From Patescibacteria group bacterium (GTDB lineage Bacteria; Patescibacteriota; UBA1384; CAJBMM01): 64,000 bases of DNA. Numbering within the stretch: the first letter of the stretch is position 1; every line of letters begins with the position of its first letter. The notes under the pieces were generated by a model that worked only from the letters and a program-made list of their open reading frames with translations, searched no databases and was not told where the DNA came from. Below, piece after piece: positions 1 through 64,000 of the stretch. The stretch is from contig JBAZWC010000001.1 of assembly GCA_041660565.1 (NCBI GenBank), forward strand, positions 302,481 to 366,480, in the 5' to 3' direction. A program made the position numbers and the translations under genes.

Positions 1-23
1 ATAATAATTAAATCGATTTTAGG

Positions 24-70
24 TCTTCAACAATTTCGGGGAAAGTTGGTTGGTCAAAGTGCTTTCGGTT
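24..70. repeat. 46-bp direct repeat copy A (4 mismatches to copy B); reads as a second copy of the 3' end of the hydrolase gene (encodes ...HFDQPTFPEIVEDLKSI* in one frame)
   Basis: tcttcaacaatttcggggaaagttggttggtcaaagtgctttcggtt vs 1074-1120 tcctcaacaatttcggggaaggtgggttggtcaaagtgctttcggtc. Confidence 0.7.
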
Positions 71-722
71 TCTTATGTGTCGCAGGGTAGTATTTCATTG
101 GGACACCATTGTATCGCTCGTTTAATCCCTCGTATATTAATTTCTTTAACGGCTCATAATCAGAATTGTTGTCAATTTGAGCTAAAGCTTTACGATACGC
201 ATTCTTATTTTCTTTTTCAATCTTAACCGATATCCCAACAAGCCCATATCTTTCAAGAATTAAGTTAGCAGCTAGCCTAGCAGTTCTCCCGTTTCCCTCA
301 AAAAATGGGTGGATGAATGTAATTTTATGATGAATCCAAGCGGCAACTGTGACTACTTTGTCAATGCATTCTACCAATTCATTACTAATCTCATCAAACC
401 CGATTATTAGTCCTTTGCATTCTGGACCAATGTTATTAATTTTACTAATAAGTTCTGCATCGGCTTGTTTCATAAGACCTGGTATTTTTGTTGGATGCGG
501 TGGTAGATGTTTTGAACCTGAGATTTTGACCTCTTCGGTTCTGAATTGCCCCGCAATTTCAGGCCAGATATTTTTCCATATCTCTTTATGAATAGCGTTT
601 ACGGTTTCAAGATTTATTTTCTTGTCAGACCTGGCATATTTTCGCACAAAACCGGCTGCATGAATTACTCCAGCAGCGGCTTTTCGCTCCAGATCCTCTT
701 CATCTTTTGGTCTGGATTGCAT
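54..722 (-). CDS. Fic/DOC (Fido) family protein, catalytic part; probably the downstream half of a frameshifted class II Fic gene
   Basis: Fic core motif HPFFEGNGRTARL (HPFxxGNGR); no ribosome-binding site upstream of its ATG; upstream ORF in -1 frame. Confidence 0.75.
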   Translation of the reverse strand: MQSRPKDEEDLERKAAAGVIHAAGFVRKYARSDKKINLETVNAIHKEIWKNIWPEIAGQFRTEEVKISGSKHLPPHPTKIPGLMKQADAELISKINNIGPECKGLIIGFDEISNELVECIDKVVTVAAWIHHKITFIHPFFEGNGRTARLAANLILERYGLVGISVKIEKENKNAYRKALAQIDNNSDYEPLKKLIYEGLNERYNGVPMKYYPATHKKPKAL

Positions 723-730
723 AAGTTGCC

Positions 731-925
731 TTATCTTACTTTAGTGGCAAGTTTATCGAATTCTTTTCGGTCAATTTTACTGCCTTCTAAAGTGCTAGAA
801 TAGTACGCATGTTCAATATCCCACGATTTCTCGAGGTCGTTTTTTTGAGACGAGGTCATCTTCTTGATGGTTTCTCGTGCAATTTTAATATTTGATATAA
901 GCAGTGATGCTTGTTTTGCGGTCAT
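731..925 (-). pseudogene. N-terminal fragment of a Fic gene carrying the inhibitory-helix motif SSTLEG ([ST]xxxE[GN]); separated from the Fic core ORF by a -1 frame change at an AAA tract
   Basis: Translation ...HAYYSSTLEGSKIDRKEFDKL resembles Fic N-terminal regions; strong RBS GGAGGA-ATG; both frames open only across 5 nt around ...actAAAgtaag... Confidence 0.45.
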
Positions 926-951
926 TTATCCTCCGATTAATGATCTGACTA

Positions 952-980
952 AGTATATTCCAATTTTACGCATTTTTCAA
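952..980 (-). promoter_or_regulatory. sigma70-like promoter for Fic module (-35 TTGAAA, 17-bp spacer, -10 TATACT)
   Basis: Read on minus strand upstream of RBS GGAGGA. Confidence 0.4.
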
Positions 981-1057
981 TGTATCTTTACATAATTATC
1001 TGTTTTAATTCTAATACAATGACGTAAATAAGCAACAAATATCCCTAACTGTCATGA

Positions 1058-1654
1058 CTATAATGCTCGAATATCCTCAACAATTTCGGGGAAGGTGGGT
1101 TGGTCAAAGTGCTTTCGGTCATCAAAAACCCTAAGCGTTGCTTGTAGCAACTCCTTAACGTAATCTTTGCAATTTGAAAATGGCACAACTTTGTCATCTT
1201 TACTTTGATAAATAAATATCGTTTTAACCTGTTTGGCCAGGCCGTCTAGCGATTTGATTATATTAAAATCGACTAGCGGGTGTTTGGTTGGCGTGTTGTA
1301 AGGCGCGGCGACCAAGTAAACCGCCTTAATTTTTCTTGAGCTAACATTTTCTGATAGATATTTAGCGGTGAATATTCCACCCAGTGAGTGCCCAATTATA
1401 ATTACGTTGTCATCTAGTAATGGAATAATTTTTTCGAACATAATTTTCCATTCGGCGTATCGCGCATTTCGAGCGTTGGGCATTTTTGGAATTAAAACTT
1501 GGTAGTTGCCACCTAGTGCATCTGCCAAATTGTCCTTCCAGCTTTTTGCCACCATTTTTTCAAGTGTGACCTCTCTGTTTTTTAGGTTTTGAATATATTC
1601 CTCGTGCGTTTCAAACGCATTCCCACCATTTATCACTAATATTTGCTGTGTCAT
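1058..1654 (-). CDS. alpha/beta serine hydrolase, RBBP9/YdeN-like (GHSLGG nucleophile elbow)
   Basis: IIGHSLGG GxSxG motif, ~190 aa size typical of the family; 3' end carries repeat copy B. Confidence 0.6.
   Translation of the reverse strand: MTQQILVINGGNAFETHEEYIQNLKNREVTLEKMVAKSWKDNLADALGGNYQVLIPKMPNARNARYAEWKIMFEKIIPLLDDNVIIIGHSLGGIFTAKYLSENVSSRKIKAVYLVAAPYNTPTKHPLVDFNIIKSLDGLAKQVKTIFIYQSKDDKVVPFSNCKDYVKELLQATLRVFDDRKHFDQPTFPEIVEDIRAL
1074..1120. repeat. 46-bp direct repeat copy B (inside hydrolase gene 3' end)
   Basis: See copy A. Confidence 0.7.
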
Positions 1655-1655
1655 T

Positions 1656-2180
1656 TTACTTCCTTTCAGATGGATTTATTAATCCCATTTGGATTTCGTC
1701 TTGATATTTTTGATCATAAAACACTTGTTCCTTAAGCACGCCTTCTACCTCAAACCCAAGCGATTTGTACAGATTGATCGCTGGGAGGTTGTAGCTGTAC
1801 ACCGCTAGGAATATTTTGTGTAGTTTGAGCTTTTCAAAACCGTATTTGATGATGTATTCGCAGGCTTTTCTGCCAATACCAAGCCCTCTGTATTCATCTT
1901 CACCAATCATGATGAATAGTTCGGCGTGTTTATCTACCGGATTTTGGCCGGTTAATCCAACTAGACCAACCGGAATGCCGTTGGCCTTGACGGTGAAGCG
2001 TTTGTCATATTTATTTTTTTGATAGCGGTTGAACCATCTTACGTTGTCTTTGTGGGTTACGCCGTTTCTAATTTGCCACCCTAAGTTGGCTTTGACTTTG
2101 GGATTTTGTATCCATTTGGTTCGTAGTTTGATGTCTTCTAGCTTTAGCGGGCTAAAAGTTATTTTTAATTGCTCTGGCAT
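1656..2180 (-). CDS. GNAT family N-acetyltransferase
   Basis: GNAT acetyl-CoA fold motifs (RGLGIGRKA...), 174 aa; 1-nt gap to downstream gene. Confidence 0.7.
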   Translation of the reverse strand: MPEQLKITFSPLKLEDIKLRTKWIQNPKVKANLGWQIRNGVTHKDNVRWFNRYQKNKYDKRFTVKANGIPVGLVGLTGQNPVDKHAELFIMIGEDEYRGLGIGRKACEYIIKYGFEKLKLHKIFLAVYSYNLPAINLYKSLGFEVEGVLKEQVFYDQKYQDEIQMGLINPSERK

Positions 2181-2182
2181 TT

Positions 2183-3016
2183 TTATTCCTTATCTTTAAT
2201 TTCTTTCTTCTTTGGCAAATAGTTCTCGTTAGTAATTACTTTTTTACCGGTTTCTTGTTCTAGCTCAATTCTAGCATTTTTGGCGATACCACCGCCTTTT
2301 ATACCAGCAATTTTATTTGGCTCAAATCCAGTGGCTTTATCTGTTTCGGCTATCTTACGGGTAGATAGCTCTGCCAGCGCGGTGAAAATTAGCTCGGCTT
2401 CAGACATATGATCACGCAGATTTTGTTTTGAAAGTCCTTTAATTTGTTTGTGTTTACCAACAGTTAGCCCGCTCCATTCTTGATGAATCACATTTGTTAG
2501 AATAGCAAATTCGCTTTGCTCTTCTATTCCATTATTTTTCCAGTAATCGGTTAGTTTATTTCTAGTTTCTTGCCCCATCATCCTTTGTTGAATCCATTTT
2601 TCACTCCGACCGAATCGTTGCCAGTTTTCTCTAGCGCGATTTATCGCTTTTTCCGGATCTTGAATTTCTTGGATTCTCTCGTAGCCAACTTTAGACAACC
2701 AGAGCTTAAACGGTTCTGCTTTAGGTGATGGGATCGACTGAATAATACGCAGAATAGCCTGGGTTGTGGCGCAATCCGTCAAGTATTTTTTTCCATCTGA
2801 CGATTCTAGTTTCAGTTGTCGACAAAGTGTCGACAACTCTACACCATCCTCTGAATTTACACGGATTTTCATTTTGAACCAATAGTCTCGCGCATTAACA
2901 CTGTTAGTTAGCGTCTCGACTACGTCAACCACTGAGAAATACCATACCGATTCCTTACTATCCCAGACTCGTCTAATTTTCTTGCCTTCGAATAACGCTA
3001 TTTCAAGATCGGTCAT
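2183..3016 (-). CDS. BRO-N domain / DinD-like (DNA-damage-inducible protein D family) protein
   Basis: N-terminal pattern ...IRRVWDSKESVWYFSVVDVVETL...ARDYW typical of BRO-N; DinD-like size (277 aa). Confidence 0.5.
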   Translation of the reverse strand: MTDLEIALFEGKKIRRVWDSKESVWYFSVVDVVETLTNSVNARDYWFKMKIRVNSEDGVELSTLCRQLKLESSDGKKYLTDCATTQAILRIIQSIPSPKAEPFKLWLSKVGYERIQEIQDPEKAINRARENWQRFGRSEKWIQQRMMGQETRNKLTDYWKNNGIEEQSEFAILTNVIHQEWSGLTVGKHKQIKGLSKQNLRDHMSEAELIFTALAELSTRKIAETDKATGFEPNKIAGIKGGGIAKNARIELEQETGKKVITNENYLPKKKEIKDKE

Positions 3017-3095
3017 TTTGTCTCCAGTCTATATATTATACACATCTATTATAATATCATTTGCGTAAAACTACCATACAAATACCGAATCGTCC

Positions 3096-3232
3096 GACAG
3101 ACGTCCCCGACATTATATTCGGGGATCCAGAAATAGACTTTTTCATAGACTGCCCCGAAGCGCGTTCGGGGTGGCTGGCGCCAGATTCTAGACGAAGTCT
3201 ACCCCGTGCTGTGCCACGGGGCGGGAATGACA
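3096..3232. repeat. cluster of truncated palindromic-repeat fragments (..gtccccgacattatattcggggatccag..; catagactg..; ..gcgggaatgaca) at left junction of GC-rich island
   Basis: Matches to repeat families at 8657, 9419, 21101, 41704. Confidence 0.55.
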
Positions 3233-3260
3233 CGAGGAGTGCCCGGGATAACATAAATTG

Positions 3261-3297
3261 ATAAAGAAAAGGCCCCGGGCACGGATGTGCTGGGGCC
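3261..3297 (-). terminator. rho-independent terminator (stem ggccccgggcac/gtgctggggcc, T-run on minus strand)
   Basis: GC hairpin followed by ttttctttat on coding strand, just downstream of stop at 3343. Confidence 0.6.
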
Positions 3298-3342
3298 TTC
3301 TTGGGGCGGGTAGGTTACGTGGACATCTCCGTCTACGACGGC

Positions 3343-3900
3343 CTAGTGCGTCTCCAACGCCGACGCGGGGTCGGTCTGGCCGCCCAGGTTGCCTGTGCCA
3401 GGCGCGCCTCCAGCGAAACCAAGCTGATCGGTTGCGACTGGCGGGTCGTCGGGCTCGGGTTCGCCGGTAGGGACCTCGTGGGTCAGACCGAAGATCTCCT
3501 CGAGCGTGTCGCCGGTTCCAGGCTCTTTGGGCTTGGGTTCGGGCTCGCCGGTCTCGGGCTCGGCCTTCTTGACGACCTCGTAGCCGAGTGTTCCCAGCGT
3601 GAAGGCCAGTGCGTCAATGCCCGACTTGATGCACTCGGGAACCACGCGCTCGGTGGTCCCATCCGCATTGACGATCAGACTGACGCTGCAGCCGGCGCCC
3701 TGCATCACCCACAGCCCGATCTGCTTGACCACTTCCTCGGCGGCCTTCGCGTTGCCGAAGTCGCCAACCGGATACTGCGTCTCGGTCACGTCGCCGCACG
3801 CCACCTCGGGAATAACGGCGTACACCACACCCCCTACTGCGACGGCCCGAACGACCTGGCGTACGTCAGCCACCAACCTTGGTGCGATCAAGTACGGCAT
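3343..3900 (-). CDS. hypothetical protein, GC-rich foreign-looking gene A (start MPYLIAPRL...), acidic Pro/Glu-rich C-terminus
   Basis: RBS GGGAGG-5nt-ATG, GC3-rich codons, own terminator; opposite-strand ORF 3301..3939 judged artifact. Confidence 0.45.
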   Translation of the reverse strand: MPYLIAPRLVADVRQVVRAVAVGGVVYAVIPEVACGDVTETQYPVGDFGNAKAAEEVVKQIGLWVMQGAGCSVSLIVNADGTTERVVPECIKSGIDALAFTLGTLGYEVVKKAEPETGEPEPKPKEPGTGDTLEEIFGLTHEVPTGEPEPDDPPVATDQLGFAGGAPGTGNLGGQTDPASALETH

Positions 3901-4041
3901 GTGCTTCCTCCCTGTGGAGTAACTCACAGATGTTTGTGAGCCAAGCCTGCTATTGGCTTGGGTTAGACAAGAAATACTTCTTTTCTAACCTAAACCTTAA
4001 GTAAAACTATTATTATATTGTTCAGTTTCTAAACTGGATGT

Positions 4042-4070
4042 ATTTTAGTAATTATTTATAGTTTTGTCAA
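4042..4070 (-). promoter_or_regulatory. sigma70-like promoter for gene A (TTGACA-17-TAAAAT) followed by ~150-nt leader with two small hairpins
   Basis: Read on minus strand in AT-rich spacer. Confidence 0.4.
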
Positions 4071-4129
4071 TACTTATTTATATTTTATGTGATGGGGTCG
4101 ATGGTTTTTGCATATTCCAAAGCACGGTA

Positions 4130-4166
4130 GTAATGAAAACGGCCGGGGCGCGGATGCGCCCCGACC
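4130..4166 (-). terminator. rho-independent terminator (ggccggggcgcggatgcgccccgacc + T-run), same family as 3271 and 4795
   Basis: Hairpin with conserved loop gGATGc, followed by gttttcattac on minus strand. Confidence 0.6.
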
Positions 4167-4187
4167 GATTGTCAGGCTTGGTGCCGG

Positions 4188-4700
4188 CTACATGCCGGCG
4201 GAGGCCTCAGCGTGTGAGTTGCCTCTGACGTTCACCTGCATCGTGAACGTCACAACGGTACCGCTGGTGTAGATATACACGTCAGCGGTACTTCCATCCA
4301 GGTACGAGTGTACCGCCGGGGTGGTGTACCCCGCGGCTAGCGCAACCCCAGCGCCCATGCATCCAGACGACGCGAATCCGTCATCGGCCTGGATGTTGCC
4401 CGAGCACCGACCACTTGCCGTGACATGGAGCGGCATTGGCGTGCCGGTGCCAATCCAGTACCACGTGGTGGTCGATCGGGCCGTGGCCACAGCAGACGAC
4501 AAGTTTGGGAAGTACCCCTCTGCGTAGAGGGTGTTCCCGCTGACCCAGACGTCAGCGAACTCCTTCGACTGGCTGGTGATGACCAGCCCGCTCGGGACGC
4601 ATGTCCAGAAACCGGTTGGCAGACCACCGCCAGACGCCTTAGCCGACGGGACAACAATCTGCCCCGTTGCCATCAGAAGTGCTACAACCAGTGGATACAT
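4188..4700 (-). CDS. small secreted hypothetical protein, GC-rich gene B (signal peptide MYPLVVALLMATGQIVVPSAKA; G/T/S/A-rich, 4 Cys)
   Basis: RBS GGAGG-6nt-ATG; N-terminal hydrophobic signal; own promoter and terminator. Confidence 0.5.
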   Translation of the reverse strand: MYPLVVALLMATGQIVVPSAKASGGGLPTGFWTCVPSGLVITSQSKEFADVWVSGNTLYAEGYFPNLSSAVATARSTTTWYWIGTGTPMPLHVTASGRCSGNIQADDGFASSGCMGAGVALAAGYTTPAVHSYLDGSTADVYIYTSGTVVTFTMQVNVRGNSHAEASAGM

Positions 4701-4748
4701 CTACGTCCTCCGTAGGGTTTTTGTACTGCATCCAGGCGTACACGGCAT

Positions 4749-4777
4749 ATATTAGCATAAGTTTTTAATTTTGTCAA
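4749..4777 (-). promoter_or_regulatory. sigma70-like promoter for gene B (TTGACA-17-TAATAT)
   Basis: Near-consensus hexamers in AT-rich spacer. Confidence 0.5.
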
Positions 4778-4784
4778 CATTTTT

Positions 4785-4821
4785 GCAACAAAAAGGGCCG
4801 AGGCGCAGATGCGCCCCGGCC
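4785..4821 (-). terminator. rho-independent terminator (gggccgaggcgcagatgcgccccggcc + T-run)
   Basis: Third member of the conserved terminator family. Confidence 0.6.
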
Positions 4822-4833
4822 ATTCGGGCTATG

Positions 4834-5613
4834 TTAGCTCGCGGTCAGAGTGAACAGGGATGTGCCCTCGGTGAAGTAGGCGGCGTCCGCAATATCCAAC
4901 ATCAGTAGCTGATCGCCACCACCCCTCACAACCACCACCCCCTCGTTCTGTCCTTTGGCTTGATTGGCTACAACGCGGGTTCCGGGCAGAATCACCTTGG
5001 CGTCTGCCGGAATAACGACGCCGGTGACGTAGCACCTGACAAACCAAAGGAATTCCAGTAGCCCACCGGGGATGACGCGTTTTGGGATGTGATTCCCATG
5101 CACTGCCACCGGAACGCCGAGGTTAACGGGCACGTCGTCCGTGGTGATGAAATGCGTGGACAGATCTGGCACAACTGAGGCGCAAGGCAACGATTCACCA
5201 GCTGTCGTAGCTGGCTCCCAGTTGATCCATGACTTGATGTTCGCCTGCGTCGGAGCAAGCCGCTGATCAGCCAGTGCCTGCTCGAACGGCTCGCACAGTC
5301 CAATACCCGAACCATTTTCAAGCATCCGCCGGACAAGTCTGGAATACGCGTCCGACCGTAGCAATAGGTCCACGTACACCCCCATCGACACCATCAATAC
5401 CACCGTACTGGGTAGTTTGACAGCACCATCATCGGATATGCTCAGCTGATTGGGATCCAGCTGATATTGCACGCCCCCGTTATTGCCAAGCACCCGCAGT
5501 AACGCGCTGATATCGAACTGGTGCGGGACCCGATGGGTGACGCATCGCACATCACAATCCGGCCGGCGCGTCACATAGCCGGCTGGCGTGTCGCTTAGCC
5601 TTATCGCTGGCAC
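4834..5613 (-). CDS. hypothetical protein, GC-rich gene C (GTG start, RBS GGAGGA)
   Basis: 259-aa ORF, GC-rich, own terminator; opposite-strand/alternative-frame ORFs judged artifacts. Confidence 0.4.
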   Translation of the reverse strand: MPAIRLSDTPAGYVTRRPDCDVRCVTHRVPHQFDISALLRVLGNNGGVQYQLDPNQLSISDDGAVKLPSTVVLMVSMGVYVDLLLRSDAYSRLVRRMLENGSGIGLCEPFEQALADQRLAPTQANIKSWINWEPATTAGESLPCASVVPDLSTHFITTDDVPVNLGVPVAVHGNHIPKRVIPGGLLEFLWFVRCYVTGVVIPADAKVILPGTRVVANQAKGQNEGVVVVRGGGDQLLMLDIADAAYFTEGTSLFTLTAS

Positions 5614-5935
5614 CTTGGTTCCTCCGTTGCGCTATCTAAGCGCGGTGTGAATGTACTGCCGCGTACATTAAATCACTTTTTGTCATAAAAGTCCACTAAA
5701 ATAAAGTAACGGTTCACAACAATATGAGTGTTCTCGTTCGAGGAGTTCGGAAAACGACGAGAACTATCTACAAATTAGTTCTCGCTACGCTCGAACAAGA
5801 AAGTCTGTTTGATAACTGTGCACTTTTATAAAATATAATCTGACAAGGGGTTGACAGAATTAAATCATATCTGTTATTATTAGTGCATCACGAGAGAGAA
5901 ACGAACTGGCAACTACGTGTTGCCTGTAACGCCTC

Positions 5936-6460
5936 TCATTTTTTGTATTCTAATTTCGCTTTTTCGTTCTCGATAAAGGTTTTGTACGATTGAAATTTCT
6001 TTAGTAATGATGATTCCGATTTGCGGTTTGGGATAACTACCCTAAGCAATTTATTTTGATCAATTAGATATTCGTACAGACATCTAAAATCACCATCACT
6101 AGAGACAATGACCGCTTTGTCATAATTTGGATATTGCAGCACCGCCGAGTGCAACACTAATTCGGCATCTATATTGCCTTTGGTTTTGCCTAATCTATCG
6201 GTGGTGGTGGGCTTGAACACTAATTCGTAGCCAAACGATCTAAGTTGGCTGTATAGTTGCTCGTTGTCTTCAATGTATCCAATGAATAGAAATGCTTTTG
6301 AGACCCGGAATTTATTAGAAAGATAAACGCGGAATTTGCGGAAATCCAGATGCCAACCGGTGTAAATCTTTCTACCGCGCTGGTTAATGACGTCTTTGCC
6401 CGTGCCTAAGTTTAGATTTTGACTGTCAATGAAGGCGTAGACGATTTGATGATTTTTCAT
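5936..6460 (-). CDS. NYN (LabA-like) domain protein; start taken at internal ATG overlapping obg stop (ATGA)
   Basis: VYAFIDSQNL...VIVSSDGDF motifs of NYN domain; translational coupling with obg. Confidence 0.6.
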   Translation of the reverse strand: MKNHQIVYAFIDSQNLNLGTGKDVINQRGRKIYTGWHLDFRKFRVYLSNKFRVSKAFLFIGYIEDNEQLYSQLRSFGYELVFKPTTTDRLGKTKGNIDAELVLHSAVLQYPNYDKAVIVSSDGDFRCLYEYLIDQNKLLRVVIPNRKSESSLLKKFQSYKTFIENEKAKLEYKK

Positions 6461-7503
6461 ATTTTGATTGCTTTGATTATTTGACGTTTGAGTTCGGTAA
6501 GACCTAAGCCGGTGGCGCAAGAGATAAACATAGCGTTTGGCATCTCTTTGGCCAGTTTCTTTTGATCTTTTTCCGGAATTGCATCAATTTTGTTGATGGC
6601 CACAATGCGTGGCTTTTTAAGTAAAGTGGAGTTGAATTGCTTGGCCTCGTTTTCGAGAGTTTTTAGGTTTGCTTTAACGTCTGCGTCTGTACCATCTAGA
6701 ATAAATAATAATAATTTTGTGCGGTTGATGTGACGCAGAAATTCAACTCCAAGACCCTTGCCGCTGGCCGCGCCTTCAATAATTCCGGGGATATCGGCGA
6801 TAACCAGGTGATTTCCATCAATATCTGCCACCCCAAGATTTGGCTCTAGGGTGGTAAACGGATAGTTGGCAATTTTTGGCCGGGCGTTGGTGGTTACCGA
6901 TAAAAAGGTAGATTTTCCAGCGTTTGGCAAGCCAACCAGACCAACATCGGCAATTAGTTGCAGCTCTAGGTCTAGATTAAATTGCTGGCCCAACATACCG
7001 GTTTTAGCCCAGTGCGGAGCTTGTTTTATACTGGTAGCAAAGTGCGCGTTACCCCAACCGCCACGGCCGCCTTTAGCGATGATTTCGGTTTGACCTTCGG
7101 TTAGGATTTCGTATTTTTTAGGAGCGTCATTCACGTGCAGGCGGGATTCTATGTCTTTTATATCTGGATTCCGGATCAAGTCCGGAATGACAGGTCGTGA
7201 TGCTTCGTCAACAACTGAGATGATTGTGCCGAGGGGAACATGAATAATGCAGTCTTCGCCGTTTTTACCGTGCATCTTTTTACCCATTCCGCCTTGACCG
7301 TTCTGTGCCTCGTACATCTTTTTTGATCTAAAATCGCTTAGCGTGTGTAGATCTCGTTTGCCCACAATAACCACGTCTCCCCCATTACCCCCATCACCCC
7401 CATCCGGGCCTCCGTTGGGAATATATTTCTCACGCCGAAAAGAGACGGCTCCATCGCCGCCATTACCAGATTGAACGCTAATTTCACATTGATCGATAAA
7501 CAT
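6457..7503 (-). CDS. obg: GTPase Obg (ObgE/CgtA), no C-terminal extension
   Basis: Gly-rich Obg fold N-terminus, GLPNAGKST G1 and DIPG motifs. Confidence 0.9.
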   Translation of the reverse strand: MFIDQCEISVQSGNGGDGAVSFRREKYIPNGGPDGGDGGNGGDVVIVGKRDLHTLSDFRSKKMYEAQNGQGGMGKKMHGKNGEDCIIHVPLGTIISVVDEASRPVIPDLIRNPDIKDIESRLHVNDAPKKYEILTEGQTEIIAKGGRGGWGNAHFATSIKQAPHWAKTGMLGQQFNLDLELQLIADVGLVGLPNAGKSTFLSVTTNARPKIANYPFTTLEPNLGVADIDGNHLVIADIPGIIEGAASGKGLGVEFLRHINRTKLLLFILDGTDADVKANLKTLENEAKQFNSTLLKKPRIVAINKIDAIPEKDQKKLAKEMPNAMFISCATGLGLTELKRQIIKAIKI

Positions 7504-8630
7504 TAGTAAATAAATCCTTTTAATGGAATTGAATTGATACTGACAGTGCGCGAGCTAATAATGCCAAAGCCTTTGTAGTTTTCCTCACTCACCGTTACTG
7601 TACTACCATTTACGCTTTCTACAATAGCCACGTGACCCCAACCACTTTCACCGGTAACCATAATTGCACCGGCTTTGGGGGTTCGGCCGGTGGCGTAACC
7701 ATCGGCTCTGGCACCCGATAACCACTGCCCCGCGTTGCCCCAGCGGCCAACTGCGCGTCGTGACGCTACGTAGGAGGTACAATATCCACCCGGATAACCA
7801 CGGTATGATTTATAATCACGTGTACCAACTCGGGTTACACTGGTGGTTTTCTTTTTGGTACTAGAGCTGGAATTACCGGATGCAACCTGTTTTTTGGCGT
7901 TGTTGATATCGTTTAGAATAGCAACCCAGTTGGTTGGCCCGCCATCGATGTCTTCAGCTGGGACCGTAATCACATCACCCGGAGATAATTTGGGTAAACC
8001 ATTTTTCTTTAACTTGGCTTCATCTATGCCGTTTGCGGCAAACAACGAAGCGGTGTGAAGGTTGTTTTTGCCCGCAATGCCAGACCAGGTATCGCCTTGC
8101 TGCACGGTGTAGTTAATAGCAAAACCACCGTATTGGCTTTGGTTGTCCGCACTCATGGCCAAAATGGACGCTTGGGCAATGTAATCTTGCTCTTGAATTC
8201 CCGCCAATGAGTGTGCTACCTCCGTTGGATCAACGTTTAGCGTTGGGGTGAACTGACCAACATCGGTAATAATAGCGGCGGTAACATCGGGCGAGGTAGG
8301 TAAGAATTGATACAAATTGGTTTCAGATGTGGCCGATGAATGGATAAAGTTAGATCCAATAAGCGCGGCGGCCATTAGTGATATGTTGGCTTTGCGATTA
8401 AAAACACGTAGCGAATCTAGGTTTATCTTAGATCGATTAATTTGAAACTTGGGCACACGCACAGACGCGATGCCGTAATGATACTTAATTTGATAGCGAA
8501 AACTGCTGACAGTACTCCGAATTCGTCGTCGCTTTGTGTCGGCAATGATCTGCAATTTAATGTAGATTTTTTTGAACCAAGCAGTGGCGTTTTTCATTCT
8601 GTGTACATTTATGTTAAAGGAAAAATGCAT
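7503..8630 (-). CDS. LysM + CHAP domain peptidoglycan hydrolase (true start probably downstream of annotated ATG)
   Basis: LysM (YTVQQGDTWSGIAG...) and C-terminal CHAP (GYCTSYVA...GHVAIVESV); 1-nt overlap with obg start. Confidence 0.7.
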   Translation of the reverse strand: MHFSFNINVHRMKNATAWFKKIYIKLQIIADTKRRRIRSTVSSFRYQIKYHYGIASVRVPKFQINRSKINLDSLRVFNRKANISLMAAALIGSNFIHSSATSETNLYQFLPTSPDVTAAIITDVGQFTPTLNVDPTEVAHSLAGIQEQDYIAQASILAMSADNQSQYGGFAINYTVQQGDTWSGIAGKNNLHTASLFAANGIDEAKLKKNGLPKLSPGDVITVPAEDIDGGPTNWVAILNDINNAKKQVASGNSSSSTKKKTTSVTRVGTRDYKSYRGYPGGYCTSYVASRRAVGRWGNAGQWLSGARADGYATGRTPKAGAIMVTGESGWGHVAIVESVNGSTVTVSEENYKGFGIISSRTVSINSIPLKGFIY

Positions 8631-8656
8631 CTATGTCAAACTGACAAACCGGTGTT

Positions 8657-8725
8657 TGTCATCCCCGCCCCGCTAAGCGGGGCATTGGGACGCTAAGCGT
8701 CCCGACGTTCTATTCGGGGATCCAG
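8657..8725. repeat. double-hairpin palindromic element, family GTCATCCCCGCCCCGCTAAGCGGGGC..GGGACGCTAAGCGTCCC..ATTCGGGGATCCAG
   Basis: Copies at 21101-21231 (with insertion), 41763-41824 (reverse), fragment at 3096-3130. Confidence 0.7.
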
Positions 8726-8739
8726 AAATGAAGGTGGAA

Positions 8740-9201
8740 CTAATTGCTCACAAAATCTGATAAATGGTCAGAAATAGTCAGCGTAATATGCGACAAAACA
8801 TGGTCATGATCAGTGGGGTTTGATTCAGACACCAAATACGCTAATTCGTATAGATCGGCTGCACTTATGATTAGCCACTTGTCATTGTTGGCCAAAAACA
8901 CTAGCAATGCCATCACAGCAATTCTTTTGTTACCGTTTTGGAACGGATGGTTTTTGATTAGTGAATAAAACAAAATCGATGCTTGATCCACTAGATTTGG
9001 ATACAACAGCTTACCACCGAATGATTGTGACGGTTGTCCGAGCGCGGATTCTAACAATGAAACGTCCCGAGTTGAATAATCGGGAATCGGTTGATTGAAA
9101 GTCATTAGATCTCTAGCGAGATTAAAACACAAGTATTCGAAATCTTGCGAGTTTATCCAAGCCGTTTCAGACGGCGGCGAGTTTTTTGAATGTTGATTCA
9201 T
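8740..9201 (-). CDS. doc: Doc (death-on-curing) family toxin, Fic/Doc superfamily
   Basis: Doc motif HPFQNGNKRIAVMA (HxFx[DN]GNKR), 153 aa. Confidence 0.75.
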   Translation of the reverse strand: MNQHSKNSPPSETAWINSQDFEYLCFNLARDLMTFNQPIPDYSTRDVSLLESALGQPSQSFGGKLLYPNLVDQASILFYSLIKNHPFQNGNKRIAVMALLVFLANNDKWLIISAADLYELAYLVSESNPTDHDHVLSHITLTISDHLSDFVSN

Positions 9202-9307
9202 ACTCTTTTAGACCACGCTTAACCGCTCGATCAATAGTTTTGGCCTTTTTAGGGTTAACTTTTTGATAAGCTTTGACGTCAATGCTTGAAAAAACAACTT
9301 TGTTCAT
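9167..9307 (-). CDS. candidate small upstream partner ORF of Doc (possible Phd-like antitoxin; 46 aa, MNKVVFSSIDVKAYQKVNPKKAKTIDRAVKRGLKEYESTFKKLAAV), overlapping doc start by 35 nt in another frame
   Basis: Manually translated; too short for ORF track; typical TA operon geometry; promoter immediately upstream. Confidence 0.35.
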   Translation of the reverse strand: MNKVVFSSIDVKAYQKVNPKKAKTIDRAVKRGLKEYESTFKKLAAV

Positions 9308-9316
9308 AATAGATAT

Positions 9317-9345
9317 ATTCTAATGCAATTAACGATCGGTGTCAA
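9317..9345 (-). promoter_or_regulatory. promoter of doc operon (TTGACA-17-TAGAAT) with -35 embedded in palindrome TGTCAaacTGACA (possible operator)
   Basis: Read on minus strand; start codon ~9 nt after -10. Confidence 0.45.
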
Positions 9346-9418
9346 ACTGACAGGGGATAGAAAATTGATGATGGAGGATAGATTGATCTCGTTCGAGCGA
9401 ATGCGAGAACTATCCGCT

Positions 9419-9490
9419 GTCATTCCGGGCTCGACCCGGAATCTATGTAATTCTTTTATAGACTGGATTCCCGCCTTCGCGGGAATGACA
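9419..9490. repeat. hairpin repeat pair: GTCATTCCGGGCTCGACCCGGAATC + TTTATAGACTGGATTCCCGCCTTCGCGGGAATGACA
   Basis: Same units at 16210-16235, 37295-37372, 41704-41730, 62234-62268. Confidence 0.7.
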
Positions 9491-9562
9491 TTGTAAAAAC
9501 CCCTAATCAGCTAATAACCCTCCGGGCGTAGCCCTACGGGCGGAGCCTAATAACCTAATAAC

Positions 9563-11308
9563 CTACAGCGTCCGTGTATGGACCTCGGTTACAAAGCTAA
9601 TTAGTTCGTCTTTGAGCTCAATTTTAAGATCGCCAGGTATCTGCACGCCCGCCTCTTGCCCACTTAACATCTCTTTAACTTCTTCTTTACCCCGGCGTAG
9701 TCCTAACACTTTACCTTCACCAATTTGCTCTTTTTTACGCATCACTCTAAATTGCTCACCCATTTTAAGAATGCCATCTTCTACCAATACCCCAATTACT
9801 TGAGATTTGGTGTTTCCCTTAAATACGGCGATTACTTTGCAATGCGCGTGATCTATCACCACTTCTTCTGGCGGTAGCAATTTGCTTAAAGCGGTTTTGG
9901 CATCTTCAACTAAATCGTAAATGACATCGTATGAAGAAATGTTAACTTTTTCTTTGTCGGCTAATTGACGCATTGAGGCCGAAACCGGCACTCTAAACGC
10001 CACCACAATCGATTTGGAAGCACGGCTTTTGGTGATGTCTGATTCAGAGACCGGCCCAACACCTAAGCCAACCAGATTTATTTTGACTTCACTGTTTCCT
10101 AGATCTTCTAGCACCGTTTTTACCGCTTCTAGCGAGCCCTGCACATCTGCTTTGACCAAAATTGGCAGCTCTTTGCTCTCCATTTGCTCTTCGGTAACAG
10201 ATTGATCTAACCCGGATTTGTTAATAGTGTGAACCCGGCCCAGGTTTATAGATGCCGCAAAACGCAATGCGTTGTCTTTAGCCTGTTTTTCGGTATCTAC
10301 CACTACCATTTGATCACCAAAGTTTGGCAACTGACGCAATCCAGAGATAACCACCGGCTGGCTGGGTAGCGCGTTATCTATTGCCTCGCCATTAAAATCT
10401 TGCAACGTTCTAATTTTGCCATAAGTTTTACCCACGGTAATGACATCGCTGTTCTTTAATTGCCCGTTTTGTACTAAAACGGTGGCCATTGGGCCTTTGC
10501 CAATCTGCATATGAGATTCAACCACCACCCCGCTGGCGCCACCTTCAAACGACGCTTGGTAGTGTTTCATTTCCGCCACCAGCAAAATCATTTCCAATAA
10601 TTGGTCAATGCCCATGTTGGTTTTAGCCGAAATTGGCACTACAACCGTTTGGCCACCCCAATCTTCTGGCACTAACTCTAACTCGGCTAATTGCTGTTTA
10701 ATGCGGTCTGGGTTTGCGCCAGGCTGATCCATTTTAGTGATGGCCACAATAATTGGCACATTGGCTAATTTGGCATGGTCTATTGCTTCGATAGTTTGCG
10801 GCTTAACGCCATCGTCTGCGGCAATTACCAAAACCACAATATCGGTAATATTGGCTCCGTGCTGGCGCATGGCGGTAAATGCGGCGTGTCCCGGTGTATC
10901 CAAAAAGGTAATTACTTTTTTGTTATGCGTTACTTGGTAGGCCGCAATATGCTGAGTAATGCCACCGGATTCGGAGGCAACTACGTTGGATTTTCTGATT
11001 GTGTCTAAAAGCGTGGTTTTGCCATGATCAACATGTCCCATAATGGTAACCACCGGAGGGCGTTCTTTTAGACTTTGCTCATCATTTATAACCGCTTCGG
11101 TGTTTAATTTTGATGCCAGTTCGGCGGTAAAACCAAATTCTTCAGAGATAATGGCCGCGGTCTCAAAATCCAAATTCTCGTTAATGGTGGCCATAATGCC
11201 GTTTTTCATTAGCATCCCAATGATTTTGGTTACCGGCACATCTAACTTATCGGCTAAATCTTTAACCGGAACAATATTGGGTAAAACTATTGGTTTTTGA
11301 TCAGACAT
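9563..11308 (-). CDS. infB: translation initiation factor IF-2 (short form, 581 aa)
   Basis: [13 protein letters not shown]-domain, full IF-2 C-terminal domains. Confidence 0.9.
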
Positions 11309-11350
11309 GGTCTCCTGAATTTAAAATTTAAAATTAAAAATTAAAAATTG

Positions 11351-14149
11351 TTATTTATTATCTTGTTGGTAATCGTGGATTTTAATTTGTGGCTTTGGTG
11401 TTTCGACTTTAATTTTGACTGCCGGCTTTGATTCTTTAATCGGCTTAACGGATTTTGTCACTAGTTTTGATTTAGTCACAGGTTTTTGCGACTTGGTAAC
11501 CGGTTTAGACTTTTTTGCCGCCGGTTTTGATTTAGCAACAGATTTTTTTGGTGCCGGTTTGGCTTTTGCCTTGGTTGGTTTTTTTGCCAAGGCTTTTTTA
11601 GTAGTAGCAGCAGATTTCTTTACCGGGTTTGATTTCTTAACCGGAGATTTGGCGGCTTTAGTTTCTATGGCATCACCGGGCTCATCGTAAATAATTGTAA
11701 CCGAAGCCACTTTGTCGTCATTTGGCAATTTCATCATCGTTACGCCCTGCGTGTCTCTACCCAATCTCTTAATCGTATTCAATTTGGTGCGCAACACTTG
11801 GCCGCGCTGACTAATCATTAATACATCGCCATTATTTGAATTTAACACATACATGCCAATAATATGGCCGGTTCTGTCGGTGCAATTTGCCGCTCGCATC
11901 CCAATACCGCCTCGCTGTTGTAGCGTAAAGTGAGACAAAGCAGTGCGTTTGCCAAAGCCATTTTCCAGCACAATTAACAAATCCGGATCTGCATTTACGG
12001 TGTTAGAGACTACGTCCATGGCCATCACGCTATCATTGGCGCGCAACTTCATTCCACGCACTCCGGCAGCTGATCGCCCCATTACTCGCACATCGGTCTC
12101 ATCAAAGTAAATGGCTTGGCCGTTACTGGAAACTTCTATCACCTTGTCCGAACCGGTAGTGGTGCGCACCCAACGTAGCTCATCTGACTTATCTAGATTG
12201 ATGGCAATTAAACCGGTTTTGCGCACATTGGCGTAGTCGGCAATTTTGGATTTTTTAACCGTGCCCTTAACTGTGGCAAACAGGAAATACTGATAAGATT
12301 TCTTTTGCTCGGCGTTCAAGGTAAGCACCGAGGTAACTTTTTCGGTGGATGAAATTTGGATGATGTTTACTAGCGCTTGACCTTTAGCTTGGCGCGAAGA
12401 CGAAGGAATTTCGTACACTTTGGTCTGAAAAATGCGCCCTTTGTTGGTAAAGAAGAGCAAATCATCGTGCGTAGAGGCAATAATCAGCCGATCAACCTGA
12501 TCTTCATCTTTGGTGGTCATGCCAATTACCCCTTTTCCACCGCGAATCTGGCTTTGATAGGTAGAGGTAGGCACGCGCTTAATGTAGTTGTCTCGGGTAA
12601 TGGAAACCACCACTTGCTCGTCTGGAATAAGGTCGGTGGCCACAAATTTGTCTAGCGCATGTGGCACGATAGTGGTTTTGCGGGGATCACCGTATTTTTC
12701 TTTAATTTCAGCTAGCTCGGCTTTAATGATGGAGCGAATTTTTTCCGGATGCGCCAATAAATCTTCTAATCTGGCAATTTCTTTCTTCACTGCTTCATAT
12801 TCATCTTCGATTTTTTGACGTTCCAATGCCGCTAGTTGCGCCAAGCGCATTTCCAAAATGGCATCGGTTTGTAATTCGGACAATTTGAATTTTGCCATCA
12901 ACTGCACTTTGGCGTCGGCACGATCTTTAGACGCGCGAATGGTGTTAATTACCTCGTCCAAATGATCTAGGGCAATCTTTAAGCCCTCTAAAATATGTAA
13001 ACGATCTTTGGCTTTGCCCAACTCAAACTCGGTGCGACGGGTTAGCACTTCGACGCGGTGGACAATAAAGAACTCGAGCATTTCTTTGAGGGTCATGGTG
13101 CGCGGCTCTAAATTCGGTGTTAGCGCCAGCATGTTCACGTGAAATGCTACTTGCATTTGGGTTAGCTCATACAGTTGGTTCAAAATCTTTTTGGGATAGC
13201 CCGAAGTCTTTAATTCAACCACAATGCGCATACCGGTGCGGTCTGATTCATCACGTAAATCTGAAATGCCCTCTATTCGCTTTTCTTTGACTAAATCGGC
13301 AATTTTGCTTACCAAAGTGGATTTGTTTACTTGATATGGAATCTGGCTGATGATAATGCGATTTTGACCACGTTTGTCTTCTTCAATTTCGGCAACAGCG
13401 CGAATGATAATGCGCCCGCGACCGGTGGAAAATGCGGTTTTAATGTCATCTAGGTTATAAATAATGCCGCCGGTAGGAAAATCTGGACCTTTTATAAACT
13501 GCATTAATTCATCAATAGTGGCGTCGCCATTATCTATGAGGTGGATAATACCATCACACAGCTCGGTTAAGTTGTGAGGTGGAATGTTGGTGGCCATACC
13601 AACCGCAATACCAACCGAACCGTTAAGTAACAACTGTGGTATTTTAGCCGGTAATACTTTTGGCTCCTGCAAACGACCATCGTAGTTTGGCACCCAATTA
13701 ACAGTATTTTTGTCAATGTCTTGTAACATTTCGGCGGTAATTTTGGCCATGCGACATTCGGTATAACGCATTGCCGCCGCGCCATCACCATCTACTGAGC
13801 CAAAGTTACCTTGACCATCTACCATGGTGTAACGCATCGAAAAATCTTGTGCCATACGCACCACAGTATCGTAAATTGCCAAATCGCCGTGCGGGTGAAA
13901 ATCTTTCATCACCTGTCCCACCACAGCGGCGGATTTCTGATATCGGGCCGAGGCGGTTAAATTGAGCTTGTGCATGGCGTAAATAACACGGCGATGCACC
14001 GGTTTCATGCCGTCGCGAACATCTGGTAAAGCGCGCGCAACAATAACCGACATGGCGTAATCTAGATAGCTTTTCTGCACCTCGTCTTCGACGTGCTGAA
14101 TTTGTATCCGGCCGATGTTTGAATTTTCAATTTCTGTTTCTTCTGGCAT
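11351..14149 (-). CDS. gyrA: DNA gyrase subunit A with ~110-aa lysine/alanine/proline-rich histone-H1-like C-terminal tail
   Basis: GyrA N-terminus incl. active-site region, GyrA-box beta-pinwheel repeats; tail [26 protein letters not shown]... Confidence 0.95.
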
Positions 14150-14159
14150 TTCGTTTTCC

Positions 14160-16142
14160 TTATACGTCTAGGGTAGCTGAGTGGGCGTGGGTTTGGATAA
14201 ATCGCTTGCGCGGCGGTACTTCATCACCCATTAACATACTAAACAGCTCGTCGGCCTTCATGGCGTCAAATACACTTACTTGTAACAGAATACGGTTGGC
14301 GGGATCCATGGTGGTGTCCCATAGTTGCTCGGCGTTCATTTCACCCAAACCTTTGTAGCGCTGTACGATGTATCTGGATGATTTGACTACCGGCGTTTCC
14401 GCTTCTTCGCTTAAATCATCTTCCGGCACTACTGAATCGTCTTTAATGTTTAGCTTTTTGAACAGCGCCGCTTTTTCCTCGTCGTTATAGGCGTAATGTT
14501 TGTCTTTGCCTTTGGTTACAGCGTAAAGTGGCGGCTGAGCGATATAAACGTAGCCAGCATCAATAATTTCGCGAAAATATCGGAAGAAGAAAGTTAGGAG
14601 AAGCGTGCGGATGTGAGCTCCATCTACATCGGCATCTGTCATGATGACAATACGATGATAGCGCACCTTATTGATATCAAACATATCGCCAATGCCGGCC
14701 CCAATGGCCACAATTAACGCCTTGATTTCATCTGATGCTAACATGCGGTCTAATCTGGCACGCTCGACGTTTAGAATTTTTCCTTTAAGTGGCAAAATGG
14801 CTTGAAAACGACGGTCTCGTCCCATTTTGGCCGAACCACCAGCCGAGTCTCCCTCAACAATAAATATTTCTGATTTGGCGGCTGATTTTTCGGAACAGTC
14901 AGCCAATTTACCCGGCAAGGTCATGCCTTCTAGCGCGCCTTTACGAATAACGGTGTCGCGTGCCGCTCTTGCCGCCAAACGCGCCCGTGCCGACAAGGAA
15001 CATTTTTCGATAATACCCTTGGCTTCGTTTGGATGTTCTTCCATATAATAACCAAGCAGTTCAGTAGTGATGTTTTCTACCACCGCCCGAACATCGGCAT
15101 TACCCAATTTGGATTTGGTCTGGCCTTCAAATTGCGGCTCTGGTAATTTTACTGATACAACGGCCACCAAGCCCTCGCGCACATCTTCACCGGTCAACGC
15201 GCCATCTGCATCTTTTAATAAACCACTTTTCTTGGCGTAATCGTTAATTACCCGAGTTAACGCCGACCGAAAACCGGTTAAGTGTGTGCCACCCTCTACG
15301 GTGTGAATGTTGTTGGCAAAGGTGTAAACGTGCTCATTAAAATCATCGCTATAAGTCAGCGCCACCTCTACCATCAAATTGCCGGACTCTTTTTCACCAT
15401 AAAACGGCGGATCAATAATTGACTGCTTGTTTTGGTTCAAATGACGCACGTAACTGGCAATTCCACCTTCAAAATAAAACGAATACGTCTGCACTTCTTC
15501 GGTGCGCTGATCTCGAATGTTTAGTTTGATGCCTTTGGTTAGATACGCTTGCTGGCGTAAGTGATTTACAATAGTTGTCCAGTCAAACTCAATAACTTCA
15601 AAAATTTCGGCATCTGGCTTAAAGGTGATGGTAGTACCGGTGCCGGTTGAGGTACCGGACGCCGCGACATCGGCTACCGGTTTGCCACGATGATATTCTT
15701 GAGCGTAGATTTTGCCATCCCGAAATACTTCGGCTTTGACCCATTCGGACAAAGCATTAACTACGCTTACACCAACGCCGTGCAATCCACCTGAAACTTT
15801 ATATCCGCCATCACCAAATTTACCACCGGCGTGCAGAGTGGTTAAAACGGTTTCCAGCGCCGATTTGTGAGTGGTTGGATGAATATCTACCGGAATACCG
15901 CGCCCGTTATCTGCTACCGAGACGCTGTTATCGGGATTCATAATGATATCAATTTGATCGCAGAACCCGGCCATCGCTTCGTCGATGGAGTTATCTACCA
16001 CTTCCCAAATTAGGTGATGCAAGCCTTCAATGCCGGTGCCACCAATGTACATACCCGGACGTTTGCGTACAGGGTCTAAACCCTCTAAAACGGTAATGTT
16101 TTTGGCGTCATAGGTATGACCGGTCGCTTCGTTACTCATCAA
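14160..16142 (-). CDS. gyrB: DNA gyrase subunit B
   Basis: GHKL ATPase motifs, TOPRIM (EGDSAGG), PLKGKILNVE. Confidence 0.95.
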   Translation of the reverse strand: MMSNEATGHTYDAKNITVLEGLDPVRKRPGMYIGGTGIEGLHHLIWEVVDNSIDEAMAGFCDQIDIIMNPDNSVSVADNGRGIPVDIHPTTHKSALETVLTTLHAGGKFGDGGYKVSGGLHGVGVSVVNALSEWVKAEVFRDGKIYAQEYHRGKPVADVAASGTSTGTGTTITFKPDAEIFEVIEFDWTTIVNHLRQQAYLTKGIKLNIRDQRTEEVQTYSFYFEGGIASYVRHLNQNKQSIIDPPFYGEKESGNLMVEVALTYSDDFNEHVYTFANNIHTVEGGTHLTGFRSALTRVINDYAKKSGLLKDADGALTGEDVREGLVAVVSVKLPEPQFEGQTKSKLGNADVRAVVENITTELLGYYMEEHPNEAKGIIEKCSLSARARLAARAARDTVIRKGALEGMTLPGKLADCSEKSAAKSEIFIVEGDSAGGSAKMGRDRRFQAILPLKGKILNVERARLDRMLASDEIKALIVAIGAGIGDMFDINKVRYHRIVIMTDADVDGAHIRTLLLTFFFRYFREIIDAGYVYIAQPPLYAVTKGKDKHYAYNDEEKAALFKKLNIKDDSVVPEDDLSEEAETPVVKSSRYIVQRYKGLGEMNAEQLWDTTMDPANRILLQVSVFDAMKADELFSMLMGDEVPPRKRFIQTHAHSATLDV

Positions 16143-16209
16143 GTCCTTTTATGTGTTTACTAATTCATTTTACACTAGATTAGAGCCAAATTCAACTTAA
16201 ACATCTCTT

Positions 16210-16235
16210 GTCATTCCGGGCTCGACCCGGAATCT
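16210..16235. repeat. hairpin repeat GTCATTCCGGGCTCGACCCGGAATC
   Basis: Identical to 9419-9445. Confidence 0.7.
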
Positions 16236-16249
16236 ATATAAATGAATCA

Positions 16250-16281
16250 CCCGCGCCGGCCATAAGGCTAGCGCGGGTAAC
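16250..16281 (-). terminator. GC-rich hairpin terminator (acccgcgccggccataaggctagcgcgggt)
   Basis: 8-bp GC stem directly downstream of stop at 16292, T/A-rich tail on minus strand. Confidence 0.45.
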
Positions 16282-16291
16282 TTGACAGTGA

Positions 16292-16579
16292 TCACGCGAC
16301 GATTTCGCGCTCGAGGACCTGCATTCCGTTGACGCGTCTACAGGGGTTGCACTTCAAGGCAAAGATCAACCCGCACGACGTACACTGGATTGGCCAGACA
16401 TGCCCACCATATCGAACGGCGTCTCGGGCATCGATCGTGAAGTCACCATGCTCGCAGCAGTAACCATCAGTGGACGAGTCAAGAATAATACGCTTGTCCT
16501 TCACGCCAGACTGGTGCACAACGATCTCTCTCAAAGCCATCACCCCCTTCAATGCGAAGAGTAAGTCTCTCTTGTTCAC
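16292..16579 (-). CDS. small Cys-rich hypothetical protein (CCEHGDF...CTSCG...CNPC) in a GC-rich mini-island
   Basis: 95-aa ORF, GC-rich relative to flanks. Confidence 0.3.
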   Translation of the reverse strand: MNKRDLLFALKGVMALREIVVHQSGVKDKRIILDSSTDGYCCEHGDFTIDARDAVRYGGHVWPIQCTSCGLIFALKCNPCRRVNGMQVLEREIVA

Positions 16580-16903
16580 TACGAACAGCTTTTGGCTAAC
16601 TAGGCGCTGGTGGACATCGCAGAGGTCGAATTCGGCTCAGCGTCCCGCCGGCTTCTGCCGCACTTCTTGCAATACGCGGCCGGGGTGAAGTGATTGGTGC
16701 CGTCGAACCGACACGTCCACGAGGTGGCGTCAACAAAAACGCCTGACCGCCTCGCAACAGAGGTTTCGACCAACCTAGCCGACTCGATTCCAACAAGGTA
16801 TGGTGTGCCCAATCCCGTACTCCTGGAGATTTGATAGCGATATTATAACAGATTATTTGATTTATTAAAAGGGCAACCCTGCAAATCTATCTGACTTACA
16901 GGG

Positions 16904-17098
16904 CTAAACGACATCCAGGTTGTCCCAATCTACAAAGCGCACCATAGCGCTTCTAAGCACAAAGCCACACCAACCGCACCGAATCTTGCTCCCTCCTCGT
17001 TTCTTGCGGACATGACCGCAATGGCAACATACGTGCTGCAAATCTTCTGGTTGGATGAAATCCTCAACCAGAACGACGTCAACGCACAGTTCGTCCAT
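16904..17098 (-). CDS. small zinc-ribbon-like hypothetical protein (VCCHCGH...CGWCG); the N-terminal extension in the ORF track is encoded by a repeat element
   Basis: Start set at MDELC; CxxC...CxxC. Confidence 0.3.
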   Translation of the reverse strand: MDELCVDVVLVEDFIQPEDLQHVCCHCGHVRKKRGGSKIRCGWCGFVLRSAMVRFVDWDNLDVV

Positions 17099-17119
17099 AA
17101 TCCGACCTCCAATAGGCGT

Positions 17120-17277
17120 TGTCATTTCGACCCTGCGAGCGTTGTCGAGCTGTTGGCTTCCTGCCCTCTTAGGGCGTAAGCCCGGAGGGAGAAATCTCAA
17201 AATGAATTTTGAAGAGATTCTTTCTCAGATTTCTCCACCGTGGTCGAGTTGCGACTCTCCCCGAGTCGAAATGACAG
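17120..17277. repeat. MITE-like element, family TGTCATTTCGAC...GGAGAAATCT..AGATTTCTCC...GTCGAAATGACAG (terminal inverted repeats ~13 bp), with a nested extra hairpin
   Basis: Full copies at 22372-22497 and 24029-24150; half copies at 36174-36236 and 40847-40908. Confidence 0.7.
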
Positions 17278-17285
17278 TTTTTACA

Positions 17286-19439
17286 CTATTTTAGCACCAT
17301 CGCCGTTTGCCAATTGGTTTTGGTGTAAAGTTCAAAGTTAGTCTGAATGTTTTGGAAAGTTAGACCATTAGCATTTACCAAATTCAGTTTTAATTTATCG
17401 CCAATGGTACCGGGCTGTTTTACATAGCTGAACTGCGCCGTATTTACTCCATTTTTATCTTTCACTATCGGCATTTCGTATTCAAATTTGGTTACAGTGG
17501 TGGCTTTGACCGCCGTGGTTACCCACAAGCCAAACGTCTGATAATTATCAAATTTCTGGGTGGTCGTGCCCTCGTTCGGCGCCACTCCTTCAACCCCGTT
17601 TGTTTCACTCTTAACAAGCGTAGCGTTATCCGGCACCACTAACCGCAAATAGTTGTGATTATCGGTATCGGGCCACACGCCATTGCCGGTGTGGGTTCGA
17701 GTGATTTCAACTGAGTGCAAAATAGTATTGTGGCTGGTTGGTTTAATGGTTACCGCCACGGTCTGATTAATATTAAGACTACTCTTTAACCCGCCTAAAT
17801 TGGCGTTATTTACCATCAGAAAATCATCATTTTTTGGCAGTGGATTTATGAGCGATAATTGAGCTTTTGTATCTTTATTAGTGATAAAAAGAGGATCAAA
17901 TAACAAATGTTTCTCCATTGCCGCATCGTAAAATACTTGGGCAATTTTACCCGGATCAGTAGACATTTGTTTAAACATGGATTGCAGCAAAATTGGCACC
18001 ATATCTGCTAATATCGATTTTGGCTCGTTGGCCTGTTTGTTGGCGCTATTTTGCCAGTAGTCTTTTTCCACCGCTTGCGTGGTTACCGCGTTAAAGTTGT
18101 CTTTGTTCACCGTAATGTTATCTTTTGGAATAGTAACCGAACCCACCACGTCTAGCATTGACGAAATTAAGCTAGTGTCTATGGCCAGCACGCCATCAAC
18201 ATTAATGCCGGTTTCTTGGTTGTAAAACCACGCCACTTGCTTGGCAGCGGTGTCAAAATCTACCGACCAGTTGGAATCACGCATCAACCAGTCTTTAGTC
18301 ATCAATCCAATTTGCGCCGGCGGATCGATGTGATACATTTTGGCATAAGTGTTATCTAATTTGTAAATGTTGGTTTCGACCGCAAAACTGTTGATATTGC
18401 CGTTTTTGATCGACATAGTGGCAAAAGAGCCCAAAAATCCGCCGCTCGGACGCAATTCGGAGTTGTTTTGAAATAGCACCAGATATTTTTTAGTATTATC
18501 TTTGCCCAACAGCAACGGCAGTTCGGTTAGTAAGTTATTTAATGATTTGGCTTGATGCAACAACGTTGGCAGCTGTTCTACCAACTGTAAACGCGTTTTT
18601 TCCAGTGTTGGTTCAGTGGATGGAGTTTTGGCATACAAATCTACCTGAGACTGAGCATCGGTTAGCAACTCGACAATTTTTTGCGATTGCTGAATATTGT
18701 TATTATTTGACTCCATTATGCCACTTAACACCACACTAACTTTAGACATTGGATTACTTTCGGTACTGGCATTAGTTTCATTATTGATCTTGGCCGCGTT
18801 ACTGATGTTTTCGGCTATCGTCATCAAAATTGACCCGGACCGTGTAATATCGGTCGCCGCAACCAGTAACCCCGAGGCAGTGTAAATTTGATCATGCTGA
18901 GCGAATAATGAGGTAATTTCTGAGCCCTGGCCGGCTTCAAATATCACCAATTTTGCTTGCTCAAATTGACTGGTGGCACGATCAAAATGCACTCCAGCTT
19001 CTTTGAATTGTTGCTGTTTTACCAACTCTTCGGCTAATTTTAGCTCGGCAATGCCAGATTTAGCTCTGTCTGAAATGTTGGCCTGAGCGCTGCCAACCAA
19101 AGCCGAAACCGGCAAAATGTTCATAAATAAGATAGATAGCGCAACCAAAAATGACGTAAATGCGTATATTTTACGAGTGGCAATTTGACGTTTTTTGCTT
19201 TTTAATCGAGTTGAATGCCTGGCGATGTTTTCCGGATAACCCCTGAATTTAACCAATGATGGTTGTTTTTCGTTGTACCACTCTAACCGATCTTGAGAAT
19301 GGTCTGGAGCAGCGTTTTTAACCGACAATACATCGTGACGTTGGCTAGCGGCAAAAACGCGATGCACCGGAATCTCCACGGGGGCAGCTACCACCGTGCG
19401 ACGTATCGGTTTAATATCACTTAGACGCTTCCCCTCCAT
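17286..19439 (-). CDS. DUF4012-like membrane-anchored protein (motif NNSELRPSGGFLGSFA)
   Basis: N-terminal TM, conserved ELRPSGGF(L/I)GS motif recalled for DUF4012; polysaccharide locus context. Confidence 0.45.
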   Translation of the reverse strand: MEGKRLSDIKPIRRTVVAAPVEIPVHRVFAASQRHDVLSVKNAAPDHSQDRLEWYNEKQPSLVKFRGYPENIARHSTRLKSKKRQIATRKIYAFTSFLVALSILFMNILPVSALVGSAQANISDRAKSGIAELKLAEELVKQQQFKEAGVHFDRATSQFEQAKLVIFEAGQGSEITSLFAQHDQIYTASGLLVAATDITRSGSILMTIAENISNAAKINNETNASTESNPMSKVSVVLSGIMESNNNNIQQSQKIVELLTDAQSQVDLYAKTPSTEPTLEKTRLQLVEQLPTLLHQAKSLNNLLTELPLLLGKDNTKKYLVLFQNNSELRPSGGFLGSFATMSIKNGNINSFAVETNIYKLDNTYAKMYHIDPPAQIGLMTKDWLMRDSNWSVDFDTAAKQVAWFYNQETGINVDGVLAIDTSLISSMLDVVGSVTIPKDNITVNKDNFNAVTTQAVEKDYWQNSANKQANEPKSILADMVPILLQSMFKQMSTDPGKIAQVFYDAAMEKHLLFDPLFITNKDTKAQLSLINPLPKNDDFLMVNNANLGGLKSSLNINQTVAVTIKPTSHNTILHSVEITRTHTGNGVWPDTDNHNYLRLVVPDNATLVKSETNGVEGVAPNEGTTTQKFDNYQTFGLWVTTAVKATTVTKFEYEMPIVKDKNGVNTAQFSYVKQPGTIGDKLKLNLVNANGLTFQNIQTNFELYTKTNWQTAMVLK

Positions 19440-19484
19440 TAGTGCCTATCCTTTTACCCAATTGGTCAAATTAGTTAAATGGGA

Positions 19485-20111
19485 TTAATTGGAATCTTTT
19501 TTAAGATAAGTACCCAGCATTGCCAGGAAGGTGGTTAAAACCAATCCAATCACAACCGCTAAGGTAATATCTAGTGCCCAAAACGGCTGCACTTTAACAC
19601 TCACCGGGCCGGAAGCACGTAAAACATACTTTTCGTCAGTTTTGGCGGCATTAGTCTCGTCGGTTAAGCCTTGCAAAACCGTGTTGGCAGAGTTGAGCAA
19701 CTTTTCGGATTGAACCGAATCGGTTGATCGCAGGGTGATGTCCACAGTGGCTGGCTGAAACTGTTTAACCGTAAATAATTTGCCTAATTGAGTTGATGAG
19801 CGTAAATCTGGCAAATCAACATCGGCGTTGGCATAAATACTCTTAACAACGCTTGGTGAAATCATCCAGTTACCAACAGTTTGTGCAAACAAACCACCAG
19901 CTTGCTGAGCGTAATATCCATCATACAGATAGTATGGGGTGGTTTTTTGATCAATGATTGAAACACGGTCAATGGTTAGAGTTAACGAGGTGTCGTATCT
20001 GGTTTTTCCGGTAGCAATGAATAGCGCGGTTATAAGCACCACAAGCAGTGTACCAAAGATGATTAATTTCTTGGCGCGACCAAATATTTTGATGTAATCT
20101 ATTAGTTCCAT
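19485..20111 (-). CDS. Wzz/YveK-like polysaccharide chain-length determinant-type membrane protein (N- and C-terminal TM); start trimmed to MELIDYIKIF
   Basis: Wzz N-terminal pattern, 2 TM; ORF-track N-terminal extension is encoded by the terminator element; RBS AAAGGAT before chosen ATG. Confidence 0.45.
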   Translation of the reverse strand: MELIDYIKIFGRAKKLIIFGTLLVVLITALFIATGKTRYDTSLTLTIDRVSIIDQKTTPYYLYDGYYAQQAGGLFAQTVGNWMISPSVVKSIYANADVDLPDLRSSTQLGKLFTVKQFQPATVDITLRSTDSVQSEKLLNSANTVLQGLTDETNAAKTDEKYVLRASGPVSVKVQPFWALDITLAVVIGLVLTTFLAMLGTYLKKDSN

Positions 20112-20172
20112 TTTTATCCTTTCGTAAGTTAAATACTCTATTTCATTTATACCATCATCGCGCCACAATAGC

Positions 20173-20209
20173 AAAAGGAAACCGCCCGGGTGGCGAACCA
20201 CCAAGGCGG
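20173..20209 (-). terminator. conserved cassette terminator ggaaaccgcccgggtggcgaaccaccaaggcgg + T-run (copy 1)
   Basis: Imperfect hairpin followed by tttcctttt on minus strand; identical copy at 20617-20655. Confidence 0.55.
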
Positions 20210-20221
20210 ACAGGCACCGGT

Positions 20222-20536
20222 CTAGTAGACCCGGGAGAACAACGGCTCGATAACTGCGACATACTCGCCAATAGGCAAAGCTCGAGGCATTACGGATCCC
20301 TTCAGCAACTGGGCAATGTTGTACACGATGCCCTCGATTTCCTCGCGGCCAAACTCCGACGCAACGTCTGAGGGTTCGACAACCAGAGTAAGTCGCACAT
20401 CTTTTCGACCAAATACCGGTTCTACCCTCTCGACGGCAAATGTCCGACAGGAAACATCCGCAATGTACCTCAATAACTCATCCGACGGAGTCCATTGATG
20501 CTCTCCGTCATCGTACCCAGACACTAATACTCGCAT
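20222..20536 (-). CDS. hypothetical protein, GC-rich cassette gene P1 (MRVLVSGYDDGE...)
   Basis: RBS GGGAGAC-ATG; conserved promoter box upstream and conserved terminator downstream. Confidence 0.4.
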   Translation of the reverse strand: MRVLVSGYDDGEHQWTPSDELLRYIADVSCRTFAVERVEPVFGRKDVRLTLVVEPSDVASEFGREEIEGIVYNIAQLLKGSVMPRALPIGEYVAVIEPLFSRVY

Positions 20537-20553
20537 CAATGTCTCCCATGAAC

Positions 20554-20595
20554 CATGATGGCATTAAGATACTATTTTAGAACATCTTTGTCCAG
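20554..20595 (-). promoter_or_regulatory. conserved 42-bp cassette promoter/5' box (catgatggcattaagatactattttagaacatctttgtccag; TGGACA-17-TATCTT on minus strand), copy 1
   Basis: Identical sequence at 21025-21066. Confidence 0.5.
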
Positions 20596-20616
20596 ATCAA
20601 GTCAGAATAACAATTA

Positions 20617-20655
20617 ATAAAGGAAACCGCCCGGGTGGCGAACCACCAAGGCGGA
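20617..20655 (-). terminator. conserved cassette terminator, copy 2
   Basis: Same hairpin as 20173-20209 followed by tttcctttatt. Confidence 0.55.
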
Positions 20656-20683
20656 GTGAACCAGGAAGAACGTTGCCGAAGTC

Positions 20684-21007
20684 CTAGGAGAATGTCGCTG
20701 AGAACATCTTTGCGGTGGTTGCCACATCGATGGTGGTATAGGGCGAGAATTGCTTGGTGTAGTCTTGCACCAGCTCTCCAACACGCTTGATCTGCAGATC
20801 GACGTTTTGAAGACTACCCAGCTCATCCCACATGTCCGGATTAATGATCCCGAACACATTTACGCTACCACCTGCTGGTGTCTCGCCGTAGCAGATACCG
20901 CCTATCACCACTGAATCGACCAGCGAACACGTGCGCAAAATGGTCTGCACAAGATCACCGACGCCGTCTTGGCGTTCGCTGGGAATTCCATCAATGACTA
21001 CGATCAT
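20684..21007 (-). CDS. hypothetical protein, GC-rich cassette gene P2 (MIVVIDGIPSERQ...), weakly similar N-terminus to P1
   Basis: RBS GGAGGG-5nt-ATG; same flanks as P1. Confidence 0.4.
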   Translation of the reverse strand: MIVVIDGIPSERQDGVGDLVQTILRTCSLVDSVVIGGICYGETPAGGSVNVFGIINPDMWDELGSLQNVDLQIKRVGELVQDYTKQFSPYTTIDVATTAKMFSATFS

Positions 21008-21024
21008 AGTAGCCCTCCGGCACA

Positions 21025-21066
21025 GCATGATGGCATTAAGATACTATTTTAGAACATCTTTGTCCA
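21025..21066 (-). promoter_or_regulatory. conserved cassette promoter/5' box, copy 2
   Basis: Identical to 20554-20595. Confidence 0.5.
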
Positions 21067-21100
21067 GTTTTGTTTATGTGAATTTAATAATTATTATATT

Positions 21101-21231
21101 TGTCATCCCCGCCCCGCTAAGCGGGGCAAAGGAACGCTTAGCGTCCCGACGTCCGTAATCCGTTTGCAGACGATGGCCTCCGGCTCTACGAGCCGATAGG
21201 CTCGGAGAGAGGACACTATTCGGGGATCCAG
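21101..21231. repeat. double-hairpin element (GTCATCCCCGCCCCGCTAAGCGGGGC...ATTCGGGGATCCAG) with a ~55-bp internal insertion that is itself a hairpin (cctccggctctacgagccgataggctcggagagagg)
   Basis: Compare 8657-8725. Confidence 0.65.
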
Positions 21232-21251
21232 TAAAAAATCCATTGTTACCC

Positions 21252-22346
21252 TTAGTTATGCGAGACCAAAGCTAAGATCTTTTCTTTGAATTTGTCTTCC
21301 GAGAACTGCATAGCGCGAAGATGGCAATCCTCTGGCTTAAACTTAGACGAATCAAACGTTTTTAGCTGATCTGCCAGGTTTTCCGCGTCGAGTGAGTCAA
21401 TTAGAATACCGGTGTGTGGCGTGACGATTTCTGCCGCTCCACCAGCGTTTCGGGCGATTACCGGACATCCGGCCGCCAGCGCTTCTACCATAGTAATGCC
21501 AAAATCCTCGGTTTGCGGGGCTAAAAACGCCTTAGCTTGGTACAACCAGTCGTCACGAACTTGATCTGAAACCCGTCCTAAGAATTTGACCGTTGGCCCG
21601 GCTAATTCCTGAAGTCGCTCGCTGTCGTTACCATCACCGATAATCACCAATTTAGTTTGACTCAAATTGGCTGCTTTTATTGCTAAATCAACGTCTTTAT
21701 GCGGTTCGAGGCGCGAAACGATCACAAAAGCGTCTTTAGTGTCACGTTTTTTGATATCAAATCGATCAACGTCTACCGGCGGATTTATTACGGTGCTCGG
21801 TTTATGATAAAACTTGGTAATGCGATCTTGGGTGGTTTTTGAGTTTGCAATAATCACATCTGGCCGCGATGAAGCAATCACATCCCATCGACGCAGGCGA
21901 TGCAGCATAAGCGGCACCAACCCTTTTAACGCGCCGGCAAATCGCCCGCGTTCAATATGGCTTTTGATATCAAACCATAAAAATCGGGTGGGGGTGTGCA
22001 TGTAGCAAATATGTTTCGTATTGGGCTGAGTAATTACGCCTTTGATGAAGCTAGATGAATCTGAAATTACCACGTCAAATTCAGATAGATCAAAACTTTC
22101 CACCGCTCGCGGCATTTCGGCGCGATAGTAGTTAATAAGTTTCTGAATTGCGGGGCGTTTTTGCAGATATGAGGTGCGAATATCCCAATCTTTATACACG
22201 CCGTGAGTACTTTTTTCGTCGTACAGTAATGTAAACACCGGCGCACTTGGAAAAAGCTGATGCAGACTGATCAACACCTTTTCCGCCCCACCATTCTTGA
22301 TGAGGTAGTCGTGAGCTAGAGCGATTTTAGGATTATTGGTGTTCAT
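21252..22346 (-). CDS. glycosyltransferase family 4 (GT-B, GT1-type)
   Basis: C-terminal EX7E-like region ...FGITMVEALAAGCPVIA... Confidence 0.8.
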   Translation of the reverse strand: MNTNNPKIALAHDYLIKNGGAEKVLISLHQLFPSAPVFTLLYDEKSTHGVYKDWDIRTSYLQKRPAIQKLINYYRAEMPRAVESFDLSEFDVVISDSSSFIKGVITQPNTKHICYMHTPTRFLWFDIKSHIERGRFAGALKGLVPLMLHRLRRWDVIASSRPDVIIANSKTTQDRITKFYHKPSTVINPPVDVDRFDIKKRDTKDAFVIVSRLEPHKDVDLAIKAANLSQTKLVIIGDGNDSERLQELAGPTVKFLGRVSDQVRDDWLYQAKAFLAPQTEDFGITMVEALAAGCPVIARNAGGAAEIVTPHTGILIDSLDAENLADQLKTFDSSKFKPEDCHLRAMQFSEDKFKEKILALVSHN

Positions 22347-22371
22347 TTAGTTTATATCCAATTGTATTACC

Positions 22372-22497
22372 TGTCATTTCGACCCCTCGAGCGTTGTCGA
22401 GAGGTTGGAGAAATCTCGAAAAAAAACTGGGAGGGATTCTTTCTTAAGATTTCTCCACCGTGGTCGTGTTGACACACTTCCCGAGTCGAAATGACAG
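22372..22497. repeat. MITE-like element (TGTCATTTCGAC ... GTCGAAATGACAG), full copy
   Basis: Terminal inverted repeats plus internal hairpin GGAGAAATCT/AGATTTCTCC. Confidence 0.75.
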
Positions 22498-22518
22498 ATA
22501 CTGACATTTACCTAGCAA

Positions 22519-23976
22519 TCAACACCCGCTTCTATCTTTAAATATGATCATCCATGGGGTTTTGATGATGATGGCAATATCCGCCCACAAGCTCCAATGC
22601 TCGATGTAATAAGTGTCTAAACGCACTTCTTCTTCAAAAGACAAATCGGAGCTACCGGAAATTTGCGCCATACCGGTCATCCCCGGTTTTATAGCTAGCA
22701 CTTTACGGTGATGTTTCTGGTAATTGGCAATTTCTTTTGCCAAGTGCGGACGCGGCCCAACTAGGCTCATTTTGCCAAACAGCACATTCACTAGCTGAGG
22801 AATTTCATCTATTCTACTGGCCCGTAAAAATCGACCGAGTGGTGTTACTCTAGGATCATGTTTCATCTTAAACAACGGACCATCGCCACGCTCATTAGAC
22901 TGTTGGCGTAGTTTATCCTCTAGTTTCTCGGCGTTTTTCACCATCGATCTAAATTTATACATCTTAAACGGTTTACCGCGTGAAATGCGATCATGCGAGA
23001 AAAATATTGGCCCCAAATCTTGAAGCTTAACCAAAATTGCCGTAACCAAAATTACCGGCGATAAAATGATTAACAACAGCAAAGAGCCTACAATGTCCAT
23101 TGCGCGCTTGAAAATCTTGCCCCAACCATCAAGAGGTGTGCGGCGCAGCGCTAACAGTGGTACCCCACCAATGTTTTCGGCTTGAACGTTACTAGATAGC
23201 ACCTCAAATAAGTTTGGAGCAAAAATAAAATCAAGCCTAAGCTCGTTGGTTCGGTCTATTACATCAATCATTAATTCATCATCCAAATCTGGATCGGCTT
23301 GAATGATGATATCGGGCTTAAGTTTAGCTATGGCATCATCAATATCTGCCAGCGTGCCAACGCATTTCATTTCAATATGATGATCGGTGTTGCTGACGGT
23401 TTTAAGTACGCCAATCACTTTTAAACCGCGGCTTTTTTCACGCGATGTAGTGTCGATAATTGTCTTTGCCACTTTGGTATTGCCAATTAGCAAAACTCGT
23501 TTTTGCCCAATCCCTTCTTCTAAAAGCAAATTGAGTAAGAAACGATAAACCAGCCGAACGCCAAATGTAACGATGATTGAGGCGATCCAAAAATAAACAA
23601 TGGTCAAAAGAGAGATGTTATTTGACCAAGTGAACCAGTTTTCGTAGCGGTTTTCGATAAAAGGCGTACGTCCAAACAGCACCACCATCAGCATAATCAT
23701 AATGGTGGTAGAGGTAGCTGAAACTACTCGAATTAGTTGTTGGCCGCTCTTACGAGTTTCAGAAAGGATATACAAACGGTGAAAGGCGTAAAAAAAGATC
23801 AGTATCGGCAGATACCAAATTAGAAAATGATAATTATTTATTTGCACCCGAGTTTGATCAAGCGGCAAAATGTCTAAAGTAGTACGCAGATTTTTGGCTA
23901 CCAAGATGCTTAAAAAAACAGCCACAAAATCGAGCACAGGCAAGAGAGCGGTAAACCATAATTCAAGTTTTTTCAT
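22519..23976 (-). CDS. polyprenyl-phosphate sugar phosphotransferase (bacterial sugar transferase, WbaP/EpsL-like) with N-terminal TM domain
   Basis: C-terminal bacterial sugar transferase signature KMSLVGPRPH; multiple TM helices. Confidence 0.8.
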   Translation of the reverse strand: MKKLELWFTALLPVLDFVAVFLSILVAKNLRTTLDILPLDQTRVQINNYHFLIWYLPILIFFYAFHRLYILSETRKSGQQLIRVVSATSTTIMIMLMVVLFGRTPFIENRYENWFTWSNNISLLTIVYFWIASIIVTFGVRLVYRFLLNLLLEEGIGQKRVLLIGNTKVAKTIIDTTSREKSRGLKVIGVLKTVSNTDHHIEMKCVGTLADIDDAIAKLKPDIIIQADPDLDDELMIDVIDRTNELRLDFIFAPNLFEVLSSNVQAENIGGVPLLALRRTPLDGWGKIFKRAMDIVGSLLLLIILSPVILVTAILVKLQDLGPIFFSHDRISRGKPFKMYKFRSMVKNAEKLEDKLRQQSNERGDGPLFKMKHDPRVTPLGRFLRASRIDEIPQLVNVLFGKMSLVGPRPHLAKEIANYQKHHRKVLAIKPGMTGMAQISGSSDLSFEEEVRLDTYYIEHWSLWADIAIIIKTPWMIIFKDRSGC

Positions 23977-24028
23977 ATAAAGATATATTACCACTTTTAG
24001 CGCTAGAGATAAAGGATGCTCACGTTAT

Positions 24029-24150
24029 GTCATTTCGACCCTAGGAGATTGTCAAATCGACTATGTCGGAGAAATCTGAGAAAGAATCCCTTCAATTTTT
24101 TAAGGAGATTTCTCCAACCGTTCGTGGAAGCTCACGGGGTCGAAATGACA
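24029..24150. repeat. MITE-like element, full copy, in promoter region of sugar transferase gene
   Basis: Same family as 22372-22497. Confidence 0.75.
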
Positions 24151-24220
24151 AAGTAGAAGTAACACCCAGAAAATCCACGGACGAGCCGTGGATTTTCTAT
24201 TTAATAATTAGATTTAATTA

Positions 24221-24361
24221 TTATGCTTTGCCAATTTTAAACATTTTGGTGCCACATGTTCCGCAAGTTCCGGTTGAAGCTGGTTTGCCATTTTTCATGG
24301 TAATTTGAGTTGCACCTTGCATTTCTCTTTTGGCTTTGCACTTAACGCAATATCCTTCCAC
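24221..24361 (-). CDS. small zinc-ribbon protein (46 aa; VEGYCVKCKAKREMQGATQITMKNGKPASTGTCGTCGTKMFKIGKA), GTG start after RBS GGAGGTGA
   Basis: Manual translation; CxxC...CxxC; strong RBS; not in ORF track (<60 aa). Confidence 0.4.
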   Translation of the reverse strand: MEGYCVKCKAKREMQGATQITMKNGKPASTGTCGTCGTKMFKIGKA

Positions 24362-24477
24362 GTAAATCACCTCCTCTCGAAGTCATTTATGCTTACTTAA
24401 GCTCATAGTAGATTGAGCGTACCACGCTTGTCAAGAGGGAGAATGCGCTAGCCTGTGGATAAGAGAGGTTTTTAACC

Positions 24478-24590
24478 TCAAAATTCTAAATTCTAAGCAC
24501 TAGATTCTAAACAAATTCAAATGTTTTGAATTTAGTGCTTCTGATTTGTTTCGAATTTCGGATATAGTGCTTCGTGCTTACCAGTTATGG
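24478..24590. repeat. repeat cluster of GAATTTAGTGCTT / TTCTAAGCAC units
   Basis: Related copies at 34113-34155, 49410-49500 and in-frame inside glyA at 55305-55425. Confidence 0.55.
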
Positions 24591-24833
24591 CCATAACTGG
24601 TTGCCGTCTTTATCTTTAACGATAATGGCGTCGGTAGGACAACTTTGTGCCGCTTGAATGATAGTGTCTAGATCTTCGCCGTTTGCATCAATAATGATTG
24701 CTTTTTGCTCATCATCTAGTTCAAAAACCGCACCGGCGATAGTGACGCAACTGGCTGCACCAATACAAGCTTCGCGATCAATTTCGACCGTTACACCATC
24801 GGTTCTAGAAATTGGTTTGTTATTATTACTCAT
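24585..24833 (-). CDS. fdx: 4Fe-4S ferredoxin
   Basis: Cys clusters CIGAASC and CPTDA, 82 aa. Confidence 0.6.
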   Translation of the reverse strand: MSNNNKPISRTDGVTVEIDREACIGAASCVTIAGAVFELDDEQKAIIIDANGEDLDTIIQAAQSCPTDAIIVKDKDGNQLWP

Positions 24834-24866
24834 GTGGAAATTATATCATATTTTCTTAAATGCCAA

Positions 24867-26000
24867 TCAATCCAATTTGAGAATAGATTTAATTGACTCG
24901 GCAACTTTCTTGATCTCGTCTGACGTGTTAAACCGCCCCAAGCTAAACCGAATGCACGTAAAAGCATCTTGATAAGATATACCCATCGCCAGCAAAACAT
25001 GCGATGGATCGGTGGACGTGGCGCTACACGCCGAGCCGGCCGAAACGCAAATCCTACGTTGGTCTAGAGCATGAATTAGGTTTTGGGCATCGACGTCAGC
25101 AAATTTGATATTTAGAATATGAGGCACGTGGTTGCTTTCTGAGCCCACAACTAAAGTATTCGGCATTTTTAGCAGCTGGTCTTTTAATTGGTCATGTAAA
25201 CCGGAAATGCACTTAGACTCAGTTTGACAGTTTGCCTGGGCAATTTCGAGCGCCTTGGCCAATCCCACAATGCCGGCGACGTTTTCGGTGCCACCTCTGC
25301 GATGGTTTTCTTGCCCGCCACCGGTCATTACCGGACTAAAATCAACCTCATTCTTTACATAAAGCAATCCAACCCCTTTGGGACCGTAAATTTTTGATCC
25401 GTTTAGCGTAAGCAAGTCCACGCCTAGTTTCTTGACATCAAGATTTAGATAACCAGCCGCTTGACAAGCATCGGTATGAAAAATAGCGCCGGATTGATGC
25501 GATATCGTAGCGAGATCAGTAATCGGCTGCACCGACCCAACTTCGTTATTGGCATACATTACCGAGACAAATTTAGTCTTATCGCTTATCGTGTTCACTA
25601 ACGTAGACACTTCCACTATTCCCTCGGCTGTTGCCGGCAAGTATTTGACCGTAAATCCGCGTTTAAGTAAATTTTCGGCAGTCGACAGAACAGCCGGATG
25701 TTCAATTTGTGACACGATCAGCTCGCTACGTTTCGATTCGTCCGACATTACTCCTACCAGCGCTAAATAATCGCTTTCGGTACCTCCGGAGGTAAAAATG
25801 ATCTCATCTGGCGAGCAATTAAGTATTTTGGCGCATTTATCGCGTGCTGATTCCACCGCCTCGCGAGCTTCGGATCCAAGTTGGTGCATACTCGAAGCGT
25901 TGCCATACTGATTTGTCAGATACGGCATCATTTCGGCTAAAACACGGTCGTCGATCTTAGTTGTCGCCGCGTTATCTAAATAAATTATTGGATTTTTCAT
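24867..26000 (-). CDS. cysteine desulfurase (NifS/IscS-like, class V aminotransferase); C-terminus ...KLD* encoded by ATTGGA repeat
   Basis: PLP-dependent fold, SSMHQLG..., active-site Cys region SAGSACS; start set at MKNPIIYLD. Confidence 0.85.
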   Translation of the reverse strand: MKNPIIYLDNAATTKIDDRVLAEMMPYLTNQYGNASSMHQLGSEAREAVESARDKCAKILNCSPDEIIFTSGGTESDYLALVGVMSDESKRSELIVSQIEHPAVLSTAENLLKRGFTVKYLPATAEGIVEVSTLVNTISDKTKFVSVMYANNEVGSVQPITDLATISHQSGAIFHTDACQAAGYLNLDVKKLGVDLLTLNGSKIYGPKGVGLLYVKNEVDFSPVMTGGGQENHRRGGTENVAGIVGLAKALEIAQANCQTESKCISGLHDQLKDQLLKMPNTLVVGSESNHVPHILNIKFADVDAQNLIHALDQRRICVSAGSACSATSTDPSHVLLAMGISYQDAFTCIRFSLGRFNTSDEIKKVAESIKSILKLD

Positions 26001-26045
26001 ATTTAAATTAAAACACAAATAACCACAATTTGCAATCAAAGCTAC

Positions 26046-26081
26046 AAAAAAGAACTAGGGCGTTTCTTGCAAGAAACGCCC
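26046..26081 (-). terminator. terminator hairpin gggcgtttcttgcaagaaacgccc + T-run
   Basis: Perfect 11-bp stem; tagttctttttt on minus strand. Confidence 0.6.
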
Positions 26082-26126
26082 TACGTTGGCACAGAGCCAT
26101 CAGTCACAACCACTACGCGATCATCC

Positions 26127-26576
26127 CTAGGCGCAGTTTGTCGAAACAGACAACCAGCCGTGCATCTGGCCGGCTAGTTGACGGAAGAACTTCCGACATC
26201 TTTCGACGTCTACCCGCTGCGCTGTCCCGTTGGCGAGAGTATTCAGAGTCTCCTGAAACTGGATGAACAGGCGCGCGAAATCGTCGGGGGTATTCACCCC
26301 AAAGTCGTCCGGATGGGCGTTAACTACTCCCAGCGCACACCCACAGGCATCAAGCATCTCCACGGTTGGCGCGAACTTGGCGCCGGGATCAACGAACATC
26401 GAGTGCGCTTGCACGACATTCACAATCATCGCTCGCGCTTGGTTTACCGCCCCCTGCTGATCGGGAGATACTTGGCCGCTATTGAGGTATTGACCCAATG
26501 CACCAGAGGCCTTTGACGACATGAAGCCGTAGCGAAACGCTGTCGAACGGTCAAGGCTCATCATTGCGCTAGCCAT
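26127..26576 (-). CDS. hypothetical protein (MASAMMSLDRST...), mid/high-GC single-gene insert
   Basis: RBS GGGGGT-5nt-ATG; own promoter and terminator. Confidence 0.4.
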   Translation of the reverse strand: MASAMMSLDRSTAFRYGFMSSKASGALGQYLNSGQVSPDQQGAVNQARAMIVNVVQAHSMFVDPGAKFAPTVEMLDACGCALGVVNAHPDDFGVNTPDDFARLFIQFQETLNTLANGTAQRVDVERCRKFFRQLAGQMHGWLSVSTNCA

Positions 26577-26660
26577 CTTGGACCCCCAGTCGTAGCAACG
26601 TCGTCCCACACGCCCAGTGCGGCACGACTCTACCTTTGTAATGGTACTCCCCTTGACATC

Positions 26661-26688
26661 ATATTAGTTCATAGACAATCATTGTCAA
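26661..26688 (-). promoter_or_regulatory. promoter TTGACA-16-TAATAT, flanked by inverted repeat CTTGACA..23 bp..TGTCAAG (possible operator)
   Basis: Read on minus strand upstream of 26127..26576. Confidence 0.5.
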
Positions 26689-26695
26689 GCATTTA

Positions 26696-28759
26696 TTACG
26701 GCAATCGGGTTAGCCGGCGGCGGATTAGCCAACCAACGACTGAGATTATGATTAACGTAGCTCCACCACCGATTGACAAGTTGGTCGGGGTAAGTAGTTT
26801 CTGGGCTTGAGTTTTAGTTTCAGTTGGAACTACAACAGGAGCTTCTTTAAATGACGCGGTAACAGCCGTGGATGGGTTTGAAGTGTTATTGTGATTATCT
26901 GTAGCTTGTAGAGTAAACTGGTAGTCTGTGGCTAGTTTGAGTTTAGCATGATCTGCCAGTGTTAAATTGTAGCTAGTAACGGATTTCTCTAACTTTACCG
27001 TCTCTATGTTTGCACCCGACGCATCGTTAATATTCAAAATATATCCAGATAAATCGGCATCGATATCTGCAGTCCAAGATAGTTTAATGATAGATTTTGA
27101 GTAACTGGTAACAGCTAGGTTAACCGGAATACCCGGAGCTAGGTTATCTACTGAAGCAAAACTAACCGTATTAGAGCTTTTTGATTCAGAGGTACCTTTG
27201 TATGCTCTAACAAAGTAATAAAATGTAGTACCAACATCTGCTTTAGTATCGATATACTGTAATACTGTTTTTTCAGTTTTAGCTACGTTTACAAAATCTT
27301 TGGTTTGATCTGTAGTACTACGGTAAACCATATAACCGTTAATAGTAGATGAGGTAGATGCCTTCCACTTTAGAGTAGTATTTCCGCCTTGATCTCCGGG
27401 GAAATCTTCTGCAGTTAAACTAGATGGTACATTAATAAATGATACCGGAGTAGCTGGAGCAGCACCGGTACCAGCAGATACCCCAACTTGAGGTGCTGGG
27501 GTGTTGGCTACTACAACTTGAGGCGCGGCAGTTGCGCTTGTACCCGTGTTACTAGTACCGGTATTACCGGTGTTATTATTTCCGGTATTGCTACTGGCGG
27601 CTGTACTTGGAGTTGGAGTAGGGGTTGGGGTAGAATCACTGCCAACCACCGCATTCACCGTTAGAGTTGCTTCGTTGGAGGTAGCATTGCCGTAAGCGTT
27701 AGTAACTACGCATTTATATTTACTACCACTATCCGAGGTAGATAAAACACCGGTAGTATATGACGAGCTAGTTGCCCCCGAAACGTTGGCACTATTTTTT
27801 TGCCACTGATATGACAACGGCGCCGTGCCCGACGCAGAAACTGAAAATGTAGCGGTTTGCCCAGCGGTTACAGTTACACTAGATGGATGAGATGAAATAG
27901 ATGGCGCGGTACCTTGCGCAGGAGCATTAACTGAAAAAGCTACATAGACGTCTGAATACGCTACTCTGGAGTTATTAGACGTTCTCTCCAATCTCCCACG
28001 CAATATATGTGAGCCGTTAGCCACACCGGTGATTTGGTATGATCCATTTAATGTGGAATCGGTATATTCGGTACCGCTATCTATACTATAATGAGCATGA
28101 TATGTTGGAGCCATTTTAGTGGAAGTATAGCTTATTGTGACCGTACTAGAGGTTAGAGTCTGGCCACTGGTTGGAGAAGTGATGGTAAAAGGCGTCACCT
28201 GATACATACTAACCGCACCACTGTTTACCGCCAATTCTTCCGGGACTTCAAACAAAACACTACCACTACTAGCGTTCACGACTTTTGCTTTAGCGGTTCC
28301 ATTTGCCCCATACGCAGTCAGCTCAGTAATTAACTTTGCTGTAACATGAACGCTCCCGTGATATTTGTCAACGTAATCAAAAGCATTACTAGTAGCCACG
28401 CAATGATCATATTGACTGCCGCTAATGGTAACTTTACTAAAAACAATTGACTCCACGCTTGCCATAGCATTGGCTACGATACTCAAATTTCGATCCAATA
28501 TGTCAATTCTTACGTCTCCCGAAAAAGATGTGGGAGTAGCCGGATCGGCATAAGTATGCTGAGAAACCACTACGTCGTATGCAGTGGAAATATTATTGCC
28601 GTCTGTGGTGCCATCGTTGCTACAATATGTGTAAGTATCAGCCATCACCTTGGTACTTTTTGATAAAATCATCCCGGCAATCGATAAAACTAAAACAAAT
28701 CCTAAAAGCACCAGCGATGTCATAGATCGTGAAAAATATTTTTTATGCATTTGTACCAC
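26696..28759 (-). CDS. secreted surface protein with Ig-like (I-set) and two fibronectin type III domains, TPTPTP/N-G-T-rich linker, C-terminal TM anchor
   Basis: Signal/TM N-terminus; Ig motif YQWQKN...KYKCVVTNAYGNATSNEATLTV; FN3-like W..Y..Y repeats; C-terminal hydrophobic helix + RRRLTRLP. Confidence 0.65.
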   Translation of the reverse strand: MVQMHKKYFSRSMTSLVLLGFVLVLSIAGMILSKSTKVMADTYTYCSNDGTTDGNNISTAYDVVVSQHTYADPATPTSFSGDVRIDILDRNLSIVANAMASVESIVFSKVTISGSQYDHCVATSNAFDYVDKYHGSVHVTAKLITELTAYGANGTAKAKVVNASSGSVLFEVPEELAVNSGAVSMYQVTPFTITSPTSGQTLTSSTVTISYTSTKMAPTYHAHYSIDSGTEYTDSTLNGSYQITGVANGSHILRGRLERTSNNSRVAYSDVYVAFSVNAPAQGTAPSISSHPSSVTVTAGQTATFSVSASGTAPLSYQWQKNSANVSGATSSSYTTGVLSTSDSGSKYKCVVTNAYGNATSNEATLTVNAVVGSDSTPTPTPTPSTAASSNTGNNNTGNTGTSNTGTSATAAPQVVVANTPAPQVGVSAGTGAAPATPVSFINVPSSLTAEDFPGDQGGNTTLKWKASTSSTINGYMVYRSTTDQTKDFVNVAKTEKTVLQYIDTKADVGTTFYYFVRAYKGTSESKSSNTVSFASVDNLAPGIPVNLAVTSYSKSIIKLSWTADIDADLSGYILNINDASGANIETVKLEKSVTSYNLTLADHAKLKLATDYQFTLQATDNHNNTSNPSTAVTASFKEAPVVVPTETKTQAQKLLTPTNLSIGGGATLIIISVVGWLIRRRLTRLP

Positions 28760-28793
28760 CTACTAAAATAAGTGTACATCAACCCCCAAAATT

Positions 28794-29111
28794 TTACCAA
28801 ATCCCCAGCAGATCTTTGACCTCTTGACTGGCCATTATTGAAGGATCCCAAATTGGGTCAAAAACCACCACTACTTCCACGTTAGAATAGTTATTTTTGT
28901 TTAGTTGATCTTTCACTTCTTGAATTAGGCTAGATGCGTACGGGCAAAACGGCGTGGTAAGGGTCATGGTGATTTTAACGTGGCGATCTGTCACTTCGGC
29001 ACCATAAATTAGTCCCAAATCTACAATGTTGATGTTTAGTTCGGGATCAACAACTTTTGAAAGCATCGTATTAATTTTAGGATCTATTTTCATCCTCGTC
29101 ATCCCTGCCAA
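28794..29111 (-). CDS. sufT: SufT/DUF59 (MIP18-like) Fe-S assembly protein
   Basis: DUF59 pattern ...VDLGLIY...TTPFCP; suf operon context. Confidence 0.65.
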   Translation of the reverse strand: MAGMTRMKIDPKINTMLSKVVDPELNINIVDLGLIYGAEVTDRHVKITMTLTTPFCPYASSLIQEVKDQLNKNNYSNVEVVVVFDPIWDPSIMASQEVKDLLGIW

Positions 29112-29525
29112 TCAAGCCAATTTATCCAATTTTGATATACAATCTGACAACCCCTGCCAAGGCAACCAAGCGCACCCATGGCGATTTGGGAACTGAGCTA
29201 CGCCACTTAAACTAATCAAACTGTCTGGCGGATTAGACCCCTTTAAGACTTGGTCGACATCAGAAATTAGCTTTTGAGTTTCGTTTCGACTTTTGCCATT
29301 AACCTCACGACACATTAGCGATGCCGAAGCTTGGCAAATTAGACATCCGTCAACTTGGCATGACACCTTTAATTTACCCAAAGCGACCTTAGCCTGAAGC
29401 TTAATTTTATCACCGCAGCTAAGGTGCGACCGCTCAATTTCAACATCCGGATTTTTTATTCGATCCGCGCCGGTTGGAAACTGGGCTAAATCTAGTAATT
29501 CTTGTTGATAGATATCATTTGACAT
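29112..29525 (-). CDS. sufU: SufU/IscU-like Fe-S scaffold/sulfur acceptor; C-terminus KLDKLA* encoded by ATTGGA repeat
   Basis: Three Cys motifs SCGDKI, GCLICQAS, HGCAWL. Confidence 0.75.
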   Translation of the reverse strand: MSNDIYQQELLDLAQFPTGADRIKNPDVEIERSHLSCGDKIKLQAKVALGKLKVSCQVDGCLICQASASLMCREVNGKSRNETQKLISDVDQVLKGSNPPDSLISLSGVAQFPNRHGCAWLPWQGLSDCISKLDKLA

Positions 29526-30747
29526 ACAATTTATCCACCGCAGTTTTAACCGCAGCGATTAATTTATCCACATCAGACGAATCATTATATATCCCAAAAC
29601 TGGCTCTAACCGTACCCGGCAAACGCAGATGATCTGACAACGGCATGGCACAATGCTTTCCCGAACGCACTGTGATTTTGTTCTCATCCAAAACATGAGC
29701 TAAATCGTGAGGATGTACGTTCTTAATATTAAATGAGACAAGCGACAACTGGTTTTTGCCGTACACTTCCACTGCTGGAATTTCGGCCAGATTTGATATT
29801 AATTGATCTACCAAATCACGATCATGTTGTTGAATTTTATTCAAACCGATTTTATTGATGAACCGAATTGCTTCACCTAAACCAACCACCCCGGCAACAT
29901 CCACTGTGCCCGCTTCAAATCGATGTGGCAATTTTGTTAGCTCAAACCAATCAAACGTTACTTCAGAAATCATCCCACCGCCATAAATCAACGGAGACAT
30001 TTGCTCAAGTAGTTCTACGCGACCGTACAAGACGCCAATACCGGTTGGCCCATACATTTTATGCGCGCTGAACGCATAAAAATCGGCATCAAGTTTGGTC
30101 ACGTCAACCGGCATATGCCCAACCGCTTGCGCGCCGTCAACCACCACTTTTGCACCAAATTGGTGCGACATTTTAACGATTTGTTCAACTGGATTTTGGT
30201 GACCCAAAACATTTGAAACATGCCCCACAGCCACAATTTTGACTTTTTTAGATAGCTTTTTGGCTAAATCGTCCAAATCTATTTGACCGAATTGGTTAAG
30301 CTCGATTGCTACCAGCTCAGCGCCAGTTTGCTTTGCGATCACTTGCCAGGGCATCAAGTTAGCATGATGCACACCGCGGCTAACCAAAATAATATCACCT
30401 AGTTTTAATATATTTCTAGCAAAGCCAAACGCCACCAAATTTAGTGATTCGGTACAATTTTTGCTAAAAATAATCGATTTTGCGTCCCCTGCACCAATAA
30501 AATCTGCTACAATTTGACGATTATCAGCTAAAATTTGACTGGCAAGATTCCCAGCCGTAGAGACTCCGCGACCGGTATTGGCATTATTTTTTTGATAATA
30601 TGCGTCCATTTTCGCTAAAACCGACTTGGGCTTCTGCGATGTGGCTGCCGAATCTAAATAAGCGCTAGATGGATTAGATTTGAAATAGGGGAATTGTTTT
30701 TTCATTTTGGTCACTTTCTTAAAATAGTTCTCACTCCGTTCGAACAA
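29515..30747 (-). CDS. sufS: cysteine desulfurase SufS (group II); true start may be MKKQFPYFK at 30705
   Basis: PLP Lys region SAHKMYGPTGIGVLY, C-terminal RSGKHCA active Cys. Confidence 0.85.
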   Translation of the reverse strand: MFERSENYFKKVTKMKKQFPYFKSNPSSAYLDSAATSQKPKSVLAKMDAYYQKNNANTGRGVSTAGNLASQILADNRQIVADFIGAGDAKSIIFSKNCTESLNLVAFGFARNILKLGDIILVSRGVHHANLMPWQVIAKQTGAELVAIELNQFGQIDLDDLAKKLSKKVKIVAVGHVSNVLGHQNPVEQIVKMSHQFGAKVVVDGAQAVGHMPVDVTKLDADFYAFSAHKMYGPTGIGVLYGRVELLEQMSPLIYGGGMISEVTFDWFELTKLPHRFEAGTVDVAGVVGLGEAIRFINKIGLNKIQQHDRDLVDQLISNLAEIPAVEVYGKNQLSLVSFNIKNVHPHDLAHVLDENKITVRSGKHCAMPLSDHLRLPGTVRASFGIYNDSSDVDKLIAAVKTAVDKLYVK

Positions 30748-30772
30748 AAAATGATATTTCTTGTTCGAGGAT

Positions 30773-31474
30773 CTAGGCGTCCGAGAACTGTGTTTGACTA
30801 ACTTGATTAATAATTTTACTCACTCTGTTTCTACTTCTATTGTTGGCAAACATCTCGGCGGCGGAATACAATCCACCTAAAATTAACTCGCGCCTAGCTT
30901 GGTCCAGCGTTAGCCCCCGACATAATAAATAATTTATTTGATCTTGATTTAGCGGCCCGGTGGTAGCACCGTGCGTGCATTTTACATCATTGGTCAAAAT
31001 CTGTAAAAACGGTTTTGACGCGGCCTTTGCCCCTGGCGATAGCAGTAAATTGCTATTTTTTTGGTATGCTACGCTTTGTTGCCCATTCGCTGTTATTTCG
31101 ATTAGACCATCAAATTCGGAAGCGCTTTGATCTGACAACACCGACCGATATTCCAAATTTGATGTAGTAAGCGGGCTTTGGTGAATCTGGCGTGTTTTAA
31201 TAGATAGCACGTCTCCATTTTGTCCAATCCCGATAATTCGCACATCGGCCGTGGCATTTTGACCCGCCATCACCACTTCAAGATTGATTGAGCAATTAGT
31301 GATAATCCACAACTTGAAACCGGCGCTTTCTTCGACAACAAAAGACATATCGACCGACTCTGGCTGGCTCGAAAATCGCGATTCGATAACCGAAATCTGT
31401 TGCGACTTTTTAACCACCGCCTGATTCAGCATTGCACTTTTTCGCTTTCCATTTATATAACAACGGTTATCCAA
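30773..31474 (-). CDS. sufD: SufD-like protein, short (233 aa, C-terminal beta-helix part only)
   Basis: SufBD family C-terminal similarity; 8-nt overlap with sufB stop. Confidence 0.55.
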
Positions 31475-32846
31475 CTGAGCCCTCCATTTCCAAATCGATT
31501 AACCGGTTTAACTCAATGGCGTATTCAAACGGCAATTCTTTGGTAAACTGGCTAATAAATCCGTTGACGATCAGAGACGCGGCCGCACTTTCTGACAATC
31601 CTCGACTAGTTAGATAGAAAAGTTGAGCGTCACCAATCTTGCTCACCGACGCTTCGTGCTCCACAAACGCCGTTGGTTCGGCAACCTTGATGGTGGGGTA
31701 CGTATCTGATCGTGATCGATCGTCTAACAGCAATGCATCGCATCGAACTCGGTTCTTAACTCCGCTATACCCCCTACCAACGTTTACCGTCCCGCGAAAG
31801 CTGGTCCGGCCGCCATCTTTTGAAATCGATTTGGAAATTATTGTTGATGAGGTGTTGTTTGCCAAATGGATTGCCTTGGCGCCGGCATCTTGGTACTGAT
31901 CTTTGCCTGCATACGCAATGGACAAAATATCACCTTTTGCCCCGTTACCTAACAAATACACGCTCGGATATTTCATCGTTAACCGCGAGCCCAAATTGCC
32001 ATCCACCCACTCTACAAACGCATTTTCATACACAAATGCCCGTTTTGTCACCAAGTTGTAGATGTTTTTGGACCAATTCTGCACTGTGGTATAGCGAATA
32101 TGTGAACCGGGCAACGCGATTAGTTCCACCACCGCGGCGTGAAGCGAATACGTGGAATATACCGGCGCGGTGCACCCTTCTATATAATGAACATCACTTC
32201 CTTCATCTGCGATGATTAACGTGCGCTCAAACTGGCCAAAGCTTTCCGCGTTAATGCGAAAATATGCCTGCAACGGCAAGCGCACTTTGGTATTTTTAGG
32301 CACGTAGATAAAACTGCCTCCCGACCACACCGCCGAATTTAGGGCGGAAAATTTGTTGTCATTTGCCGGAACAACAGACGCAAAATATTTTTTGACGATT
32401 TCGGGATATTCTCTTAAACCCGTGTCCATATCGCAAAAGATCACTCCCTGGTCATCTAACTCTTTTTTGATGTGATGATAAACCACTTCGGATTCAAATT
32501 GCGCCGATACGCCGGCCAGAAATTGGCGTTCCGCTTGCGGAATACCAATTTTATCAAATGTTTGCTTGATATCGTCTGGAACATCGTCCCAACTGTTTTG
32601 CGGCTTGTCAGATGTGGACAAATAATAGGTGATTTGGTCAAAATTAATCTCGTCAATTAGTTTACTTTGTGCCCAAATTGGGAGTTTTTTGGCTAAAAAT
32701 TGAGTGTAAGATTTAAGCCGAAAATCTAGCATCCATTTTGGCTCATTTTTGCGACGCGAAATAGCCTTAACCGTTTCGGCGGTAAGTCCTTTTGGTGTTT
32801 GGTATTTAACTGCGCTTTTCATGGTTCCCTTGTCATTCCGGGTCAA
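31467..32846 (-). CDS. sufB: Fe-S cluster assembly protein SufB
   Basis: Strong SufB signature throughout (…[20 protein letters not shown]…). Confidence 0.9.
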
Positions 32847-32887
32847 TTGGCTTAATTGGATTGATTGGACTAATTGGAAAATTTAAA

Positions 32888-33616
32888 TTATTTATTAATT
32901 TCACTAAACCCAGTGCTATTTACCTTCTGCGATAAATCCGCACCACCGATTCTGACAATCGCTCCGTCTTGCATTACCAACACCCGATCAACTTTGACTA
33001 AATCTAGCAAGCGTTGGTAGTGGGTAATTATAATAATTGCTCGATCAGGTGCACGGTATTGGTTAATAACGTCGGCAACCAGATGAAGTGCATCTACGTC
33101 TAACCCGGAGTCAATTTCGTCTAAGATCAATAATTTTGGCTGCAATACCAATGCTTGCGCCAATTCCAACCGCTTTTTCTCGCCTCCAGACATCCCGTCG
33201 TTTACCGCACGATTAGCGTAGCTTTGATCTAAACCAACCGAGTTAAGCGCCGAAATTAAATTTGACCGAAAACTGGCGGCAGTTACTTTAAGATGAGGAT
33301 GATTTTTAACCGCGGCCCGCAGCATTGAAGCCACGGTTAGCCCCGGAATTTCTATGGGATGTTGCGATGCCACATATATCCCCAGTGCAGATCGTTTGTC
33401 TGCACTTAATTTGGTGAGGTCTTTATGATTAAAAATAATTCGCCCAGCAGAACAGTCGTAATTTGGCGAGCCCATAATGGAAGATACCAGCGTGCTTTTG
33501 CCTGAACCGTTTGGCCCCATTATCGCCACCACTTCGCCTGCTTCAATTTCAAGCGACAGATTCTCAATAATTTTTTTATCACTGGCGTTTACAGATAAAT
33601 TATTTATTTTTAGCAT
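32888..33616 (-). CDS. sufC: Fe-S cluster assembly ATPase SufC
   Basis: Walker A GPNGSGKST, ABC signature, Walker B LLILDE. Confidence 0.9.
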   Translation of the reverse strand: MLKINNLSVNASDKKIIENLSLEIEAGEVVAIMGPNGSGKSTLVSSIMGSPNYDCSAGRIIFNHKDLTKLSADKRSALGIYVASQHPIEIPGLTVASMLRAAVKNHPHLKVTAASFRSNLISALNSVGLDQSYANRAVNDGMSGGEKKRLELAQALVLQPKLLILDEIDSGLDVDALHLVADVINQYRAPDRAIIIITHYQRLLDLVKVDRVLVMQDGAIVRIGGADLSQKVNSTGFSEINK

Positions 33617-33640
33617 TATTCAACTTTCCAATTCATCCAA

Positions 33641-34018
33641 TCAATCCAATTTATCCAATTTGATTGAATGTAATTTTTCAATAATTTCCGCGTTTATTTT
33701 TCTCACTTGAGGAGATGTCTGACACCCTTTATTTTGACAACTGGCGCAATCGGTCAACGCAATCGGCCCATCAACGGCGGTGATTATTTGGGCAAAACTG
33801 ATGGTTTTTGGATCAACTGCCACCCAATATCCCCCTCCCACACCTTCTTTACTCGAAATCAATCCAGCCTGACGCAATTTGTTAGCTAATTGTCGCAATA
33901 TTGATAACGGCAAGTTCGCTTCCCCTGCCACCACATTTAAGCTAATTGGATGGCTAGAATTTGATAATTTAGACATCAGCACCAGCGCATAATCTTGTTT
34001 TTTGGAGAGTTTCAACAT
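33641..34018 (-). CDS. Rrf2 family transcriptional regulator (IscR/SufR-like); C-terminus KLDKLD* encoded by ATTGGA repeat
   Basis: Rrf2 wHTH N-terminus MLKLSKKQDYALVLM..., C-terminal Cys triad. Confidence 0.75.
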   Translation of the reverse strand: MLKLSKKQDYALVLMSKLSNSSHPISLNVVAGEANLPLSILRQLANKLRQAGLISSKEGVGGGYWVAVDPKTISFAQIITAVDGPIALTDCASCQNKGCQTSPQVRKINAEIIEKLHSIKLDKLD

Positions 34019-34194
34019 ATCTAATACCTATTTGTATCTAGTTTTACAGATGTAATAGACGCTTGTCAAATTGGTCTGATTGGATTAATTGGAGCAATTG
34101 GATTGATTGGATTTGAATTTGTTTCGTATTTCGAATTTTGTGCTTAGTGCTTTGTTGACTTGCGCCAACTCGATCCTTAATTCATACTGATATT

Positions 34195-34617
34195 ATGTGG
34201 CAGTGCAAACATTGTAGAGAACGCTTTGTGGAAAAGCCCGAACATCACCTGTGCGTAACCGACGAGTTAAGCGGGTATTTCCGAGGGCGGCGCACCTTAC
34301 TGCAACCGCTATTTCAAAATATGCTCGCTAAGCTAAATCGCTTTAACGGCATTACGGTGCAACCGTTTGATCAGCTTATTGCGATAAAATCCAGCCAGCC
34401 GTTTGCATATGTACATATTGGTGATGGTAGCATCGACGTTTTCGTAGATCTTCCACAAGACAAGCCGATATCACCCAACCTTAAATCAGCAAATCGGTTG
34501 CAGGTGGGAAAAACCAGCCATTATTTTACAATTAAATCTGTTGCCGATTTAACCCCAGACATAATGCACGCCTTAATGTGGGCAAAGGAAAAAGTGGATT
34601 ATCAGCAAAATGAATAA
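34195..34617 (+). CDS. hypothetical protein with N-terminal Cys/His cluster (CxxC...HHLC)
   Basis: ORF only; first gene of a 5-gene plus-strand cluster. Confidence 0.35.
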   Translation: MWQCKHCRERFVEKPEHHLCVTDELSGYFRGRRTLLQPLFQNMLAKLNRFNGITVQPFDQLIAIKSSQPFAYVHIGDGSIDVFVDLPQDKPISPNLKSANRLQVGKTSHYFTIKSVADLTPDIMHALMWAKEKVDYQQNE

Positions 34618-35581
34618 CTATCTACTCGATTATTTTAAGAATTACAAAAAATCGCCGGAGTTTAAGCGGCTGCATAGCCAACTGCGTACTCAGCAAGCGC
34701 AAGTTCAGCAGACTTTTCACCATACCCACAAACATGCCAAAAAATTATTACGTAAACATCGCATTGTGCTTGGACATTTACGCCACGGTAGCACCAAGGC
34801 TTTTGCCGGCGCTGCGCTGGCCAGTAGTTTGTTTGTTGCGCCTATTCATACTCAGACCATACATACAGACAAGGCACAAGCCAAAATCCCCGAGGTGTCT
34901 CAAACATCATTGGTTCCCGGCCCAACTAATCCAAATGTTCACCAAATGACCCAAGATGAATTTAAGGATGCTCTACAGCGCATTATTGGCACTTCGTTAG
35001 CACGAGAGGGCAAACTTACAGACAGTCAGCTTAGCCAAATTGAAACGTTAATCCAACAACAATTTAATCTAGAAATCAGTAATAAAACCGCCTCCGGGTT
35101 TGAACTGAAAGATCATTATGGATATATGGGTGCCGAGCAGCATCTACCAACCAAACCGGGTGACACTGCCTCGAATCACGTTAACTCGCGAGACCCGCTT
35201 GCCATTTTAACCGGAATTACCCCAGGGCGCGGAGCATGGGGATACGCACCCGCCGGTCCCGAAGAACTTAATTACTTTGTGGCACAAACATGGCTTTCAG
35301 ATCAGTTTGGCACCGCCGCATCCAAAAACCTGGCTGGGCAACGCTATCTGGTTATTCAGGCTCCGAACGCCCGCAATGGCAACCGAGTTAGCGTTCAAGT
35401 TACAGACATCAGAGACGCCGGCCCCGGAATTAGCACTCGAAAAGTATTTGGCGGCTCCCCAGAAGTAATGGATGCACTTGGTAGCGCCATTTCTGGCGGT
35501 CCACGCAACGATCAAGTCATTGCCCTGCCAATTTTAACCGACGTTCCTTCAAATCAATTAGGACCAAGGAGTTTCAAATGA
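34610..35581 (+). CDS. membrane-anchored protein with C-terminal RlpA-like double-psi beta-barrel (DPBB) domain
   Basis: Basic N-term + TM; C-terminal ...NARNGNRVSVQVTDIRDAGPG...EVMDALG resembles RlpA motif NGxSVVVRxNDRGP...DLSxAAxxLG. Confidence 0.4.
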   Translation: MNNYLLDYFKNYKKSPEFKRLHSQLRTQQAQVQQTFHHTHKHAKKLLRKHRIVLGHLRHGSTKAFAGAALASSLFVAPIHTQTIHTDKAQAKIPEVSQTSLVPGPTNPNVHQMTQDEFKDALQRIIGTSLAREGKLTDSQLSQIETLIQQQFNLEISNKTASGFELKDHYGYMGAEQHLPTKPGDTASNHVNSRDPLAILTGITPGRGAWGYAPAGPEELNYFVAQTWLSDQFGTAASKNLAGQRYLVIQAPNARNGNRVSVQVTDIRDAGPGISTRKVFGGSPEVMDALGSAISGGPRNDQVIALPILTDVPSNQLGPRSFK

Positions 35582-35922
35582 GCCAACTATTTTACGCCCA
35601 TCTGGTACCATTAGATGAAGCGTTACATCTTTTAGATCAGTATGAGCTTGAAAGTGATGAACGCGATCAACTAGAAGAAATGGTTTACGCCATTTTTGAC
35701 CACAACATTATGAATTTGATCATGCAAAAGGTGCCTAAAGAACATCATGATAATTTGGTAGAGATGATTGCTGTTTCCCCCTTTGATCTTGCCATCATTG
35801 ATTATCTGAAAACTCACGCTCCCGACATTGAAACTGATATAATGGATGTGGGCAAACAAGTTCATTATCAGTTAATCCCGGTTTTAGCGAAGCCGGCGAA
35901 CAAAGATGGAGGTAAAAAGTGA
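35578..35922 (+). CDS. acidic hypothetical protein
   Basis: ORF with 4-nt overlaps to neighbours (operon). Confidence 0.35.
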   Translation: MSQLFYAHLVPLDEALHLLDQYELESDERDQLEEMVYAIFDHNIMNLIMQKVPKEHHDNLVEMIAVSPFDLAIIDYLKTHAPDIETDIMDVGKQVHYQLIPVLAKPANKDGGKK

Positions 35923-36161
35923 TATTAGTTGATGAGTTTGACTGCTCGGAGTGCGGAAAATCAATTGATATTGGCGAACCATTCGTTGCCTCTGCCACCT
36001 ACCCAGCGCGATCAGCATTTCAGTCCGATGCAGTTGGTTTAGGTTACCTATCTAATAACGGCGAGGTGTTGTGCGGTAATTGTGCTAAAAAAAGGTTTGG
36101 AGAGGAAGATTTGGCAAAATTCAAAGGCACTACATTCCATTTCCCAAAACACAAAAAATAA
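35919..36161 (+). CDS. small zinc-ribbon protein (CSEC...CGNC)
   Basis: Two CxxC pairs; operon overlap. Confidence 0.35.
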   Translation: MILVDEFDCSECGKSIDIGEPFVASATYPARSAFQSDAVGLGYLSNNGEVLCGNCAKKRFGEEDLAKFKGTTFHFPKHKK

Positions 36162-36173
36162 TTAACTTCAGAT

Positions 36174-36236
36174 TGTCATTTCGACTCGGGGAGAGTGTCA
36201 ACTCGACCACAGTGGAGAAACCTCAAGAAAGAATCC
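36174..36236. repeat. half copy of MITE-like element (TGTCATTTCGAC...GGAGAAAC..AGAATCC)
   Basis: Aligns to left half of 22372-22497. Confidence 0.6.
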
Positions 36237-36878
36237 ATTCCAGTGAAACACATAAATAATAGCTATTTTGTGGTAATTACTTTATTTGTTCTCGCCGTTG
36301 CGGCCGTAATTGCCATAGTCCTAACGTCAGATCATCAGCAGTCTGCCGAAGCCACTATTTGGCGAGTTGATGCCCCGACAAAAGGCAAAACAAGCGCCAA
36401 AGTTAAGATGGTGGAATTTGGCGATTTTGCTTGCGTCGCCTGCGCCGATTTCAGGGCGATAAAAAACGCCCTGCTAGAACAATATCCAAACGACCTACAA
36501 TATCAATTTCGCTTTTTCCCCACCGCTAATCATCCCAATTCGTACTCGGCGGCGGTAACCGCCGAAATTGCCAACCAGCACGACCAATTTTGGGTAATGT
36601 CTGACCTCTTATACGAAAACCATGCAAACTGGCAAGATTCAACCAACTTTCGCAGCATTTTTGCCAACTTTGCAGTGTTAGTGGGAATTGATCAGAGTAC
36701 ATTTACCAGTGATTTTGACAAACTAAAAACAGCTGACGATGTGGTAGATAAAGACGTGGCAGACGGCAATGCACTGTCGATTACCGAAACGCCGGCTATT
36801 TTTCTAAATGACACCCGTTACGGCGGCACCTTAACTCAGACCGATTTGGCCAAAGCAATAGATTCTCTATTAAAATAG
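36195..36878 (+). CDS. DsbA-like thiol:disulfide oxidoreductase, membrane-anchored (CVAC active site); annotated N-terminus lies in the repeat, true start probably GTG near 36223
   Basis: Thioredoxin-fold CxxC FGDFACVACADF after a TM helix. Confidence 0.65.
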   Translation: MSTRPQWRNLKKESIPVKHINNSYFVVITLFVLAVAAVIAIVLTSDHQQSAEATIWRVDAPTKGKTSAKVKMVEFGDFACVACADFRAIKNALLEQYPNDLQYQFRFFPTANHPNSYSAAVTAEIANQHDQFWVMSDLLYENHANWQDSTNFRSIFANFAVLVGIDQSTFTSDFDKLKTADDVVDKDVADGNALSITETPAIFLNDTRYGGTLTQTDLAKAIDSLLK

Positions 36879-36909
36879 TCTTTTTCTAACTCCAATTGGA
36901 TAAATTGGA

Positions 36910-37284
36910 CTAATTGGAATGATTGGATTCTTTTATTGTGACCGATGGTTCGGAACTATAAACCGGCGCCACCGGGCTTGAAAAATGTCCATGATTTACG
37001 TTAGCTGATGTTGAAACCGGAATATCCAGTGCAAACGCCAGCGAATTTGCCGTAGCCACACCTATTCGGGTACCGGTGAAAGACCCGGGGCCGGGATTAA
37101 CCACAATTGCATTTAGATTAGACAGTACAATTTTATTTTGTTTTAACAATTGATCAATTTTTGGCAACAGCTCCGACCCTAAATTACGCCCGGATTCCCA
37201 CGCAATTTGGTCAACTACTTGCTTGTCGATTATGATTTCGAGTTTAGTTGTTTCAGTTGTAGTGTCTATTGATAATATTTTCAT
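36910..37284 (-). CDS. tsaB: TsaB (YeaZ)-like protein, N-terminal domain only (124 aa)
   Basis: SIDTTTE...NPGPGSFTGTRIGVA motif. Confidence 0.6.
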   Translation of the reverse strand: MKILSIDTTTETTKLEIIIDKQVVDQIAWESGRNLGSELLPKIDQLLKQNKIVLSNLNAIVVNPGPGSFTGTRIGVATANSLAFALDIPVSTSANVNHGHFSSPVAPVYSSEPSVTIKESNHSN

Positions 37285-37294
37285 TCTTTTCCTT

Positions 37295-37372
37295 TGTCAT
37301 CCCGGGCTCGACCCGGGATCCAGACTATAAAAGACTTTATTATATAGATTCCGTGTCAAGCACGGAATGACA
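37295..37372. repeat. hairpin pair TGTCATCCCGGGCTCGACCCGGGATCCAGACTATAAAAG + ATTCCGTGTCAAGCACGGAATGACA; second hairpin encodes the last 9 codons and stop of tsaE
   Basis: Family of 9419-9490; tsaE ends ...CHSVLDTESI* inside hairpin. Confidence 0.65.
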
Positions 37373-37789
37373 TGCTCGTGTTATTGTTTCAAACAATCTT
37401 AAGCTTTCTTCATCCTCACCATGATTCTCGATTAAAACCTGTCGTTTTTGACCAATCCGGCTTAGTGTAAGATGAATATGACCAAAAGATTCGATTACTG
37501 GCTGTTTTTCCGGCCATTCAACAATCGAAATCACATCTTTTGACCCAAGCAACTCGTCTAAACCAATCGATTTTACATCGTCTATTTTTCCGGTACGATA
37601 CAAATCTATATGCGCTAAAATATTTTGATCTGCTAACTGGTACTCGTTTATCATTACAAATGTTGGGCTTGATACGCTTGACTGAACGCCCAATTCTTTT
37701 GCAATCGATTGCGTTAGCGTGGTTTTGCCCGCACCAAGCTCTCCGGTCAAAAAAATCACCTCACCACCAATACAACTCCGTCCTATCAA
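37340..37789 (-). CDS. tsaE: tRNA t6A biosynthesis ATPase TsaE (YjeE)
   Basis: P-loop GELGAGKTT, SPTF motif. Confidence 0.8.
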   Translation of the reverse strand: MIGRSCIGGEVIFLTGELGAGKTTLTQSIAKELGVQSSVSSPTFVMINEYQLADQNILAHIDLYRTGKIDDVKSIGLDELLGSKDVISIVEWPEKQPVIESFGHIHLTLSRIGQKRQVLIENHGEDEESLRLFETITRACHSVLDTESI

Positions 37790-37817
37790 TTGGCCCAGTT
37801 TATCTGTATCAGCTAAA

Positions 37818-39482
37818 TTATTTAGTTTTAGATAAAAAGAAGATTTTATAAATCACCACCTCGGTTACTATCAGACCTAAATAATACCACGTTTGATCTG
37901 ATTTGTCACTGGATTGCGTATCTGTTTGTTGATACGTGGTCGCCGTTATAAACTCGGTTGGTGCAATAACTGATGTCGAATTAACGACCGACGCGTACAC
38001 AGTTGTCGTTTTTACCACTGCCGGTTCAATCATCTGCCAATCAGTCGCGGCAATTACCCAGTCTCCGCTACTTTTTTGATATCTAAGCCCAAAAATCGCA
38101 ATTTTATCTTTAATTTTAGGGAGATTTGACGGATAATTTAACCATTCCGCTTCAACAATCGTCCCATCTACCAACTTAATTTTCCAGCCCGATTTTGCCA
38201 CACTGGTCAAAACCCCACTCACCCCAATCCAAGCGGAATCGACGTTGGCCGACCCGTTAAGCACTTCGATGCTGTACGCCCCATGCATCAAAATACTGTT
38301 GCCCTTACTGTTTACCGTGCCGTAAATTACCACATTCGATCCCCGCACCATCCCAGGCGGCGGCCGACCAACGGTCCAATCTAAAATATACGGTTTATCT
38401 AACATAATTAACGCCTTGTCTTCGGCAATTACGCCCGGCTCAGCCAGTAGATATCCTCGCCAGATTCCTTTTTCTCTTGGCGCAAGCTCAGCATAATCAT
38501 TTGGCTTGATTGAGTGTAATGAGGGCATGACGATTTTAAAATGATATTCGCTAGTAATTCCCACTACATCGGTTGCGATAATCACCCCGGAATATCTAAC
38601 CGATGGGACAAGCGAGCTAATAGTGTTGGTATGGCTTTTGGTTAAAGATTTATAATTTTTAGTGATTGCTTTAAGATCGCTTTGCATTGGTGTCAGAACA
38701 ATTTGCGTGGTTGTTTTTTCATCGGTATGCCAATGCAATTTTATTTGATCAACCTGAATTTCGACATTTAGTTGATCGATTGCCGGCGGAGTATGATCGA
38801 TTATAATTTTTCCTACAACTTGAGGCGATCCTGAAACGTCGATTGATGAAGTGGCAATACCAGAGATAATGTATTCTCCATCTGGAGCATTTATCGGAAT
38901 AAGTTGAGCGATATCCCAACCTTGATCCAAAACCAAAGCAGTTTGATTATATAAATTACTGTCGCTTTTGGCTGATAGAGTAACCGACGCCGCATTTGAC
39001 GAGCCAAAAAAGTGAGACTGGTTAGCACTAAACTCGCTGTAAATTGTAAATGCTGGCGGATCAACCATTGTTATTACAATGTCGTTGATTTGGGTTGATA
39101 CAATTTCTGCACCACCATTTGATAATAATCGATATGACAAATCGTTTTTCACAAAATCTGGCACTGAGGTAAAAATAGTATTTGATGTAAGACACAAATA
39201 GTAAGTTTTACCATCCGAGATAAACTGAACGTATTTATCAGACGCGGCCACTAAAGCAGAAGGCGCGGCCAAAAGTGGTTGAACAGCCCCATCCCCAAGA
39301 CGCACAAAAATCGCCTCGTATCCCAGGCGATTATCGTTCCAAACCAATTTGTCCCCGGCCCACAGTGGATTTGACTGAATATCGGCGGTGTTAAGCGTCC
39401 AAAACGCCAACGTGGAACGAGAAAAGAAAATCCAAACCAGCCCCACTGCCACAAAAATAATCCCCCGTGAGAGATTTCTCAT
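37818..39482 (-). CDS. hypothetical envelope protein (N-terminal signal anchor, C-terminal TM)
   Basis: 554-aa ORF, hydrophobic termini. Confidence 0.4.
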   Translation of the reverse strand: MRNLSRGIIFVAVGLVWIFFSRSTLAFWTLNTADIQSNPLWAGDKLVWNDNRLGYEAIFVRLGDGAVQPLLAAPSALVAASDKYVQFISDGKTYYLCLTSNTIFTSVPDFVKNDLSYRLLSNGGAEIVSTQINDIVITMVDPPAFTIYSEFSANQSHFFGSSNAASVTLSAKSDSNLYNQTALVLDQGWDIAQLIPINAPDGEYIISGIATSSIDVSGSPQVVGKIIIDHTPPAIDQLNVEIQVDQIKLHWHTDEKTTTQIVLTPMQSDLKAITKNYKSLTKSHTNTISSLVPSVRYSGVIIATDVVGITSEYHFKIVMPSLHSIKPNDYAELAPREKGIWRGYLLAEPGVIAEDKALIMLDKPYILDWTVGRPPPGMVRGSNVVIYGTVNSKGNSILMHGAYSIEVLNGSANVDSAWIGVSGVLTSVAKSGWKIKLVDGTIVEAEWLNYPSNLPKIKDKIAIFGLRYQKSSGDWVIAATDWQMIEPAVVKTTTVYASVVNSTSVIAPTEFITATTYQQTDTQSSDKSDQTWYYLGLIVTEVVIYKIFFLSKTK

Positions 39483-39540
39483 ATTATAATTGTAGAGCTA
39501 TTCAATTTTTCAGACAAGTGCCTGAGTCGCCATGAATTTT

Positions 39541-39610
39541 AAATTTTAAAGGCAAAATTTTAAATGAATAAGTACCGAATGATTAAATTTTATAAAAGTT
39601 CCTTATTTAG
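39541..39610. repeat. ~65-bp repeat, inverted copy of 54776-54838 (ctaaataaggaac..aaatttaatcattcggtact.attcatt..)
   Basis: Near-identical in reverse complement. Confidence 0.6.
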
Positions 39611-39662
39611 TCATTTAAAATTAGCAACCATTCATTTGAAATTGAAAATTGAAAATTGAAAA

Positions 39663-40685
39663 TTAAATTATAAGCATGCAATCGCCAAAAGAGAGAAAAC
39701 GATAATTTGATTTTTGGGCGTGATCGTATAAATCAAATAACTTAGTTCGCCCCGTAAGCGCCGAAACCAACATCAGCAGCGTAGATTTTGGCTGATGAAA
39801 GTTAGTCAATAAGCAATCGACCACTTTGAACCGATAGCCCGGGGTAATAAACAAATTTGTCTCCCCAAAATACGGCTGATTTCCGGCTGATTCAAGCGCC
39901 CTGGCCACAGTGGTCCCAACTGCCACCACCCTGCCCCCATTGGCTTTTGTCTGATGTATGAGGTCAATTACCGCCTGAGACACCTCTACCGCCTCTGAGT
40001 GCATTACGTGATCGTTCGTATTTTCCACCCTCACCGGCAAAAACGTGCCCAGCCCAACATGCAAAATCACTTCCGCGGTTTTAACTCCGCCTTGCTTCAG
40101 CTTCTCCAATAACTCCGGTGAAAAGTGCAAACTGGCGGTAGGTGCGGCCACGCTACCCAATATTTTGGCGGTAATGGGTTGATATAACTCGTCTTCAAAA
40201 CCGGCTAGTTGCGGGTTGTGAATGTAAGGTGGCAGAGGCAGGTGACCAAATTCTTCGCAAAACAGGATGAAATCGGGGGATGATAAATTGGTTTGAATAA
40301 TAAACCGCCCCATCCCATCGGTTAATTTATTAATTATTTCACAATGAACATCATCAAATCTTATCTTTTCTCCAATCTCGATGTTTTTCCCCCTAAGTAA
40401 ACACTCAAATTGTCCATCTTTACTCAGTGATTTTAAAATTAACGCTTCGATTTCTTTGCCGTCACTCTGGCGAACTCCCATCAACCGCGCGTGCCTCACT
40501 TTCGAGACGTTAAAGACAAGCAAATCTCCTGAGCGAATAAACGAGGGCAAATCTGCCACCGTTCTATCTAAAATTCGATCTGCTTCTCTGCTATACACCA
40601 GCATTTTTGCTCGCTCACGCGGTCGCACCGGTGCTTGAGCAATTTTATTCTCGGGCAAATTATAATCAAACAGGTCAACTTTCAT
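39663..40685 (-). CDS. queA: S-adenosylmethionine:tRNA ribosyltransferase-isomerase QueA
   Basis: QueA family similarity across length (…LPLPPYI…). Confidence 0.85.
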   Translation of the reverse strand: MKVDLFDYNLPENKIAQAPVRPRERAKMLVYSREADRILDRTVADLPSFIRSGDLLVFNVSKVRHARLMGVRQSDGKEIEALILKSLSKDGQFECLLRGKNIEIGEKIRFDDVHCEIINKLTDGMGRFIIQTNLSSPDFILFCEEFGHLPLPPYIHNPQLAGFEDELYQPITAKILGSVAAPTASLHFSPELLEKLKQGGVKTAEVILHVGLGTFLPVRVENTNDHVMHSEAVEVSQAVIDLIHQTKANGGRVVAVGTTVARALESAGNQPYFGETNLFITPGYRFKVVDCLLTNFHQPKSTLLMLVSALTGRTKLFDLYDHAQKSNYRFLSFGDCMLII

Positions 40686-41395
40686 CTCAAATACACTACC
40701 TGACCTTCTATTAGTTCAATTGGATCTGACGTTGCATTATTTTTCTTGGATACCTGACGCTCAACTCTTTCCGGAATATATTTTATCGGTTTTTGGCTGA
40801 TTTGGTCAAACCACGACTGATCCGTTTCGTCTCTGCCTTTAACCATTGTCATTTCGACCCGTGGAGCTGGCTCGAGCGACCGCGTTGGAGAAATCTGAGA
40901 AAGAATCCTTACAGGTCTTTCTGCGGGTTCGTTCCATTCTCGATTGAGACTGACACTGGAATCAAAGCGCATTAACGGAAAGGTAATCACATTCCCAGCC
41001 ATCATCAAATGCATCACACCAAGATTTACACGTTGATGTAGTTTGGAAGGATACCTAATTGTCATCTTTTCGATCTGTAATTTATCAACCGCAAATCGAA
41101 CTATCTGCCATTTTCTGACTAAATTAATCTCAAATTTGTCCTGATCAAAAATTAGCAATGAATTTAGCCAACGCCAATAATATTGCATAAGATTATAGAG
41201 GTCGAGACACACGAAAGCTAGCGCGATCACAAAAATTATCCCGGCCAAATTCGGGTTTGAAACCAACAGATTGTTCACAACTAGTAATATCAATACAATC
41301 GATGCAATTTTTATAATTGATCTTAGCACGGCCGTTACCAATCCAAGCCAATGTGGATGTAAAGTAATTGTGTTTGAACTAATATTTTTATTCAT
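40682..41395 (-). CDS. hypothetical membrane protein containing an in-frame half-MITE (encodes ...RSLEPAPRVEMTMVKGRDET...)
   Basis: 2 TM N-terminus; repeat at 40847-40908 lies inside ORF. Confidence 0.4.
   Translation of the reverse strand: MNKNISSNTITLHPHWLGLVTAVLRSIIKIASIVLILLVVNNLLVSNPNLAGIIFVIALAFVCLDLYNLMQYYWRWLNSLLIFDQDKFEINLVRKWQIVRFAVDKLQIEKMTIRYPSKLHQRVNLGVMHLMMAGNVITFPLMRFDSSVSLNREWNEPAERPVRILSQISPTRSLEPAPRVEMTMVKGRDETDQSWFDQISQKPIKYIPERVERQVSKKNNATSDPIELIEGQVVYLR
40847..40908. repeat. half copy of MITE-like element inside coding sequence
   Basis: TGTCATTTCGACCC...GGAGAAATCTGAGAAAGAATCC. Confidence 0.6.
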
Positions 41396-41486
41396 GACAA
41401 TTCAATATATCACACTCGGAATAACAAAAAAACGCCTTCCGCGCTGTTTAAAAATTTAAAATTTAAAATTTAAAATTTTGGAGATG

Positions 41487-41562
41487 TGGTAGCGGTGGGT
41501 AGAATTGAACTACCGACCTCGGCCTTATGAAGACCTTGCTCTAACCGCTGAGCTACACCGCC
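41487..41562 (-). tRNA. tRNA-Met/Ile2 (anticodon CAT), elongator type
   Basis: Manual fold: GGCGGTG acceptor, D, anticodon loop TTCATAA, TTCAATT T-loop, CCA encoded. Confidence 0.65.
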
Positions 41563-41576
41563 ATAAGTATTAAATT

Positions 41577-41651
41577 TGGTGGCGGGGGTAGGATTCGAAC
41601 CTACGACCTTGAGGTTATGAGCCTCACGAGCTGCCGCTGCTCCACCCCGCT
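41577..41651 (-). tRNA. tRNA-fMet initiator (anticodon CAT), A1·C72 unpaired, CCA encoded
   Basis: AGCGGGGTGGAGCAGC...CTCATAA...GGTTCGAATCC...CCCCGCCACCA, close to E. coli tRNAfMet. Confidence 0.65.
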
Positions 41652-41703
41652 ACATTATTTATATGTTACCATATTTTTATTTTTTTAGCAATCTATTTTT
41701 CTC

Positions 41704-41824
41704 GTCATTCCCGCGAAGGCGGGAATCCAGCCTATAATAAAATTCATATTTTTCTGGATCCCCGAATATAATGTCGGGACGCTTAGCGCCCCTAAGTCCC
41801 GCTTAGCGGGACGGGGATGACAAA
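41704..41824. repeat. composite repeat: GTCATTCCCGCGAAGGCGGGAATCCAGCCTATAAT + reverse copy of double-hairpin element
   Basis: Matches 9475-9490 and revcomp of 8657-8725. Confidence 0.65.
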
Positions 41825-41903
41825 GGGCATAACGTCGTTGACTCTATTTGAAGTAAGTGGTACAACTAACTTTGGAAACTTAATCGCTTCACGGGGGTGA
41901 GTG

Positions 41904-42221
41904 ATGGAGATTGCGCTGGTTGAGGTGTACCCACCCGATAACTGTCTTGGTCGGGTGGCAGCGTTCAGAATAGATCAAGAATCGGATACGTTGGAGGGAA
42001 TCCAACTGGCTCAAGACTATACTCGCGAACATGGCACAGATAAGGATCGCGGCCGTGGCCTGCAAGGCCCGCAGAACGGATTCGTGGTGATGGTCGCCAG
42101 AGACGAATATGGGCTTTGGGTGCGCATTAACACCGGGGAGATTGACCCGGACAATGTCTCGCAACTCAAAGCGCATGTTTGCAAGGACTTCTCTTATGCT
42201 TTGAACGGCACTAGCCCGTAG
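41904..42221 (+). CDS. hypothetical protein, GC-rich, paralog 1 (…YPPDNC…LAQDYTREHG…QNGF…)
   Basis: RBS GGGGGTGAGTG-ATG; ~30% identity to next gene; opposite-strand ORF judged artifact. Confidence 0.4.
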   Translation: MEIALVEVYPPDNCLGRVAAFRIDQESDTLEGIQLAQDYTREHGTDKDRGRGLQGPQNGFVVMVARDEYGLWVRINTGEIDPDNVSQLKAHVCKDFSYALNGTSP

Positions 42222-42298
42222 GCCAACCGCCTGCGGGTTGAACTTTGCCATAAAAAATGGTATAACTAACACAACGCTAGCACGACGGAGGGAAACAA

Positions 42299-42652
42299 TT
42301 GAGGATCACGGAGGTTGTGCTGTACCCGACGATGCCTTGCCGTCGCCTGGCATCGTTGAAGTTTGGCCCGTTATCCGATCTGACCGAAGCTGTCTGCCTG
42401 GCGCAGATCTTCACCAGAAGGCATGGCAATGGCGACTTCCTGCCAGATGGACAGATAGGCGTCCAGAACGGGTTCCAGATTCTGCCGTACGAGTCAATAA
42501 ATCGTGCCTGCTCAGTGGTCATATACTCAACAAATGACACCTGTAGGAAACAGTGCAAGGCACTTATCAGCGGCCTTCGAACATCAGGCATTGTCAAAAC
42601 GCCAACCGTCCGCAACGAGATCGAGATCAACAACCCACCATACTGGGCTTAA
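42299..42652 (+). CDS. hypothetical protein, GC-rich, paralog 2 (TTG start; …YPTMPC…LAQIFTRRHG…QNGF…)
   Basis: RBS GGAGGG-6nt-TTG; paralogy on plus-strand frame. Confidence 0.4.
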   Translation: MRITEVVLYPTMPCRRLASLKFGPLSDLTEAVCLAQIFTRRHGNGDFLPDGQIGVQNGFQILPYESINRACSVVIYSTNDTCRKQCKALISGLRTSGIVKTPTVRNEIEINNPPYWA

Positions 42653-42710
42653 ACCGCCCAACTCACGCCCGTGGAGCCATCCGGCTCTGCGGGTTGCCTT
42701 TTTTGAGACC

Positions 42711-42795
42711 AGTTAGGGGGCTTAGGGAATTTTAGGGAAGTTAGGGGTACCATCGGCCCTCCCAATGCCCCTAATCACCCCACCCCCCCTAACCA
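42711..42795 (+). repeat. TTAGGG/CCCTAA palindromic element E1
   Basis: G-rich arm (ttaggggg cttaggg..ttaggg..ttagggg) then C-rich arm (ccctaa units). Confidence 0.7.
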
Positions 42796-42798
42796 CCT

Positions 42799-44598
42799 TC
42801 AGTTCTTCAATAATTTTAGAAACACTTCGGTAGGAATATCTACCTTACCGATTCTTTTTAACCTTTTTTTACCGGCTTTTTGTTTGTCTAATAATTTATT
42901 TTTTCGAGTTACATCTCCACCATATAATTTGGCAGTAACGTTTTTGCCTACCGCCGGAATGTCTTCACGAGCGATTATTTTGCCGCCAATGGCTGCTTGC
43001 AACATCACCTCAAATAATTGGCGTGGGATTAAAGTTTTAAGTTTGGCTAAAATGATGCGGCCTTTTTCGATTGCGGTTGATCGGTGCACAATTTGACTAA
43101 GCGAATCTACTTCTTCGCCGCCGACTAGGATGTTCAGTTTAACCAAATCACCGGTGCGATATTCAAGCATCTCGTAGTTCATTGAGCCGTATCCCGAAGT
43201 AATGCTTTTAAGGCGATCGTAAAAGTCGACAATTAACTCAGAAATTGGCAACTGATATTTTAGAATGGCACGATCTTCATCTAAATAATCTAAGTTAACA
43301 TAGATGCCACGCTTGTTTCCCGCCATCTCCATTACCGCACCAATGTTACTTTTTGGCAGCACTATTTCTACCACTGCCCACGGCTCGGCTATTTCAGCAA
43401 TTTTAGTAACTTCTGGCAGTTCGGATGGGGTGTGGATAATGATGGTCGATTCGACACCGTCAGCTTGTTTGTTTATGGTGATTTGGTACGAAACACTGGG
43501 CGAAGTGGCAATTAAATCCAAATTATATTCGCGCTCTAACCGTTCTTTAACGATTTCCATATGTAATAAACCAAGAAAGCCGCATCTAAACCCAAATCCC
43601 AGCGCTTCAGAGACTTCCGGTTCATAAATTAACGCAGCGTCGTTTAGTTTTAGCTTGCCCAACGCTTCACGTAATTCGGGATATTGGTTTGCATCAACGG
43701 AGAAAATGCCAGCGTAAACCAGCGGCTTGACTTGACGATATCCTTCAAGCGCAGCTACATTTTGGTCTGATTCAAGCGTTACCGTATCACCAACGCGCGC
43801 CAAACTAACATCTTTGAAACCAGTGATAATATAGCCAATTTGCCCGGCACAGATTGTATTTGATGGTTTAAGAGTTGGCGAAAAATATCCCACCTCAATT
43901 ACGTCGGTTTCACTTTTGACCTGTATCATCCTGATTTTTTGATGCGCTTTTAACGCGCCACTGGTTATTCGAACATACGCAATCACCCCGCGATACGGGT
44001 CAAAAATGCTATCAAAAATGAGTGCCTTTAGCTCATTACTGGGATCAATTTTTGGAGCAGGAGTACGTTCAATTACGGCGGCTAGAATTTCATTTACGCC
44101 TTGACCAGTTTTTCCTGATGCAAATATAATTTCATCTTTAGAGATTCCGAGCAGTTTAACAATTTCTTCACTAACCTTTTCCGGCTCGGCTGATGGTAAA
44201 TCAATCTTATTGACTACCGGAATAATGGTTAAATTATGCTCCATTGCCATATACAAATTGGCCAGAGTTTGCGCCTCAATTCCTTGCGCCGCATCAACAA
44301 GGAGGATCGCGCCCTCAACCGCGGCCAAGCTGCGCGACACTTCGTAAGAGAAATCGACGTGTCCGGGGGTATCGATTAGATTTAGCTCATATTCCTGGCC
44401 TTGGAATTGGTAGTGCATTCGCACTGGTTGCAATTTGATGGTAATACCACGCTCGCGCTCGATATCCATAGTATCGAGAAGCTGTTCTTTCATTTCGCGC
44501 TTGGCTACGGTATTGGTTACTTCTAAAAGACGATCGGCAAGAGTGGACTTGCCGTGATCAATGTGTGCAATAATACAAAAGTTTCGAATATTGTTCAT
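42799..44598 (-). CDS. lepA: elongation factor 4 (LepA)
   Basis: GTPase motifs AHIDHGKST, DTPGH; LepA C-terminal domain. Confidence 0.9.
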   Translation of the reverse strand: MNNIRNFCIIAHIDHGKSTLADRLLEVTNTVAKREMKEQLLDTMDIERERGITIKLQPVRMHYQFQGQEYELNLIDTPGHVDFSYEVSRSLAAVEGAILLVDAAQGIEAQTLANLYMAMEHNLTIIPVVNKIDLPSAEPEKVSEEIVKLLGISKDEIIFASGKTGQGVNEILAAVIERTPAPKIDPSNELKALIFDSIFDPYRGVIAYVRITSGALKAHQKIRMIQVKSETDVIEVGYFSPTLKPSNTICAGQIGYIITGFKDVSLARVGDTVTLESDQNVAALEGYRQVKPLVYAGIFSVDANQYPELREALGKLKLNDAALIYEPEVSEALGFGFRCGFLGLLHMEIVKERLEREYNLDLIATSPSVSYQITINKQADGVESTIIIHTPSELPEVTKIAEIAEPWAVVEIVLPKSNIGAVMEMAGNKRGIYVNLDYLDEDRAILKYQLPISELIVDFYDRLKSITSGYGSMNYEMLEYRTGDLVKLNILVGGEEVDSLSQIVHRSTAIEKGRIILAKLKTLIPRQLFEVMLQAAIGGKIIAREDIPAVGKNVTAKLYGGDVTRKNKLLDKQKAGKKRLKRIGKVDIPTEVFLKLLKN

Positions 44599-45209
44599 TA
44601 ATTTACCACTGTTGCGGTTATTTGACCTTGCTCAAGCTTTAGATTTGTTATTTTACCAATAATTCGACTATTTATCAAGTTTGATAGCGAATCTGCTAAT
44701 CCGGCACGCACTTCGGTAGTCGCTAAAGGCAGCAACCGCACCCCAGCTACGGTAAGATCGTTTACACTGACAGTTAGCTTACCATTAGAATCAACCTTTG
44801 GGATCCAATAAAATATTAACGGCAGATCGGTAGGTGTGGTGTAAGTACCGGTAGTTTCTATTTGAGTGGCAGTTGTTTTGGACGAAAGGTTTTTGGTGTT
44901 TGGGATATTTAATTGAGTGATAATGTAGTTTATTTGACTATCGGTAATATAGACAAAATATTCTTGACTATTATTAGATGGTTTTGGCAGTATCACCTGA
45001 AACCATTTGGCCGAAAATGAGGTTGAGTTCCATGCTTTTTTGCTTAAGCTATCGCGAAATGGCACAATAATCCAGATTGTGAAAAATATTAGACCCATAA
45101 TTAGTAACACAATCAGCACAAACAAAGCCCACGGAGACAACCGCAAATAAGAATGCAAATTGGTTTTTTGGGTTTTTAGACTTGACATTTTGTAACCCTT
45201 TTGATACAT
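44598..45209 (-). CDS. hypothetical membrane-anchored protein
   Basis: Single N-terminal TM. Confidence 0.35.
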   Translation of the reverse strand: MYQKGYKMSSLKTQKTNLHSYLRLSPWALFVLIVLLIMGLIFFTIWIIVPFRDSLSKKAWNSTSFSAKWFQVILPKPSNNSQEYFVYITDSQINYIITQLNIPNTKNLSSKTTATQIETTGTYTTPTDLPLIFYWIPKVDSNGKLTVSVNDLTVAGVRLLPLATTEVRAGLADSLSNLINSRIIGKITNLKLEQGQITATVVN

Positions 45210-45212
45210 TAT

Positions 45213-45767
45213 CTATAGATTTGGACGTAGCGGTGCCGATTTACCTGAAGTCATTGCGACCTGGTATTTAAGCGCTGGACGTCCATTTTTTGTTGAAAAA
45301 CATTCCTTGTATATTGTTTCAAATGACAATATCAAGTCAGTTTTGTATTGCTTATGAAGTGTTTTAATCGCTCGGTCATGAGCCTCGGATAGCTTACCAA
45401 GGAGAGAGAAACTTACCATCGGATCAGGTATTTTTTTATCAGCGCATAAAGCATTTATAATTTTAATAATATTTTTTTCCTGACCAGGGTATTCTATATC
45501 TATGATGACATCAGGCTCATGTATCAAATCCGGTTTAAATAATAAATAACAGGCAGCACTAAAAACATAGATTACAAAATCTCGGGGCCGCCCTACCTGC
45601 CGAAAGATATCCTGCAACCGTCTTTTGGTGCGAGCAGATATCTTAACTGAACGAAACTGCTTGGACTTACCCATGTAAGATACACACGCCAAAACCGTGT
45701 CTTTTTGTGTTTGCTCAACTTTGCCCGATTGGTCAATATATATTTTCATAGAGGATTTATTCCTCAA
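45213..45767 (-). CDS. hypothetical protein
   Basis: ORF overlapping murJ start. Confidence 0.35.
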   Translation of the reverse strand: MRNKSSMKIYIDQSGKVEQTQKDTVLACVSYMGKSKQFRSVKISARTKRRLQDIFRQVGRPRDFVIYVFSAACYLLFKPDLIHEPDVIIDIEYPGQEKNIIKIINALCADKKIPDPMVSFSLLGKLSEAHDRAIKTLHKQYKTDLILSFETIYKECFSTKNGRPALKYQVAMTSGKSAPLRPNL

Positions 45768-47400
45768 GCTTTTTCTTCCTAATCAGCCAGCCAAGCTCTT
45801 CCATATTGAACCATTTTGCCATTAAGGCGTAGCTGCCAAGGCCAACCACCGCTGCCCCAAACGCCTGAATCATAATGCCAAGAACGGTTCTGGTGCCAAA
45901 TCCTTCAAACCCAAACGGCACAATATCATTCAAATTTAACCCATTGCCAATTATGCGTAGGGTGAGCCAAGATAAGGCTCCGGAGATAATGGCGATAAAG
46001 CTGATCGGCAAAATTCGACGGTACACCTTTGTCATATCACCCCTCCACTGCGACGGTAGCCAAATAATCATTAATACCGCTTGCACCCACATTCCAAAAC
46101 TATACGCCAGAGCCAGTGATGCCACATCATAACCAGATGCATTACTAAACCAAGACAGCTGAGGCAAAACAACCGCCGCGCCCACCGTGGCCAAACAACC
46201 AATAACGCTGGCGTACATTGGTTTCTTGGTGTCTTGCAAAGCATAAAACGCCCTGGCGGTGATAAATACTACCGCCTGAGCCACGAACGAGATGCAAAAC
46301 CAAGACAATGTGTTGATAGCGCGAATAGTATCTTCCCATGAAGTATGATGGTTAAGACCAATGTATAATCGCATAATTTGAGCGCGAAGCAAGAAGACTA
46401 AAATGGTAGCGGGTATTAGTACAAATAAGCTTACACGCAAGGTGCGGAGATAATAGTGCTGGTATTTGTCATGATCTTTTTCGGCTACGGCGTCGGTGAG
46501 CGTAGGGAAAACCGCGGTAGCCATCGATGAACCGAAAATCAGCGCCGGGGTAGTTTGAAAATTATTAGCAAAGTTAAAGATAGTCCATGCACCAGCGGAC
46601 ATCGTAGCAGCAATACGAGTAAATGATAACAGTACAATTTGCATCATCCCGAGTGATAATGTGCGCGGGATCATTAGCATCACCACTTTACCCACATTTT
46701 TATCAAACATATTTACTTTTGGATTTAATCTAATGCCCACTCCAATAAGCGATGGGAGCTGAACACCAAAGTGAAGCGCTGCGCCAACCACCACCGCCCA
46801 CGCCACCGCATTGATGCCATATTTTGGTAGCAGCAATGCGCCCACAATGATAGATAGATTATAAACCAGCGGCGCTACGCTATACGTAAAGAAACGACGA
46901 TGTGCGTTTAGCACGGCGGAAACTGTGTATGATAGACAGAAAAAGAATGGCGAAAGTAGCATAATTCGCGCCAAATTGATCGTTTCGGTTTGCCGCGCCA
47001 TGGTATTGACTGCGCTGAGTGGGGTAAGTAGCGGAATAATTATAGGCATTAGAAAAAACAAAATCACCAAGGCAATGGTGACAAAAAAAGTTAGCGTTCC
47101 CAAAACCGTATTTGCCATATTAGTAGCGTCGGATTGTGATTTGTTTTTGAGCAAATCGGTATAAATTGGAATAAATGCCGATGCAATTGCACCCAGTACC
47201 AGTAGATTAAAAATTAAATCTGGGATACGAAAGGCGGTAAAATACGGATCAAGCTGAGATAAAGATTGAGCACGGTTAGACAACAAAATATCCCGCAGCA
47301 ATCCAAGAACATTGCTTAAGAACAGTGTAATGGTCAACAAAACTGTCGCAGATTTTAAGCTGTGCTCACCGTTAACTAGACCTTTTATCCGATCAACCAT
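45757..47400 (-). CDS. murJ: lipid II flippase MurJ (MviN)
   Basis: MurJ N-terminal pattern, ~14 TM. Confidence 0.8.
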   Translation of the reverse strand: MVDRIKGLVNGEHSLKSATVLLTITLFLSNVLGLLRDILLSNRAQSLSQLDPYFTAFRIPDLIFNLLVLGAIASAFIPIYTDLLKNKSQSDATNMANTVLGTLTFFVTIALVILFFLMPIIIPLLTPLSAVNTMARQTETINLARIMLLSPFFFCLSYTVSAVLNAHRRFFTYSVAPLVYNLSIIVGALLLPKYGINAVAWAVVVGAALHFGVQLPSLIGVGIRLNPKVNMFDKNVGKVVMLMIPRTLSLGMMQIVLLSFTRIAATMSAGAWTIFNFANNFQTTPALIFGSSMATAVFPTLTDAVAEKDHDKYQHYYLRTLRVSLFVLIPATILVFLLRAQIMRLYIGLNHHTSWEDTIRAINTLSWFCISFVAQAVVFITARAFYALQDTKKPMYASVIGCLATVGAAVVLPQLSWFSNASGYDVASLALAYSFGMWVQAVLMIIWLPSQWRGDMTKVYRRILPISFIAIISGALSWLTLRIIGNGLNLNDIVPFGFEGFGTRTVLGIMIQAFGAAVVGLGSYALMAKWFNMEELGWLIRKKKLEE

Positions 47401-47460
47401 TTACCCTCATACATTTTGTTGTAGTAAGATCTATTTTACCTGAAAGAGAACAAAAAGACC

Positions 47461-47555
47461 AATAAGGGGGCGTAAGGGTTGTAAGGGCAGTTGGGGGTGT
47501 CATAACCTCCCCTAACATCCCAAACTCCCCTAAACTCCCTAATCGTCCCCTCCCC
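47461..47555 (+). repeat. TTAGGG/CCCTAA palindromic element E2 (abuts ftsH stop codon)
   Basis: gtaaggg..gtaaggg..ttggggg / cccctaa..ccctaa..ccctaa. Confidence 0.7.
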
Positions 47556-49343
47556 CTAGCTAAATAGTCCTTCAAACGTAGCTCGGTCAACTGATTCTTG
47601 TTCAAGCAACAACGCTGAAAGTTTGTCTAATACAGCGCGATTTTTAGAAAGCAATTTTTTAGCCATTAATTGCGCTTCGTCCACAATTTTGTAGACCTCT
47701 TTGTCGATTTTGGCTGCCACTTCTTCGGAATAATTGCGCTGCTCTGAAATTTCGCGGCCAAGGAAGATCATCTCTTCGTGCTCACCAAAAGTACGAGGCC
47801 CAAGTTCTTTACTCATACCGTAGCGCATCACCATATCTCGGGCAATTTTGGTGGCGTTTTTCAGATCATTTGACGCACCGGTGGTCATCTCATTAAATAT
47901 CAATTCTTCAGCCACCCAGCCACCCATCATCACCACTAAATCAGCCTTAAAATGATTTTCGCTGACATAATGGCGATCGTCCAGTGGAGTGGTTAAAGTA
48001 TATCCACCAGCCATACCACGCGGAATGATGGTGATTTTTTCTACCTTGTCGGCCTCTGGCATTAGTTGCGCCAAAACGGCATGACCGCTTTCGTGATATG
48101 CAGTCATTTTGCGCTCTGCGTCGGTATAACGATGTGATTTGCGCTCAGGCCCCATGGCCACGCGCTCTACCGCTTCACGGATATAATGCTGAGTAACAAT
48201 TTTTTTACCGTCTCTAACAGCTAAGATGGCCGCTTCATTAACCACATTCTTAAGATCGGCGCCAGAGAAACCGGTAGTGATGGCAGCAATACGAGCCAAA
48301 TCAATTTCTTTTGATAACGGCTTATTTTGAGAGTGAATTTCCAAAATTGCCACGCGCTCGTCTTTATTAGGCAAATTAACCATCACCCTACGATCAAATC
48401 GTCCGGGACGAAGCAAAGCAGGATCAAGCACGTCTGGACGGTTAGTTGCGCCCATAATAATCACGTTGGCTTCGGTTTCAAACCCATCCATTTCAACCAG
48501 AATTTGGTTTAAGGTCTGTTCGCGCTCATCATGACTACCGCCTAAGCCCGAGCCACGTTGTCGCCCAATAGCGTCTAATTCATCGATAAAAACGATACAC
48601 GGAGCGTTACGCTTGGCTTTTTGAAACAGATCGCGCACGCGGCTAGCGCCAACACCCACGAACATCTCCACAAATTCGGAGGCAGACATGGCAAAAAACG
48701 GTACGCGAGCTTCGCCGGCAACCGCTTTGGCCAGCATTGTTTTACCGGTTCCGGGAGGTCCAACCAAAAGAACGCCTTTGGGAATCTCGGCGCCCATCGC
48801 CAAAAACTTGCCAGGCGAGCGCAAAAATTCCACCACTTCTTCTAGTTCTTGCTTTGGTTCTACTAAACCGGCCACATCTTTAAAACTCAAATGCTTGTTA
48901 GATTCGTACGCCTTAACCTTAGATTTACCAAAAGACATCGCTTTCATATTTGAGCCCTGAGCTTGGCGCATCATAATGTAAAAGAAACCAATAATTAATA
49001 CCACCGGCACGATGGCAGAGAGCAGAGTAATCCACAGGCCGCTATTGCTGGATGGCTGAATATCTATGCTGACTTTATCTGGAGTGATATTATAGTCTTT
49101 AAGCTGAGCCGAGCTTTCTTTTTGTGATGTTAATTGGCTACCGTTTTTAAGCGTAGCGTTGACAGTATTTTCTCCAACAACCGTAATTTGCTTAACGTTG
49201 TTATTGGTTACTTCATTCGATATTTCTGAGATTGGGACAGTTTGAGAAGTGGCTTGGCGGGGGCGTAAATAACCAAACAAAGCTATGCCCACAAACAGGG
49301 CAATAAATATATAGAGAATTTGTTTTGAACAACCTTGTTTCAA
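47556..49343 (-). CDS. ftsH: ATP-dependent zinc metalloprotease FtsH
   Basis: AAA motifs [11 protein letters not shown]; HESGH zinc site. Confidence 0.9.
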
Positions 49344-49409
49344 CGTATCTCCTCGATGAGTTAATTGATAATGTTTAGTTATAATAGACGTAGTGTGGGG
49401 TCATAACGT

Positions 49410-49500
49410 ATTAAGCACTAAATTCTAAGCACTAAGCACTAAATAAATCCAAAATAAAAAATTCAAAAGTTTAGAATTTAGTATTTATAATTTAGAATTT
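49410..49500. repeat. TAAGCACTAAATTC / GAATTTAG repeat cluster
   Basis: taagcactaaattctaagcactaagcactaaat...tttagaatttagtatttataatttagaattt. Confidence 0.55.
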
Positions 49501-49526
49501 ATTTGCTATCGCGAGCGATAGCAAAT
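49501..49526. repeat. perfect 12-bp-stem hairpin atttgctatcgc-ga-gcgatagcaaat abutting tRNA-Lys 3' end
   Basis: Exact palindrome. Confidence 0.6.
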
Positions 49527-49604
49527 TGGTGGGTCGTCTGGGATTCGAACCCAGGACACCCTGCTTAAAAGGCAGGTGCTCTAACCAGGCTGAGCTAACG
49601 ACCC
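49527..49604 (-). tRNA. tRNA-Lys (anticodon TTT), CCA encoded
   Basis: GGGTCGT acceptor; anticodon stem CCTGC/GCAGG, loop CTTTTAA; TTCGAAT T-loop. Confidence 0.75.
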
Positions 49605-49649
49605 TAACGATAAAGATTATAACACAAAAGAAAGGGAATTGCCAAGACC

Positions 49650-49752
49650 GTTAGGGATTTTTAGGGAGTTTAGGGTTGTTAGGGTGGTTCCTTCCCTAAT
49701 TGGTCCCCCGCTCTCCCAATCACTCCAATCTCCCTAATTCCCCCAATTGCCC
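49650..49752 (+). repeat. TTAGGG/CCCTAA palindromic element E3
   Basis: ttagggatttttagggagtttagggttgttagggtggttccttccctaat...ccctaattcccccaa. Confidence 0.75.
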
Positions 49753-49773
49753 TATTTCTGTTATAATGGCACT

Positions 49774-50919
49774 ATGAAAATACTTGTTTGCACCGAAACC
49801 TATCTTCCAACCATTAACGGCGTCGTTAACTCAATTGAACTGTTTAGGCATCAACTTGAAAAAAATGGCCATCAAGTGGATATTGTCGCCCCACACTCTG
49901 CCGCCGAAAGCTTTAAGTCTAGATCTCACGTTTTTCGCCTACCATCGCTACCTCTGATCGGGCAGCCAACGCATCCGGTAGCATGGCCAAGCAAATCCCA
50001 CATCTCAGCCATCATCAGCGAAACCAAACCAGACGTTGTCCACTGTCAAGGTATGTTTGCCTGTGGCTGGCTGGGTCTAAAAGGTGCGCAAAAGGCCAAT
50101 TTGCCACATGTTTTAACTTATCACACTCATCTTGAGGGATATTCGCACTATGCCGGGCCATTATCGTTCTTAGCCAAACCAATTATGCGCTGGTGGACTA
50201 AAAAAATGTGCAACCAATTTGATTTGGTCATCACCCCATCCCCCAGCATGGCTAAGATGCTCAAGAGTTACAAAGTCAAAACCGACATTGTAGCGCTCCC
50301 AACCGGTATTGAGCTAAAGGATTACCGTTTTAATGATAAGAAAAAATTGCGAGCAATGCTTAAATTTAACCCAGATGAGGTTTATATTTTATCCGCCGGG
50401 CGGTTATCTGAAGAAAAAAATGTCAAACAATTATTAATCGATTTTGGGCGCATTCACGTGCGCAATCCTAAAGTCAAATTATTATTAGCAGGTGATGGCC
50501 CCGAGCGCAAAGCGTATGAAACGATAGTAGAAGCTAGAGGATTGCAATCGGTGGTTACGTTTTTGGGCGCACTAAAACACGAAGATCTAATAAATTACTT
50601 TGTTGCCTGTGATATATTTGCCTTTCCATCGCTAACAGACACCCAAGGCATCGTATTAATTGAAGCGATGGCGGCCGGATGTCCCAGCGTGGTGTACGAT
50701 ATGCTAGGCCCGGGCGATATTGTTAAGCACGAGGTAAACGGGTTAAAGGCAAAAGTGGGCACGGATCAGTTTTTCCAACACTTATTTGCGCTTGTTTCAG
50801 ACCAAGATTTAAGAGAAAAAATCAGCATCGGTGGCTTAAGAGACGTTAGAAACTACTCTATCGAAAAAACCGCTGATCAATTGCAACAGATCTACGCTGT
50901 TTTATGTAAGAGGCCATAG
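49774..50919 (+). CDS. glycosyltransferase family 4 (GT-B); leaderless-looking start 5 nt after TATAAT
   Basis: GT1/GT4 C-terminal motif ...GIVLIEAMAAGCPSVV...; start MKILVCTE. Confidence 0.8.
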   Translation: MKILVCTETYLPTINGVVNSIELFRHQLEKNGHQVDIVAPHSAAESFKSRSHVFRLPSLPLIGQPTHPVAWPSKSHISAIISETKPDVVHCQGMFACGWLGLKGAQKANLPHVLTYHTHLEGYSHYAGPLSFLAKPIMRWWTKKMCNQFDLVITPSPSMAKMLKSYKVKTDIVALPTGIELKDYRFNDKKKLRAMLKFNPDEVYILSAGRLSEEKNVKQLLIDFGRIHVRNPKVKLLLAGDGPERKAYETIVEARGLQSVVTFLGALKHEDLINYFVACDIFAFPSLTDTQGIVLIEAMAAGCPSVVYDMLGPGDIVKHEVNGLKAKVGTDQFFQHLFALVSDQDLREKISIGGLRDVRNYSIEKTADQLQQIYAVLCKRP

Positions 50920-50920
50920 G

Positions 50921-51018
50921 GTGTGTTAGGGAGTTTAGGGTTGTTAGGGTGGTTCCTTCCCTAATAGGTTCTACGCTCTCCCAACATCCCTAACGTCCCT
51001 AACTACCCTAACCGTCCT
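50921..51018 (+). repeat. TTAGGG/CCCTAA palindromic element E4 (45-bp core identical to E3)
   Basis: ttagggagtttagggttgttagggtggttccttccctaat shared with E3. Confidence 0.75.
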
Positions 51019-51088
51019 TTTCCTATTGACCACAACGACTACTTATTCCATACTATACTTATAGATCAAATAATGTGGGGCAGGATAA

Positions 51089-51613
51089 ATGGGCGCAACA
51101 TCACCAAGTTGGGACGCAGTAATTGTATTAGTTTACGTTATTGGTGTTGGATATAGTCTAATTTTGCATCGAGAACGAATTGCCGGGCAAATTGCCTCGG
51201 CCTATATTTCATTGGCCGTTACCTCGGTTATCACCACTCCGGTGTATAATTTTTTACATCATAACAGCTTCTTAATGAATCAACTTTGGGTACAAAATGA
51301 CGCCACAACGCAAATGGTTTCGGGTCTGTTGTTTCTTGCTTTAACCATCATTCTTTCCAGCTTTCTGTCGGTGATACCAACCGGGCGAAAATCTGACAGC
51401 CTGTCTATGTTTGAGTCTACTTTGTTTAGCTTTTTGTGGGTAACGTTGTTAATTTCAACAATACTATCATTCCTACCGGTGGACAGATTGGTTTTATTTA
51501 GCAATCAGTCCAAACTCATCACTCTAATTTGGCAATATCACACCGCTTGGTTAATTATCCCGGCGTTTTTGTTAATTTACTCCGGCTTTAGACGCGGGAA
51601 TCTTAATTATTAG
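51089..51613 (+). CDS. hypothetical integral membrane protein
   Basis: ~5 TM helices. Confidence 0.4.
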   Translation: MGATSPSWDAVIVLVYVIGVGYSLILHRERIAGQIASAYISLAVTSVITTPVYNFLHHNSFLMNQLWVQNDATTQMVSGLLFLALTIILSSFLSVIPTGRKSDSLSMFESTLFSFLWVTLLISTILSFLPVDRLVLFSNQSKLITLIWQYHTAWLIIPAFLLIYSGFRRGNLNY

Positions 51614-51714
51614 ACCAATTAGGGAAATTAGGGTCATTTGGGACATTAGGGGTTCTTTCCCTAATAGGTTCTACACTATCCCAATCCCCCTAATCACCCC
51701 AATCTCCCAAATCG
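51612..51714 (+). repeat. TTAGGG/CCCTAA palindromic element E5
   Basis: aattagggaaattagggtcatttgggacattagggg...ccctaat...cccctaatcaccccaatctccc. Confidence 0.75.
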
Positions 51715-51760
51715 TTTTCCTGTTGTAAAAAAACTATTTTTCGTTTATAATATGGTTTAG

Positions 51761-52054
51761 GTGATTATGAACAATTTACAACTAAAGCAAATCTGTTTGG
51801 AAATTCAAAGCAATTTGCGTTGTGTACATTGTGGCAAGCCATATCAGGCTAACAATATTCACCTACGTAGCGCTTTTAAGAACAATTACTTGTTTCATTT
51901 AGTTTGTGAAAATCATAGCGCTATGGCCACCATCACCGTGGTTGGCGAAAAATCACAAAACGTCTTAAAGGTAGTTACGCCGGATGATGTAATGCAATTT
52001 AGAACTCAACTGTCCAAGTTCAAGGGTGATTTTAACAAAGTTTTTAAAAAGTAA
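51761..52054 (+). CDS. hypothetical protein (CVHCG...)
   Basis: Promoter TTGTAA-17-TATAAT and RBS AGGTGA upstream. Confidence 0.4.
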   Translation: MIMNNLQLKQICLEIQSNLRCVHCGKPYQANNIHLRSAFKNNYLFHLVCENHSAMATITVVGEKSQNVLKVVTPDDVMQFRTQLSKFKGDFNKVFKK

Positions 52055-52177
52055 TTCCTCCTCAACCGCCCTACGGGCACCTTCTCCTCCAGAGGAGAAG
52101 GGTTCCAAGGTTTTTCCCTCTCCTCCCTGAGGAGAGGGTGGCTGGAAGCCGGGTGAGGAGCCGACATAAGGAATAAT

Positions 52178-52864
52178 ATGAGCCTACAACTAAACGCAGA
52201 TACCCGCAAAATAACTGGCAAAAAAGTTAAGTCTATTAGACGTGACGGTCTAATTCCATTGGTAATGTATGGAAAAGGCTTGCCAACTCATCACCTGCAA
52301 TCCAACGCCAAACTGTTCTCCAAGTTATTTAAAGAAAGCGGTACCTCTAGCTTAGTTGATATTGCTATTGAAGACGCCAAACCAATTAAAGCTTTAATCA
52401 AATCGGTCAGCCTTGATCCGGTATCCAATGAAATTCTTCACGCTGACTTGTTACAGGTAAATATGAAAGAAAAAATCCGCACCGAAATTCCAATTGAATT
52501 TGTGGGTGATTCCAGTGTAGTTACCGAGCAAGATGGTAAATTGGTGTTCAACTTAGACGCTCTTGAGATTGAATGTTTGCCAGACGATTTGGTACCAAAC
52601 TTTGAAGTAAATGTTTCATCTCTAACTGAATTTGATCAAGCAATTCACGTATCTGACATAAAAATCCCAGACGGCATGGAAATTCTAACCGATCCGGAAT
52701 TGGTAATTGTAGTTGCGCAGGCTCCGTTAACCGAAGCTGAACTTGAAGCCGAACTAGCAGAGCCAGAAAAGACCGAGGAAGAGGCAGTCGCTGAAATGGC
52801 CGCCGAAGAACCAGCCGCCGAAGGTGAAGAATTGGGGGAAACCAAAGACGATTTGGGTAATTAG
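52178..52864 (+). CDS. rplY: ribosomal protein L25 / general stress protein Ctc with acidic C-terminal tail
   Basis: L25/Ctc fold pattern (…RRDGLIPLVMYGKG…). Confidence 0.8.
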   Translation: MSLQLNADTRKITGKKVKSIRRDGLIPLVMYGKGLPTHHLQSNAKLFSKLFKESGTSSLVDIAIEDAKPIKALIKSVSLDPVSNEILHADLLQVNMKEKIRTEIPIEFVGDSSVVTEQDGKLVFNLDALEIECLPDDLVPNFEVNVSSLTEFDQAIHVSDIKIPDGMEILTDPELVIVVAQAPLTEAELEAELAEPEKTEEEAVAEMAAEEPAAEGEELGETKDDLGN

Positions 52865-52946
52865 GGGCATTTGGGACATTAGGGTTCTTACCCTAATGAG
52901 TACCCCGCACCCCCAATCACCCTAATCTCCCTAATTCCCCAAACGT
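52855..52946 (+). repeat. TTAGGG/CCCTAA palindromic element E6 (overlaps rplY stop)
   Basis: ttaggggcatttgggacattagggttcttaccctaat...ccctaatctccctaattcccc. Confidence 0.75.
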
Positions 52947-52969
52947 TTTCTTTATGCTATATTGGCATT

Positions 52970-54736
52970 ATGAAACAAATACGCACAAACACACCCAAAA
53001 CCAAAGAAATGTCTTCTCAAATTGAGAAAATGCGCCACACTCTAAGCCACTGCTTAGCGGCTGCGGTGCTAAACTTGTATCCCAAAACCAAGCTGGGTAT
53101 AGGCCCGGTAATTGAAAACGGGTTCTATTATGATTTTCTGTTCGAATCTCCCCTATCACCCGACGATCTAATCAAAATCGAAAACGAGATGCGATCAGTT
53201 ATCAAACAAAAAATGTCTTTGCGCCAATTTAATTTGAGCCGCGATGAAGCATTGGCAAAGGAAAAAGATCAACCATTCAAATTTGAATTGATTAAAGACC
53301 TAGGCGATAAGGAATTAAGTTTTTATAGCTTGGAATCCCCCAATCAACCCAATTCTTTCGTTGACCTCTGCGCTGGGCCGCACCTTGAATCTACCGACCA
53401 AGTTGGCGCGTTTAAGCTAACCCATCTTGCCGGCGCATACTGGAAAGGTGACGAAAAAAATCAGATGCTCACCCGTATCTACGGCGTAGCGTTTGAGACC
53501 CAGGAAGAACTAGACCAATACCTCAAGCAAATCGACGAAGCCACCAAACGCGATCATCGCAAATTAGGTGTAACGCTTGATCTATTTACCTTTTCCGACC
53601 TCGTTGGTGCCGGTTTGCCATTGTGGACACCAAAAGGGACTATTGTTCGCGATTTACTTGATGATTTTGTGTGGAGTTTGCGTCGTGCTAAGGGATACGA
53701 AAAAGTGGAAATCCCCCACATCACCAAAAAAGATTTATATGTTAAAAGTGGGCACTGGGATAAGTTTAAGGACGAATTATTTAGAATTAACACCCGTGAA
53801 GGCCACGAATTTGCGATGAAGCCAATGAACTGCCCACACCACACTCAAATTTTTGCCCGCAAAAGTTGGAGCTACAAAGAAATGCCGCAACGCTACGCCA
53901 ACACTACGTTTGTGTATCGTGATGAGCAAACCGGTGAATTAAACGGACTGTCCCGCGTTAGAGCCATCACTCAAGACGATGCCCACGTGTTTTGCCGCGA
54001 AGACCAGATAAAAGACGAGATACTGGCAATCTGGGATATTGTAGATGATTTTTATGGTAAATTTGGCATCAAAACAGCTGCTCGTCTATCACTTGGCGAC
54101 CAATCTCAACCAGATAAATATCTTGGTGATGCCAAAACCTGGGATAAAATGGAAAACACGTTACGAGAAGTAGTCAAAATCAAAAAAACCACCGCATCTG
54201 AGGCTATTGGTGAAGCGGCGTTTTACGGGCCAAAAATTGACTTTATGGGTATTGATTCCTTGGGCCGAGAGTGGCAAGTGGCAACCATCCAACTGGATAT
54301 GAATATGCCAACGCGATTTGGCTTGAGTTTCACCAATGCTGACGGCCACGATGAGACCCCAATTATGATTCACGCCGCCATTATGGGCTCAATTGAACGA
54401 TTCATGTCCATTTTAATTGAACATTACGCCGGCGTATTTCCGGTCTGGCTAGCGCCGGTGCAAGCGGTGGTGGTACCAATTGCAGATCGGCATAACGGCT
54501 ATGCCACTACCATTGTCGATCAGTTAAAAGCAAGTGGAGTTCGGGTTAACCTAGACCTCAGACGTGAGACTTTGGGCAAAAGAATCCGAGATCTAGAAAT
54601 GCAAAAAGTGCCTTTTGTCTTGGTTATTGGCGATAAAGAAGTCGAATCAAAGAAAATTGCCGTCCGCTCCCGTGATGATGGCGACCTCGGAGCAAAAAGC
54701 GTAAAAGAACTTATAAAGACCAATTTTCAATTTTAA
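52970..54736 (+). CDS. thrS: threonyl-tRNA synthetase (588 aa, short N-terminus)
   Basis: Class II aaRS motifs, editing-domain HxxxH region, anticodon-binding domain. Confidence 0.9.
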   Translation: MKQIRTNTPKTKEMSSQIEKMRHTLSHCLAAAVLNLYPKTKLGIGPVIENGFYYDFLFESPLSPDDLIKIENEMRSVIKQKMSLRQFNLSRDEALAKEKDQPFKFELIKDLGDKELSFYSLESPNQPNSFVDLCAGPHLESTDQVGAFKLTHLAGAYWKGDEKNQMLTRIYGVAFETQEELDQYLKQIDEATKRDHRKLGVTLDLFTFSDLVGAGLPLWTPKGTIVRDLLDDFVWSLRRAKGYEKVEIPHITKKDLYVKSGHWDKFKDELFRINTREGHEFAMKPMNCPHHTQIFARKSWSYKEMPQRYANTTFVYRDEQTGELNGLSRVRAITQDDAHVFCREDQIKDEILAIWDIVDDFYGKFGIKTAARLSLGDQSQPDKYLGDAKTWDKMENTLREVVKIKKTTASEAIGEAAFYGPKIDFMGIDSLGREWQVATIQLDMNMPTRFGLSFTNADGHDETPIMIHAAIMGSIERFMSILIEHYAGVFPVWLAPVQAVVVPIADRHNGYATTIVDQLKASGVRVNLDLRRETLGKRIRDLEMQKVPFVLVIGDKEVESKKIAVRSRDDGDLGAKSVKELIKTNFQF

Positions 54737-54775
54737 ATTTCCAATTTTTAATGAAAAGATAGCCAATTTTTAAAT

Positions 54776-54838
54776 GACTAAATAAGGAACCATTTAAAAT
54801 TTAATCATTCGGTACTCATTCATTAATAATTTAAAATT
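54776..54838. repeat. ~65-bp repeat, inverted partner of 39541-39610
   Basis: See 39541. Confidence 0.6.
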
Positions 54839-54883
54839 ATTATTGTCTCCCAATTAATCCCATCAATCCAATTGAGAATAACT

Positions 54884-56359
54884 ATGAGTAACGCAACAGA
54901 CATTTTGCAGCTAATCAAACTTGAAGAAACGCGCCAACAAGAAGGCATGGAGCTAATTCCGTCTGAAAATTACGCGTCTAAGAACATTCGCGGCGCTTTG
55001 GGCTCGGTTTTAACCAATAAATATTCCGAAGGCTATGCTGGCGCACGTTATTACGGTGGCCAAGAGGTCATTGACCAAATTGAAACCAAGGCCATTGAAC
55101 TTGCTCGGCAACTGTTCAAATATCAATTTGTAAACGTGCAACCATATTCCGGCACACCGGCCAATTTAGCGGTTTATAATGCTTTGTTACAACCGGGCGA
55201 TACTATACTTTCGATGGCGCTTGATATGGGCGGCCACCTAAGCCACGGACACAAACTTAGTTTACCGGGAAAACTTTATAATATTGTTAGTTATGGACTA
55301 CATGAAGAAAATTCGAAAAACGAAATACGAAATACAAAACAAATCCAAAATTCAAAAAAAGAAATTCAAAAAAATGGTACTTTTCGTGCTTCGGATTTCG
55401 AATTTAGTGCTTATGATGCCGGACGCATAGATTACAATCAAGTTGCAGAATTAGCCAAAACCCATAAGCCAAAACTGATTGTTGCTGGTGGTAGTGCGTA
55501 TCCTTATATAATAGATTTTAAGAGATTCAGAGAAATTGCCGACAGCGTTGGTGCTATTTTGATGGTAGATATGGCGCATATTGCCGGACTAGTGGCTGGT
55601 GGCGTGCACCCATCACCCTACCCGTATGCGCACGTTGTAACCTCAACCACCCATAAGACAATGCGCGGGCCAAGAGGTGGATTTATTTTGACCGATGATG
55701 AAGAAATGGCAAAAAAAATTAACCGCGCAGTTTTTCCCGGAATTCAAGGCGGCCCGCACGATAATAACATTGCCGGTATTGCCATTTGCTTTGCCGAAGC
55801 CCTAGATCCAGAGTTTAAGGACTATGCCAAACAAGTTATTCTTAACGCAAAAGCCTTAGCAGATACTGTAGGGGCACCGTCCTCGCTACCGCATCGGATG
55901 ACCGGTGGTCAACATGAATTGCCCGAGGTTCCAGCCATGGCGGGCGGACATATGAGTCCGCCCCTACACCCCCTAAAAAGAAATTCCTTCAATTCAAATT
56001 TCAAATTTCAAATTTCAAATTGTCCTCCCTCTAATTGGAACCCAACCACAGAGAATCACCTACTCTTACTAGACGTCACGCCTTTTGGCCTAGGTGGCTT
56101 ACGCGCCCAAGATCTACTAGACAGCGTTGGCATTACTGTAAATAAACAAGTTTTGCCGGGTGATACCAGAAAACCGGCCGACCCATCGGGTATTCGGCTT
56201 GGATCACCGGCAATGACTACCAGAGGATTCAAAGAAGAACAATTTAACCAAACCGGAAAATGGATTATTGACGTATTATCAAATCCGGAAGACCTTAAGT
56301 TGCACCGCGCTATTCACCAAGAGGTAAAAGCACTGTGTAAAAGGTTCCTGGTGCCTTAG
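54884..56359 (+). CDS. glyA: serine hydroxymethyltransferase with two in-frame insertions derived from repeat elements (~38 aa at 55305-55425; ~43 aa at 55912-56045)
   Basis: SHMT signature incl. PLP-Lys region TSTTHKTMRGPRGG; protein ~75 aa longer than typical; inserts carry GAATTTAGTGCTT repeat and hairpin ggcgggcggacatatgagtccgcccc + (ttcaaat)4. Confidence 0.85.
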   Translation: MSNATDILQLIKLEETRQQEGMELIPSENYASKNIRGALGSVLTNKYSEGYAGARYYGGQEVIDQIETKAIELARQLFKYQFVNVQPYSGTPANLAVYNALLQPGDTILSMALDMGGHLSHGHKLSLPGKLYNIVSYGLHEENSKNEIRNTKQIQNSKKEIQKNGTFRASDFEFSAYDAGRIDYNQVAELAKTHKPKLIVAGGSAYPYIIDFKRFREIADSVGAILMVDMAHIAGLVAGGVHPSPYPYAHVVTSTTHKTMRGPRGGFILTDDEEMAKKINRAVFPGIQGGPHDNNIAGIAICFAEALDPEFKDYAKQVILNAKALADTVGAPSSLPHRMTGGQHELPEVPAMAGGHMSPPLHPLKRNSFNSNFKFQISNCPPSNWNPTTENHLLLLDVTPFGLGGLRAQDLLDSVGITVNKQVLPGDTRKPADPSGIRLGSPAMTTRGFKEEQFNQTGKWIIDVLSNPEDLKLHRAIHQEVKALCKRFLVP

Positions 56360-56458
56360 GGGAATTAGGGACATTAGGGTGATTGGGGGGACAAGGTACC
56401 ATTAGGGTTTTGGTTCCCCCAATGTCCCAAATTTCCCTAATGCCCCCAACCGTCTTTC
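56357..56458 (+). repeat. TTAGGG/CCCTAA palindromic element E7 (perfect G4 motif GGGGaattaGGGacattaGGGtgattGGGGGG); overlaps last codons/stop of 56437..56982
   Basis: Direct reading. Confidence 0.75.
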
Positions 56459-56982
56459 CTCTTTTGGTCTTTTCTGGCATTAAAAAGTTTTTCACTATAA
56501 CCGCCTTCAGTTTTAAACTTTTCTTCTAGGGAAAGAAGCTGTTTATCTAATAAAAAGGTGGTTAAACTTACAAAGGTTACTAACATATTAGCCGCTAGAG
56601 TTGGGTCATTCGGAAAATTAGGTGTATTCAAGGTGTTTTCAGTTACCCAAATTGCCCTAAACTCTCTAAAAACCCTTACATTTTGGTCGTCCTTGCTAAA
56701 CAAAGGCAAATTTCTCTGTCTCAGAAAATCTTGGAAGTCTAACAACAGCTCCTCTTGGGACGCTTTTGCAACGCCCACCAGTTTTATATAACTCTTTAAT
56801 GACTTTTCCATATAACCTTCAGCTATGTTTTGCCTACCGCTGCGCGCCGCTTGCACCATTTGTTCAACCAGCCTACTGTTTTCTCTGCTATTAACAAACT
56901 GTTTGCAAAATTTGACTGTTAAATCATATACAACAGTCGCCATCATAAAGGAAGCTAGTGTTTTATAACCAGGCTGGGCCAT
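56437..56982 (-). CDS. four-helix-bundle protein of the 23S rRNA intervening-sequence protein family
   Basis: Motif SGRQNIAEGYMEKS...ASQEEL matches NIAEG...S.EL signature. Confidence 0.55.
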   Translation of the reverse strand: MAQPGYKTLASFMMATVVYDLTVKFCKQFVNSRENSRLVEQMVQAARSGRQNIAEGYMEKSLKSYIKLVGVAKASQEELLLDFQDFLRQRNLPLFSKDDQNVRVFREFRAIWVTENTLNTPNFPNDPTLAANMLVTFVSLTTFLLDKQLLSLEEKFKTEGGYSEKLFNARKDQKRKDGWGH

Positions 56983-56991
56983 GGTTCCTTT

Positions 56992-57112
56992 CTTAGGGGA
57001 ATTAGTAGGCCAATTGGGGGAATTAGGGTCATTTGGGTCATTGGGGGTTCCACCCCTAATTGGTTTATTGTTCCCCCAATCTCCCTAATCTCCCCAAGCC
57101 CCCTAACCGTTT
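56992..57112 (+). repeat. TTAGGG/CCCTAA palindromic element E8 (abuts stop of giant gene)
   Basis: ttaggggaattagtaggccaattgggggaattagggtcatttgggtcattggggg...ccctaat...ccctaaccg. Confidence 0.75.
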
Positions 57113-57115
57113 CTC

Positions 57116-60100
57116 TTATTTAACTCTAACGGTTCCGCCGCCGTTTACACGCACCGAACCAGAGTTTACCCGCACCCCAGAGTAGTTTGCCGCTTTAGTA
57201 CTAGCGGTGTCATCTACCGGAAAACCGGCCAGACCGGCAGGCCAGGCACCGGCATCAGTGCCAACAATGGCAAGACCCCCTAAGCCCAAACCTAAGCTAC
57301 TTACGCTATTTGAAGGCAAACTGGAATTTGCCGTGGTGTAAAAAACAATTTGTTTTTGCGTAGCTAACGAAATACTGGTTACCCCACTTGCCGTGCCGAC
57401 CCAAAGGGCAGATTGGTTCTTAACCGGTGAGCCGGTGGACCAGGTGGGATCGTCTGAGGCAACGGAAGAGTTGGCACCAAGAGTGCCGTTGTACCCTAAG
57501 CCAGAGGAATCAGCCGCAACTTGCCCGGAGCCTTCATTAAGCTTCCACCAACCGAGAATATTGGCGGATGGATTATCAGTCCTACCAAGCCCGCCGTTAT
57601 AGAGGGCAGCTACTTCGGCACCAGTTATTGCCCTTGAGTAGATACGCACATCATCAATTGATCCATTAATAAATGCAGAAGATCGGCCAATTTCTAAGGT
57701 ACCATTAGCCGTATTCAAAGTTTCAGTTGCAGTCCCGGAAACCATTCCATCCATATAAATTGTTTGGCTGCTTGCGCCACTAACAAGTACAATATGATGC
57801 CAAGCACCATCATCGACACTATTCGTCGTGGTGGCAGAACCGGCATCGGTACCATCAACAGCGCAGTTCATTTTATGTGCAGTCACACCAGCAATTTTAC
57901 ATATTCGGTTGGCAGCCCACCTAAGGGCTCCGCCACTGTTTGTGGTAGTTTTAATCCAGAATGATTCAGTTATCGCCGATTGACCTGGAATTGATCCGGT
58001 GATGACATAGTCAGATCCATCAAAGGTTAAATCTTCCCCCAAATCCCCTGTTTTCATCAACCCCACCGACGTAGCACTGGCCGAGGTGCCACCGATAGCA
58101 GGAGAAACGCGCATGGGATCGGTAGTGGTAACGGTAGCGTCAGCACCCAGAGTACCGTTGTTGGCGTTACCGGAAGAATCGTACACGGTCTGCCCATTTA
58201 TCCCATTAGCCCCACCGTACCGTTCGTCCAGGTGCCAAAGGCCAATGGTGTTTGCATCTGTGGTAAAAGGAACAACAGTGGGAGTAAAATATTTCGTATT
58301 AAGAACTGTCCCCGAATAACGTATTGAATTAGAAATACGCACTTCATCAATTGGACCGTTAAACCTTCCGGCTGAGGGACTACCACTTCCAATATATAGC
58401 GTTTCAGATGAGGTGTATTTGATATTTGCATTCATGTTACAATTGGCACGTAAAGTTCCATCCACAAATATCCTATATTTAAGATTGGATTGATCAATAG
58501 TACCGGCAACATGATGCCATACGCCATCGGCCTGTGAGCTATTAGTAGGACATTCTTCAGTTACCCCATACTGATTCACAAAAAATAAGGTGACTGTGCC
58601 ATTTGAAGACCATCTGTTCATCCGAAAGCCGTACGCACCATAGTTTAATGGGTAAATAGAACTACCAGATGTTGTATTAAACCACATCTCTATAGTAAAA
58701 ACGGTTGGTCTCAAACCGGCATTACCTGCAACCGGAACATAATCATCAGTTCCGTCAAACATAAGCGCGTTACCAAATGACTTGCTGTTGTAGTTTGATG
58801 TTCCGGTGGAGCCAGTGTTAACGTAATGCTCCACAAAACCACTAGCTTGGGTAGAGTGTTCCTGGATGGTTTCAACACCTAAGTTCGTACCAAGAGCAAC
58901 AGTGTTGCTGGTATTATCTGCAAGAGATGTACCGGTGGTGACAGATATGGAATTAATGGTATTGGAACGCAGAGCAGGGGTGGAAGCGGTGGAATAGGTA
59001 ACATCTGCTGTTCCTACTTGGTCGGCGGTGTCTGCATTTACAGCTGTGTAAACATCTAACCCGGCGTGAGTGGTATTAGCACCGTATACCGTGCCAGCAT
59101 TGGTCATAAATACTTTGGTATAGGTGTCTGAGGCGGTTGGGGCATATTTGTACATTGGTGAATCGGTGGGTGCATTGTTGTTAAGACCTATTCCGGTTAA
59201 GTTATTCAAGACATTTAAGTCAGAGGCGGTGGCAAGCGCAACGTATTGTTTTGGAGGAGCTGTGCCTATTACAGTAGGTGAAATATCATTAACGGTAGTG
59301 GAGTTAAGAGCAGTTCCACCAGCTGCGGGATACGCCGAGGCGGCACCACGATTAGCTAGAGTAGATTGATAAATTGAATTGCCAGATGAAGTAAATCGTA
59401 AAGCGGTATCATCATCTAACCGAATATCGGTTAAACCATCAGCGCTGGCAACGTAAATACGACCGTTTAGAGCTTTTACCTTGAGTGTATTATTTGAGCC
59501 GATTAAATTATTACTGGCTTTGGCAAAGCGCGCCCACAGTTTGTTAGTTGATGCGTCTATGATGTCGAGGCCACCGTTGTTGGCCACCAAATTAGTTTTT
59601 GAAGGATAACTACGGAGTTTACCACGGGTTGTACCAAAGGATTCGATAGCCAAGGCGTTGATGCGGTAGGTGTCGTAGGTGGAATAGTTTCCTTGAGGGT
59701 TCCAACGTACGTAGATTCCGGTGGCACCAAGCTGTTGGAGGGAGGAAGAGATCTGTTGTCGGGTGGACCAGGCGTCTAAGGTGGGAGTGGGGCCACCGGT
59801 AGAACCTCGGTACTGGTAGAAGACCGGAGTTTCTTGCTCCACGATGGCGGAGTAAGCGGCTACCGTGGGCTCTGTTGTGGCGTGGAGGAGAGAGTTGTTG
59901 GTGACCCAGTTGGAGGTTGAGTTGAAGCCAAAGTTAGTAAGGGTACCATTGTTGCCTGAGCCGGATGAGTCTACGGCGGTGGTTCCGGCAGCGGTGGTAT
60001 CGTCTAGTTTCCACCAACCAACTAGGCCGGAGTTGGAGACATAGGGAGTGTTGGTGTAAAGAGCTGATGCTTCTGTAGCGCTAATAGATCGACTGTATAT

Positions 60101-63100
60101 TCGGACATCATCAAGCTGACCGTTTAGGTAATTTTGATAATTTGCTGGAACACCTCTCACCCCAAGGGAAAGGTAATTAACCGTATCGACACCAAATGTT
60201 GTGGTCTGAGTTAGCGATCCTTGGTTTAAGGAGCCATCAATATAGATACTAATCGTATTATTGCCAATTACACTTGTATCGGTAGTAATTACGGCTGATA
60301 CCTGGTGCCAGTTACCATCATTCAAGCTCGAACTACTTGAAGATCGCGACATACTATTTCCACTCCCTGTTCCATCTTTTGTACTCACAATTATGATCCC
60401 GGCGTTGATTTTTACCCCCCACCCACCAGTGGAGGCCAAATAGTCTCCTTTAGCCACCAGTGTTTGTAGGGAGGCACTTGCAGTTTTAAACCACGTAGAA
60501 ACGGTAAAAGTCGTGTTTGCAAAGCGATAGGGTGTTTCGTTTGTTACGGCGATATAATCATCCGATCCATCAAACTTCAGACCATACGAATTATAGGAAA
60601 GCGCACTGGATTTTTCGTTGAGGTTGCCATAGTAAAGGTAGTAATCAGCATCAGTACTAGAGGCAGCAATAGGAGCGATGGTCTTGAACTGGGTTTGGTT
60701 GATAGAGTCTACCTTGCCACCGTTGGTGACCCAGGTTCCGGCGTGACCGGTCATATCGCCGTTGTTAGTACCAGTTTGATCTATTACGGTGTTGCCGGTA
60801 CCATCGTCCATATGCCAGAGTCCGGCGGTGTACTGATCTTTGGCAAAAGGCGTAGTTTGCGGGGTAAAGTTACTTCTATACCGTACTCTACTACTGACTC
60901 TCACTTCGTCAATCTGACCGTTCCAAAACCTACTGCCAGAACTCACTTTTTGACGACCGATTATCAAAGCTCCGGTTGAAGCAGCACCTGCCGTAAACAA
61001 ACTGGAACTACCTTGATAAACACCATCAATATATAATTGTAATTTTCCATTCGTGTACGTGCATCCTAAATGCGCCCACGTTCCAATTGATACGGTACTA
61101 CCGTAGGCACTAACACTAGCATCTGAACTATTTCTCATCGCGCAGTAGTACTTTGCTGTGCCGCTTACATCAGCTATACCAAATTGATACGGTGGGTTTG
61201 ACGGTCCTCCACCCTCATCTTTACTGACGGCGGTCTGTAAAGCACCTGATCCGGGTGTCGGAACGGTGTTAGTTTTTAACCAAGCTTCGTATGTTCGATC
61301 TCCAGTTGTGTTAAGGGATGCGTTGTTGGGAATAGTAACGTAGCTACTGGTGCCATTAAAACTAACCGTGTGGCCGTGGGGGAGGAAGCGGGGAACTTCC
61401 TGGGTGGTGGAGATGGCACCGTCGGTGGACCAGGTGGGGGAGTTGGTAAATACACCGTTGTTTTGGTTACCAGACGAATCGGCGGCGATTGTACCGGAGC
61501 CTTCATCGAGGTGCCAGAGGCCAACAGTGTTTGCATCAGAAACAAAAGGAGTTGTGCGAGGTATGAATGTTCCATTGTATCGAGCAATGTTTGAGATTCG
61601 AAATTCATCCTCAATACCACCGAAGCCATAGCTAGTGCCTAGGTTCATCAAGAGTAGGTCTGTTGCTGAGGGCAGATATGCAGAGTAGGTAGCTGAACCA
61701 TCAAGTTGTCCATTTAAGTACATTTTAAGGGTATTGGCCGAACCATTTCCAGAAATTGCTAAGTGATACCAAATGTTAGGGTCGATTATGTGAGATCCCG
61801 ATATATTACGATAACTAGTACCGGTTCCAATGTGACAGAACATTTTCTGTGAATAAAAATTACAGCCAAACCCATCATGAGAGGATACCGGATTTCCTTT
61901 GGAAAATAGGTATGTACCGAAATCGGAATCAGTTTTTTTGAACCACAATTCAAAGGTATAGTTGGCTGAAAGAGAGGCATCAACATTAGCTGGAATTGTA
62001 ATTGATTCGTTTGAGTTACTAGTTGTAGAAACGCCACTGGTGGTAAGTGCGGGTTGGTAGACGATGCGGGTGTCGTTGCCATCTGAACGCATTTGGTTGT
62101 TATCCATCAAAGTACCACGGTTGGTGGTTGACTCCACGCCGTAGCCCGGGGCGAGGATGGAAGCGACGTTATTGGTAAGATTGAGTTTTTGGCGGAATTG
62201 GTAGCCTGGGAGGGCCCAATTGGAAGATGTGTTCATAGACTGGATTCCCGCCTGCGCGGGAATGACACCATCGGTCCAGAGGGGTCCGTTGGTGGTGCCA
62301 TCGGCAGCTGGGGAGTTGGTACTTCCATTCATGAGGGTGCCGGTGTTGCCGTTACCGGAGGAGTCTACAGGGGTAGTGCCGGTAGCATCGTCAAGGTGCC
62401 AGAGTCCTACCGTTGACGCATCGGTGGCAAAGCGGCGGGAGGGGGTGAAGTTGGAGGTATAGCGGGCAGTGTTAGAGATACGGACTTCGTCAATTTGACC
62501 GGTCCAAAAATAATTATCTCCGTTGGGATTACTTGCCAGTTTAGTATTATCAATGCTTATTGCCGATCCTGAACCAGCAGTAAACGCATCTAATGCGCCA
62601 TTTATGTATAGGCTTAAACCAGCGCTATTATACACACCTGCAACATGGTACCATTGATTGACGCTAATAGTGGTGGCGCCTTGTGCAATGGTACCACCTT
62701 GGACAAATCGAAATTTTGTGCCATTTCTATCAAGGTACATTTTCTCTGATCCTGCCAGACTTGAATCAATAATTTTAATATACGCTCCACCTACTGTGCT
62801 AGTACGAACCCAAGCCTCAAAGGTTATCGTACTACTATTCAAAGATAGGCTTTGTGTCGTATAGTCATTACTCCCATCAAACTGCAGGCCACTGGACGGG
62901 ACGGTTTTAACCTCGTAAGACTTTTTGGAGGTGGTGGAGGATTGGGCACCAAGGGTTAAGTTGCCTGCTCCGGTTTTGCCACCTGGGGTATTGAAGCTTG
63001 GGGTATCGGGGTTATCCCCCACAAACCCATCCATAATGGCGTTAGAGCCGGAGACAAAGATAGGACCGTTGGCTGAGCCATCGGCAGCGGGAGAGTTGGA

Positions 63101-63970
63101 AGCGCCGTTCATCAACGTTCCAGTATTAGCGTATTGGGATGAGTCTTTGACATAGCAAGGGTTGGCGGCTTCACAGGAGCCTTCATCAAAGTGCCAGAGA
63201 CCAACGGTATTGGCATCTTCCGATAACCGACGAGAAGGAGTGAAGTTTGTGGTGTATCGTGCGGTATTGCTAATTCTAGCTTCATCATAATATGCACTAG
63301 TTGAAGAACTACCGGAGCTATTTGCCGCAAACGTCATTGCTCCTGTGCCAGTATTAGTTGGGCAATTTACAATAGACCTGGTTGAACCAGCTTGACTGCC
63401 GTTTTTATACAACTTTAAGGTCTTATCATTCTGATTGATAACATAAGCTAAATGCTGCCAAGCATTGGCTGTAGCGGAGGCTTGGGCGTTATCAGCGCAA
63501 GCTGTACTCCCAGAATAAAAAGTAATGCTAAACATGCCCGCTGCGTACAAGACATACAGTTTATTGTTTGATCCATTATTCTTAATAAAAACATAACCGG
63601 TTGTATTAATTGGTTTGATCCACATTTCCACCGTATAACTACCACTTCCCGGTCTAAGTGATTCAGAGTCAGGTATCGTAACATAATCATCACTCCCATC
63701 AAACTTAAGGGCGCTGGACTTTCGGGTGATGCCGTTCTGCCAGTTTGGATCAATACCTAACTGTTGTTGAGTGTCGGGACTGGAGTCCTGGGATGTATCA
63801 TAAAGGGTAGTGTCGTTGACGGTGTTGGAAGCTAGGTGGGTATTGCCATCGGCATCGGTAGAGGAGGAGGTGTAGGCACCCGATACCGGGGAACTAAGGT
63901 TGGGAATGGTGCCAATTATGATAGCAAAGACGAGGAGAACGGCAGTGGCGGCCGTCAAACCCCGCGGCAA
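57116..63970 (-). CDS. giant (2284 aa) surface protein: N-terminal signal/TM + at least 8 LamG-like (concanavalin A-like lectin, Laminin_G_3-type) repeats, each L(K/Q)FDG(S/T)DDY...DE(V/A)RISN(T/S)ARY...(L/V)GLWH(L/F)DEG
   Basis: Repeated motifs LKFDGSDDYVTIPD, LQFDGSNDY, VSFNGTSSYVTIPN, LMFDGTDDYVPVAG, LTFDGSDYVITGS and DEVRISNTARY / DDVRIYSRAI(T/S) ends; antisense ORFs judged artifacts. Confidence 0.8.
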   Translation of the reverse strand: MPRGLTAATAVLLVFAIIIGTIPNLSSPVSGAYTSSSTDADGNTHLASNTVNDTTLYDTSQDSSPDTQQQLGIDPNWQNGITRKSSALKFDGSDDYVTIPDSESLRPGSGSYTVEMWIKPINTTGYVFIKNNGSNNKLYVLYAAGMFSITFYSGSTACADNAQASATANAWQHLAYVINQNDKTLKLYKNGSQAGSTRSIVNCPTNTGTGAMTFAANSSGSSSTSAYYDEARISNTARYTTNFTPSRRLSEDANTVGLWHFDEGSCEAANPCYVKDSSQYANTGTLMNGASNSPAADGSANGPIFVSGSNAIMDGFVGDNPDTPSFNTPGGKTGAGNLTLGAQSSTTSKKSYEVKTVPSSGLQFDGSNDYTTQSLSLNSSTITFEAWVRTSTVGGAYIKIIDSSLAGSEKMYLDRNGTKFRFVQGGTIAQGATTISVNQWYHVAGVYNSAGLSLYINGALDAFTAGSGSAISIDNTKLASNPNGDNYFWTGQIDEVRISNTARYTSNFTPSRRFATDASTVGLWHLDDATGTTPVDSSGNGNTGTLMNGSTNSPAADGTTNGPLWTDGVIPAQAGIQSMNTSSNWALPGYQFRQKLNLTNNVASILAPGYGVESTTNRGTLMDNNQMRSDGNDTRIVYQPALTTSGVSTTSNSNESITIPANVDASLSANYTFELWFKKTDSDFGTYLFSKGNPVSSHDGFGCNFYSQKMFCHIGTGTSYRNISGSHIIDPNIWYHLAISGNGSANTLKMYLNGQLDGSATYSAYLPSATDLLLMNLGTSYGFGGIEDEFRISNIARYNGTFIPRTTPFVSDANTVGLWHLDEGSGTIAADSSGNQNNGVFTNSPTWSTDGAISTTQEVPRFLPHGHTVSFNGTSSYVTIPNNASLNTTGDRTYEAWLKTNTVPTPGSGALQTAVSKDEGGGPSNPPYQFGIADVSGTAKYYCAMRNSSDASVSAYGSTVSIGTWAHLGCTYTNGKLQLYIDGVYQGSSSLFTAGAASTGALIIGRQKVSSGSRFWNGQIDEVRVSSRVRYRSNFTPQTTPFAKDQYTAGLWHMDDGTGNTVIDQTGTNNGDMTGHAGTWVTNGGKVDSINQTQFKTIAPIAASSTDADYYLYYGNLNEKSSALSYNSYGLKFDGSDDYIAVTNETPYRFANTTFTVSTWFKTASASLQTLVAKGDYLASTGGWGVKINAGIIIVSTKDGTGSGNSMSRSSSSSSLNDGNWHQVSAVITTDTSVIGNNTISIYIDGSLNQGSLTQTTTFGVDTVNYLSLGVRGVPANYQNYLNGQLDDVRIYSRSISATEASALYTNTPYVSNSGLVGWWKLDDTTAAGTTAVDSSGSGNNGTLTNFGFNSTSNWVTNNSLLHATTEPTVAAYSAIVEQETPVFYQYRGSTGGPTPTLDAWSTRQQISSSLQQLGATGIYVRWNPQGNYSTYDTYRINALAIESFGTTRGKLRSYPSKTNLVANNGGLDIIDASTNKLWARFAKASNNLIGSNNTLKVKALNGRIYVASADGLTDIRLDDDTALRFTSSGNSIYQSTLANRGAASAYPAAGGTALNSTTVNDISPTVIGTAPPKQYVALATASDLNVLNNLTGIGLNNNAPTDSPMYKYAPTASDTYTKVFMTNAGTVYGANTTHAGLDVYTAVNADTADQVGTADVTYSTASTPALRSNTINSISVTTGTSLADNTSNTVALGTNLGVETIQEHSTQASGFVEHYVNTGSTGTSNYNSKSFGNALMFDGTDDYVPVAGNAGLRPTVFTIEMWFNTTSGSSIYPLNYGAYGFRMNRWSSNGTVTLFFVNQYGVTEECPTNSSQADGVWHHVAGTIDQSNLKYRIFVDGTLRANCNMNANIKYTSSETLYIGSGSPSAGRFNGPIDEVRISNSIRYSGTVLNTKYFTPTVVPFTTDANTIGLWHLDERYGGANGINGQTVYDSSGNANNGTLGADATVTTTDPMRVSPAIGGTSASATSVGLMKTGDLGEDLTFDGSDYVITGSIPGQSAITESFWIKTTTNSGGALRWAANRICKIAGVTAHKMNCAVDGTDAGSATTTNSVDDGAWHHIVLVSGASSQTIYMDGMVSGTATETLNTANGTLEIGRSSAFINGSIDDVRIYSRAITGAEVAALYNGGLGRTDNPSANILGWWKLNEGSGQVAADSSGLGYNGTLGANSSVASDDPTWSTGSPVKNQSALWVGTASGVTSISLATQKQIVFYTTANSSLPSNSVSSLGLGLGGLAIVGTDAGAWPAGLAGFPVDDTASTKAANYSGVRVNSGSVRVNGGGTVRVK
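62234..62268. repeat. hairpin element CATAGACTGGATTCCCGCCTGCGCGGGAATGACAC inserted in frame in giant LamG gene (encodes GVIPAQAGIQSM)
   Basis: Matches 9462-9490 family. Confidence 0.7.
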
Positions 63971-64000
63971 GGGATTTCTATTAGAAACTAAGGATTTTCT

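What the first reader, a model, noticed from the sequence alone, without database searches (positions are those of the whole stretch)
24..1120. Fic toxin module bracketed by a 46-bp direct duplication of the hydrolase gene 3' end
A ~1-kb unit carrying a split Fic gene with its own promoter is flanked by two near-identical 46-bp copies (24-70 and 1074-1120). The copy at 1074 is the genuine 3' end of the hydrolase gene (…DQPTFPEIVEDIRAL*). The copy at 24 encodes the same peptide in its hydrolase-type frame (…DQPTFPEIVEDLKSI*) but is read in a different frame to give the Fic C-terminus and stop (…KPKAL*). This looks like an insertion footprint or recombination junction, with the Fic cassette landing in or next to the hydrolase 3' end. 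A tandem paralogous hydrolase gene with Fic between the copies is the alternative.
Basis: seen in the sequence. Interest (0 to 1): 0.6.

Follow-up and report, generated by a model that had tools for sequence, protein, structure and literature searches.

The report
Fic toxin cassette between duplicated gene-ends
A 1-kb Fic toxin-antitoxin gene pair in a tiny Patescibacteria genome sits between two copies of the last ~60 bases of a neighbouring hydrolase gene. This scar is like those left by restriction-modification genes that enter genomes without any mobility gene, and it recurs around related Fic cassettes in other genomes.

Summary
Window 24-69 and 1074-1119 are a 46-nt direct repeat (43/46 identical), found only twice in 64 kb and never in shuffles. 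Protein-level homology continues to stop codons in the same register (RKHFDQPTFPEIVEDLKSI* vs ...DIRAL*).

The "split Fic gene" is not a broken gene. It is a conserved two-gene module: a 64-aa FicA carrying the inhibitory S-x-x-x-E-G helix, and a 222-aa FicT carrying HPFFEGNGRTAR. All 11 related Patescibacteria loci examined have this form, and the module has its own promoter.

The repeat is a recombination scar, not a simple fresh target duplication. The 46-nt core differs at 3 sites, all synonymous. The last 18 nt differ at 11 sites, yet both encode family-typical hydrolase C-termini. The truncated copy therefore comes from a second hydrolase allele that was once functional.

Five of the 11 ficAT loci have 36-110-nt direct repeats of unrelated local sequence bracketing the cassette. 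The background rate in related genomes is about 2%. In three loci the repeat is a duplicated gene end.

No mobility gene, terminal inverted repeat or attC-like site was found. The closest known phenomenon is "insertion with long target duplication" of restriction-modification systems.

No empty-site allele exists in the databases, and the left flank of the window is unseen, so the mechanism remains inferred.

The parts
1058..1654 (-). Intact serine hydrolase gene (198 aa, PF06821 Ser_hydrolase / alpha-beta hydrolase). It is the last 'host' gene before the cassette. NCBI protein MFA6082078.1.
   Evidence: Pfam hit E 7e-11. More than 400 Patescibacteria homologues all end R.HFNQ..FPE[IL]V.DI[KRQ].L. 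Accession.
1074..1119 (-). Direct-repeat copy 1: a 46-nt core inside the intact hydrolase 3' end, encoding (D)RKHFDQPTFPEIVED.
1058..1073 (-). Tail of the intact hydrolase (..D-IRAL-stop). It is homologous to the tail of the remnant but strongly diverged from it (10/16 nt differ).
   Evidence: The tail fits the family pattern DI[KRQ]xL.
926..1057 (-). Leader between the hydrolase stop and ficA, 27% GC. It contains the cassette's own promoter. The part from about -80 to the ATG is conserved among ficAT cassettes of other genomes.
952..980 (-). Sigma-70-like promoter TTGAAA-17 nt-TATACT (10 of 12 consensus positions), followed by the ribosome-binding site GGAGGA at 929-934.
   Evidence: Best promoter-like site in window 1-3200. 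The same TTGAAA...TATAAT block aligns upstream of ficA in L103, L106, L107, L111 and L113.
731..925 (-). ficA: a 64-aa antitoxin-like protein carrying the Fic inhibitory helix motif (S)STLEG, which matches (S/T)xxxE(G/N).
   Evidence: A 63-64-aa ORF sits in the same position in all 11 related loci. WD[VI]EHAYYSSxLEGS is nearly invariant. It aligns with the FICD inhibitory helix HHIYHTVAIEGN.
54..722 (-). ficT: a 222-aa Fic-domain AMP-transferase toxin with active-site motif HPFFEGNGRTAR. Its last 4 codons and stop (KPKAL*) lie inside repeat copy 2. NCBI protein MFA6082076.1.
   Evidence: PF02661 E 5e-19. 289 homologues, 213-224 aa, are conserved up to ...KYYP and then have a variable tail of 2-8 aa. 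PADLOC PDC-S04 9e-23 and SoFic 8e-19. Accession.
24..69 (-). Direct-repeat copy 2: a 46-nt core, 43/46 identical to copy 1. The three differences are synonymous in the hydrolase frame.
8..67 (-). Hydrolase 3' remnant of 19 codons plus stop (RKHFDQPTFPEIVEDLKSI*). It has no upstream hydrolase body, because in-frame stops appear immediately 5' of nt 69.
1656..3016 (-). Context genes in the same orientation and tightly packed with the hydrolase: a GNAT acetyltransferase (1656-2180) and a Bro-N protein (2183-3016; PADLOC candidate defence PDC-S13). Together they form a low-GC accessory block of about 39% GC, against 44% for the genome.

Best explanation
What it is. The unit is an intact, self-promoted, two-gene Fic toxin-antitoxin cassette (ficA-ficT). 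FicT is an AMP-transferase with a canonical HPFx[D/E]GNGRxxR site. FicA supplies in trans the inhibitory glutamate helix (SxxxEG). This makes an addiction or abortive-infection type module.

Where it sits. The cassette lies immediately downstream of a serine-hydrolase gene in a 516-kb Patescibacteria (CPR) chromosome. It is bracketed by two copies of the hydrolase's last ~62 nt. The upstream copy completes a working hydrolase gene. The downstream copy is a 19-codon orphan whose first 16 nt have been co-opted as the last codons and stop of ficT.

How it most likely arose (inferred). The cassette has no mobility gene and was installed by host recombination rather than by a transposase. The incoming DNA carried ficAT attached to a hydrolase 3' end from another lineage. 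Crossover occurred inside the most conserved 46-nt block of the gene. This left one hydrolase end from each parent on either side of the cassette, and the hydrolase was never inactivated.

This is the toxin-antitoxin counterpart of the 'insertion with long target duplication' described for restriction-modification systems. The 46-nt repeats (22 nt perfectly identical) could also let the cassette loop out again and leave an intact hydrolase gene.

Shown versus inferred. Shown: the anatomy, the conservation of the module, the mosaic and synonymous-biased divergence of the two copies, and the recurrence of such brackets around ficAT in other genomes. Inferred: the direction and mechanism of the event, toxicity, and reversibility.
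For: (1) The repeat is real and unique, and an independent assembly supports it.

(2) The module is intact and conserved. The Fic domain and motif are present. FicA is 64 aa with an invariant SxxxEG in 11 of 11 loci. The pair is colinear with FICD across the ORF boundary. The promoter is conserved.

(3) FicT is conserved to ...KYYP. Only its variable tail runs into the repeat, so the junction lies at the very 3' end of the cassette.

(4) The two copies come from two functional alleles. The core differs at 3/46 sites and the tail plus stop at 11/18 (Fisher p = 1e-5). The core differences are 4 synonymous to 0 non-synonymous. The tails IRAL and LKSI are all-conservative with stops in register (joint chance 9e-4). 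Both fit the family C-terminal pattern.

(5) The pattern recurs. Five of 11 independent ficAT loci have significant direct repeats of 36-110 nt, of unrelated sequence, bracketing the cassette within 800 nt. Shuffle maxima were at most 17.5 against observed scores of 23.5-55. Among control positions in the window plus 21 CPR loci, 25 of 1246 reached the same score. In L113 and L111 the repeat is the 5' end of the downstream gene, again with synonymous-biased differences (14/9 and 4/1). The L113 fragment's variant residues occur in other natural alleles.

(6) No transposase, integrase, terminal inverted repeat or attC-like element lies in the unit or in the 14 kb to its right.

(7) ficAT sits in different neighbourhoods in different genomes: next to rpoB, parB, heliorhodopsin and a PD-(D/E)XK gene. 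A different toxin-antitoxin pair occupies the same slot in a relative. GC3 of ficT and ficA (0.31 and 0.35) is below that of housekeeping genes (0.44-0.47).

(8) Published precedent exists. Restriction-modification units lacking mobility genes have been found flanked by 45-47-bp and longer target duplications that overlap gene 3' ends, mostly in naturally competent species (PMC2853133; PMC3874152).
Against: No empty-site allele or close relative exists. The nearest hydrolase is 64% identical and the nearest FicT 69% identical. Insertion is therefore inferred from anatomy, not seen.

Only 45 nt to the left of the remnant are known. An integrase or a third repeat copy further left cannot be excluded.

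Six of the 11 ficAT loci show no tight repeat. Some repeats in other loci (L106, L107) belong to multi-copy intergenic repeat families rather than insertion scars.

The synonymous-bias tests rest on few sites: 13 differences in the window and 41 in total.

A hydrolase-ficAT linkage also exists in L103, so part of the arrangement could be old and vertically inherited.

Toxicity, neutralisation and promoter activity are untested.
Confidence: 0.62

Rival explanations
1. This is a plain 'insertion with long target duplication' in situ. A single event duplicated about 46 nt of this genome's own hydrolase 3' end around incoming ficAT DNA. All differences between the copies arose afterwards, and no second allele was involved.
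For: The form is the same as published restriction-modification cases, which include two 46-bp duplications overlapping gene 3' ends (PMC2853133). The core is 93% identical with a 22-nt perfect block. Both copies share the lineage-specific HFDQPT signature, which is not seen in 120 homologues.
Against: The 16 nt after the core would then be insert DNA. Yet they encode a family-typical hydrolase tail (IRAL) with a stop in register with the remnant's tail (chance about 9e-4). If instead the tail was part of the duplication, 11/18 differences next to 3/46 cannot be neutral decay (p = 1e-5). The core differences are all synonymous. Expected if one copy decays freely is about 0.2-0.34, so p is about 0.002-0.01.
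Confidence: 0.14
2. The repeats are att sites of a site-specific integrative element that targets the 3' end of the hydrolase gene and brings a replacement gene end, as ICEs and islands do at tRNA or fda-type targets. On this reading the 1-kb ficAT unit is a non-autonomous, CIME-like module or the edge of a larger island, and the integrase lies left of the window.
For: The topology is exactly attL/attR at a gene 3' end: an identical core, an element-supplied functional tail, and the original tail displaced to the far side. The left flank is unseen beyond 45 nt. In one relative (L121) ficAT lies 450 nt from a phage-type integrase. The whole left 6 kb of the window is an accessory or defence island.
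Against: No integrase lies in the unit or in the 14 kb to the right. No inverted-repeat core or arm-type repeats were found. In other genomes the brackets around ficAT have unrelated sequences, lie at 5' gene ends or in spacers, and enclose no recombinase. That pattern is not what one integrase family with one att site would give. The 45 nt left of the remnant look like the end of a convergent gene rather than element DNA, but this is weak evidence.
Confidence: 0.15
3. The remnant is a relic of a tandem paralogue. The genome once had two adjacent hydrolase genes, and ficAT replaced the first 179 codons of the second.
For: The fragment evolved as coding sequence before it was truncated, given the synonymous and conservative differences.
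Against: None of 22 related hydrolase loci (+-10 kb) has a second copy or fragment. The same explanation would require tandem paralogues of three unrelated genes in three streamlined genomes (window, L111, L113), each precisely replaced by ficAT. A 93%-identical core next to a 39%-identical tail is not expected of old paralogues.
Confidence: 0.06
4. The structure is an assembly or chimera artefact that joins strain variants at a shared 46-mer.
For: The source is a metagenome-assembled genome. The repeat sits 23 nt from the window edge. The Logan contig ends 45 nt further left.
Against: Two assemblers give identical sequence across both copies and the whole cassette. The longest exact block shared by the copies is 22 nt, shorter than usual assembly k-mers. 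The cassette is a complete, conserved operon with intact junction reading frames.
Confidence: 0.03

Closest known systems
'Insertion with long target duplication' of restriction-modification gene units (Nobusato et al. 2000, Gene 259:99; Furuta, Abe & Kobayashi 2010, PMC2853133; review PMC3874152)
   Same: A small selfish 'addiction' gene unit with no transposase or integrase is flanked by long direct repeats (over 30 bp) of unique local sequence. The published cases include two 46-bp repeats in H. influenzae that overlap the 3' end of a gene (43-45/46 identity). The repeat lengths are variable, there are no conserved element ends, and gene fusions form at junctions.
   Different: The cargo here is a Fic toxin-antitoxin pair, not a restriction-modification system. 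The DNA-breakage explanation proposed for restriction-modification units therefore does not obviously apply. The host is a CPR/Patescibacteria genome. No empty-site genome is available. The two repeat copies are a mosaic of two hydrolase alleles (functional tail supplied on both sides) rather than near-identical duplicates.
FicTA / class I Fic toxin-antitoxin modules (VbhT-VbhA, E. coli FicT-FicA; PMC5033356, PMC5675462, PMC8401265)
   Same: A small upstream ORF carries the (S/T)xxxE(G/N) inhibitory helix. The downstream Fic protein has a canonical HxFx(D/E)GNGRxxR site. The pair forms a two-gene operon with its own promoter.
   Different: By sequence the family is closest to FICD-type (class II) Fic proteins (E 1e-15 to 1e-17). 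It is not close to VbhT or EcFicT, whose NCBIfam equivalogs score far below cut-off. It looks like a class II protein whose N-terminal inhibitory region is encoded separately. The target is unknown.
Integrative elements and cis-mobilisable elements (CIMEs) at the 3' ends of protein or tRNA genes
   Same: Direct repeats are formed by the 3' end of the target gene. The element supplies a replacement gene end, so the target stays functional. Non-autonomous units without an integrase can be bounded by such repeats.
   Different: No integrase or att-type inverted repeats were detected. The brackets in sister loci have different sequences and lie at different kinds of site.
SoFic and PDC-S04 single-gene Fic defence candidates (PADLOC)
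   Same: FicT matches these models over its full length (E 8e-19 and 9e-23). It lies in an island next to another defence candidate (Bro-N / PDC-S13, E 2e-121).
   Different: Those models are single proteins with a built-in inhibitory helix. Here the helix is a separate gene. Defence activity is untested.

Membership tests
Fic toxin-antitoxin module (class I architecture, FicT/FicA type) | Fic domain with the catalytic motif HxFx(D/E)GNGRxxR | tested here: met
   PF02661 E 4.9e-19. HPFFEGNGRTAR is present, and H, F, GNGR and R are invariant in 22 family members.
Fic toxin-antitoxin module (class I architecture, FicT/FicA type) | Inhibitory motif (S/T)xxxE(G/N) carried on a separate small protein encoded just upstream | tested here: met
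   The 64-aa ORF 731-925 contains SSTLEG. The motif and ORF length are conserved in 11 of 11 loci. It aligns with the FICD inhibitory helix.
Fic toxin-antitoxin module (class I architecture, FicT/FicA type) | Sequence membership in the characterised FicT/VbhT equivalog families | tested here: not met
   NCBIfam VbhT scores 15 bits against a cut-off of 800. PRK10347 Fic scores 18 against 181. The best solved relatives are FICD proteins. The module has the same architecture but belongs to a different subfamily.
Fic toxin-antitoxin module (class I architecture, FicT/FicA type) | The toxin arrests growth and the small protein neutralises it | not testable with these tools
   This needs expression experiments.
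Insertion with long target duplication (criteria of Furuta et al. 2010) | Unit under 20 kb flanked by direct repeats over 30 bp | tested here: met
   The core is 46 nt (43/46). Total homology is about 62 nt, and the period is 1050 nt.
Insertion with long target duplication (criteria of Furuta et al. 2010) | No mobility-related gene in or next to the unit | tested here: inconclusive
   None lies in the unit or in the 14 kb to the right. The left side is unseen beyond 45 nt.
Insertion with long target duplication (criteria of Furuta et al. 2010) | The repeat sequence is otherwise unique in the genome | tested here: inconclusive
   Only two copies occur in the 64-kb window. The other 452 kb of the contig are not available.
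Insertion with long target duplication (criteria of Furuta et al. 2010) | An empty-site genome carries a single copy of the repeat | not testable with these tools
   No close relative was found. The hydrolase has no homologue above 64% identity and FicT none above 69%. The exact-pattern scans of metagenome and viral contigs were empty.
Site-specific integrative element (att sites at a gene 3' end) | Direct repeats made of the target gene's 3' end, with the gene restored by the element | tested here: met
Site-specific integrative element (att sites at a gene 3' end) | A tyrosine or serine recombinase encoded by the element | tested here: inconclusive
   It is absent from window 1-14149. The left flank is unknown.
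Integron gene cassette | An attC imperfect inverted repeat at the 3' end of the cassette and an integron integrase nearby | tested here: not met
   No inverted repeat lies at either cassette end. No integrase is nearby. No Rfam or structured element was found in window 1-3300.
IS or transposon | Terminal inverted repeats, a transposase, and a short target duplication of fixed length | tested here: not met
   No terminal inverted repeats and no transposase. Bracket lengths are 36-110 nt and vary between loci, and there are no shared end motifs.

The most novel reading that the evidence does not exclude
ficAT, and other small cassettes such as MazE/ParE and single hydrolase genes, may form a class of recombinase-less 'address-label' cassettes in Patescibacteria. 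On this reading each cassette travels with a short copy of the end of a conserved neighbouring gene. Host homologous recombination (probably after natural DNA uptake) integrates it at the orthologous gene end in a new genome. The result is a long direct repeat that keeps the target gene intact and allows later precise loop-out. This would supply the missing mechanism for 'insertion with long target duplication', and would show that it does not depend on restriction-enzyme DNA breakage.
Probability: 0.25. Interest if true: 0.7.

Novelty: new variant of a known kind. Interest (0 to 1): 0.5.

Why it matters
How addiction modules that encode no transposase or integrase move between genomes has been open since long target duplications were first seen around restriction-modification genes in 2000. 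The favoured idea was that the restriction enzyme's own DNA breaks drive the insertion.

Here the same scar surrounds a Fic toxin-antitoxin pair, which has no nuclease, in ultra-small CPR genomes. It recurs in about half of the sister loci. The two repeat copies derive from different functional alleles. Together these points favour a general, host-recombination-based route in which the cassette carries a piece of its neighbour as a homology handle.

The locus also shows how a streamlined genome can take up a selfish cassette inside a gene end without losing the gene. It gives a concrete, testable system: the 46-nt repeats, a known read set (SRR18595301) and known accessions.

Tried and rejected
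(1) Empty-site search. Related-locus scan of GTDB genomes with the hydrolase. Homologue searches with the hydrolase and FicT. Exact-pattern scans of JGI metagenome contigs and IMG/VR with the repeat and with the left flank. No close relative and no second occurrence was found.

(3) Broad scans for FicT relatives in metagenome and viral contigs. These were swamped by distant Fic proteins because the motif patterns were generic. Only L023 was usable.

(4) Tandem-paralogue idea. No second hydrolase copy occurs in 22 loci.

(5) Shared end motifs, inverted repeats or attC-like hairpins at cassette ends. None were found.

(6) Structured RNA in window 1-3300. No Rfam match at E of 1 or less.

(7) Extension of DNA homology 5' of the core. 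The tblastn extension (TLR match at window 70-94) is not significant, and in-frame stops follow immediately.

(8) Protein-level search for decayed gene-end fragments in the six ficAT loci without repeats. Nothing convincing was found.

(9) Empty site for the sister locus L113 via its PD-(D/E)XK neighbour. The one related contig had no DNA on file. Its gene table showed a different toxin-antitoxin pair in the same slot.

(10) FicA against solved structures, Pfam and NCBIfam on its own. No hit, because it is too short. Its identity rests on the motif, its conservation and the concatenated alignment to FICD.
Full report
1. OBSERVATION

Window 24-69 and 1074-1119 form a 46-nt direct repeat with 43/46 identity and a period of 1050 nt. 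With up to 3 mismatches the sequence occurs only at these two sites in 64 kb. It occurs in none of 100 dinucleotide-preserving shuffles.

All the genes involved are on the minus strand:
- Bro-N protein, 3016-2183
- GNAT acetyltransferase, 2180-1656
- PF06821 serine hydrolase, 1654-1058
- a 64-aa ORF, 925-731
- a 222-aa Fic protein, 722-54

In gene orientation, the copy at 1119-1074 encodes residues 180-194 of the hydrolase. The copy at 69-24 lies at the very end of the Fic gene. Homology has a sharp 5' edge at nt 69/1119.

On the 3' side, DNA identity drops, with 10 of the next 16 nt differing. Both copies nevertheless continue in the same frame for four sense codons to stop codons in exact register. 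The stops are at 1058-1060 (TAG) and 8-10 (TAA). The peptides are RKHFDQPTFPEIVEDIRAL* and RKHFDQPTFPEIVEDLKSI*.

A Logan contig assembled independently from run SRR18595301 (L001, 2882 bp) is 100% identical to window 1-2837. It spans both copies and adds 45 nt to the left. The repeat ends are 69 and 1119, not 70 and 1120.

2. THE ORGANISM AND THE NEIGHBOURHOOD

The proteins are annotated at NCBI as coming from a Patescibacteria-group MAG, on a contig of 516,109 bp. FicT is MFA6082076.1 and the hydrolase is MFA6082078.1.

From about 6.4 kb onwards the window carries housekeeping genes: obg, infB, gyrA and tRNAs.

The first 6 kb form an accessory island:
- The ficAT-hydrolase-GNAT-BroN block has 36-40% GC, against 44.3 +- 3.6% for the rest of the window.
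- It is followed by a 55-58% GC stretch whose ORFs have no Pfam hit.
- The Bro-N protein matches the PADLOC candidate defence model PDC-S13 over its full length (E 1.8e-121).
- FicT matches PDC-S04 (9e-23) and SoFic (8e-19).

3. THE FIC UNIT IS AN INTACT TWO-GENE MODULE, NOT A BROKEN GENE

FicT has a Fic domain (E 5e-19) with the canonical active-site motif HPFFEGNGRTAR. It has 289 detectable relatives, almost all from Patescibacteria and 213-224 aa long.

In every one of the 11 distinct related loci whose DNA I could read, a 63-64-aa ORF lies 2-20 nt upstream of the Fic gene. These small proteins are 48-75% identical to the window's. They share a nearly invariant block, WD[VI]EHAYYSSxLEGSxxDRKEF. 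This block contains the Fic inhibitory motif (S/T)xxxE(G/N).

The small ORF and FicT, joined end to end, align colinearly with single-chain human FICD across the ORF boundary. EHAYYSSTLEGS falls on the FICD inhibitory helix HHIYHTVAIEGN.

The architecture is therefore that of class I FicTA modules, with the inhibitory helix supplied by a separate antitoxin (PMC5033356, PMC8401265). The sequence, however, is closest to FICD-type class II proteins. It does not reach the NCBIfam cut-offs for VbhT or E. coli Fic.

The best promoter-like site in window 1-3200 is TTGAAA-17-TATACT at 980-952, 26 nt upstream of ficA. The same block aligns upstream of ficA in five other genomes.

From established knowledge of Fic proteins, the likely mode of action is as follows. 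FicT transfers AMP to a target protein; in characterised FicT toxins the targets are GyrB and ParE. The FicA glutamate blocks productive ATP binding. Toxicity, target and any anti-phage role are untested here.

4. WHERE THE CASSETTE ENDS

FicT relatives are conserved up to ...GVxMKYYP and then carry a variable tail of 2-8 residues. The window protein reads ...KYYPATHKK|PKAL*, where the bar marks the start of the repeat.

The whole conserved FicT is therefore cassette DNA. Only the last four codons and the stop are supplied by the hydrolase remnant.

On the other side, the sequence shared among cassettes starts about 80 nt upstream of ficA. About 58 nt of non-conserved leader lie between this point and the hydrolase stop.

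5. THE TWO COPIES COME FROM TWO FUNCTIONAL HYDROLASE ALLELES

More than 100 hydrolase homologues end with the pattern R.HFNQ..FPE[IL]V.DI[KRQ].L, followed by 0-6 residues. Both ...EDIRAL* and ...EDLKSI* fit this pattern.

I asked how likely it is that arbitrary window DNA placed after the core would give four sense codons this similar to LKSI (BLOSUM62 sum of at least 7) and then a stop. The chance is about 9e-4. The tail of the intact gene is therefore a genuine hydrolase tail, not the chance beginning of an insert.

Divergence is strongly mosaic:
- first 22 nt of the core: 0 differences
- remaining 24 nt of the core: 3 differences
- tail plus stop: 11 of 18 differ
- core versus tail: Fisher p = 1e-5

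In the 15 core codons analysed, all four differences are synonymous in the hydrolase frame: three inside the 46-nt repeat and one at the third base of the final Asp codon. All four tail replacements are conservative (I/L, R/K, A/S, L/I).

Suppose the remnant had simply decayed after an in-situ duplication. Then about 20-34% of differences should look synonymous, and divergence should be even along the segment. Neither expectation holds.

The remnant therefore descends from a second hydrolase gene that was under purifying selection. The near-identical core marks either the place where two alleles recombined or a later conversion tract.

Both copies share HFDQPT, which none of 120 homologues has. 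The two alleles were therefore related lineages, not distant donors.

6. THE TANDEM-PARALOGUE ALTERNATIVE

None of 21 related hydrolase loci from GTDB genomes, nor L103, has a second hydrolase copy or fragment within +-10 kb. The comparison genomes are distant, however, at no more than 62% protein identity.

7. THE SAME KIND OF BRACKET RECURS AROUND ficAT ELSEWHERE

For the 11 distinct loci I aligned the 800 nt upstream of ficA with the region from -60 to +800 around the ficT stop. Five loci give direct-repeat scores of 23.5-55. Shuffle means were 9-12, shuffle maxima at most 17.5, and inverted-orientation controls at most 13. The five are:
- the window: 46 nt, 43 identical
- L111: 36 nt, 31 identical
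- L113: 92 nt, 72 identical
- L115: 37 nt, 33 identical, plus 18 more nt after a 31-nt indel
- L106: 110 alignment columns, 93 identical, enclosing ficAT plus one more gene

Two further loci have wider brackets:
- L103: a 39-nt repeat around hydrolase-orf127-ficAT
- L107: 95-nt and 48-nt repeats

The L106 and L107 repeats partly belong to multi-copy intergenic repeat families. I do not count them as clean scars.

The same scan at 1246 control positions, in the window and 21 CPR loci, reached a score of 23.5 or more at 25 positions (2%). These clustered at about ten sites. Five of 11 against a 2% background is far beyond chance (binomial about 1e-6, threshold chosen post hoc).

The repeat sequences are unrelated between genomes, and no shared motif marks the cassette ends.

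In L113 the repeat is the start codon plus the first 31 codons of the downstream PD-(D/E)XK gene. A truncated copy sits 231 nt upstream of ficA. In L111 the repeat is codons 8-19 of the downstream gene. These two are mirror images of the window, where the 3' end of the upstream gene is duplicated.

In both loci the differences are again synonymous-biased: 14 synonymous to 9 non-synonymous in L113, and 4 to 1 in L111. Pooled with the window the count is 26 to 15 (p = 2e-7 against 0.25). The variant residues of the L113 fragment (NIFDPKS) occur in other natural alleles of that gene.

Protein-level searches found no decayed fragments in the six loci without repeats.

Three more observations fit the picture of small cassettes bounded by long repeats:
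- In a relative of L113, a DUF433/DUF5615 toxin-antitoxin pair occupies the same slot in front of the PD-(D/E)XK gene.
- In L012, a MazE/ParE-like pair plus a HAD hydrolase sit in a 61-nt bracket just after the hydrolase homologue.
- In L004, the hydrolase homologue itself sits in a 58-nt bracket (55/58) that begins at the last base of tRNA-Ala.

8. WHAT IT IS NOT

- There is no transposase, integrase or other mobility gene in the unit or in window 1-14149.
- There are no terminal inverted repeats or attC-like palindromes at the cassette ends.
- There is no Rfam family in window 1-3300.
- The repeat is not a multi-copy element within the window.

9. MOST LIKELY EXPLANATION, AND ITS LIMITS

The anatomy matches the 'insertion with long target duplication' that Kobayashi and colleagues described for restriction-modification units. 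In that phenomenon, small addiction-type units without mobility genes are flanked by long, variable, locally unique direct repeats. Two of their cases are 46-bp repeats in H. influenzae that overlap gene 3' ends. Most cases occur in naturally competent species, and fusions sometimes form at the junctions (PMC2853133; PMC3874152). Its mechanism has never been established.

The window adds two things. First, the cargo is a Fic toxin-antitoxin pair, which has no nuclease. Second, the two repeat copies carry the signature of two different functional alleles.

The reading I favour (confidence about 0.6 for the general statement, lower for the details) is this. ficAT arrived on DNA that already carried a hydrolase 3' end next to it; a hydrolase-ficAT linkage also exists in L103. 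Host homologous recombination crossed over inside the best-conserved block of the resident hydrolase. The result is intact gene - donor tail - ficAT - core - resident tail.

Once such a repeat-bracketed arrangement exists, ordinary transformation and recombination can pass it to any lineage that shares the gene. Recombination between the repeats (22 nt of perfect identity) could remove it again and leave an intact hydrolase.

Steps shown: the anatomy, the conservation, the mosaic pattern, the synonymous bias and the recurrence.

Steps inferred: the direction of transfer, a circular or linear intermediate, dependence on RecA, and reversibility.

I cannot exclude a site-specific element whose integrase lies left of the window (0.15). 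The topology is identical to attL/attR at a gene 3' end, and only 45 nt of left flank are known. A purely in-situ duplication (0.14), a decayed tandem paralogue (0.06) and an assembly artefact (0.03) fit the data less well, for the reasons given under the rival explanations.

10. VERDICT

- The Fic 'split' is a conserved toxin-antitoxin architecture, not a broken gene.
- The duplicated segment reaches the stop codon.
- The copies represent two alleles, not one duplication.

The finding is a new variant of a known but mechanistically unexplained phenomenon. It occurs in a phylum and with a cargo class where it has not, to my knowledge, been described.

Interest is moderate (0.5). The single locus is not surprising to a mobile-element specialist. 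However, its recurrence around ficAT in CPR genomes and the allele-junction signature make the old 'long target duplication' question more testable.

Noticed in passing
window 3050-5900: A block of about 2.9 kb has 55-58% GC in a genome that averages 44% and next to a 39% GC block. Its three minus-strand ORFs (3343-3927, 4188-4700, 4834-5613) have no Pfam hit. It looks like separately acquired foreign DNA.
   Followed up: partly
window 2183-3016 (-): The Bro-N domain protein (277 aa) matches the PADLOC candidate anti-phage model PDC-S13 over its full length (E 1.8e-121). Together with ficAT (PDC-S04 / SoFic-like), this makes the left end of the window look like a small defence island.
   Followed up: partly
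window 8740-9201 (-): A second Fic/Doc-family toxin gene (153 aa) lies among housekeeping genes (CHAP/LysM, infB). It scores above the cut-off for TIGR01550 death-on-curing. I did not look for an antitoxin partner.
   Followed up: no
window 49652-49762, 50917-51027, 51618-51719, 52851-52950: A family of intergenic repeats of about 100-110 nt is built from TTAGGG-type arms followed by CCCTAA-type arms (long hairpin potential). The repeats bracket single genes at 49.7-52.9 kb.
   Followed up: no
window 41487-41651 (-): Two adjacent tRNA-Met (CAT) genes lie 14 nt apart.
   Followed up: no
L004 9654-10688 (CP174360.1, Patescibacteria UBA2103): The hydrolase homologue itself is a single-gene unit of about 900 bp bracketed by a 58-nt direct repeat (55/58). 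The repeat contains a terminator-like hairpin and begins at the last base of tRNA-Ala. No integrase is nearby.
   Followed up: partly
L012 10633-12018 (MHIY01000025.1, Colwellbacteria): Directly after the hydrolase homologue, a MazE-like/ParE-like toxin-antitoxin pair plus a HAD hydrolase are bracketed by a 61-nt direct repeat (59/61).
   Followed up: partly
contig of P0243 (ENA ERZ1426827; gene table only): In a relative whose PD-(D/E)XK gene is 81% identical to that of L113, a DUF433/DUF5615 (PIN-like) toxin-antitoxin pair occupies the slot immediately upstream of that gene. This is where ficAT sits in L113, so the site may be a toxin-antitoxin hot spot with cassette substitution.
   Followed up: no
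L103/L104/L105 3578-5806: In another Patescibacteria genome ficAT is also linked to a Ser_hydrolase homologue, with a 127-aa ORF in between. The whole 2.2-kb block is bracketed by a 39-nt direct repeat (34/39). Homologues of the 127-aa ORF also lie near ficAT in L106, L111 and L112.
   Followed up: partly
L001 ends (window -45 and 2837): The Logan contig breaks 45 nt left of the window and inside the Bro-N gene. This could reflect strain variation or repeats at those points. The 45 extra nt contain a possible end of a convergent gene (...LTEQSSPE*).
   Followed up: no

What the first reader, a model, noticed from the sequence alone, without database searches (positions are those of the whole stretch)
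3057..5640. GC-rich three-gene island with family-related terminators inside a low-GC genome
Between the BRO-N gene and the NYN gene lie three minus-strand ORFs (3343-3900, 4188-4700, 4834-5613). Their GC content looks ~60-65% with GC-rich third positions, against ~40-48% in neighbouring housekeeping genes. Each has a strong GGAGG-type RBS. Each is followed by a GC hairpin terminator of one family (ggccccgggcacggatgtgctggggcc / ggccggggcgcggatgcgccccgacc / gggccgaggcgcagatgcgccccggcc) with compensatory stem changes and a conserved loop. Genes A and B are preceded by very AT-rich spacers with near-consensus promoters (TTGACA-17-TAAAAT, TTGACA-17-TAATAT). Gene B encodes a signal-peptide protein. 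The left edge (3096-3232) is a pile-up of truncated palindromic-repeat fragments. The pattern suggests horizontally acquired cassettes, possibly from a high-GC donor such as an actinobacterial host if this is an epibiont. The cassettes appear to have been duplicated or diversified and placed under native-style promoters.
Basis: partly seen in the sequence, partly recalled or inferred. Interest (0 to 1): 0.75.

Follow-up and report, generated by a model that had tools for sequence, protein, structure and literature searches.

The report
GC-rich orphan-gene cassettes in a Patescibacteria chromosome
Three unrelated genes with no relatives anywhere, much richer in G+C than the rest of this small Patescibacteria genome, sit side by side as self-contained units (ribosome-binding site, gene and stop hairpin each; two with a clear promoter); they are probably foreign DNA of unknown source, not shown to come from an actinobacterial host.

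Summary
Window 3250-5640 carries three minus-strand ORFs: A 3343-3900, B 4188-4700, C 4834-5613. Their GC is 0.58-0.66 and GC3 0.65-0.80. The 37 core genes have GC3 0.42±0.04, so z = 5.6-9.1. Codon usage, amino-acid composition and codon periodicity all mark them as coding and atypical. Each has a GGAGG ribosome-binding site and a strong hairpin plus T-run terminator. T_B and T_C are 87% identical; T_A is 71% identical to T_B. A and B have near-consensus promoters in AT-rich spacers; C does not. An independent assembly reproduces both junctions.

A, B and C hit only themselves in 5.8 billion protein clusters. C also found nothing in a full HMMER scan of 1.84 billion representatives. Phage, plasmid, PDB, Pfam, PHROG, NCBIfam and PADLOC searches gave nothing. 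The three proteins are unrelated to each other, so no donor and no duplication are shown.

The island is one of at least five such islets, about 9% of the window. These islets hold all four of the window's perfect hairpin terminators and six of its seven GGAGG sites. One islet has two units with identical promoter and terminator modules around unrelated ORFs.

Best reading: moron-like, horizontally acquired orphan cassettes. Protein functions are unknown.

The parts
3096..3232 (.). Left border. A composite of fragments of the genome's own REP/MITE-like palindromic repeats, with hairpins at 3105-3124, 3153-3171 and 3202-3221. It ends in CGGGAATGACA.
   Evidence: the motif occurs 7 times against 0.36 expected., I24: 3106-3133 is 100% complementary to 41751-41778; alignment with copies at 8640, 21085, 41690, 9430 and 62225.
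3260..3301 (-). T_A, the intrinsic terminator of gene A. The stem is 4+6 bp plus flanking AAGG/CCUU pairs, with an internal loop, an AUCC loop and the tail UUUUCUUUAUC.
   Evidence: family D1.: -23.0 kcal/mol, z -6.1.
3343..3900 (-). Gene A, 185 aa, an orphan. It has a folded-looking N-terminal part of about 115 aa and an acidic Pro/Glu/Gly-rich tail. GC 0.658, GC3 0.80.
   Evidence: No homologue. AF2 pLDDT 57.6. No fold match.
3901..4036 (-). 5' leader of A, about 135 nt. It contains the GGAGG site at 3907-3911 and three hairpins, one of which overlaps the RBS.
   Evidence: I6, arms 3955-3973 and 3978-3996.: -42 kcal/mol, z -4.5. No Rfam family.
4042..4070 (-). Promoter P_A: TTGACA-17-TAAAAT in a spacer of 40% GC.
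   Evidence: 11 of 12 matches. (spacer GC 0.404).
4130..4167 (-). T_B, the intrinsic terminator of gene B. A 12-bp stem with 11 G-C pairs, an AUCC loop and the tail UUUUCAUUAC.
   Evidence: -27.8 kcal/mol, z -6.4.
4188..4700 (-). Gene B, 170 aa, an orphan. It is rich in Gly, Ala, Thr and Ser. The N-terminus is hydrophobic with AKA|S, a possible signal peptide. GC 0.614, GC3 0.73. The GGAGG site is at 4707-4711.
   Evidence: No homologue.
4749..4777 (-). Promoter P_B: TTGACA-17-TAATAT with TG. It starts 10 nt after the T-run of T_C.
   Evidence: 10 of 12 matches. D3, 71% identical to the P_A region.
4786..4821 (-). T_C, the intrinsic terminator of gene C. An 11-bp stem with 10 G-C pairs, an AUCU loop and the tail CUUUUUGUUG.
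   Evidence: -25.6 kcal/mol, z -4.1; 87% identical to T_B.
4834..5613 (-). Gene C, 259 aa from a GTG start, an orphan. GC 0.578, GC3 0.65. The GGAGG site is at 5621-5625. Gene callers disagree on the start: 118, 238 or 259 aa.
   Evidence: Searches returned only the protein itself. One search gives the three gene calls. AF2 pLDDT 31.
5626..5935 (-). Region upstream of C, 40% GC. It has no convincing minus-strand promoter. There is a palindrome AATGTAC-N6-GTACATT at about 5650-5670. On the + strand there is a promoter-like site (5851-5880) and a hairpin (5908-5924).
16240..17120 (-). Related islet I2 between gyrB and a DUF4012 gene. It holds three small GC-rich ORFs (17098..16904, 16812..16600, 16579..16292; the first and third carry paired-Cys (CxxC-type) motifs, the second a single CxxC) and is flanked by REP/MITE-like repeats.
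   Evidence: GC3 z 3.2-7.2.
20174..21067 (-). Related islet I3. Two units (ORFs 21007..20684 and 20536..20222) have 100% identical promoter modules (44 nt) and terminator modules (about 37 nt) around unrelated ORFs.
   Evidence: GC3 z 4.6 and 3.6.
26050..26690 (-). Related islet I4. A single unit: TTGACA-16-TAATAT, a 149-aa GC-rich ORF (26576..26127) and a 12-bp hairpin with a T-run (26056-26083).
41838..42706 (+). Related islet I5, next to two tRNA-Met genes and a pile-up of REP-like repeats. Its two ORFs are paralogues (41904-42221 and 42299-42652, 38% identical). The second ends in a 12-bp hairpin with the same AUCC loop and a T-run.

Best explanation
Window 3250-5640 is a genuine compositional island in the chromosome of a poorly sampled Patescibacteria bacterium, probably related to Saccharibacteria. 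It consists of three unrelated, lineage-unique protein-coding genes inserted head to tail. They lie in a variable stretch between a BRO-N/PDC-S13 gene and NYN-obg.

Each gene is an autonomous transcription unit. A sigma-70-type promoter sits in AT-rich DNA (shown by consensus for A and B, unclear for C). The GC-rich segment begins after the -10 box and carries a canonical GGAGG ribosome-binding site and the ORF. It ends in a strong G+C hairpin followed by a U-tract that should stop transcription before the next unit.

The units therefore work like phage 'morons'. They are foreign genes expressed independently of, and insulated from, their neighbours.

The most likely history is horizontal acquisition from one or more unsampled sources of about 58-66% GC. 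Entry was probably by DNA uptake and recombination at repeat-rich intergenic hot spots. This step is inferred, not shown.

The island is one of at least five such islets in the 64 kb, so this is a genome-wide habit rather than a single event. What the proteins do is not known. B may be exported. A has a folded domain plus a disordered acidic tail.
For: Composition, codon usage and amino-acid usage all lie far outside the core range. The GC1/GC2/GC3 pattern (0.70/0.47/0.80 for A, 0.64/0.44/0.65 for C) is what genes equilibrated in a 58-65% GC genome show; this rests on established knowledge (Muto & Osawa), not a tool result.

The genes are coding. Codon periodicity is significant. Each ORF exactly fills the space between its GGAGG site and its terminator.

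The units are autonomous. The terminators are unidirectional.

The island is not an assembly artefact. An independent Logan contig of 4382 bp equals window 2810-7191 base for base and spans both junctions.

The signals are foreign in character. Full GGAGG occurs in 3/3 island genes and 6/11 islet genes, against 1/37 core genes. All 4 perfect GC hairpins of at least 8 bp with a T-rich tail in the 64 kb lie in islets. In the native stretch that was scanned (47-64 kb), terminator-like sites are not above chance.

The same architecture recurs at four more loci between housekeeping genes.

Genomic islands and HGT covering up to 13% of genome length are reported for Patescibacteria, with competence and pilus genes proposed for DNA uptake (PMC12455944). 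The defining features of a moron are its own promoter and terminator and a GC content different from its neighbours (PMC2920897).
Against: No donor or homologue was found for any of the three genes, so foreign origin rests on composition alone. No relative is close enough to show that the island is absent elsewhere or to measure selection.

No integrase, transposase, tRNA or target duplication marks this island.

The surroundings are not a prophage, so 'moron' is an analogy only. C lacks a recognisable promoter. The promoters are consensus matches without expression data.

Orphan and acquired genes are usually AT-richer than their genome (PMC3514957). These are the opposite.
Confidence: 0.65

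Rival explanations
1. One reading: the cassettes were captured from the genome, or a phage or plasmid, of a high-GC actinobacterial host of an epibiotic Saccharibacterium.
For: GC of 58-66% and amino-acid usage are compatible with a high-GC donor. The best Obg matches include Saccharibacteria MAGs. Cultivated members of that group are epibionts of Actinobacteria (own knowledge; abstracts listed).
Against: A, B and C have no homologue in 5.8 billion clusters, which include NCBI genomes. C has none in 1.84 billion representatives by full HMMER. There are none in 50,697 phage or 72,556 plasmid records. GC3 of 0.65-0.80 is below what I would expect for typical Actinobacteria (own knowledge). In aquifer Patescibacteria, Actinomycetota were donors in 1 inferred event, against 109 within the phylum (PMC12455944). 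The host of this organism is unknown.
Confidence: 0.1
2. A modular capture or exchange system. Conserved promoter and terminator modules serve as docking sites or homology arms, and unrelated RBS-ORF payloads are inserted or swapped between them. This would be functionally parallel to integron cassettes or to Neisseria minimal mobile elements.
For: In islet I3, 44-nt promoter modules and about 37-nt terminator modules are 100% identical around unrelated ORFs. In the A/B/C island, T_B and T_C are 87% identical and P_A and P_B 71%, around unrelated proteins. The compositional break falls between the -10 box and the RBS and at the hairpin. Four of the five islets abut REP-like elements.
Against: No recombinase was found in the window. 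The hairpins are 26-28 nt and lack the attC R'/R'' boxes (inspection). Only two or three copies of each module are visible. Gene conversion, or selection on operator and terminator function, could keep the modules alike. The rest of the 516-kb contig could not be read.
Confidence: 0.12
3. Native, fast-evolving lineage-specific genes whose GC was raised locally, for example by GC-biased gene conversion at recombination hot spots. No horizontal transfer is involved.
For: There are no donors. Islet GC values form a continuum of 0.51-0.66. The islets sit in repeat-rich hot spots. The lineage is so poorly sampled that lineage-specific genes would look like orphans.
Against: The shift reaches first and second codon positions and amino-acid usage beyond the whole core range. 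Ribosome-binding sites and terminators are also of a non-native type. The boundaries are sharp, with AT-rich spacers of 40% GC between the units.
Confidence: 0.08
4. An artefact: either a chimeric assembly or bin contamination, or GC-rich non-coding DNA in which long ORFs arise by chance.
For: The data come from a single MAG and a single sample. GC-rich DNA has few stop codons, and A's antisense strand is also open (3301-3939). Gene callers disagree on C.
Against: A second assembler gives the identical sequence across both junctions. Five separate islets each sit in an intergenic position with correctly oriented promoter, RBS and terminator. Frame-specific GC periodicity is significant (p <= 0.0005). 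By hand calculation from base composition, random ORFs of these lengths have probabilities of about 1e-2 (A), 6e-3 (B) and 1e-4 (C).
Confidence: 0.05

Closest known systems
Phage morons (Hendrix; Juhala et al.), as summarised in PMC2920897
   Same: A single extra gene inserted between other genes. It has its own promoter and factor-independent terminator, a G+C content different from its neighbours, often no known function, and it clusters at insertion hot spots.
   Different: Here the carrier is a chromosomal backbone of housekeeping genes (obg, gyrAB, suf, lepA), not a phage or prophage. The units are GC-richer than their surroundings. Several units share related promoter and terminator modules. 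Presence or absence among relatives could not be shown.
Integron gene cassettes and CALIN arrays
   Same: A co-oriented tandem array of mostly orphan ORFs of atypical composition. Each ORF is followed by a related imperfect palindrome, and each carries its own ribosome-binding site.
   Different: The hairpins are 26-28 nt perfect terminator stems with U-tracts, not 55-140-nt attC sites with R''/L''/L'/R' boxes. Each unit has its own promoter. No IntI-type recombinase is present in the window.
Genomic islands and HGT in Patescibacteria (PMC12455944)
   Same: Compositionally detected islands in small CPR genomes. Up to 13% of genome length is attributed to HGT, and uptake by competence or pili is proposed. 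The neighbour here belongs to the BRO family, which that paper also lists among transferred genes.
   Different: The islets here are one to three genes long, scattered, without homologues anywhere, GC-richer, and built from complete promoter-RBS-ORF-terminator units.
Neisseria minimal mobile elements and dRS3/NIME-flanked islets (own knowledge)
   Same: Whole-gene cassettes lie between conserved chromosomal genes in a naturally transformable organism. They are associated with short palindromic repeat arrays of the ATTCCC-N-GGGAAT type, which also occur here (41707-41729, 9466-9489).
   Different: The definition requires different cassettes at the same site in different strains.

Membership tests
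Phage moron | Inserted between genes of a phage or prophage genome | tested here: not met
   The flanks are Fic, a hydrolase, GNAT and BRO-N on one side and NYN, Obg, CHAP-LysM, Doc and IF-2 on the other. No phage structural or replication genes and no integrase occur among any ORF of at least 150 aa in the window. Only BRO-N has phage relatives.
Phage moron | Own promoter | tested here: inconclusive
   A and B have 11/12 and 10/12 consensus matches in the correct place and orientation. C has none. There are no expression data.
Phage moron | Own factor-independent terminator | tested here: met
   All three genes have one: -23 to -27.8 kcal/mol hairpins with T-runs on the coding strand only.
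Phage moron | Nucleotide composition different from neighbouring genes | tested here: met
   GC3 z = 5.6-9.1 against 37 core genes.
Phage moron | Variably present among related genomes | not testable with these tools
   No close relative exists. The best Obg match is 58% identical. NYN relatives are not syntenic. Protein clusters hold only this genome.
Integron cassette array / CALIN | attC site after each ORF (55-140 nt, R''/L''/L'/R' boxes, GTTRRRY at the junction) | tested here: not met
   The hairpins are 26-28 nt with 4-nt loops. No GTTRRRY or RYYYAAC is at their borders, by inspection. No attC covariance model was available.
Integron cassette array / CALIN | Integron integrase (IntI) adjacent | tested here: not met
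   No tyrosine recombinase was found among ORFs of at least 150 aa in the 64-kb window. CALINs lack one by definition.
Integron cassette array / CALIN | Promoterless, co-oriented cassettes | tested here: not met
   The units are co-oriented, but A and B have their own near-consensus promoters and each unit ends in a terminator.
Horizontally acquired genomic island | Atypical composition and codon usage | tested here: met
Horizontally acquired genomic island | Mobility marks: tRNA site, integrase, flanking direct repeats | tested here: not met
   None are present at 3057-5640. Islet I5 does abut two tRNA-Met genes.
Horizontally acquired genomic island | Homologues in a donor lineage; absence in sister genomes | tested here: not met
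   No homologues were found. Sister genomes are unavailable.
Rho-independent terminator | G+C-rich stem-loop directly followed by a U-tract | tested here: met
Sec signal peptide (gene B) | Basic n-region, hydrophobic h-region, AxA cleavage site | tested here: inconclusive
   The h-region (Kyte-Doolittle 1.6 over residues 4-22) and AKA|S are present. There is no K or R in the n-region. No dedicated predictor was available.

The most novel reading that the evidence does not exclude
This genome uses reusable promoter and terminator modules, and the REP-like hairpins next to them, as a platform that captures or exchanges foreign RBS-ORF payloads without an integron integrase. That would be a previously undescribed gene-capture system in a CPR bacterium. 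It would explain why unrelated GC-rich orphan ORFs sit between identical (islet I3) or related (A/B/C) regulatory modules.
Probability: 0.1. Interest if true: 0.8.

Novelty: new variant of a known kind. Interest (0 to 1): 0.5.

Why it matters
Patescibacteria have tiny genomes and depend on other cells, so how they gain new genes is an open question. In this window about 9% of a housekeeping stretch consists of ready-to-express orphan genes. Their composition, ribosome-binding sites and terminators differ from the native ones.

If the units are foreign, they point to a gene pool that 15 billion public proteins do not cover. They also run against the usual rule that acquired and orphan genes are AT-rich.

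Related or identical regulatory modules around unrelated ORFs hint at a modular way of installing genes. This could be tested with strain-resolved metagenomes.

On the practical side, standard gene callers mis-start these genes: C was called at 118, 238 and 259 aa.

Tried and rejected
Homology:
- Pfam, PHROGs, NCBIfam and PADLOC on A, B and C gave nothing below E = 0.03. The best hit was DUF6167 at E = 0.063 for A, far below its cut-off.
- All three word-indexed protein searches returned only the query itself. So did the full HMMER scan for C.
- IMG/VR pattern scans, tblastn against phages and plasmids, and PDB sequences gave no hit.

Structure:
- Single-sequence AlphaFold failed for C (pLDDT 31) and was weak for A (57.6).
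- Foldseek of the A model against the PDB gave nothing below E = 0.2. The afdb50 library was unavailable.

Synteny:
- The Obg scan of GTDB genomes found no close relative.
- The NYN scan of metagenomes found relatives up to 75% identical, but in other contexts and without GC-rich neighbours.
- tblastn of all islet proteins against the loci then held (L001-L115) found only the query genes themselves, plus the E/F paralogue pair within the window.

Terminator hairpin as a donor tag: no match in IMG/VR or in the fetched loci.

RNA: Rfam found only three tRNAs in the window, and nothing credible in the island at E <= 1.

Covariation in the terminators is not significant with 4 sequences.

Extending beyond the window failed. 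Only short Logan contigs are served.

Ideas rejected:
- Integron attC sites: wrong size, no boxes.
- Xer/dif-type sites: the arms are pure G+C palindromes with a 4-nt spacer.
- Tandem duplication of one gene: the proteins are unrelated.
- De novo birth from REP pile-ups: no similarity to the repeats beyond the left edge, and strong codon periodicity.

Full report
**1. What is there**

The window has 44.4% GC. Between the BRO-N gene (2183-3016) and the NYN gene (5936-6520), five consecutive 500-nt windows reach 0.54-0.60 GC. Both flanks stay at 0.37-0.44.

Three minus-strand ORFs fill this stretch: A 3343-3900 (185 aa), B 4188-4700 (170 aa) and C 4834-5613 (259 aa).
- Their GC is 0.658, 0.614 and 0.578.
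- GC at codon positions 1/2/3 is 0.70/0.47/0.80, 0.54/0.57/0.73 and 0.64/0.44/0.65.
- The spacers between them fall back to 0.40-0.48.

Against 37 core ORFs (GC3 0.419±0.042, maximum 0.480), the three genes lie 9.1, 7.5 and 5.6 standard deviations away. Their synonymous-codon likelihood under the core model is 4.3-5.1 standard deviations low.

Amino-acid usage is displaced beyond the whole core range. GARP is 0.29-0.35 against 0.22±0.03. FYMINK is 0.15-0.18 against 0.29±0.035.

The positional GC periodicity is significant in the called frames (p <= 0.0005).

**2. Anatomy of the units**

- Ribosome-binding sites. Each ORF is preceded by GGAGG at 6-7 nt.
- Terminators. Each ORF is followed by a G+C hairpin and a T-run on the coding strand only. 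T_B and T_C have 12- and 11-bp stems. T_A has a 4+6-bp stem with an internal loop. Folding energies are -23 to -27.8 kcal/mol.
- Terminator family. The three hairpins form one repeat family. T_C is 87% and T_A 71% identical to T_B over 31 nt. The loops are AUCC, AUCC and AUCU. Three stem positions differ on both sides, but with so few sequences this is not statistically meaningful. The case for relatedness rests on sequence identity.
- Promoters. A and B have TTGACA-17-TAAAAT and TTGACA-17-TAATAT in the AT-rich spacers. P_B starts only about 10 nt after the T-run of T_C.
- Gene C has no convincing promoter.
- Gene A has a 135-nt leader that is strongly structured (-42 kcal/mol, z -4.5).
- Left edge (3096-3232). 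It is made of fragments of the genome's own palindromic repeats. A 28-nt stretch is perfectly complementary to 41751-41778. The ...TAGACTG...GGGAATGACA parts match copies at 9.4, 41.7 and 62.2 kb.

**3. Is it real?**

An independent Logan assembly of run SRR18595301 gives a 4382-bp contig identical to window 2810-7191. It spans both junctions. NCBI, JGI and Logan all call genes here but disagree on C's start: 118, 238 and 259 aa. That is typical for genes whose composition does not fit the genome's model.

**4. Where do the genes come from?**

Nothing was found.
- Each of A, B and C hits only itself among 5.8 billion protein clusters.
- C also hits only itself in a word-index-free HMMER scan of 1.84 billion representatives.
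- Pfam, PHROGs, NCBIfam and PADLOC gave nothing.
- IMG/VR (43-45), 50,697 phage genomes (46-48), 72,556 plasmids and PDB sequences gave nothing.
- The three proteins are unrelated to each other.
- Single-sequence structure prediction was uninformative.

No actinobacterial or other donor is supported, and the units are not duplicates of one gene.

The GC1/GC2/GC3 pattern and the amino-acid shift are what genes equilibrated in 58-65% GC genomes look like. This is inference from the known relation between genomic GC and codon-position GC. It favours a foreign origin over a recent local rise in GC.

**5. Comparative context**

The organism is annotated as a 'Patescibacteria group bacterium'. Its Obg is at best 58% identical to any GTDB species representative, a Saccharibacteria MAG. 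Every protein cluster I looked up, even LepA and Obg, holds sequences from this genome only.

NYN relatives from metagenomes (up to 75% identical) sit in other gene contexts without GC-rich neighbours. Synteny and selection therefore cannot be tested with these data.

In the 58% relative, the CHAP-LysM gene upstream of obg appears to be conserved. This rests on my reading of the ORF order and translation; no alignment was run. The DNA downstream of obg differs. It carries its own small, GC-richer unit (0.52 against 0.35-0.44) with a TTGACA/TATAAT promoter and a hairpin. This suggests that the position downstream of obg is variable in this group.

**6. The island is not alone**

Four more islets in the window have the same build:
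- 16.24-17.12 kb: three small ORFs, the first and third with paired-Cys (CxxC-type) motifs.
- 20.17-21.07 kb: two ORFs.
- 26.05-26.69 kb: one ORF.
- 41.84-42.71 kb: two paralogous ORFs next to two tRNA-Met genes.

All lie between housekeeping genes: gyrB, a glycosyltransferase, a cysteine desulfurase, queA, lepA. Together they make up about 9% of the window.

They hold all four perfect hairpins (at least 8 bp, G+C-rich) with a T-rich tail in the 64 kb. In the native stretch that was scanned (47-64 kb), terminator-like sites are no more frequent than in shuffles.

Full GGAGG sites occur in 6 of 11 islet genes but in 1 of 37 core genes (p = 2e-4). The foreign-looking DNA thus seems to begin between the -10 box and the ribosome-binding site and to end at the hairpin.

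In the 20-21 kb islet, two adjacent units have 100% identical 44-nt promoter modules and about 37-nt terminator modules around unrelated ORFs. This is the same pattern that the A/B/C island shows in more diverged form.

Four of the five islets abut REP/MITE-like elements ending in GGGGATGACA or GGAATGACA. No integrase or transposase was found among the window's ORFs of at least 150 aa.

**7. Mechanism**

- Shown: three coding, compositionally alien orphan genes, each with its own ribosome-binding site and terminator, two with near-consensus promoters, in tandem, in a verified assembly.
- Inferred: each is transcribed on its own and insulated from its neighbours, as phage morons are (features cited from PMC2920897).
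- Inferred: they entered by horizontal transfer. Islands and DNA-uptake genes are documented for Patescibacteria (PMC12455944).
- Inferred: repeat-rich intergenic sites act as hot spots.
- Not known: the donor, the integration mechanism, and the proteins' functions. B may be secreted, but its n-region lacks a basic residue.

**8. Comparison with known systems and novelty**

The units work like morons but fail the membership test, because the carrier is not a phage.

They resemble integron cassettes in being co-oriented orphan ORFs followed by related palindromes. They fail on attC structure, on being promoterless and on the integrase.

They fit 'genomic islets from HGT' by composition only.

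Three things are unusual:
- The direction of the bias. These genes are GC-richer, whereas orphans are normally AT-richer (PMC3514957).
- The complete absence of homologues.
- Related or identical regulatory modules around unrelated payloads.

I rate this a new variant of a known kind, of moderate interest. There is a small chance (about 0.1) that the modules reflect a real, undescribed capture or exchange mechanism.

Noticed in passing
window 20174-21067 (minus strand): Two adjacent small-gene units share a 100% identical 44-nt promoter module (21024-21067 and 20552-20595) and a 100% identical terminator module of about 37 nt (20619-20655 and 20174-20210). The 5'UTR, RBS and ORF between the modules are unrelated (BLASTP E = 16).
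   Followed up: partly
window 16240-17120; 26050-26690; 41838-42706: Three further GC-rich orphan islets with the same promoter / RBS / ORF / hairpin-plus-T-run build, lying between housekeeping genes. The 41.9-42.65 kb pair are paralogues (38% identical over 63 aa) and sit next to two tRNA-Met genes.
   Followed up: partly
window 42713-42792, 49652-49755, 50917-51027, 51605-51711, 52838-52943, 56347-56464, 57000-57121; also 32845-32893, 33619-33661, 34065-34117, 36890-36942: Intergenic arrays of 9-nt periodic repeats, TTAGGGNNN paired with NNNCCCTAA, and a second type AATTGGNNN. They form long inverted repeats after many native genes. They may be the genome's native terminators or protein-binding sites.
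   Followed up: no
window 17120-17277, 22372-22497, 24028-24151, 36174-36247, 40847-40920: A MITE-like repeat family with TGTCATTTCGAC...GTCGAAATGACA termini. A second family, GTCATTCCCGC-N4-GCGGGAATCC, occurs at 9449-9489, 41704-41744 and 62235-62266. The last copy lies inside the 2284-aa Laminin_G_3 surface-protein ORF.
   Followed up: partly
window 2183-3016: The BRO-N gene next to the island matches the PADLOC candidate defence family PDC-S13 (E = 1.8e-121) and phrog_15286 (E = 1.9e-93). Its only phage-database relatives are 4-7-kb 'Bacteriophage sp.' contigs from human faecal viromes.
   Followed up: partly
window 3901-4036 (minus strand): The 135-nt leader of gene A is strongly structured (-42 kcal/mol, z -4.5), with a hairpin overlapping the GGAGG site. 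It may be a cis-regulatory element. It matches no Rfam family.
   Followed up: partly
window 5851-5945 (+ strand): Between C and NYN there is a near-consensus extended -10 promoter (TTGACA-18-TATTAT with TG) facing away from both genes. A hairpin (5908-5924) and a T-run follow it. This may be a small antisense or intergenic RNA.
   Followed up: no
window 24-69 and 1074-1119: A 46-nt direct repeat (93% identical). One copy is the 3' end of the alpha/beta-hydrolase gene and the other lies just past the Fic gene. It looks like a remnant of a duplicated or rearranged gene in the accessory left flank.
   Followed up: no
L002 2480-3030 (Saccharibacteria MAG CAZQEC010000042.1): In the closest available relative (Obg 58% identical), the position just downstream of obg holds a different small gene on the opposite strand. 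Its GC is 0.52 against 0.35-0.44 for the neighbours. It has TTGACA/TATAAT signals and a hairpin terminator, so it is a possible analogous islet.
   Followed up: partly
window 4834-5613: Three annotation pipelines give three different lengths for gene C (NCBI 118 aa, JGI 238 aa, Logan 259 aa). Only the 259-aa GTG start has the GGAGG site.
   Followed up: yes

Follow-up and report, generated by a model that had tools for sequence, protein, structure and literature searches.

What are the short hairpin repeats scattered through this part of a Patescibacteria genome, and what spreads them? The 64-kb stretch analysed here (the window) comes from a metagenome-assembled genome (MAG) of the Patescibacteria (CPR). 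A first-pass annotation had described a modular family of hairpins beginning with GTCATYCC and proposed a mobilisation mechanism that recognises this end. We found that the repeats are CGTC/TGTC-tagged REPs, or Ssn-related motifs, a membership shown by both sequence and structure. They represent a known and very widespread element, the counterpart of dRS3/NTS in Neisseria and RPE in Rickettsia, in a new host, a Patescibacteria bacterium with a tiny genome; the element itself is not of a new kind. This identity and a proposed single-strand mechanism based on the nuclease Ssn, taken jointly, form a reading that we consider moderately probable.

A family of tagged hairpins

The motif GTCATYCC occurs 16 times in the window, compared with 3.05 +/- 1.69 times in shuffled sequences, and none of 100 shuffles reached 16. 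All sites quoted in the first-pass annotation were present to within 1 nt, and its three hairpin types could be located. Eleven or 12 of the 16 sites are hairpins that share one frame, in which an unpaired (T/C)GTC tag is followed by a stem whose first bases are AT(T/C)CC, by a variable interior and by a GG(A/G)AT-C-(CAG/TAT) end. No hairpin was found at four matches (5069, 22676, 29098 and 47884-type), which look like chance occurrences. A structural census, defined by GTC, a stem of six or more Watson-Crick pairs that begins at AT, and a C after the stem, gave 14 matches (11 of them family members) versus 1.13 +/- 0.97 in 100 dinucleotide shuffles. Single-strand folding z-scores of units and composites ranged from -3.6 to -5.8.

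Directly 5' of the stem, all 12 units carry (T/C/G)GTC, mostly TGTC, and this tag is unpaired in predicted folds. The stems open with an A-T and then a T-A pair; they are 8 bp long with a 5-nt loop in type 1 units and their variants, and 8 bp with a 4-nt loop in type 2. The 3' tails are CCAG in eight units, CTAT in three and CTGG in one. Invariant features are the unpaired GTC tag, AT(T/C)CC at the base of the stem and the C that follows the stem, with GTC and C present in every unit; the hairpin interior varies, and at least six distinct stem sequences coexist in the window. Different types also combine in dimers. The description of a modular family with a conserved end was borne out.

Composites of 66-145 nt consist of units joined tail-to-tail, with tags outward and tails inward. 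The window has five main-family composites and three from a sister family described below. The two arms of a dimer are usually different hairpin types and not copies of one REP. Nearly all units sit in short spacers between co-directional genes. Target-site duplications, for which the first-pass annotation had suggested a check, flank none of the eight composites, though inverted termini exist.

Units of the main family and their surroundings

Near the start of the window, a type 3 unit of which only the 3' half is present (3091..3134, +), ending in ...GTCCCCGACATTATATTCGGGGATCCAGAAAT, forms a tail-to-tail composite with a unit on the opposite strand (3138..3232, -). The former had been correctly noted as a type 3 fragment at 3096. 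The latter had been taken for a type 2 copy at 3148 and is instead a longer variant (about 3138-3232), organized as GTCATTCCCG-(nested hairpins)-GAATCTGG with an additional hairpin and a CAGTCTATGAAAAAG tail. Type 1 units with the sequence GTCATTCCGGGCTCGACCCGGAATC are located at 9419 and 16210, and a C variant, GTCATCCCGGGCTCGACCCGGGATC, at 37296. The unit at 16209..16237 (+) stands alone upstream of gyrB. The composite at 37295..37372, between tsaE and tsaB, joins two type 1 variants (the second at 37348-37371, -) and provides the end of the TsaE ORF, namely its final 11 codons and its stop. Another composite (41703..41822), beside two tRNA-Met genes, contains a type 2 unit (41703-41730, +) and a type 3 unit (41754-41821, -). 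A lone type 2 unit at 62234..62267 (-) is translated in-frame as VIPAQAGIQSM within a 2284-aa laminin-G repeat ORF. The type 3 unit at 21101..21231 (+) has a structured insertion of ~60 nt inside it. The anchor that the first-pass annotation placed before ATTGGA repeats at 32833 does abut an array with a 9-bp period (AATTGGAnn), but it is only a truncated 11-nt 5' stub, GTCATTCCGGG (32832..32842, +).

A 66-nt tail-to-tail dimer (7126..7191, -), composed of an intact type 1 variant and a decayed type 2 unit, lies in-frame in the essential gene obg and adds 22 codons encoding VIPDLIRNPDIKDIESRLHVND. This insert is absent from all 30 nearest Obg homologues, and solved Obg structures align on both sides of it. 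The obg dimer, the type 1 variant at 37348-37371 (-) and the sister family had been missed in the first-pass annotation.

Hairpin units also flank an inserted Fic/DOC toxin cassette (8634..9352, -). At its 3' end is a type 3 unit (8657..8727, +), in which an ATCCCC/GGGGAT outer stem of 6-7 bp surrounds two hairpins of 7-9 bp and is followed by a CCAG tail. Between the cassette and infB is a tail-to-tail composite (9418..9490) of a type 1 unit (+, 9419-9442) and a type 2 unit (-, about 9462-9490). The cassette itself has a 13-nt direct repeat, TGTCAAACTGACA, at either end (8634-8646 and 9340-9352). A relative (L001) has one copy of the repeat site and lacks both the cassette and the hairpin family.

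A sister family

A second family, TGTCATTTCGAC...GGAGAAATCT (also written GTCATTTCGAC...GGAGAAATCT), has a frame in common with the main one and comprises eight units, at 17121-17275, 22373-22495, 24029-24149, 36175 and 40848. The composite at 17120..17276 has two TGTCATTTCGAC...GGAGAAATCT units with an insertion inside; that at 22372..22496 has an outer stem (TGTCATTTCGACCC/GGGTCGAAATGACA) of 13-14 bp around an inner one of GGAGAAATCT; the third is located at 24028..24150. Of the two lone units, one lies at 36174..36244 (+) and the other at 40847..40920 (+), antisense and stop-free inside ORF 40682-41395, which has no family match and whose status as a gene is uncertain. Single units of this family do not fold alone (z-scores of -0.1 to -0.6). 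Solo units with the sister frame, GTC-ATTTC-GA-(hairpin)-GA-GAAAT-CT, were found in 13 phage stretches with GC contents of 41-68%.

Identity and distribution

CGTC REPs are defined by an unpaired CGTC tag (TGTC and CCTC being allowed) at one end of the palindrome, a stem of 8-9 bp that opens with an A-T and a T-A pair, a loop of 4-5 nt and a short unpaired 3' tail with the consensus CCA (Di Nocera 2013, PMC3733652). Type 1 and type 2 units of the window fit this description. Members of the CGTC-1 and CGTC-2 classes include TGTC-tagged units, dimers in opposite orientation, heterodimers and intragenic dimers of 20-30 aa, and have no transposase; dRS3 and RPE-6 are classed as CGTC-1 and RPE-4 as CGTC-4 (PMC3733652). 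Two groups of window elements fall outside the stem and loop limits, i.e., type 3, in which an outer stem of 6-7 bp encloses nested hairpins, and the sister family, whose stem is broken by G/A mismatches.

The unit at 41703 is the exact Neisseria NTS consensus, CGTCATTCCCGCGMAVGCGGGAATCYRG, and in two others, at 9490(-) and 62267(-), the first base is the only difference. The published degenerate SRM pattern, HGTCWYN(0-2)YYVSBRHN(0-5)WNVSBRGN(0-2)RNCYNB, gave four matches in the window (37295+, 41703+, 9490- and 62267-) against 0.16 +/- 0.37 in 100 shuffles; these are only four of about 12 units, and the remaining ones fail the pattern.

For two types, exact 24-25-mers recur in phage contigs and in genome stretches, at least 120 of each. 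In IMG/VR, GTCATTCCCGCNNNNGCGGGAATC was found in no fewer than 120 stretches, whose GC contents span 32 to 72%; the type 1 25-mer has exact matches in at least 120 stretches from genomes of more than 12 phyla, CPR accounting for 15 among the matches listed. The CPR loci have a heterodimer architecture like that of the window, and one of them (L269) contains nine units in 8 kb. Because the same units recur in unrelated genomes and phage contigs, hundreds in all, they are neither confined to this locus nor an artefact, the two outcomes named in the first-pass annotation as speaking against its claim.

The partner protein

The documented partner of CGTC/TGTC REPs is the GIY-YIG single-strand nuclease Ssn, a single-domain protein of about 94 aa (cd10448). 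Among genomes with more than 200 motifs, 81% have an ssn homologue (Chenal 2025, PMC11893778), and motifs lie within 5 kb of 71% of ssn genes. In the Neisseria NTS, cleavage by SsnA is determined by GTC, and binding by the C that follows the palindrome; SsnA is no longer active on stems of altered sequence, even those that preserve the structure, and does not bind RNA (PMC11893778).

No GIY-YIG or Ssn protein was detected in the 64-kb window by motif, tblastn (best E 0.46) or HMM searches. The same Ssn HMM identified motif-flanked ssn genes in seven fetched loci. L104 reproduces the published hairpin-ssn-hairpin arrangement, with ssn (7823-8134) between motifs at 7785-7808 and 8141-8164, and the association was also seen in L260, L221, L247, L282, L044 and L005. 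No bona fide Ssn was found among the 15 CPR loci. The only match there, a GIY-YIG protein of 85-89 aa in L254 (E 3e-10), was rejected as an Ssn; it belongs to a different clade, and its homologues do not have these hairpins on their flanks.

Alternative explanations

The first-pass annotation had pointed to an IS200/IS605 TnpA(REP), or RAYT, as a possible partner and reported no cognate transposase in the window. The absence was confirmed: no transposase, recombinase or HUH protein is encoded by window ORFs of at least 100 aa, nine of which have no family match. The suggested partner was not supported: such enzymes pair with GTAG REPs, and CGTC/TGTC REPs lack an associated tyrosine transposase (PMC3733652). 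A RAYT encoded elsewhere in the genome, moving the units as REPs or REPINs, would suit the REPIN-like inverted dimers without target duplications, and hairpins are compatible with single-strand transposition. However, the tag is (T/C)GTC and not GTAG, the arms of each dimer are usually unlike, no window ORF of at least 100 aa has an HUH/Y1 domain, and in a survey of species that carry CGTC units, no gene for RAYT or another transposase had such units on its flanks (PMC3733652); we regard this explanation as quite unlikely. The composites, chiefly those of the TGTCATTTCGAC family, might instead be MITEs, derived by deletion from a DDE insertion sequence with TGTCAT... terminal inverted repeats and mobilised in trans by the transposase of that sequence. 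Their length (120-157 nt), their terminal inverted repeats of 13-14 bp, their folding as long hairpins and the inability of single sister units to fold alone agree with this proposal, which is nevertheless very improbable, given that none of the eight composites has target-site duplications, that the window encodes no transposase, and that the solo units in phage suit a tagged-hairpin unit better than half of a MITE.

The hairpins could also be kept mainly for a role in RNA, as stabilisers of transcript ends, processing sites or attenuators, and this is compatible with any origin. Their location in spacers between co-directional genes agrees with it, as does the frequent occurrence of the type 2 hairpin directly upstream of a ribosome-binding site in phage contigs, and REPs have been proposed as RNA elements in the literature. 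Yet the hairpins have no T-run and were missed by a terminator scan while canonical terminators lie nearby, units occur in both orientations and within coding sequence, no Rfam family matches, RNA is not bound by SsnA, and RNA stability does not account for the strict conservation of the unpaired tag and tail, so that a mainly RNA-based role appears unlikely. It is highly improbable that the units serve a site-specific recombinase of the IS110/Piv type as landing sites and are not nuclease substrates: a phage recombinase is known to target dRS3 (Neisseria filamentous prophages) and window units flank the Fic cassette, but the window has no recombinase or prophage, the cassette is bounded by 13-nt direct repeats of its own instead of cut hairpins, and the idea would account for the use of the units and not for their origin or spread. 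An assembly or chimera artefact has a negligible probability. Although the source is a MAG, the units (25-145 nt) are below read length, lie within intact syntenic genes with the obg frame kept, and recur in genomes of isolates as well as in hundreds of other, independent assemblies.

Proposed mechanism

The Ssn-based mechanism that we prefer is modelled on homologous elements. The hairpin would extrude when DNA becomes single-stranded, be it in the course of replication, of DNA uptake or of the replication of phages; Ssn, a small GIY-YIG nuclease with a single domain, would bind the stem and the 3' C, and would nick a few nt 5' of the GTC tag. Such recognition would leave the tag and stem base invariant and the interior free to vary. 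A single enzyme serving all hairpin types is unlikely, because at least six stem sequences coexist and SsnA depends on stem sequence. The elements may be REP-like passengers that mark or modulate the processing of single-stranded DNA, and a hairpin-ssn-hairpin cassette may have been their original source. As for the proposed mechanism that reads the GTCATYCC end, a partner protein does read the same positions in the homologous NTS; mobilisation by Ssn has been suggested in the literature but never demonstrated.

Comparison with known systems

The closest likeness is to CGTC-1 and CGTC-2 REPs (PMC3733652), which have the same unpaired CGTC/TGTC tag, 8-bp stem starting with AT, 4- or 5-nt loop and CCA-type tail, form opposite-orientation dimers (often heterodimers) and in-frame intragenic dimers of 20-30 aa, adjoin no transposase and are near-identical in distant taxa. 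The window differs in its host, as the Patescibacteria are outside the five phyla listed in that survey (PMC3733652), in the type 3 units, which have two nested hairpins for a loop and once a 60-nt insertion, in the sister-family stem (ATTTC-GA...GA-GAAAT), and in dimers with outward tags and inward tails.

Similarity to the Neisseria dRS3/NTS-SsnA system (Chenal 2025, PMC11893778) extends to one exact NTS, two one-base variants, four SRM matches, and the functionally critical GTC and post-stem C in every unit; the flanking of an accessory gene cassette resembles the hairpin-gene-hairpin arrangement. Unlike that system, the window has no ssn in 64 kb and no large mosaic arrays (NIMEs), and it has many stem types. 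Its units are intragenic in three of about 20 cases, versus 2% in N. meningitidis. Rickettsia RPE-4 and RPE-6, also tagged hairpins, belong to one superfamily with the window units and likewise lie in-frame in genes for conserved proteins; by contrast, the window host is not obligate intracellular as far as known, and only two or three intragenic cases occur. GTAG REPs, REPINs and BIMEs share with the window units short tagged hairpins, inverted dimers, intergenic location and a presumed mode of action as single-stranded DNA. GTAG REPs, however, have a GTAG tag, a dedicated tyrosine transposase and genome-specific sequences, whereas the YGTC units of the window are shared across phyla.

Anatomy and setting of the hairpin repeats

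The hairpin repeats of this window very probably belong to the superfamily of CGTC-tagged REPs, defined by Di Nocera et al. in 2013 (PMC3733652), and of Ssn-related motifs (SRM), named after a small single-domain GIY-YIG single-strand nuclease (Chenal et al. 2025, PMC11893778). The sequence GTCATYCC occurs 16 times in the window versus 3.05 ± 1.69 times in dinucleotide-preserving shuffles. A script that required the stem to start at the AT of GTCAT placed 12 units in one common frame, i.e., (T/C)GTC, AT(T/C)CC, a variable interior, GG(A/G)AT, C, and either CAG or TAT, often with nCTATAAAAGA after it. Type 1 units (9419, 16210 and 37296, with variants at 37371 and 7191 on the minus strand) have an 8-bp stem and a 5-nt loop, and type 2 units (41704, and 9489 and 62266 on the minus strand) an 8-bp stem and a 4-nt loop. 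In type 3 units (8658, 21102, and 41821 on the minus strand), two hairpins are enclosed by an outer stem of 6-7 bp, and the unit at 21102 carries an extra structured insertion of 60 nt. Re-reading of the sites at which the first-pass annotation had placed three hairpin types found them there, within one base. The tag is unpaired in all predicted folds (z-scores -3.6 to -5.0), and a structural census, which required GTC, a stem that begins with AT and spans 6 bp or more, and a C after the stem, returned 14 matches versus 1.13 ± 0.97 in shuffles.

Many units are joined tail to tail, with the tags facing outward, in composites at 3091-3232, 7126-7191, 9418-9490, 37295-37372 and 41703-41822. The arms are mostly of unlike types, and the modular combination that the first-pass annotation had noticed is therefore real. 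That annotation overlooked a sister family, TGTCATTTCGAC...GGAGAAATCT, represented by 8 units in the window. An outer stem of 13-14 bp folds in three sister-family composites (17120-17276, 22372-22496 and 24028-24150), and one sister unit lies antisense, without stop codons, within a putative ORF (40682-41395).

The window contains the housekeeping genes infB, gyrA, gyrB, lepA, murJ, ftsH, thrS, obg, tsaE, tsaB and queA as well as suf genes, and almost every unit is located in a short spacer separating co-directional genes. None of the units is followed by a T-run, an intrinsic-terminator scan called none of them, and an Rfam search of the repeats at gathering and E-value thresholds gave no match. 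The nearest relative available, a locus designated L001, encodes a GyrB with 80% identity and is syntenic over gyrB-gyrA-infB-CHAP-obg-rpoB; it has no hairpins of these kinds. A neisserial origin of the DNA, considered because of the dRS3-like appearance of some units, was rejected on the basis of a single DUS in 64 kb, a GC content of ~44%, and a GyrB 100% identical to a protein of a Patescibacteria MAG. The Obg of the window likewise has an identical counterpart in this MAG.

Copies inside genes and around a toxin cassette

A complete dimer of 66 nt (7126-7191), also overlooked in the first-pass annotation, lies on the coding strand of obg and adds exactly 22 stop-free codons, VIPDLIRNPDIKDIESRLHVND. 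Alignments with solved Obg structures flank this segment on both sides and skip it, the orthologue in L001 has 21 residues fewer and a gap at the insertion point, and the segment is absent from all 30 of the nearest Obg homologues in a collection of 5.8 billion proteins (317-340 aa versus 348 aa). The native Obg motif '...EILTEGQ' is kept just downstream. We also sought presence/absence polymorphism of the insertion among near-identical Obg proteins, and found none in the database closer than 59% identity. Elsewhere, a single type 2 unit is read in-frame as VIPAQAGIQSM within a laminin-G repeat protein of 2284 aa, and the composite at 37295-37372 forms the end of the tsaE reading frame (its final 11 codons and the stop).

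A separate observation concerns the serine hydroxymethyltransferase ORF (54872-56359), which at 495 aa exceeds the usual length by ~80 aa, aligns to its Pfam model as three separate segments, and includes in-frame A-rich 7-nt tandem repeats at 55309-55374 and 55993-56021. These features suggest low-complexity insertions in this core enzyme.

Hairpins also surround a Fic/DOC toxin gene (8740-9201) located between infB and the CHAP gene, a position that is empty in L001. The toxin gene has a type 3 unit at its 3' end and, upstream, a type 1/type 2 composite. The cassette (8634-9352) is bracketed by two direct copies of TGTCAAACTGACA, at 8634-8646 and 9340-9352 (0.04 expected), and each copy contributes a minus-strand -35 box, TTGACA. 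The empty site of L001 contains one related copy of this sequence and no cassette.

Distribution across genomes and phages

Since the type 2 unit resembles dRS3 of Neisseria, public collections were scanned. The sequence GTCATTCCCGCNNNNGCGGGAATC was found in at least 120 IMG/VR stretches (at least 175 matches) on contigs with GC contents of 32-72%, and its form there, among the matches listed, is nearly always GTCATTCCCGCG(A/C)AGGCGGGAATCCAG. The exact type 1 25-mer was detected in 6 phage stretches, one 16-kb contig having as many as 10 copies, and species-representative genomes contributed at least 120 stretches. Among the matches listed, its hosts include Alpha-, Beta-, Gamma- and Deltaproteobacteria, Bacteroidota, Nitrospirota, Acidobacteriota, Chloroflexota, Spirochaetes, Fibrobacter, Kiritimatiellia, Omnitrophica, Firmicutes, Campylobacterota, SAR324 and Binatota, together with 15 CPR stretches (Saccharibacteria, Nomurabacteria, Berkelbacteria, Collierbacteria, Kazan and unclassified Patescibacteria). 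Mixed tail-to-tail dimers like those of the window also occur in CPR loci, one of which, L269, has 9 units in 8 kb. The sister frame, GTC-ATTTC-GA-hairpin-GA-GAAAT-CT, is likewise widespread (13 phage stretches, GC 41-68%). This cross-phylum and phage distribution calls for caution in annotation, as the units give rise to recurrent spurious peptides, e.g., VIPAKAGIQ. In several IMG/VR phage contigs (L016, L043, L078, L082, L086 and L126/L129), type 1 or type 2 hairpins recur in the spacers between genes, in many cases with a ribosome-binding site 10-25 nt downstream.

A scan for type 3 in the contigs of species-representative genomes gave no match, and a metagenome scan yielded 56 stretches, all of them another repeat family from other organisms (GC 42-61%) that shares the first hairpin only. 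We observed in these stretches (L130-L185, JGI metagenomes Ga0315275-Ga0315291) a highly repeated element of ~130 nt, present in many contigs with GC contents of 42-61% from one sediment-like study. The element consists of two units joined tail to tail, GTCATCCCCGTCCCGCTAAGCGGGAGGGATCCAG-CATAAAAC-CTGGACTCC...GGAGTGAC, between conserved flanks. It has its first hairpin in common with the type 3 unit of the window and, as an element, is absent from 185,579 species-representative genomes.

Other features of the window

Many tandem arrays with a 9-bp period, of the classes AATTGGAnn and TTAGGGnnn, are located at gene boundaries (32839-32884, 33624-33664, 34065-34115, 36891-36933, 42713-42794, 49652-49757, 50917-51022, 51609-51715, 52852-52945, 56347-56460 and 57005-57109). 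TTAGGGnnn arrays followed within ~20 nt by inverted nnnCCCTAA arrays form long hairpins directly 3' of stop codons. The arrays are not accounted for by the hairpin family and have no Rfam match. In other genomes, similar 9-mer arrays adjoin genes for 84-85-aa single-domain GIY-YIG proteins and for '23S rRNA intervening sequence' four-helix bundles; examples are ATAGGACnn in L254 (3313-4307), a CPR locus, and the arrays upstream of the GIY-YIG gene in the comparison loci L309, L311 and L314, with ACAGGATnn followed by CCTGTnnnn in L309. A window gene of the same four-helix-bundle type (56437-56982) has inverted 9-mer arrays on both sides. The 84-85-aa GIY-YIG clade is very common in CPR, mostly on contigs shorter than 2 kb. 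The arrays and these genes may constitute a separate mobile module.

Gene orientation changes from minus to plus near a tRNA-Lys gene (49.6 kb) and cumulative GC skew has its minimum near 57 kb; these features may mark a replication origin region. Three GC-rich stretches (3240-3940, 16240-17100 and 41830-42650) have overlapping ORFs on both strands, no convincing gene and no Pfam or Rfam match, and could be divergent structured RNAs or decayed genes.

Nuclease search and possible mechanisms

In Neisseria, the 28-nt NTS, CGTCATTCCCGCGMAVGCGGGAATCYRG, is bound by SsnA, a 94-aa single-domain GIY-YIG protein (cd10448), solely as single-stranded DNA and on one strand only (Chenal et al. 2025, PMC11893778). 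This protein recognizes the stem in a sequence-specific manner and cleaves a few nucleotides upstream, with cleavage set by the three bases before the palindrome and binding by the C after it (PMC11893778). Motifs lie within 5 kb of 71% of ssn homologues, an ssn gene is present in 81% of genomes with more than 200 motifs, and a selfish hairpin-ssn-hairpin origin has been suggested, not demonstrated (PMC11893778). By analogy with the systems of Neisseria, Wolbachia and N. elongata, the hairpins of the window would extrude in single-stranded DNA and be recognized by an Ssn-type nuclease via the tag, the base of the stem and the 3' C. Such recognition would account for an invariant 'anchor' combined with a free interior.

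We detected no ssn gene in the 64-kb window by regular expression, tblastn (best E 0.46) or an HMM derived from six Ssn proteins with flanking motifs. In other loci this HMM did retrieve the published arrangement, e.g., in L104, where the gene has motifs on either side, and in L260 from Fibrobacter. In the 15 CPR loci listed we found no bona fide Ssn; the one small GIY-YIG gene detected (L254, E 3e-10) is a member of another, very abundant CPR clade, whose members are not hairpin-flanked. The idea that the common 84-aa CPR GIY-YIG clade is flanked by these hairpins was tested and did not hold. A simple one-enzyme model is weakened by the coexistence of six or more stem sequences, given that SsnA is stem-specific, and by the absence of a nuclease gene nearby. 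That a resident Ssn is the working partner in this genome is a tentative proposal, somewhat short of an even chance; the combined statement of superfamily membership and a resident Ssn partner we regard as rather probable.

The first-pass annotation had proposed a mobilization mechanism that recognizes the conserved end, and the idea at its core, recognition of this end by some machinery, is sound. The enzyme class it named, IS200/IS605 TnpA(REP), is wrong for the tag: CGTC REPs, unlike GTAG REPs, have no associated tyrosine transposase (PMC3733652). Among window ORFs of at least 100 aa, no transposase, recombinase, HUH or GIY-YIG domain was found, with 9 ORFs lacking any match, and the target-site duplications whose presence it had suggested checking flank none of the composites. 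REPINs mobilized by REP-associated tyrosine transposases (RAYTs), DDE MITEs, RNA-level elements, recombinase landing sites and assembly artefacts have been weighed, and each accounts less well than the CGTC-REP/SRM reading for the tag, the missing duplications and enzymes, and the cross-phylum identity. One further alternative, which we consider improbable, dispenses with a resident enzyme. The reduced CPR genome would carry roughly one tagged hairpin every 3 kb and lack both a resident Ssn and a resident transposase. The identical 25-27-mers found also in phages and in more than 12 phyla would then be signs of ongoing cross-phylum seeding of hairpin modules, with single-stranded DNA that is taken up or phages as possible routes and nick-primed or template-switch copying as the next step; insertions that land in-frame in obg and other essential genes would be tolerated. 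The units would in that case represent an enzyme-independent or trans-kingdom-serviced mobile unit instead of the footprint of a domesticated nuclease. As a variant, the abundant 84-aa CPR GIY-YIG clade near 9-bp-period arrays may be the functional counterpart in CPR.

An Ssn encoded in this genome would make CPR bacteria a compact natural system for studying the roles of these nucleases beyond Neisseria. Without one, a question that dates from 2013, by what means hairpins of the CGTC type spread, would become sharper.

Comparison with known systems

Patescibacteria have very small genomes, are usually thought to be repeat-poor, and depend on DNA uptake. Our literature search found no report of REPs in this group, and neither PMC3733652 nor PMC11893778 mentions CPR bacteria or phages. 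Of the features of Ssn systems that were compared, the window lacks one, a nearby ssn gene. The unit at 41703 is an exact NTS, two further units differ from it at the first base only, and the published SRM pattern matched 4 units versus 0.16 expected.

CGTC REPs, whose tag is often TGTC, have stems of 8-9 bp starting with AT, loops of 4 nt (family 1) or 5 nt (families 2-4), and a CCA tail; dimers, often heterodimers, are frequent, intragenic dimers code for 20-30 aa, and the sequences are unusually alike between taxa (PMC3733652). dRS3 and Rickettsia RPE-6 are CGTC-1, and RPE-4 is CGTC-4 (PMC3733652). Types 1 and 2 agree with this description in tag, stem, loop, tail, dimers and intragenic copies. 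The frame is retained in type 3 and in the sister family, both of which go beyond the published stem and loop limits and are thus variants of the kind. The kind of element is already known; what is new is the reduced CPR host, the nested-hairpin and G/A-stem variants, the insertion that keeps the obg frame, and how widely exact matches occur in phage contigs. These data extend the range of the CGTC-REP/SRM superfamily to Patescibacteria, in which a single window presents its members in three situations: in-frame in an essential GTPase, around a toxin cassette, and with extra hairpins nested in a fixed frame.
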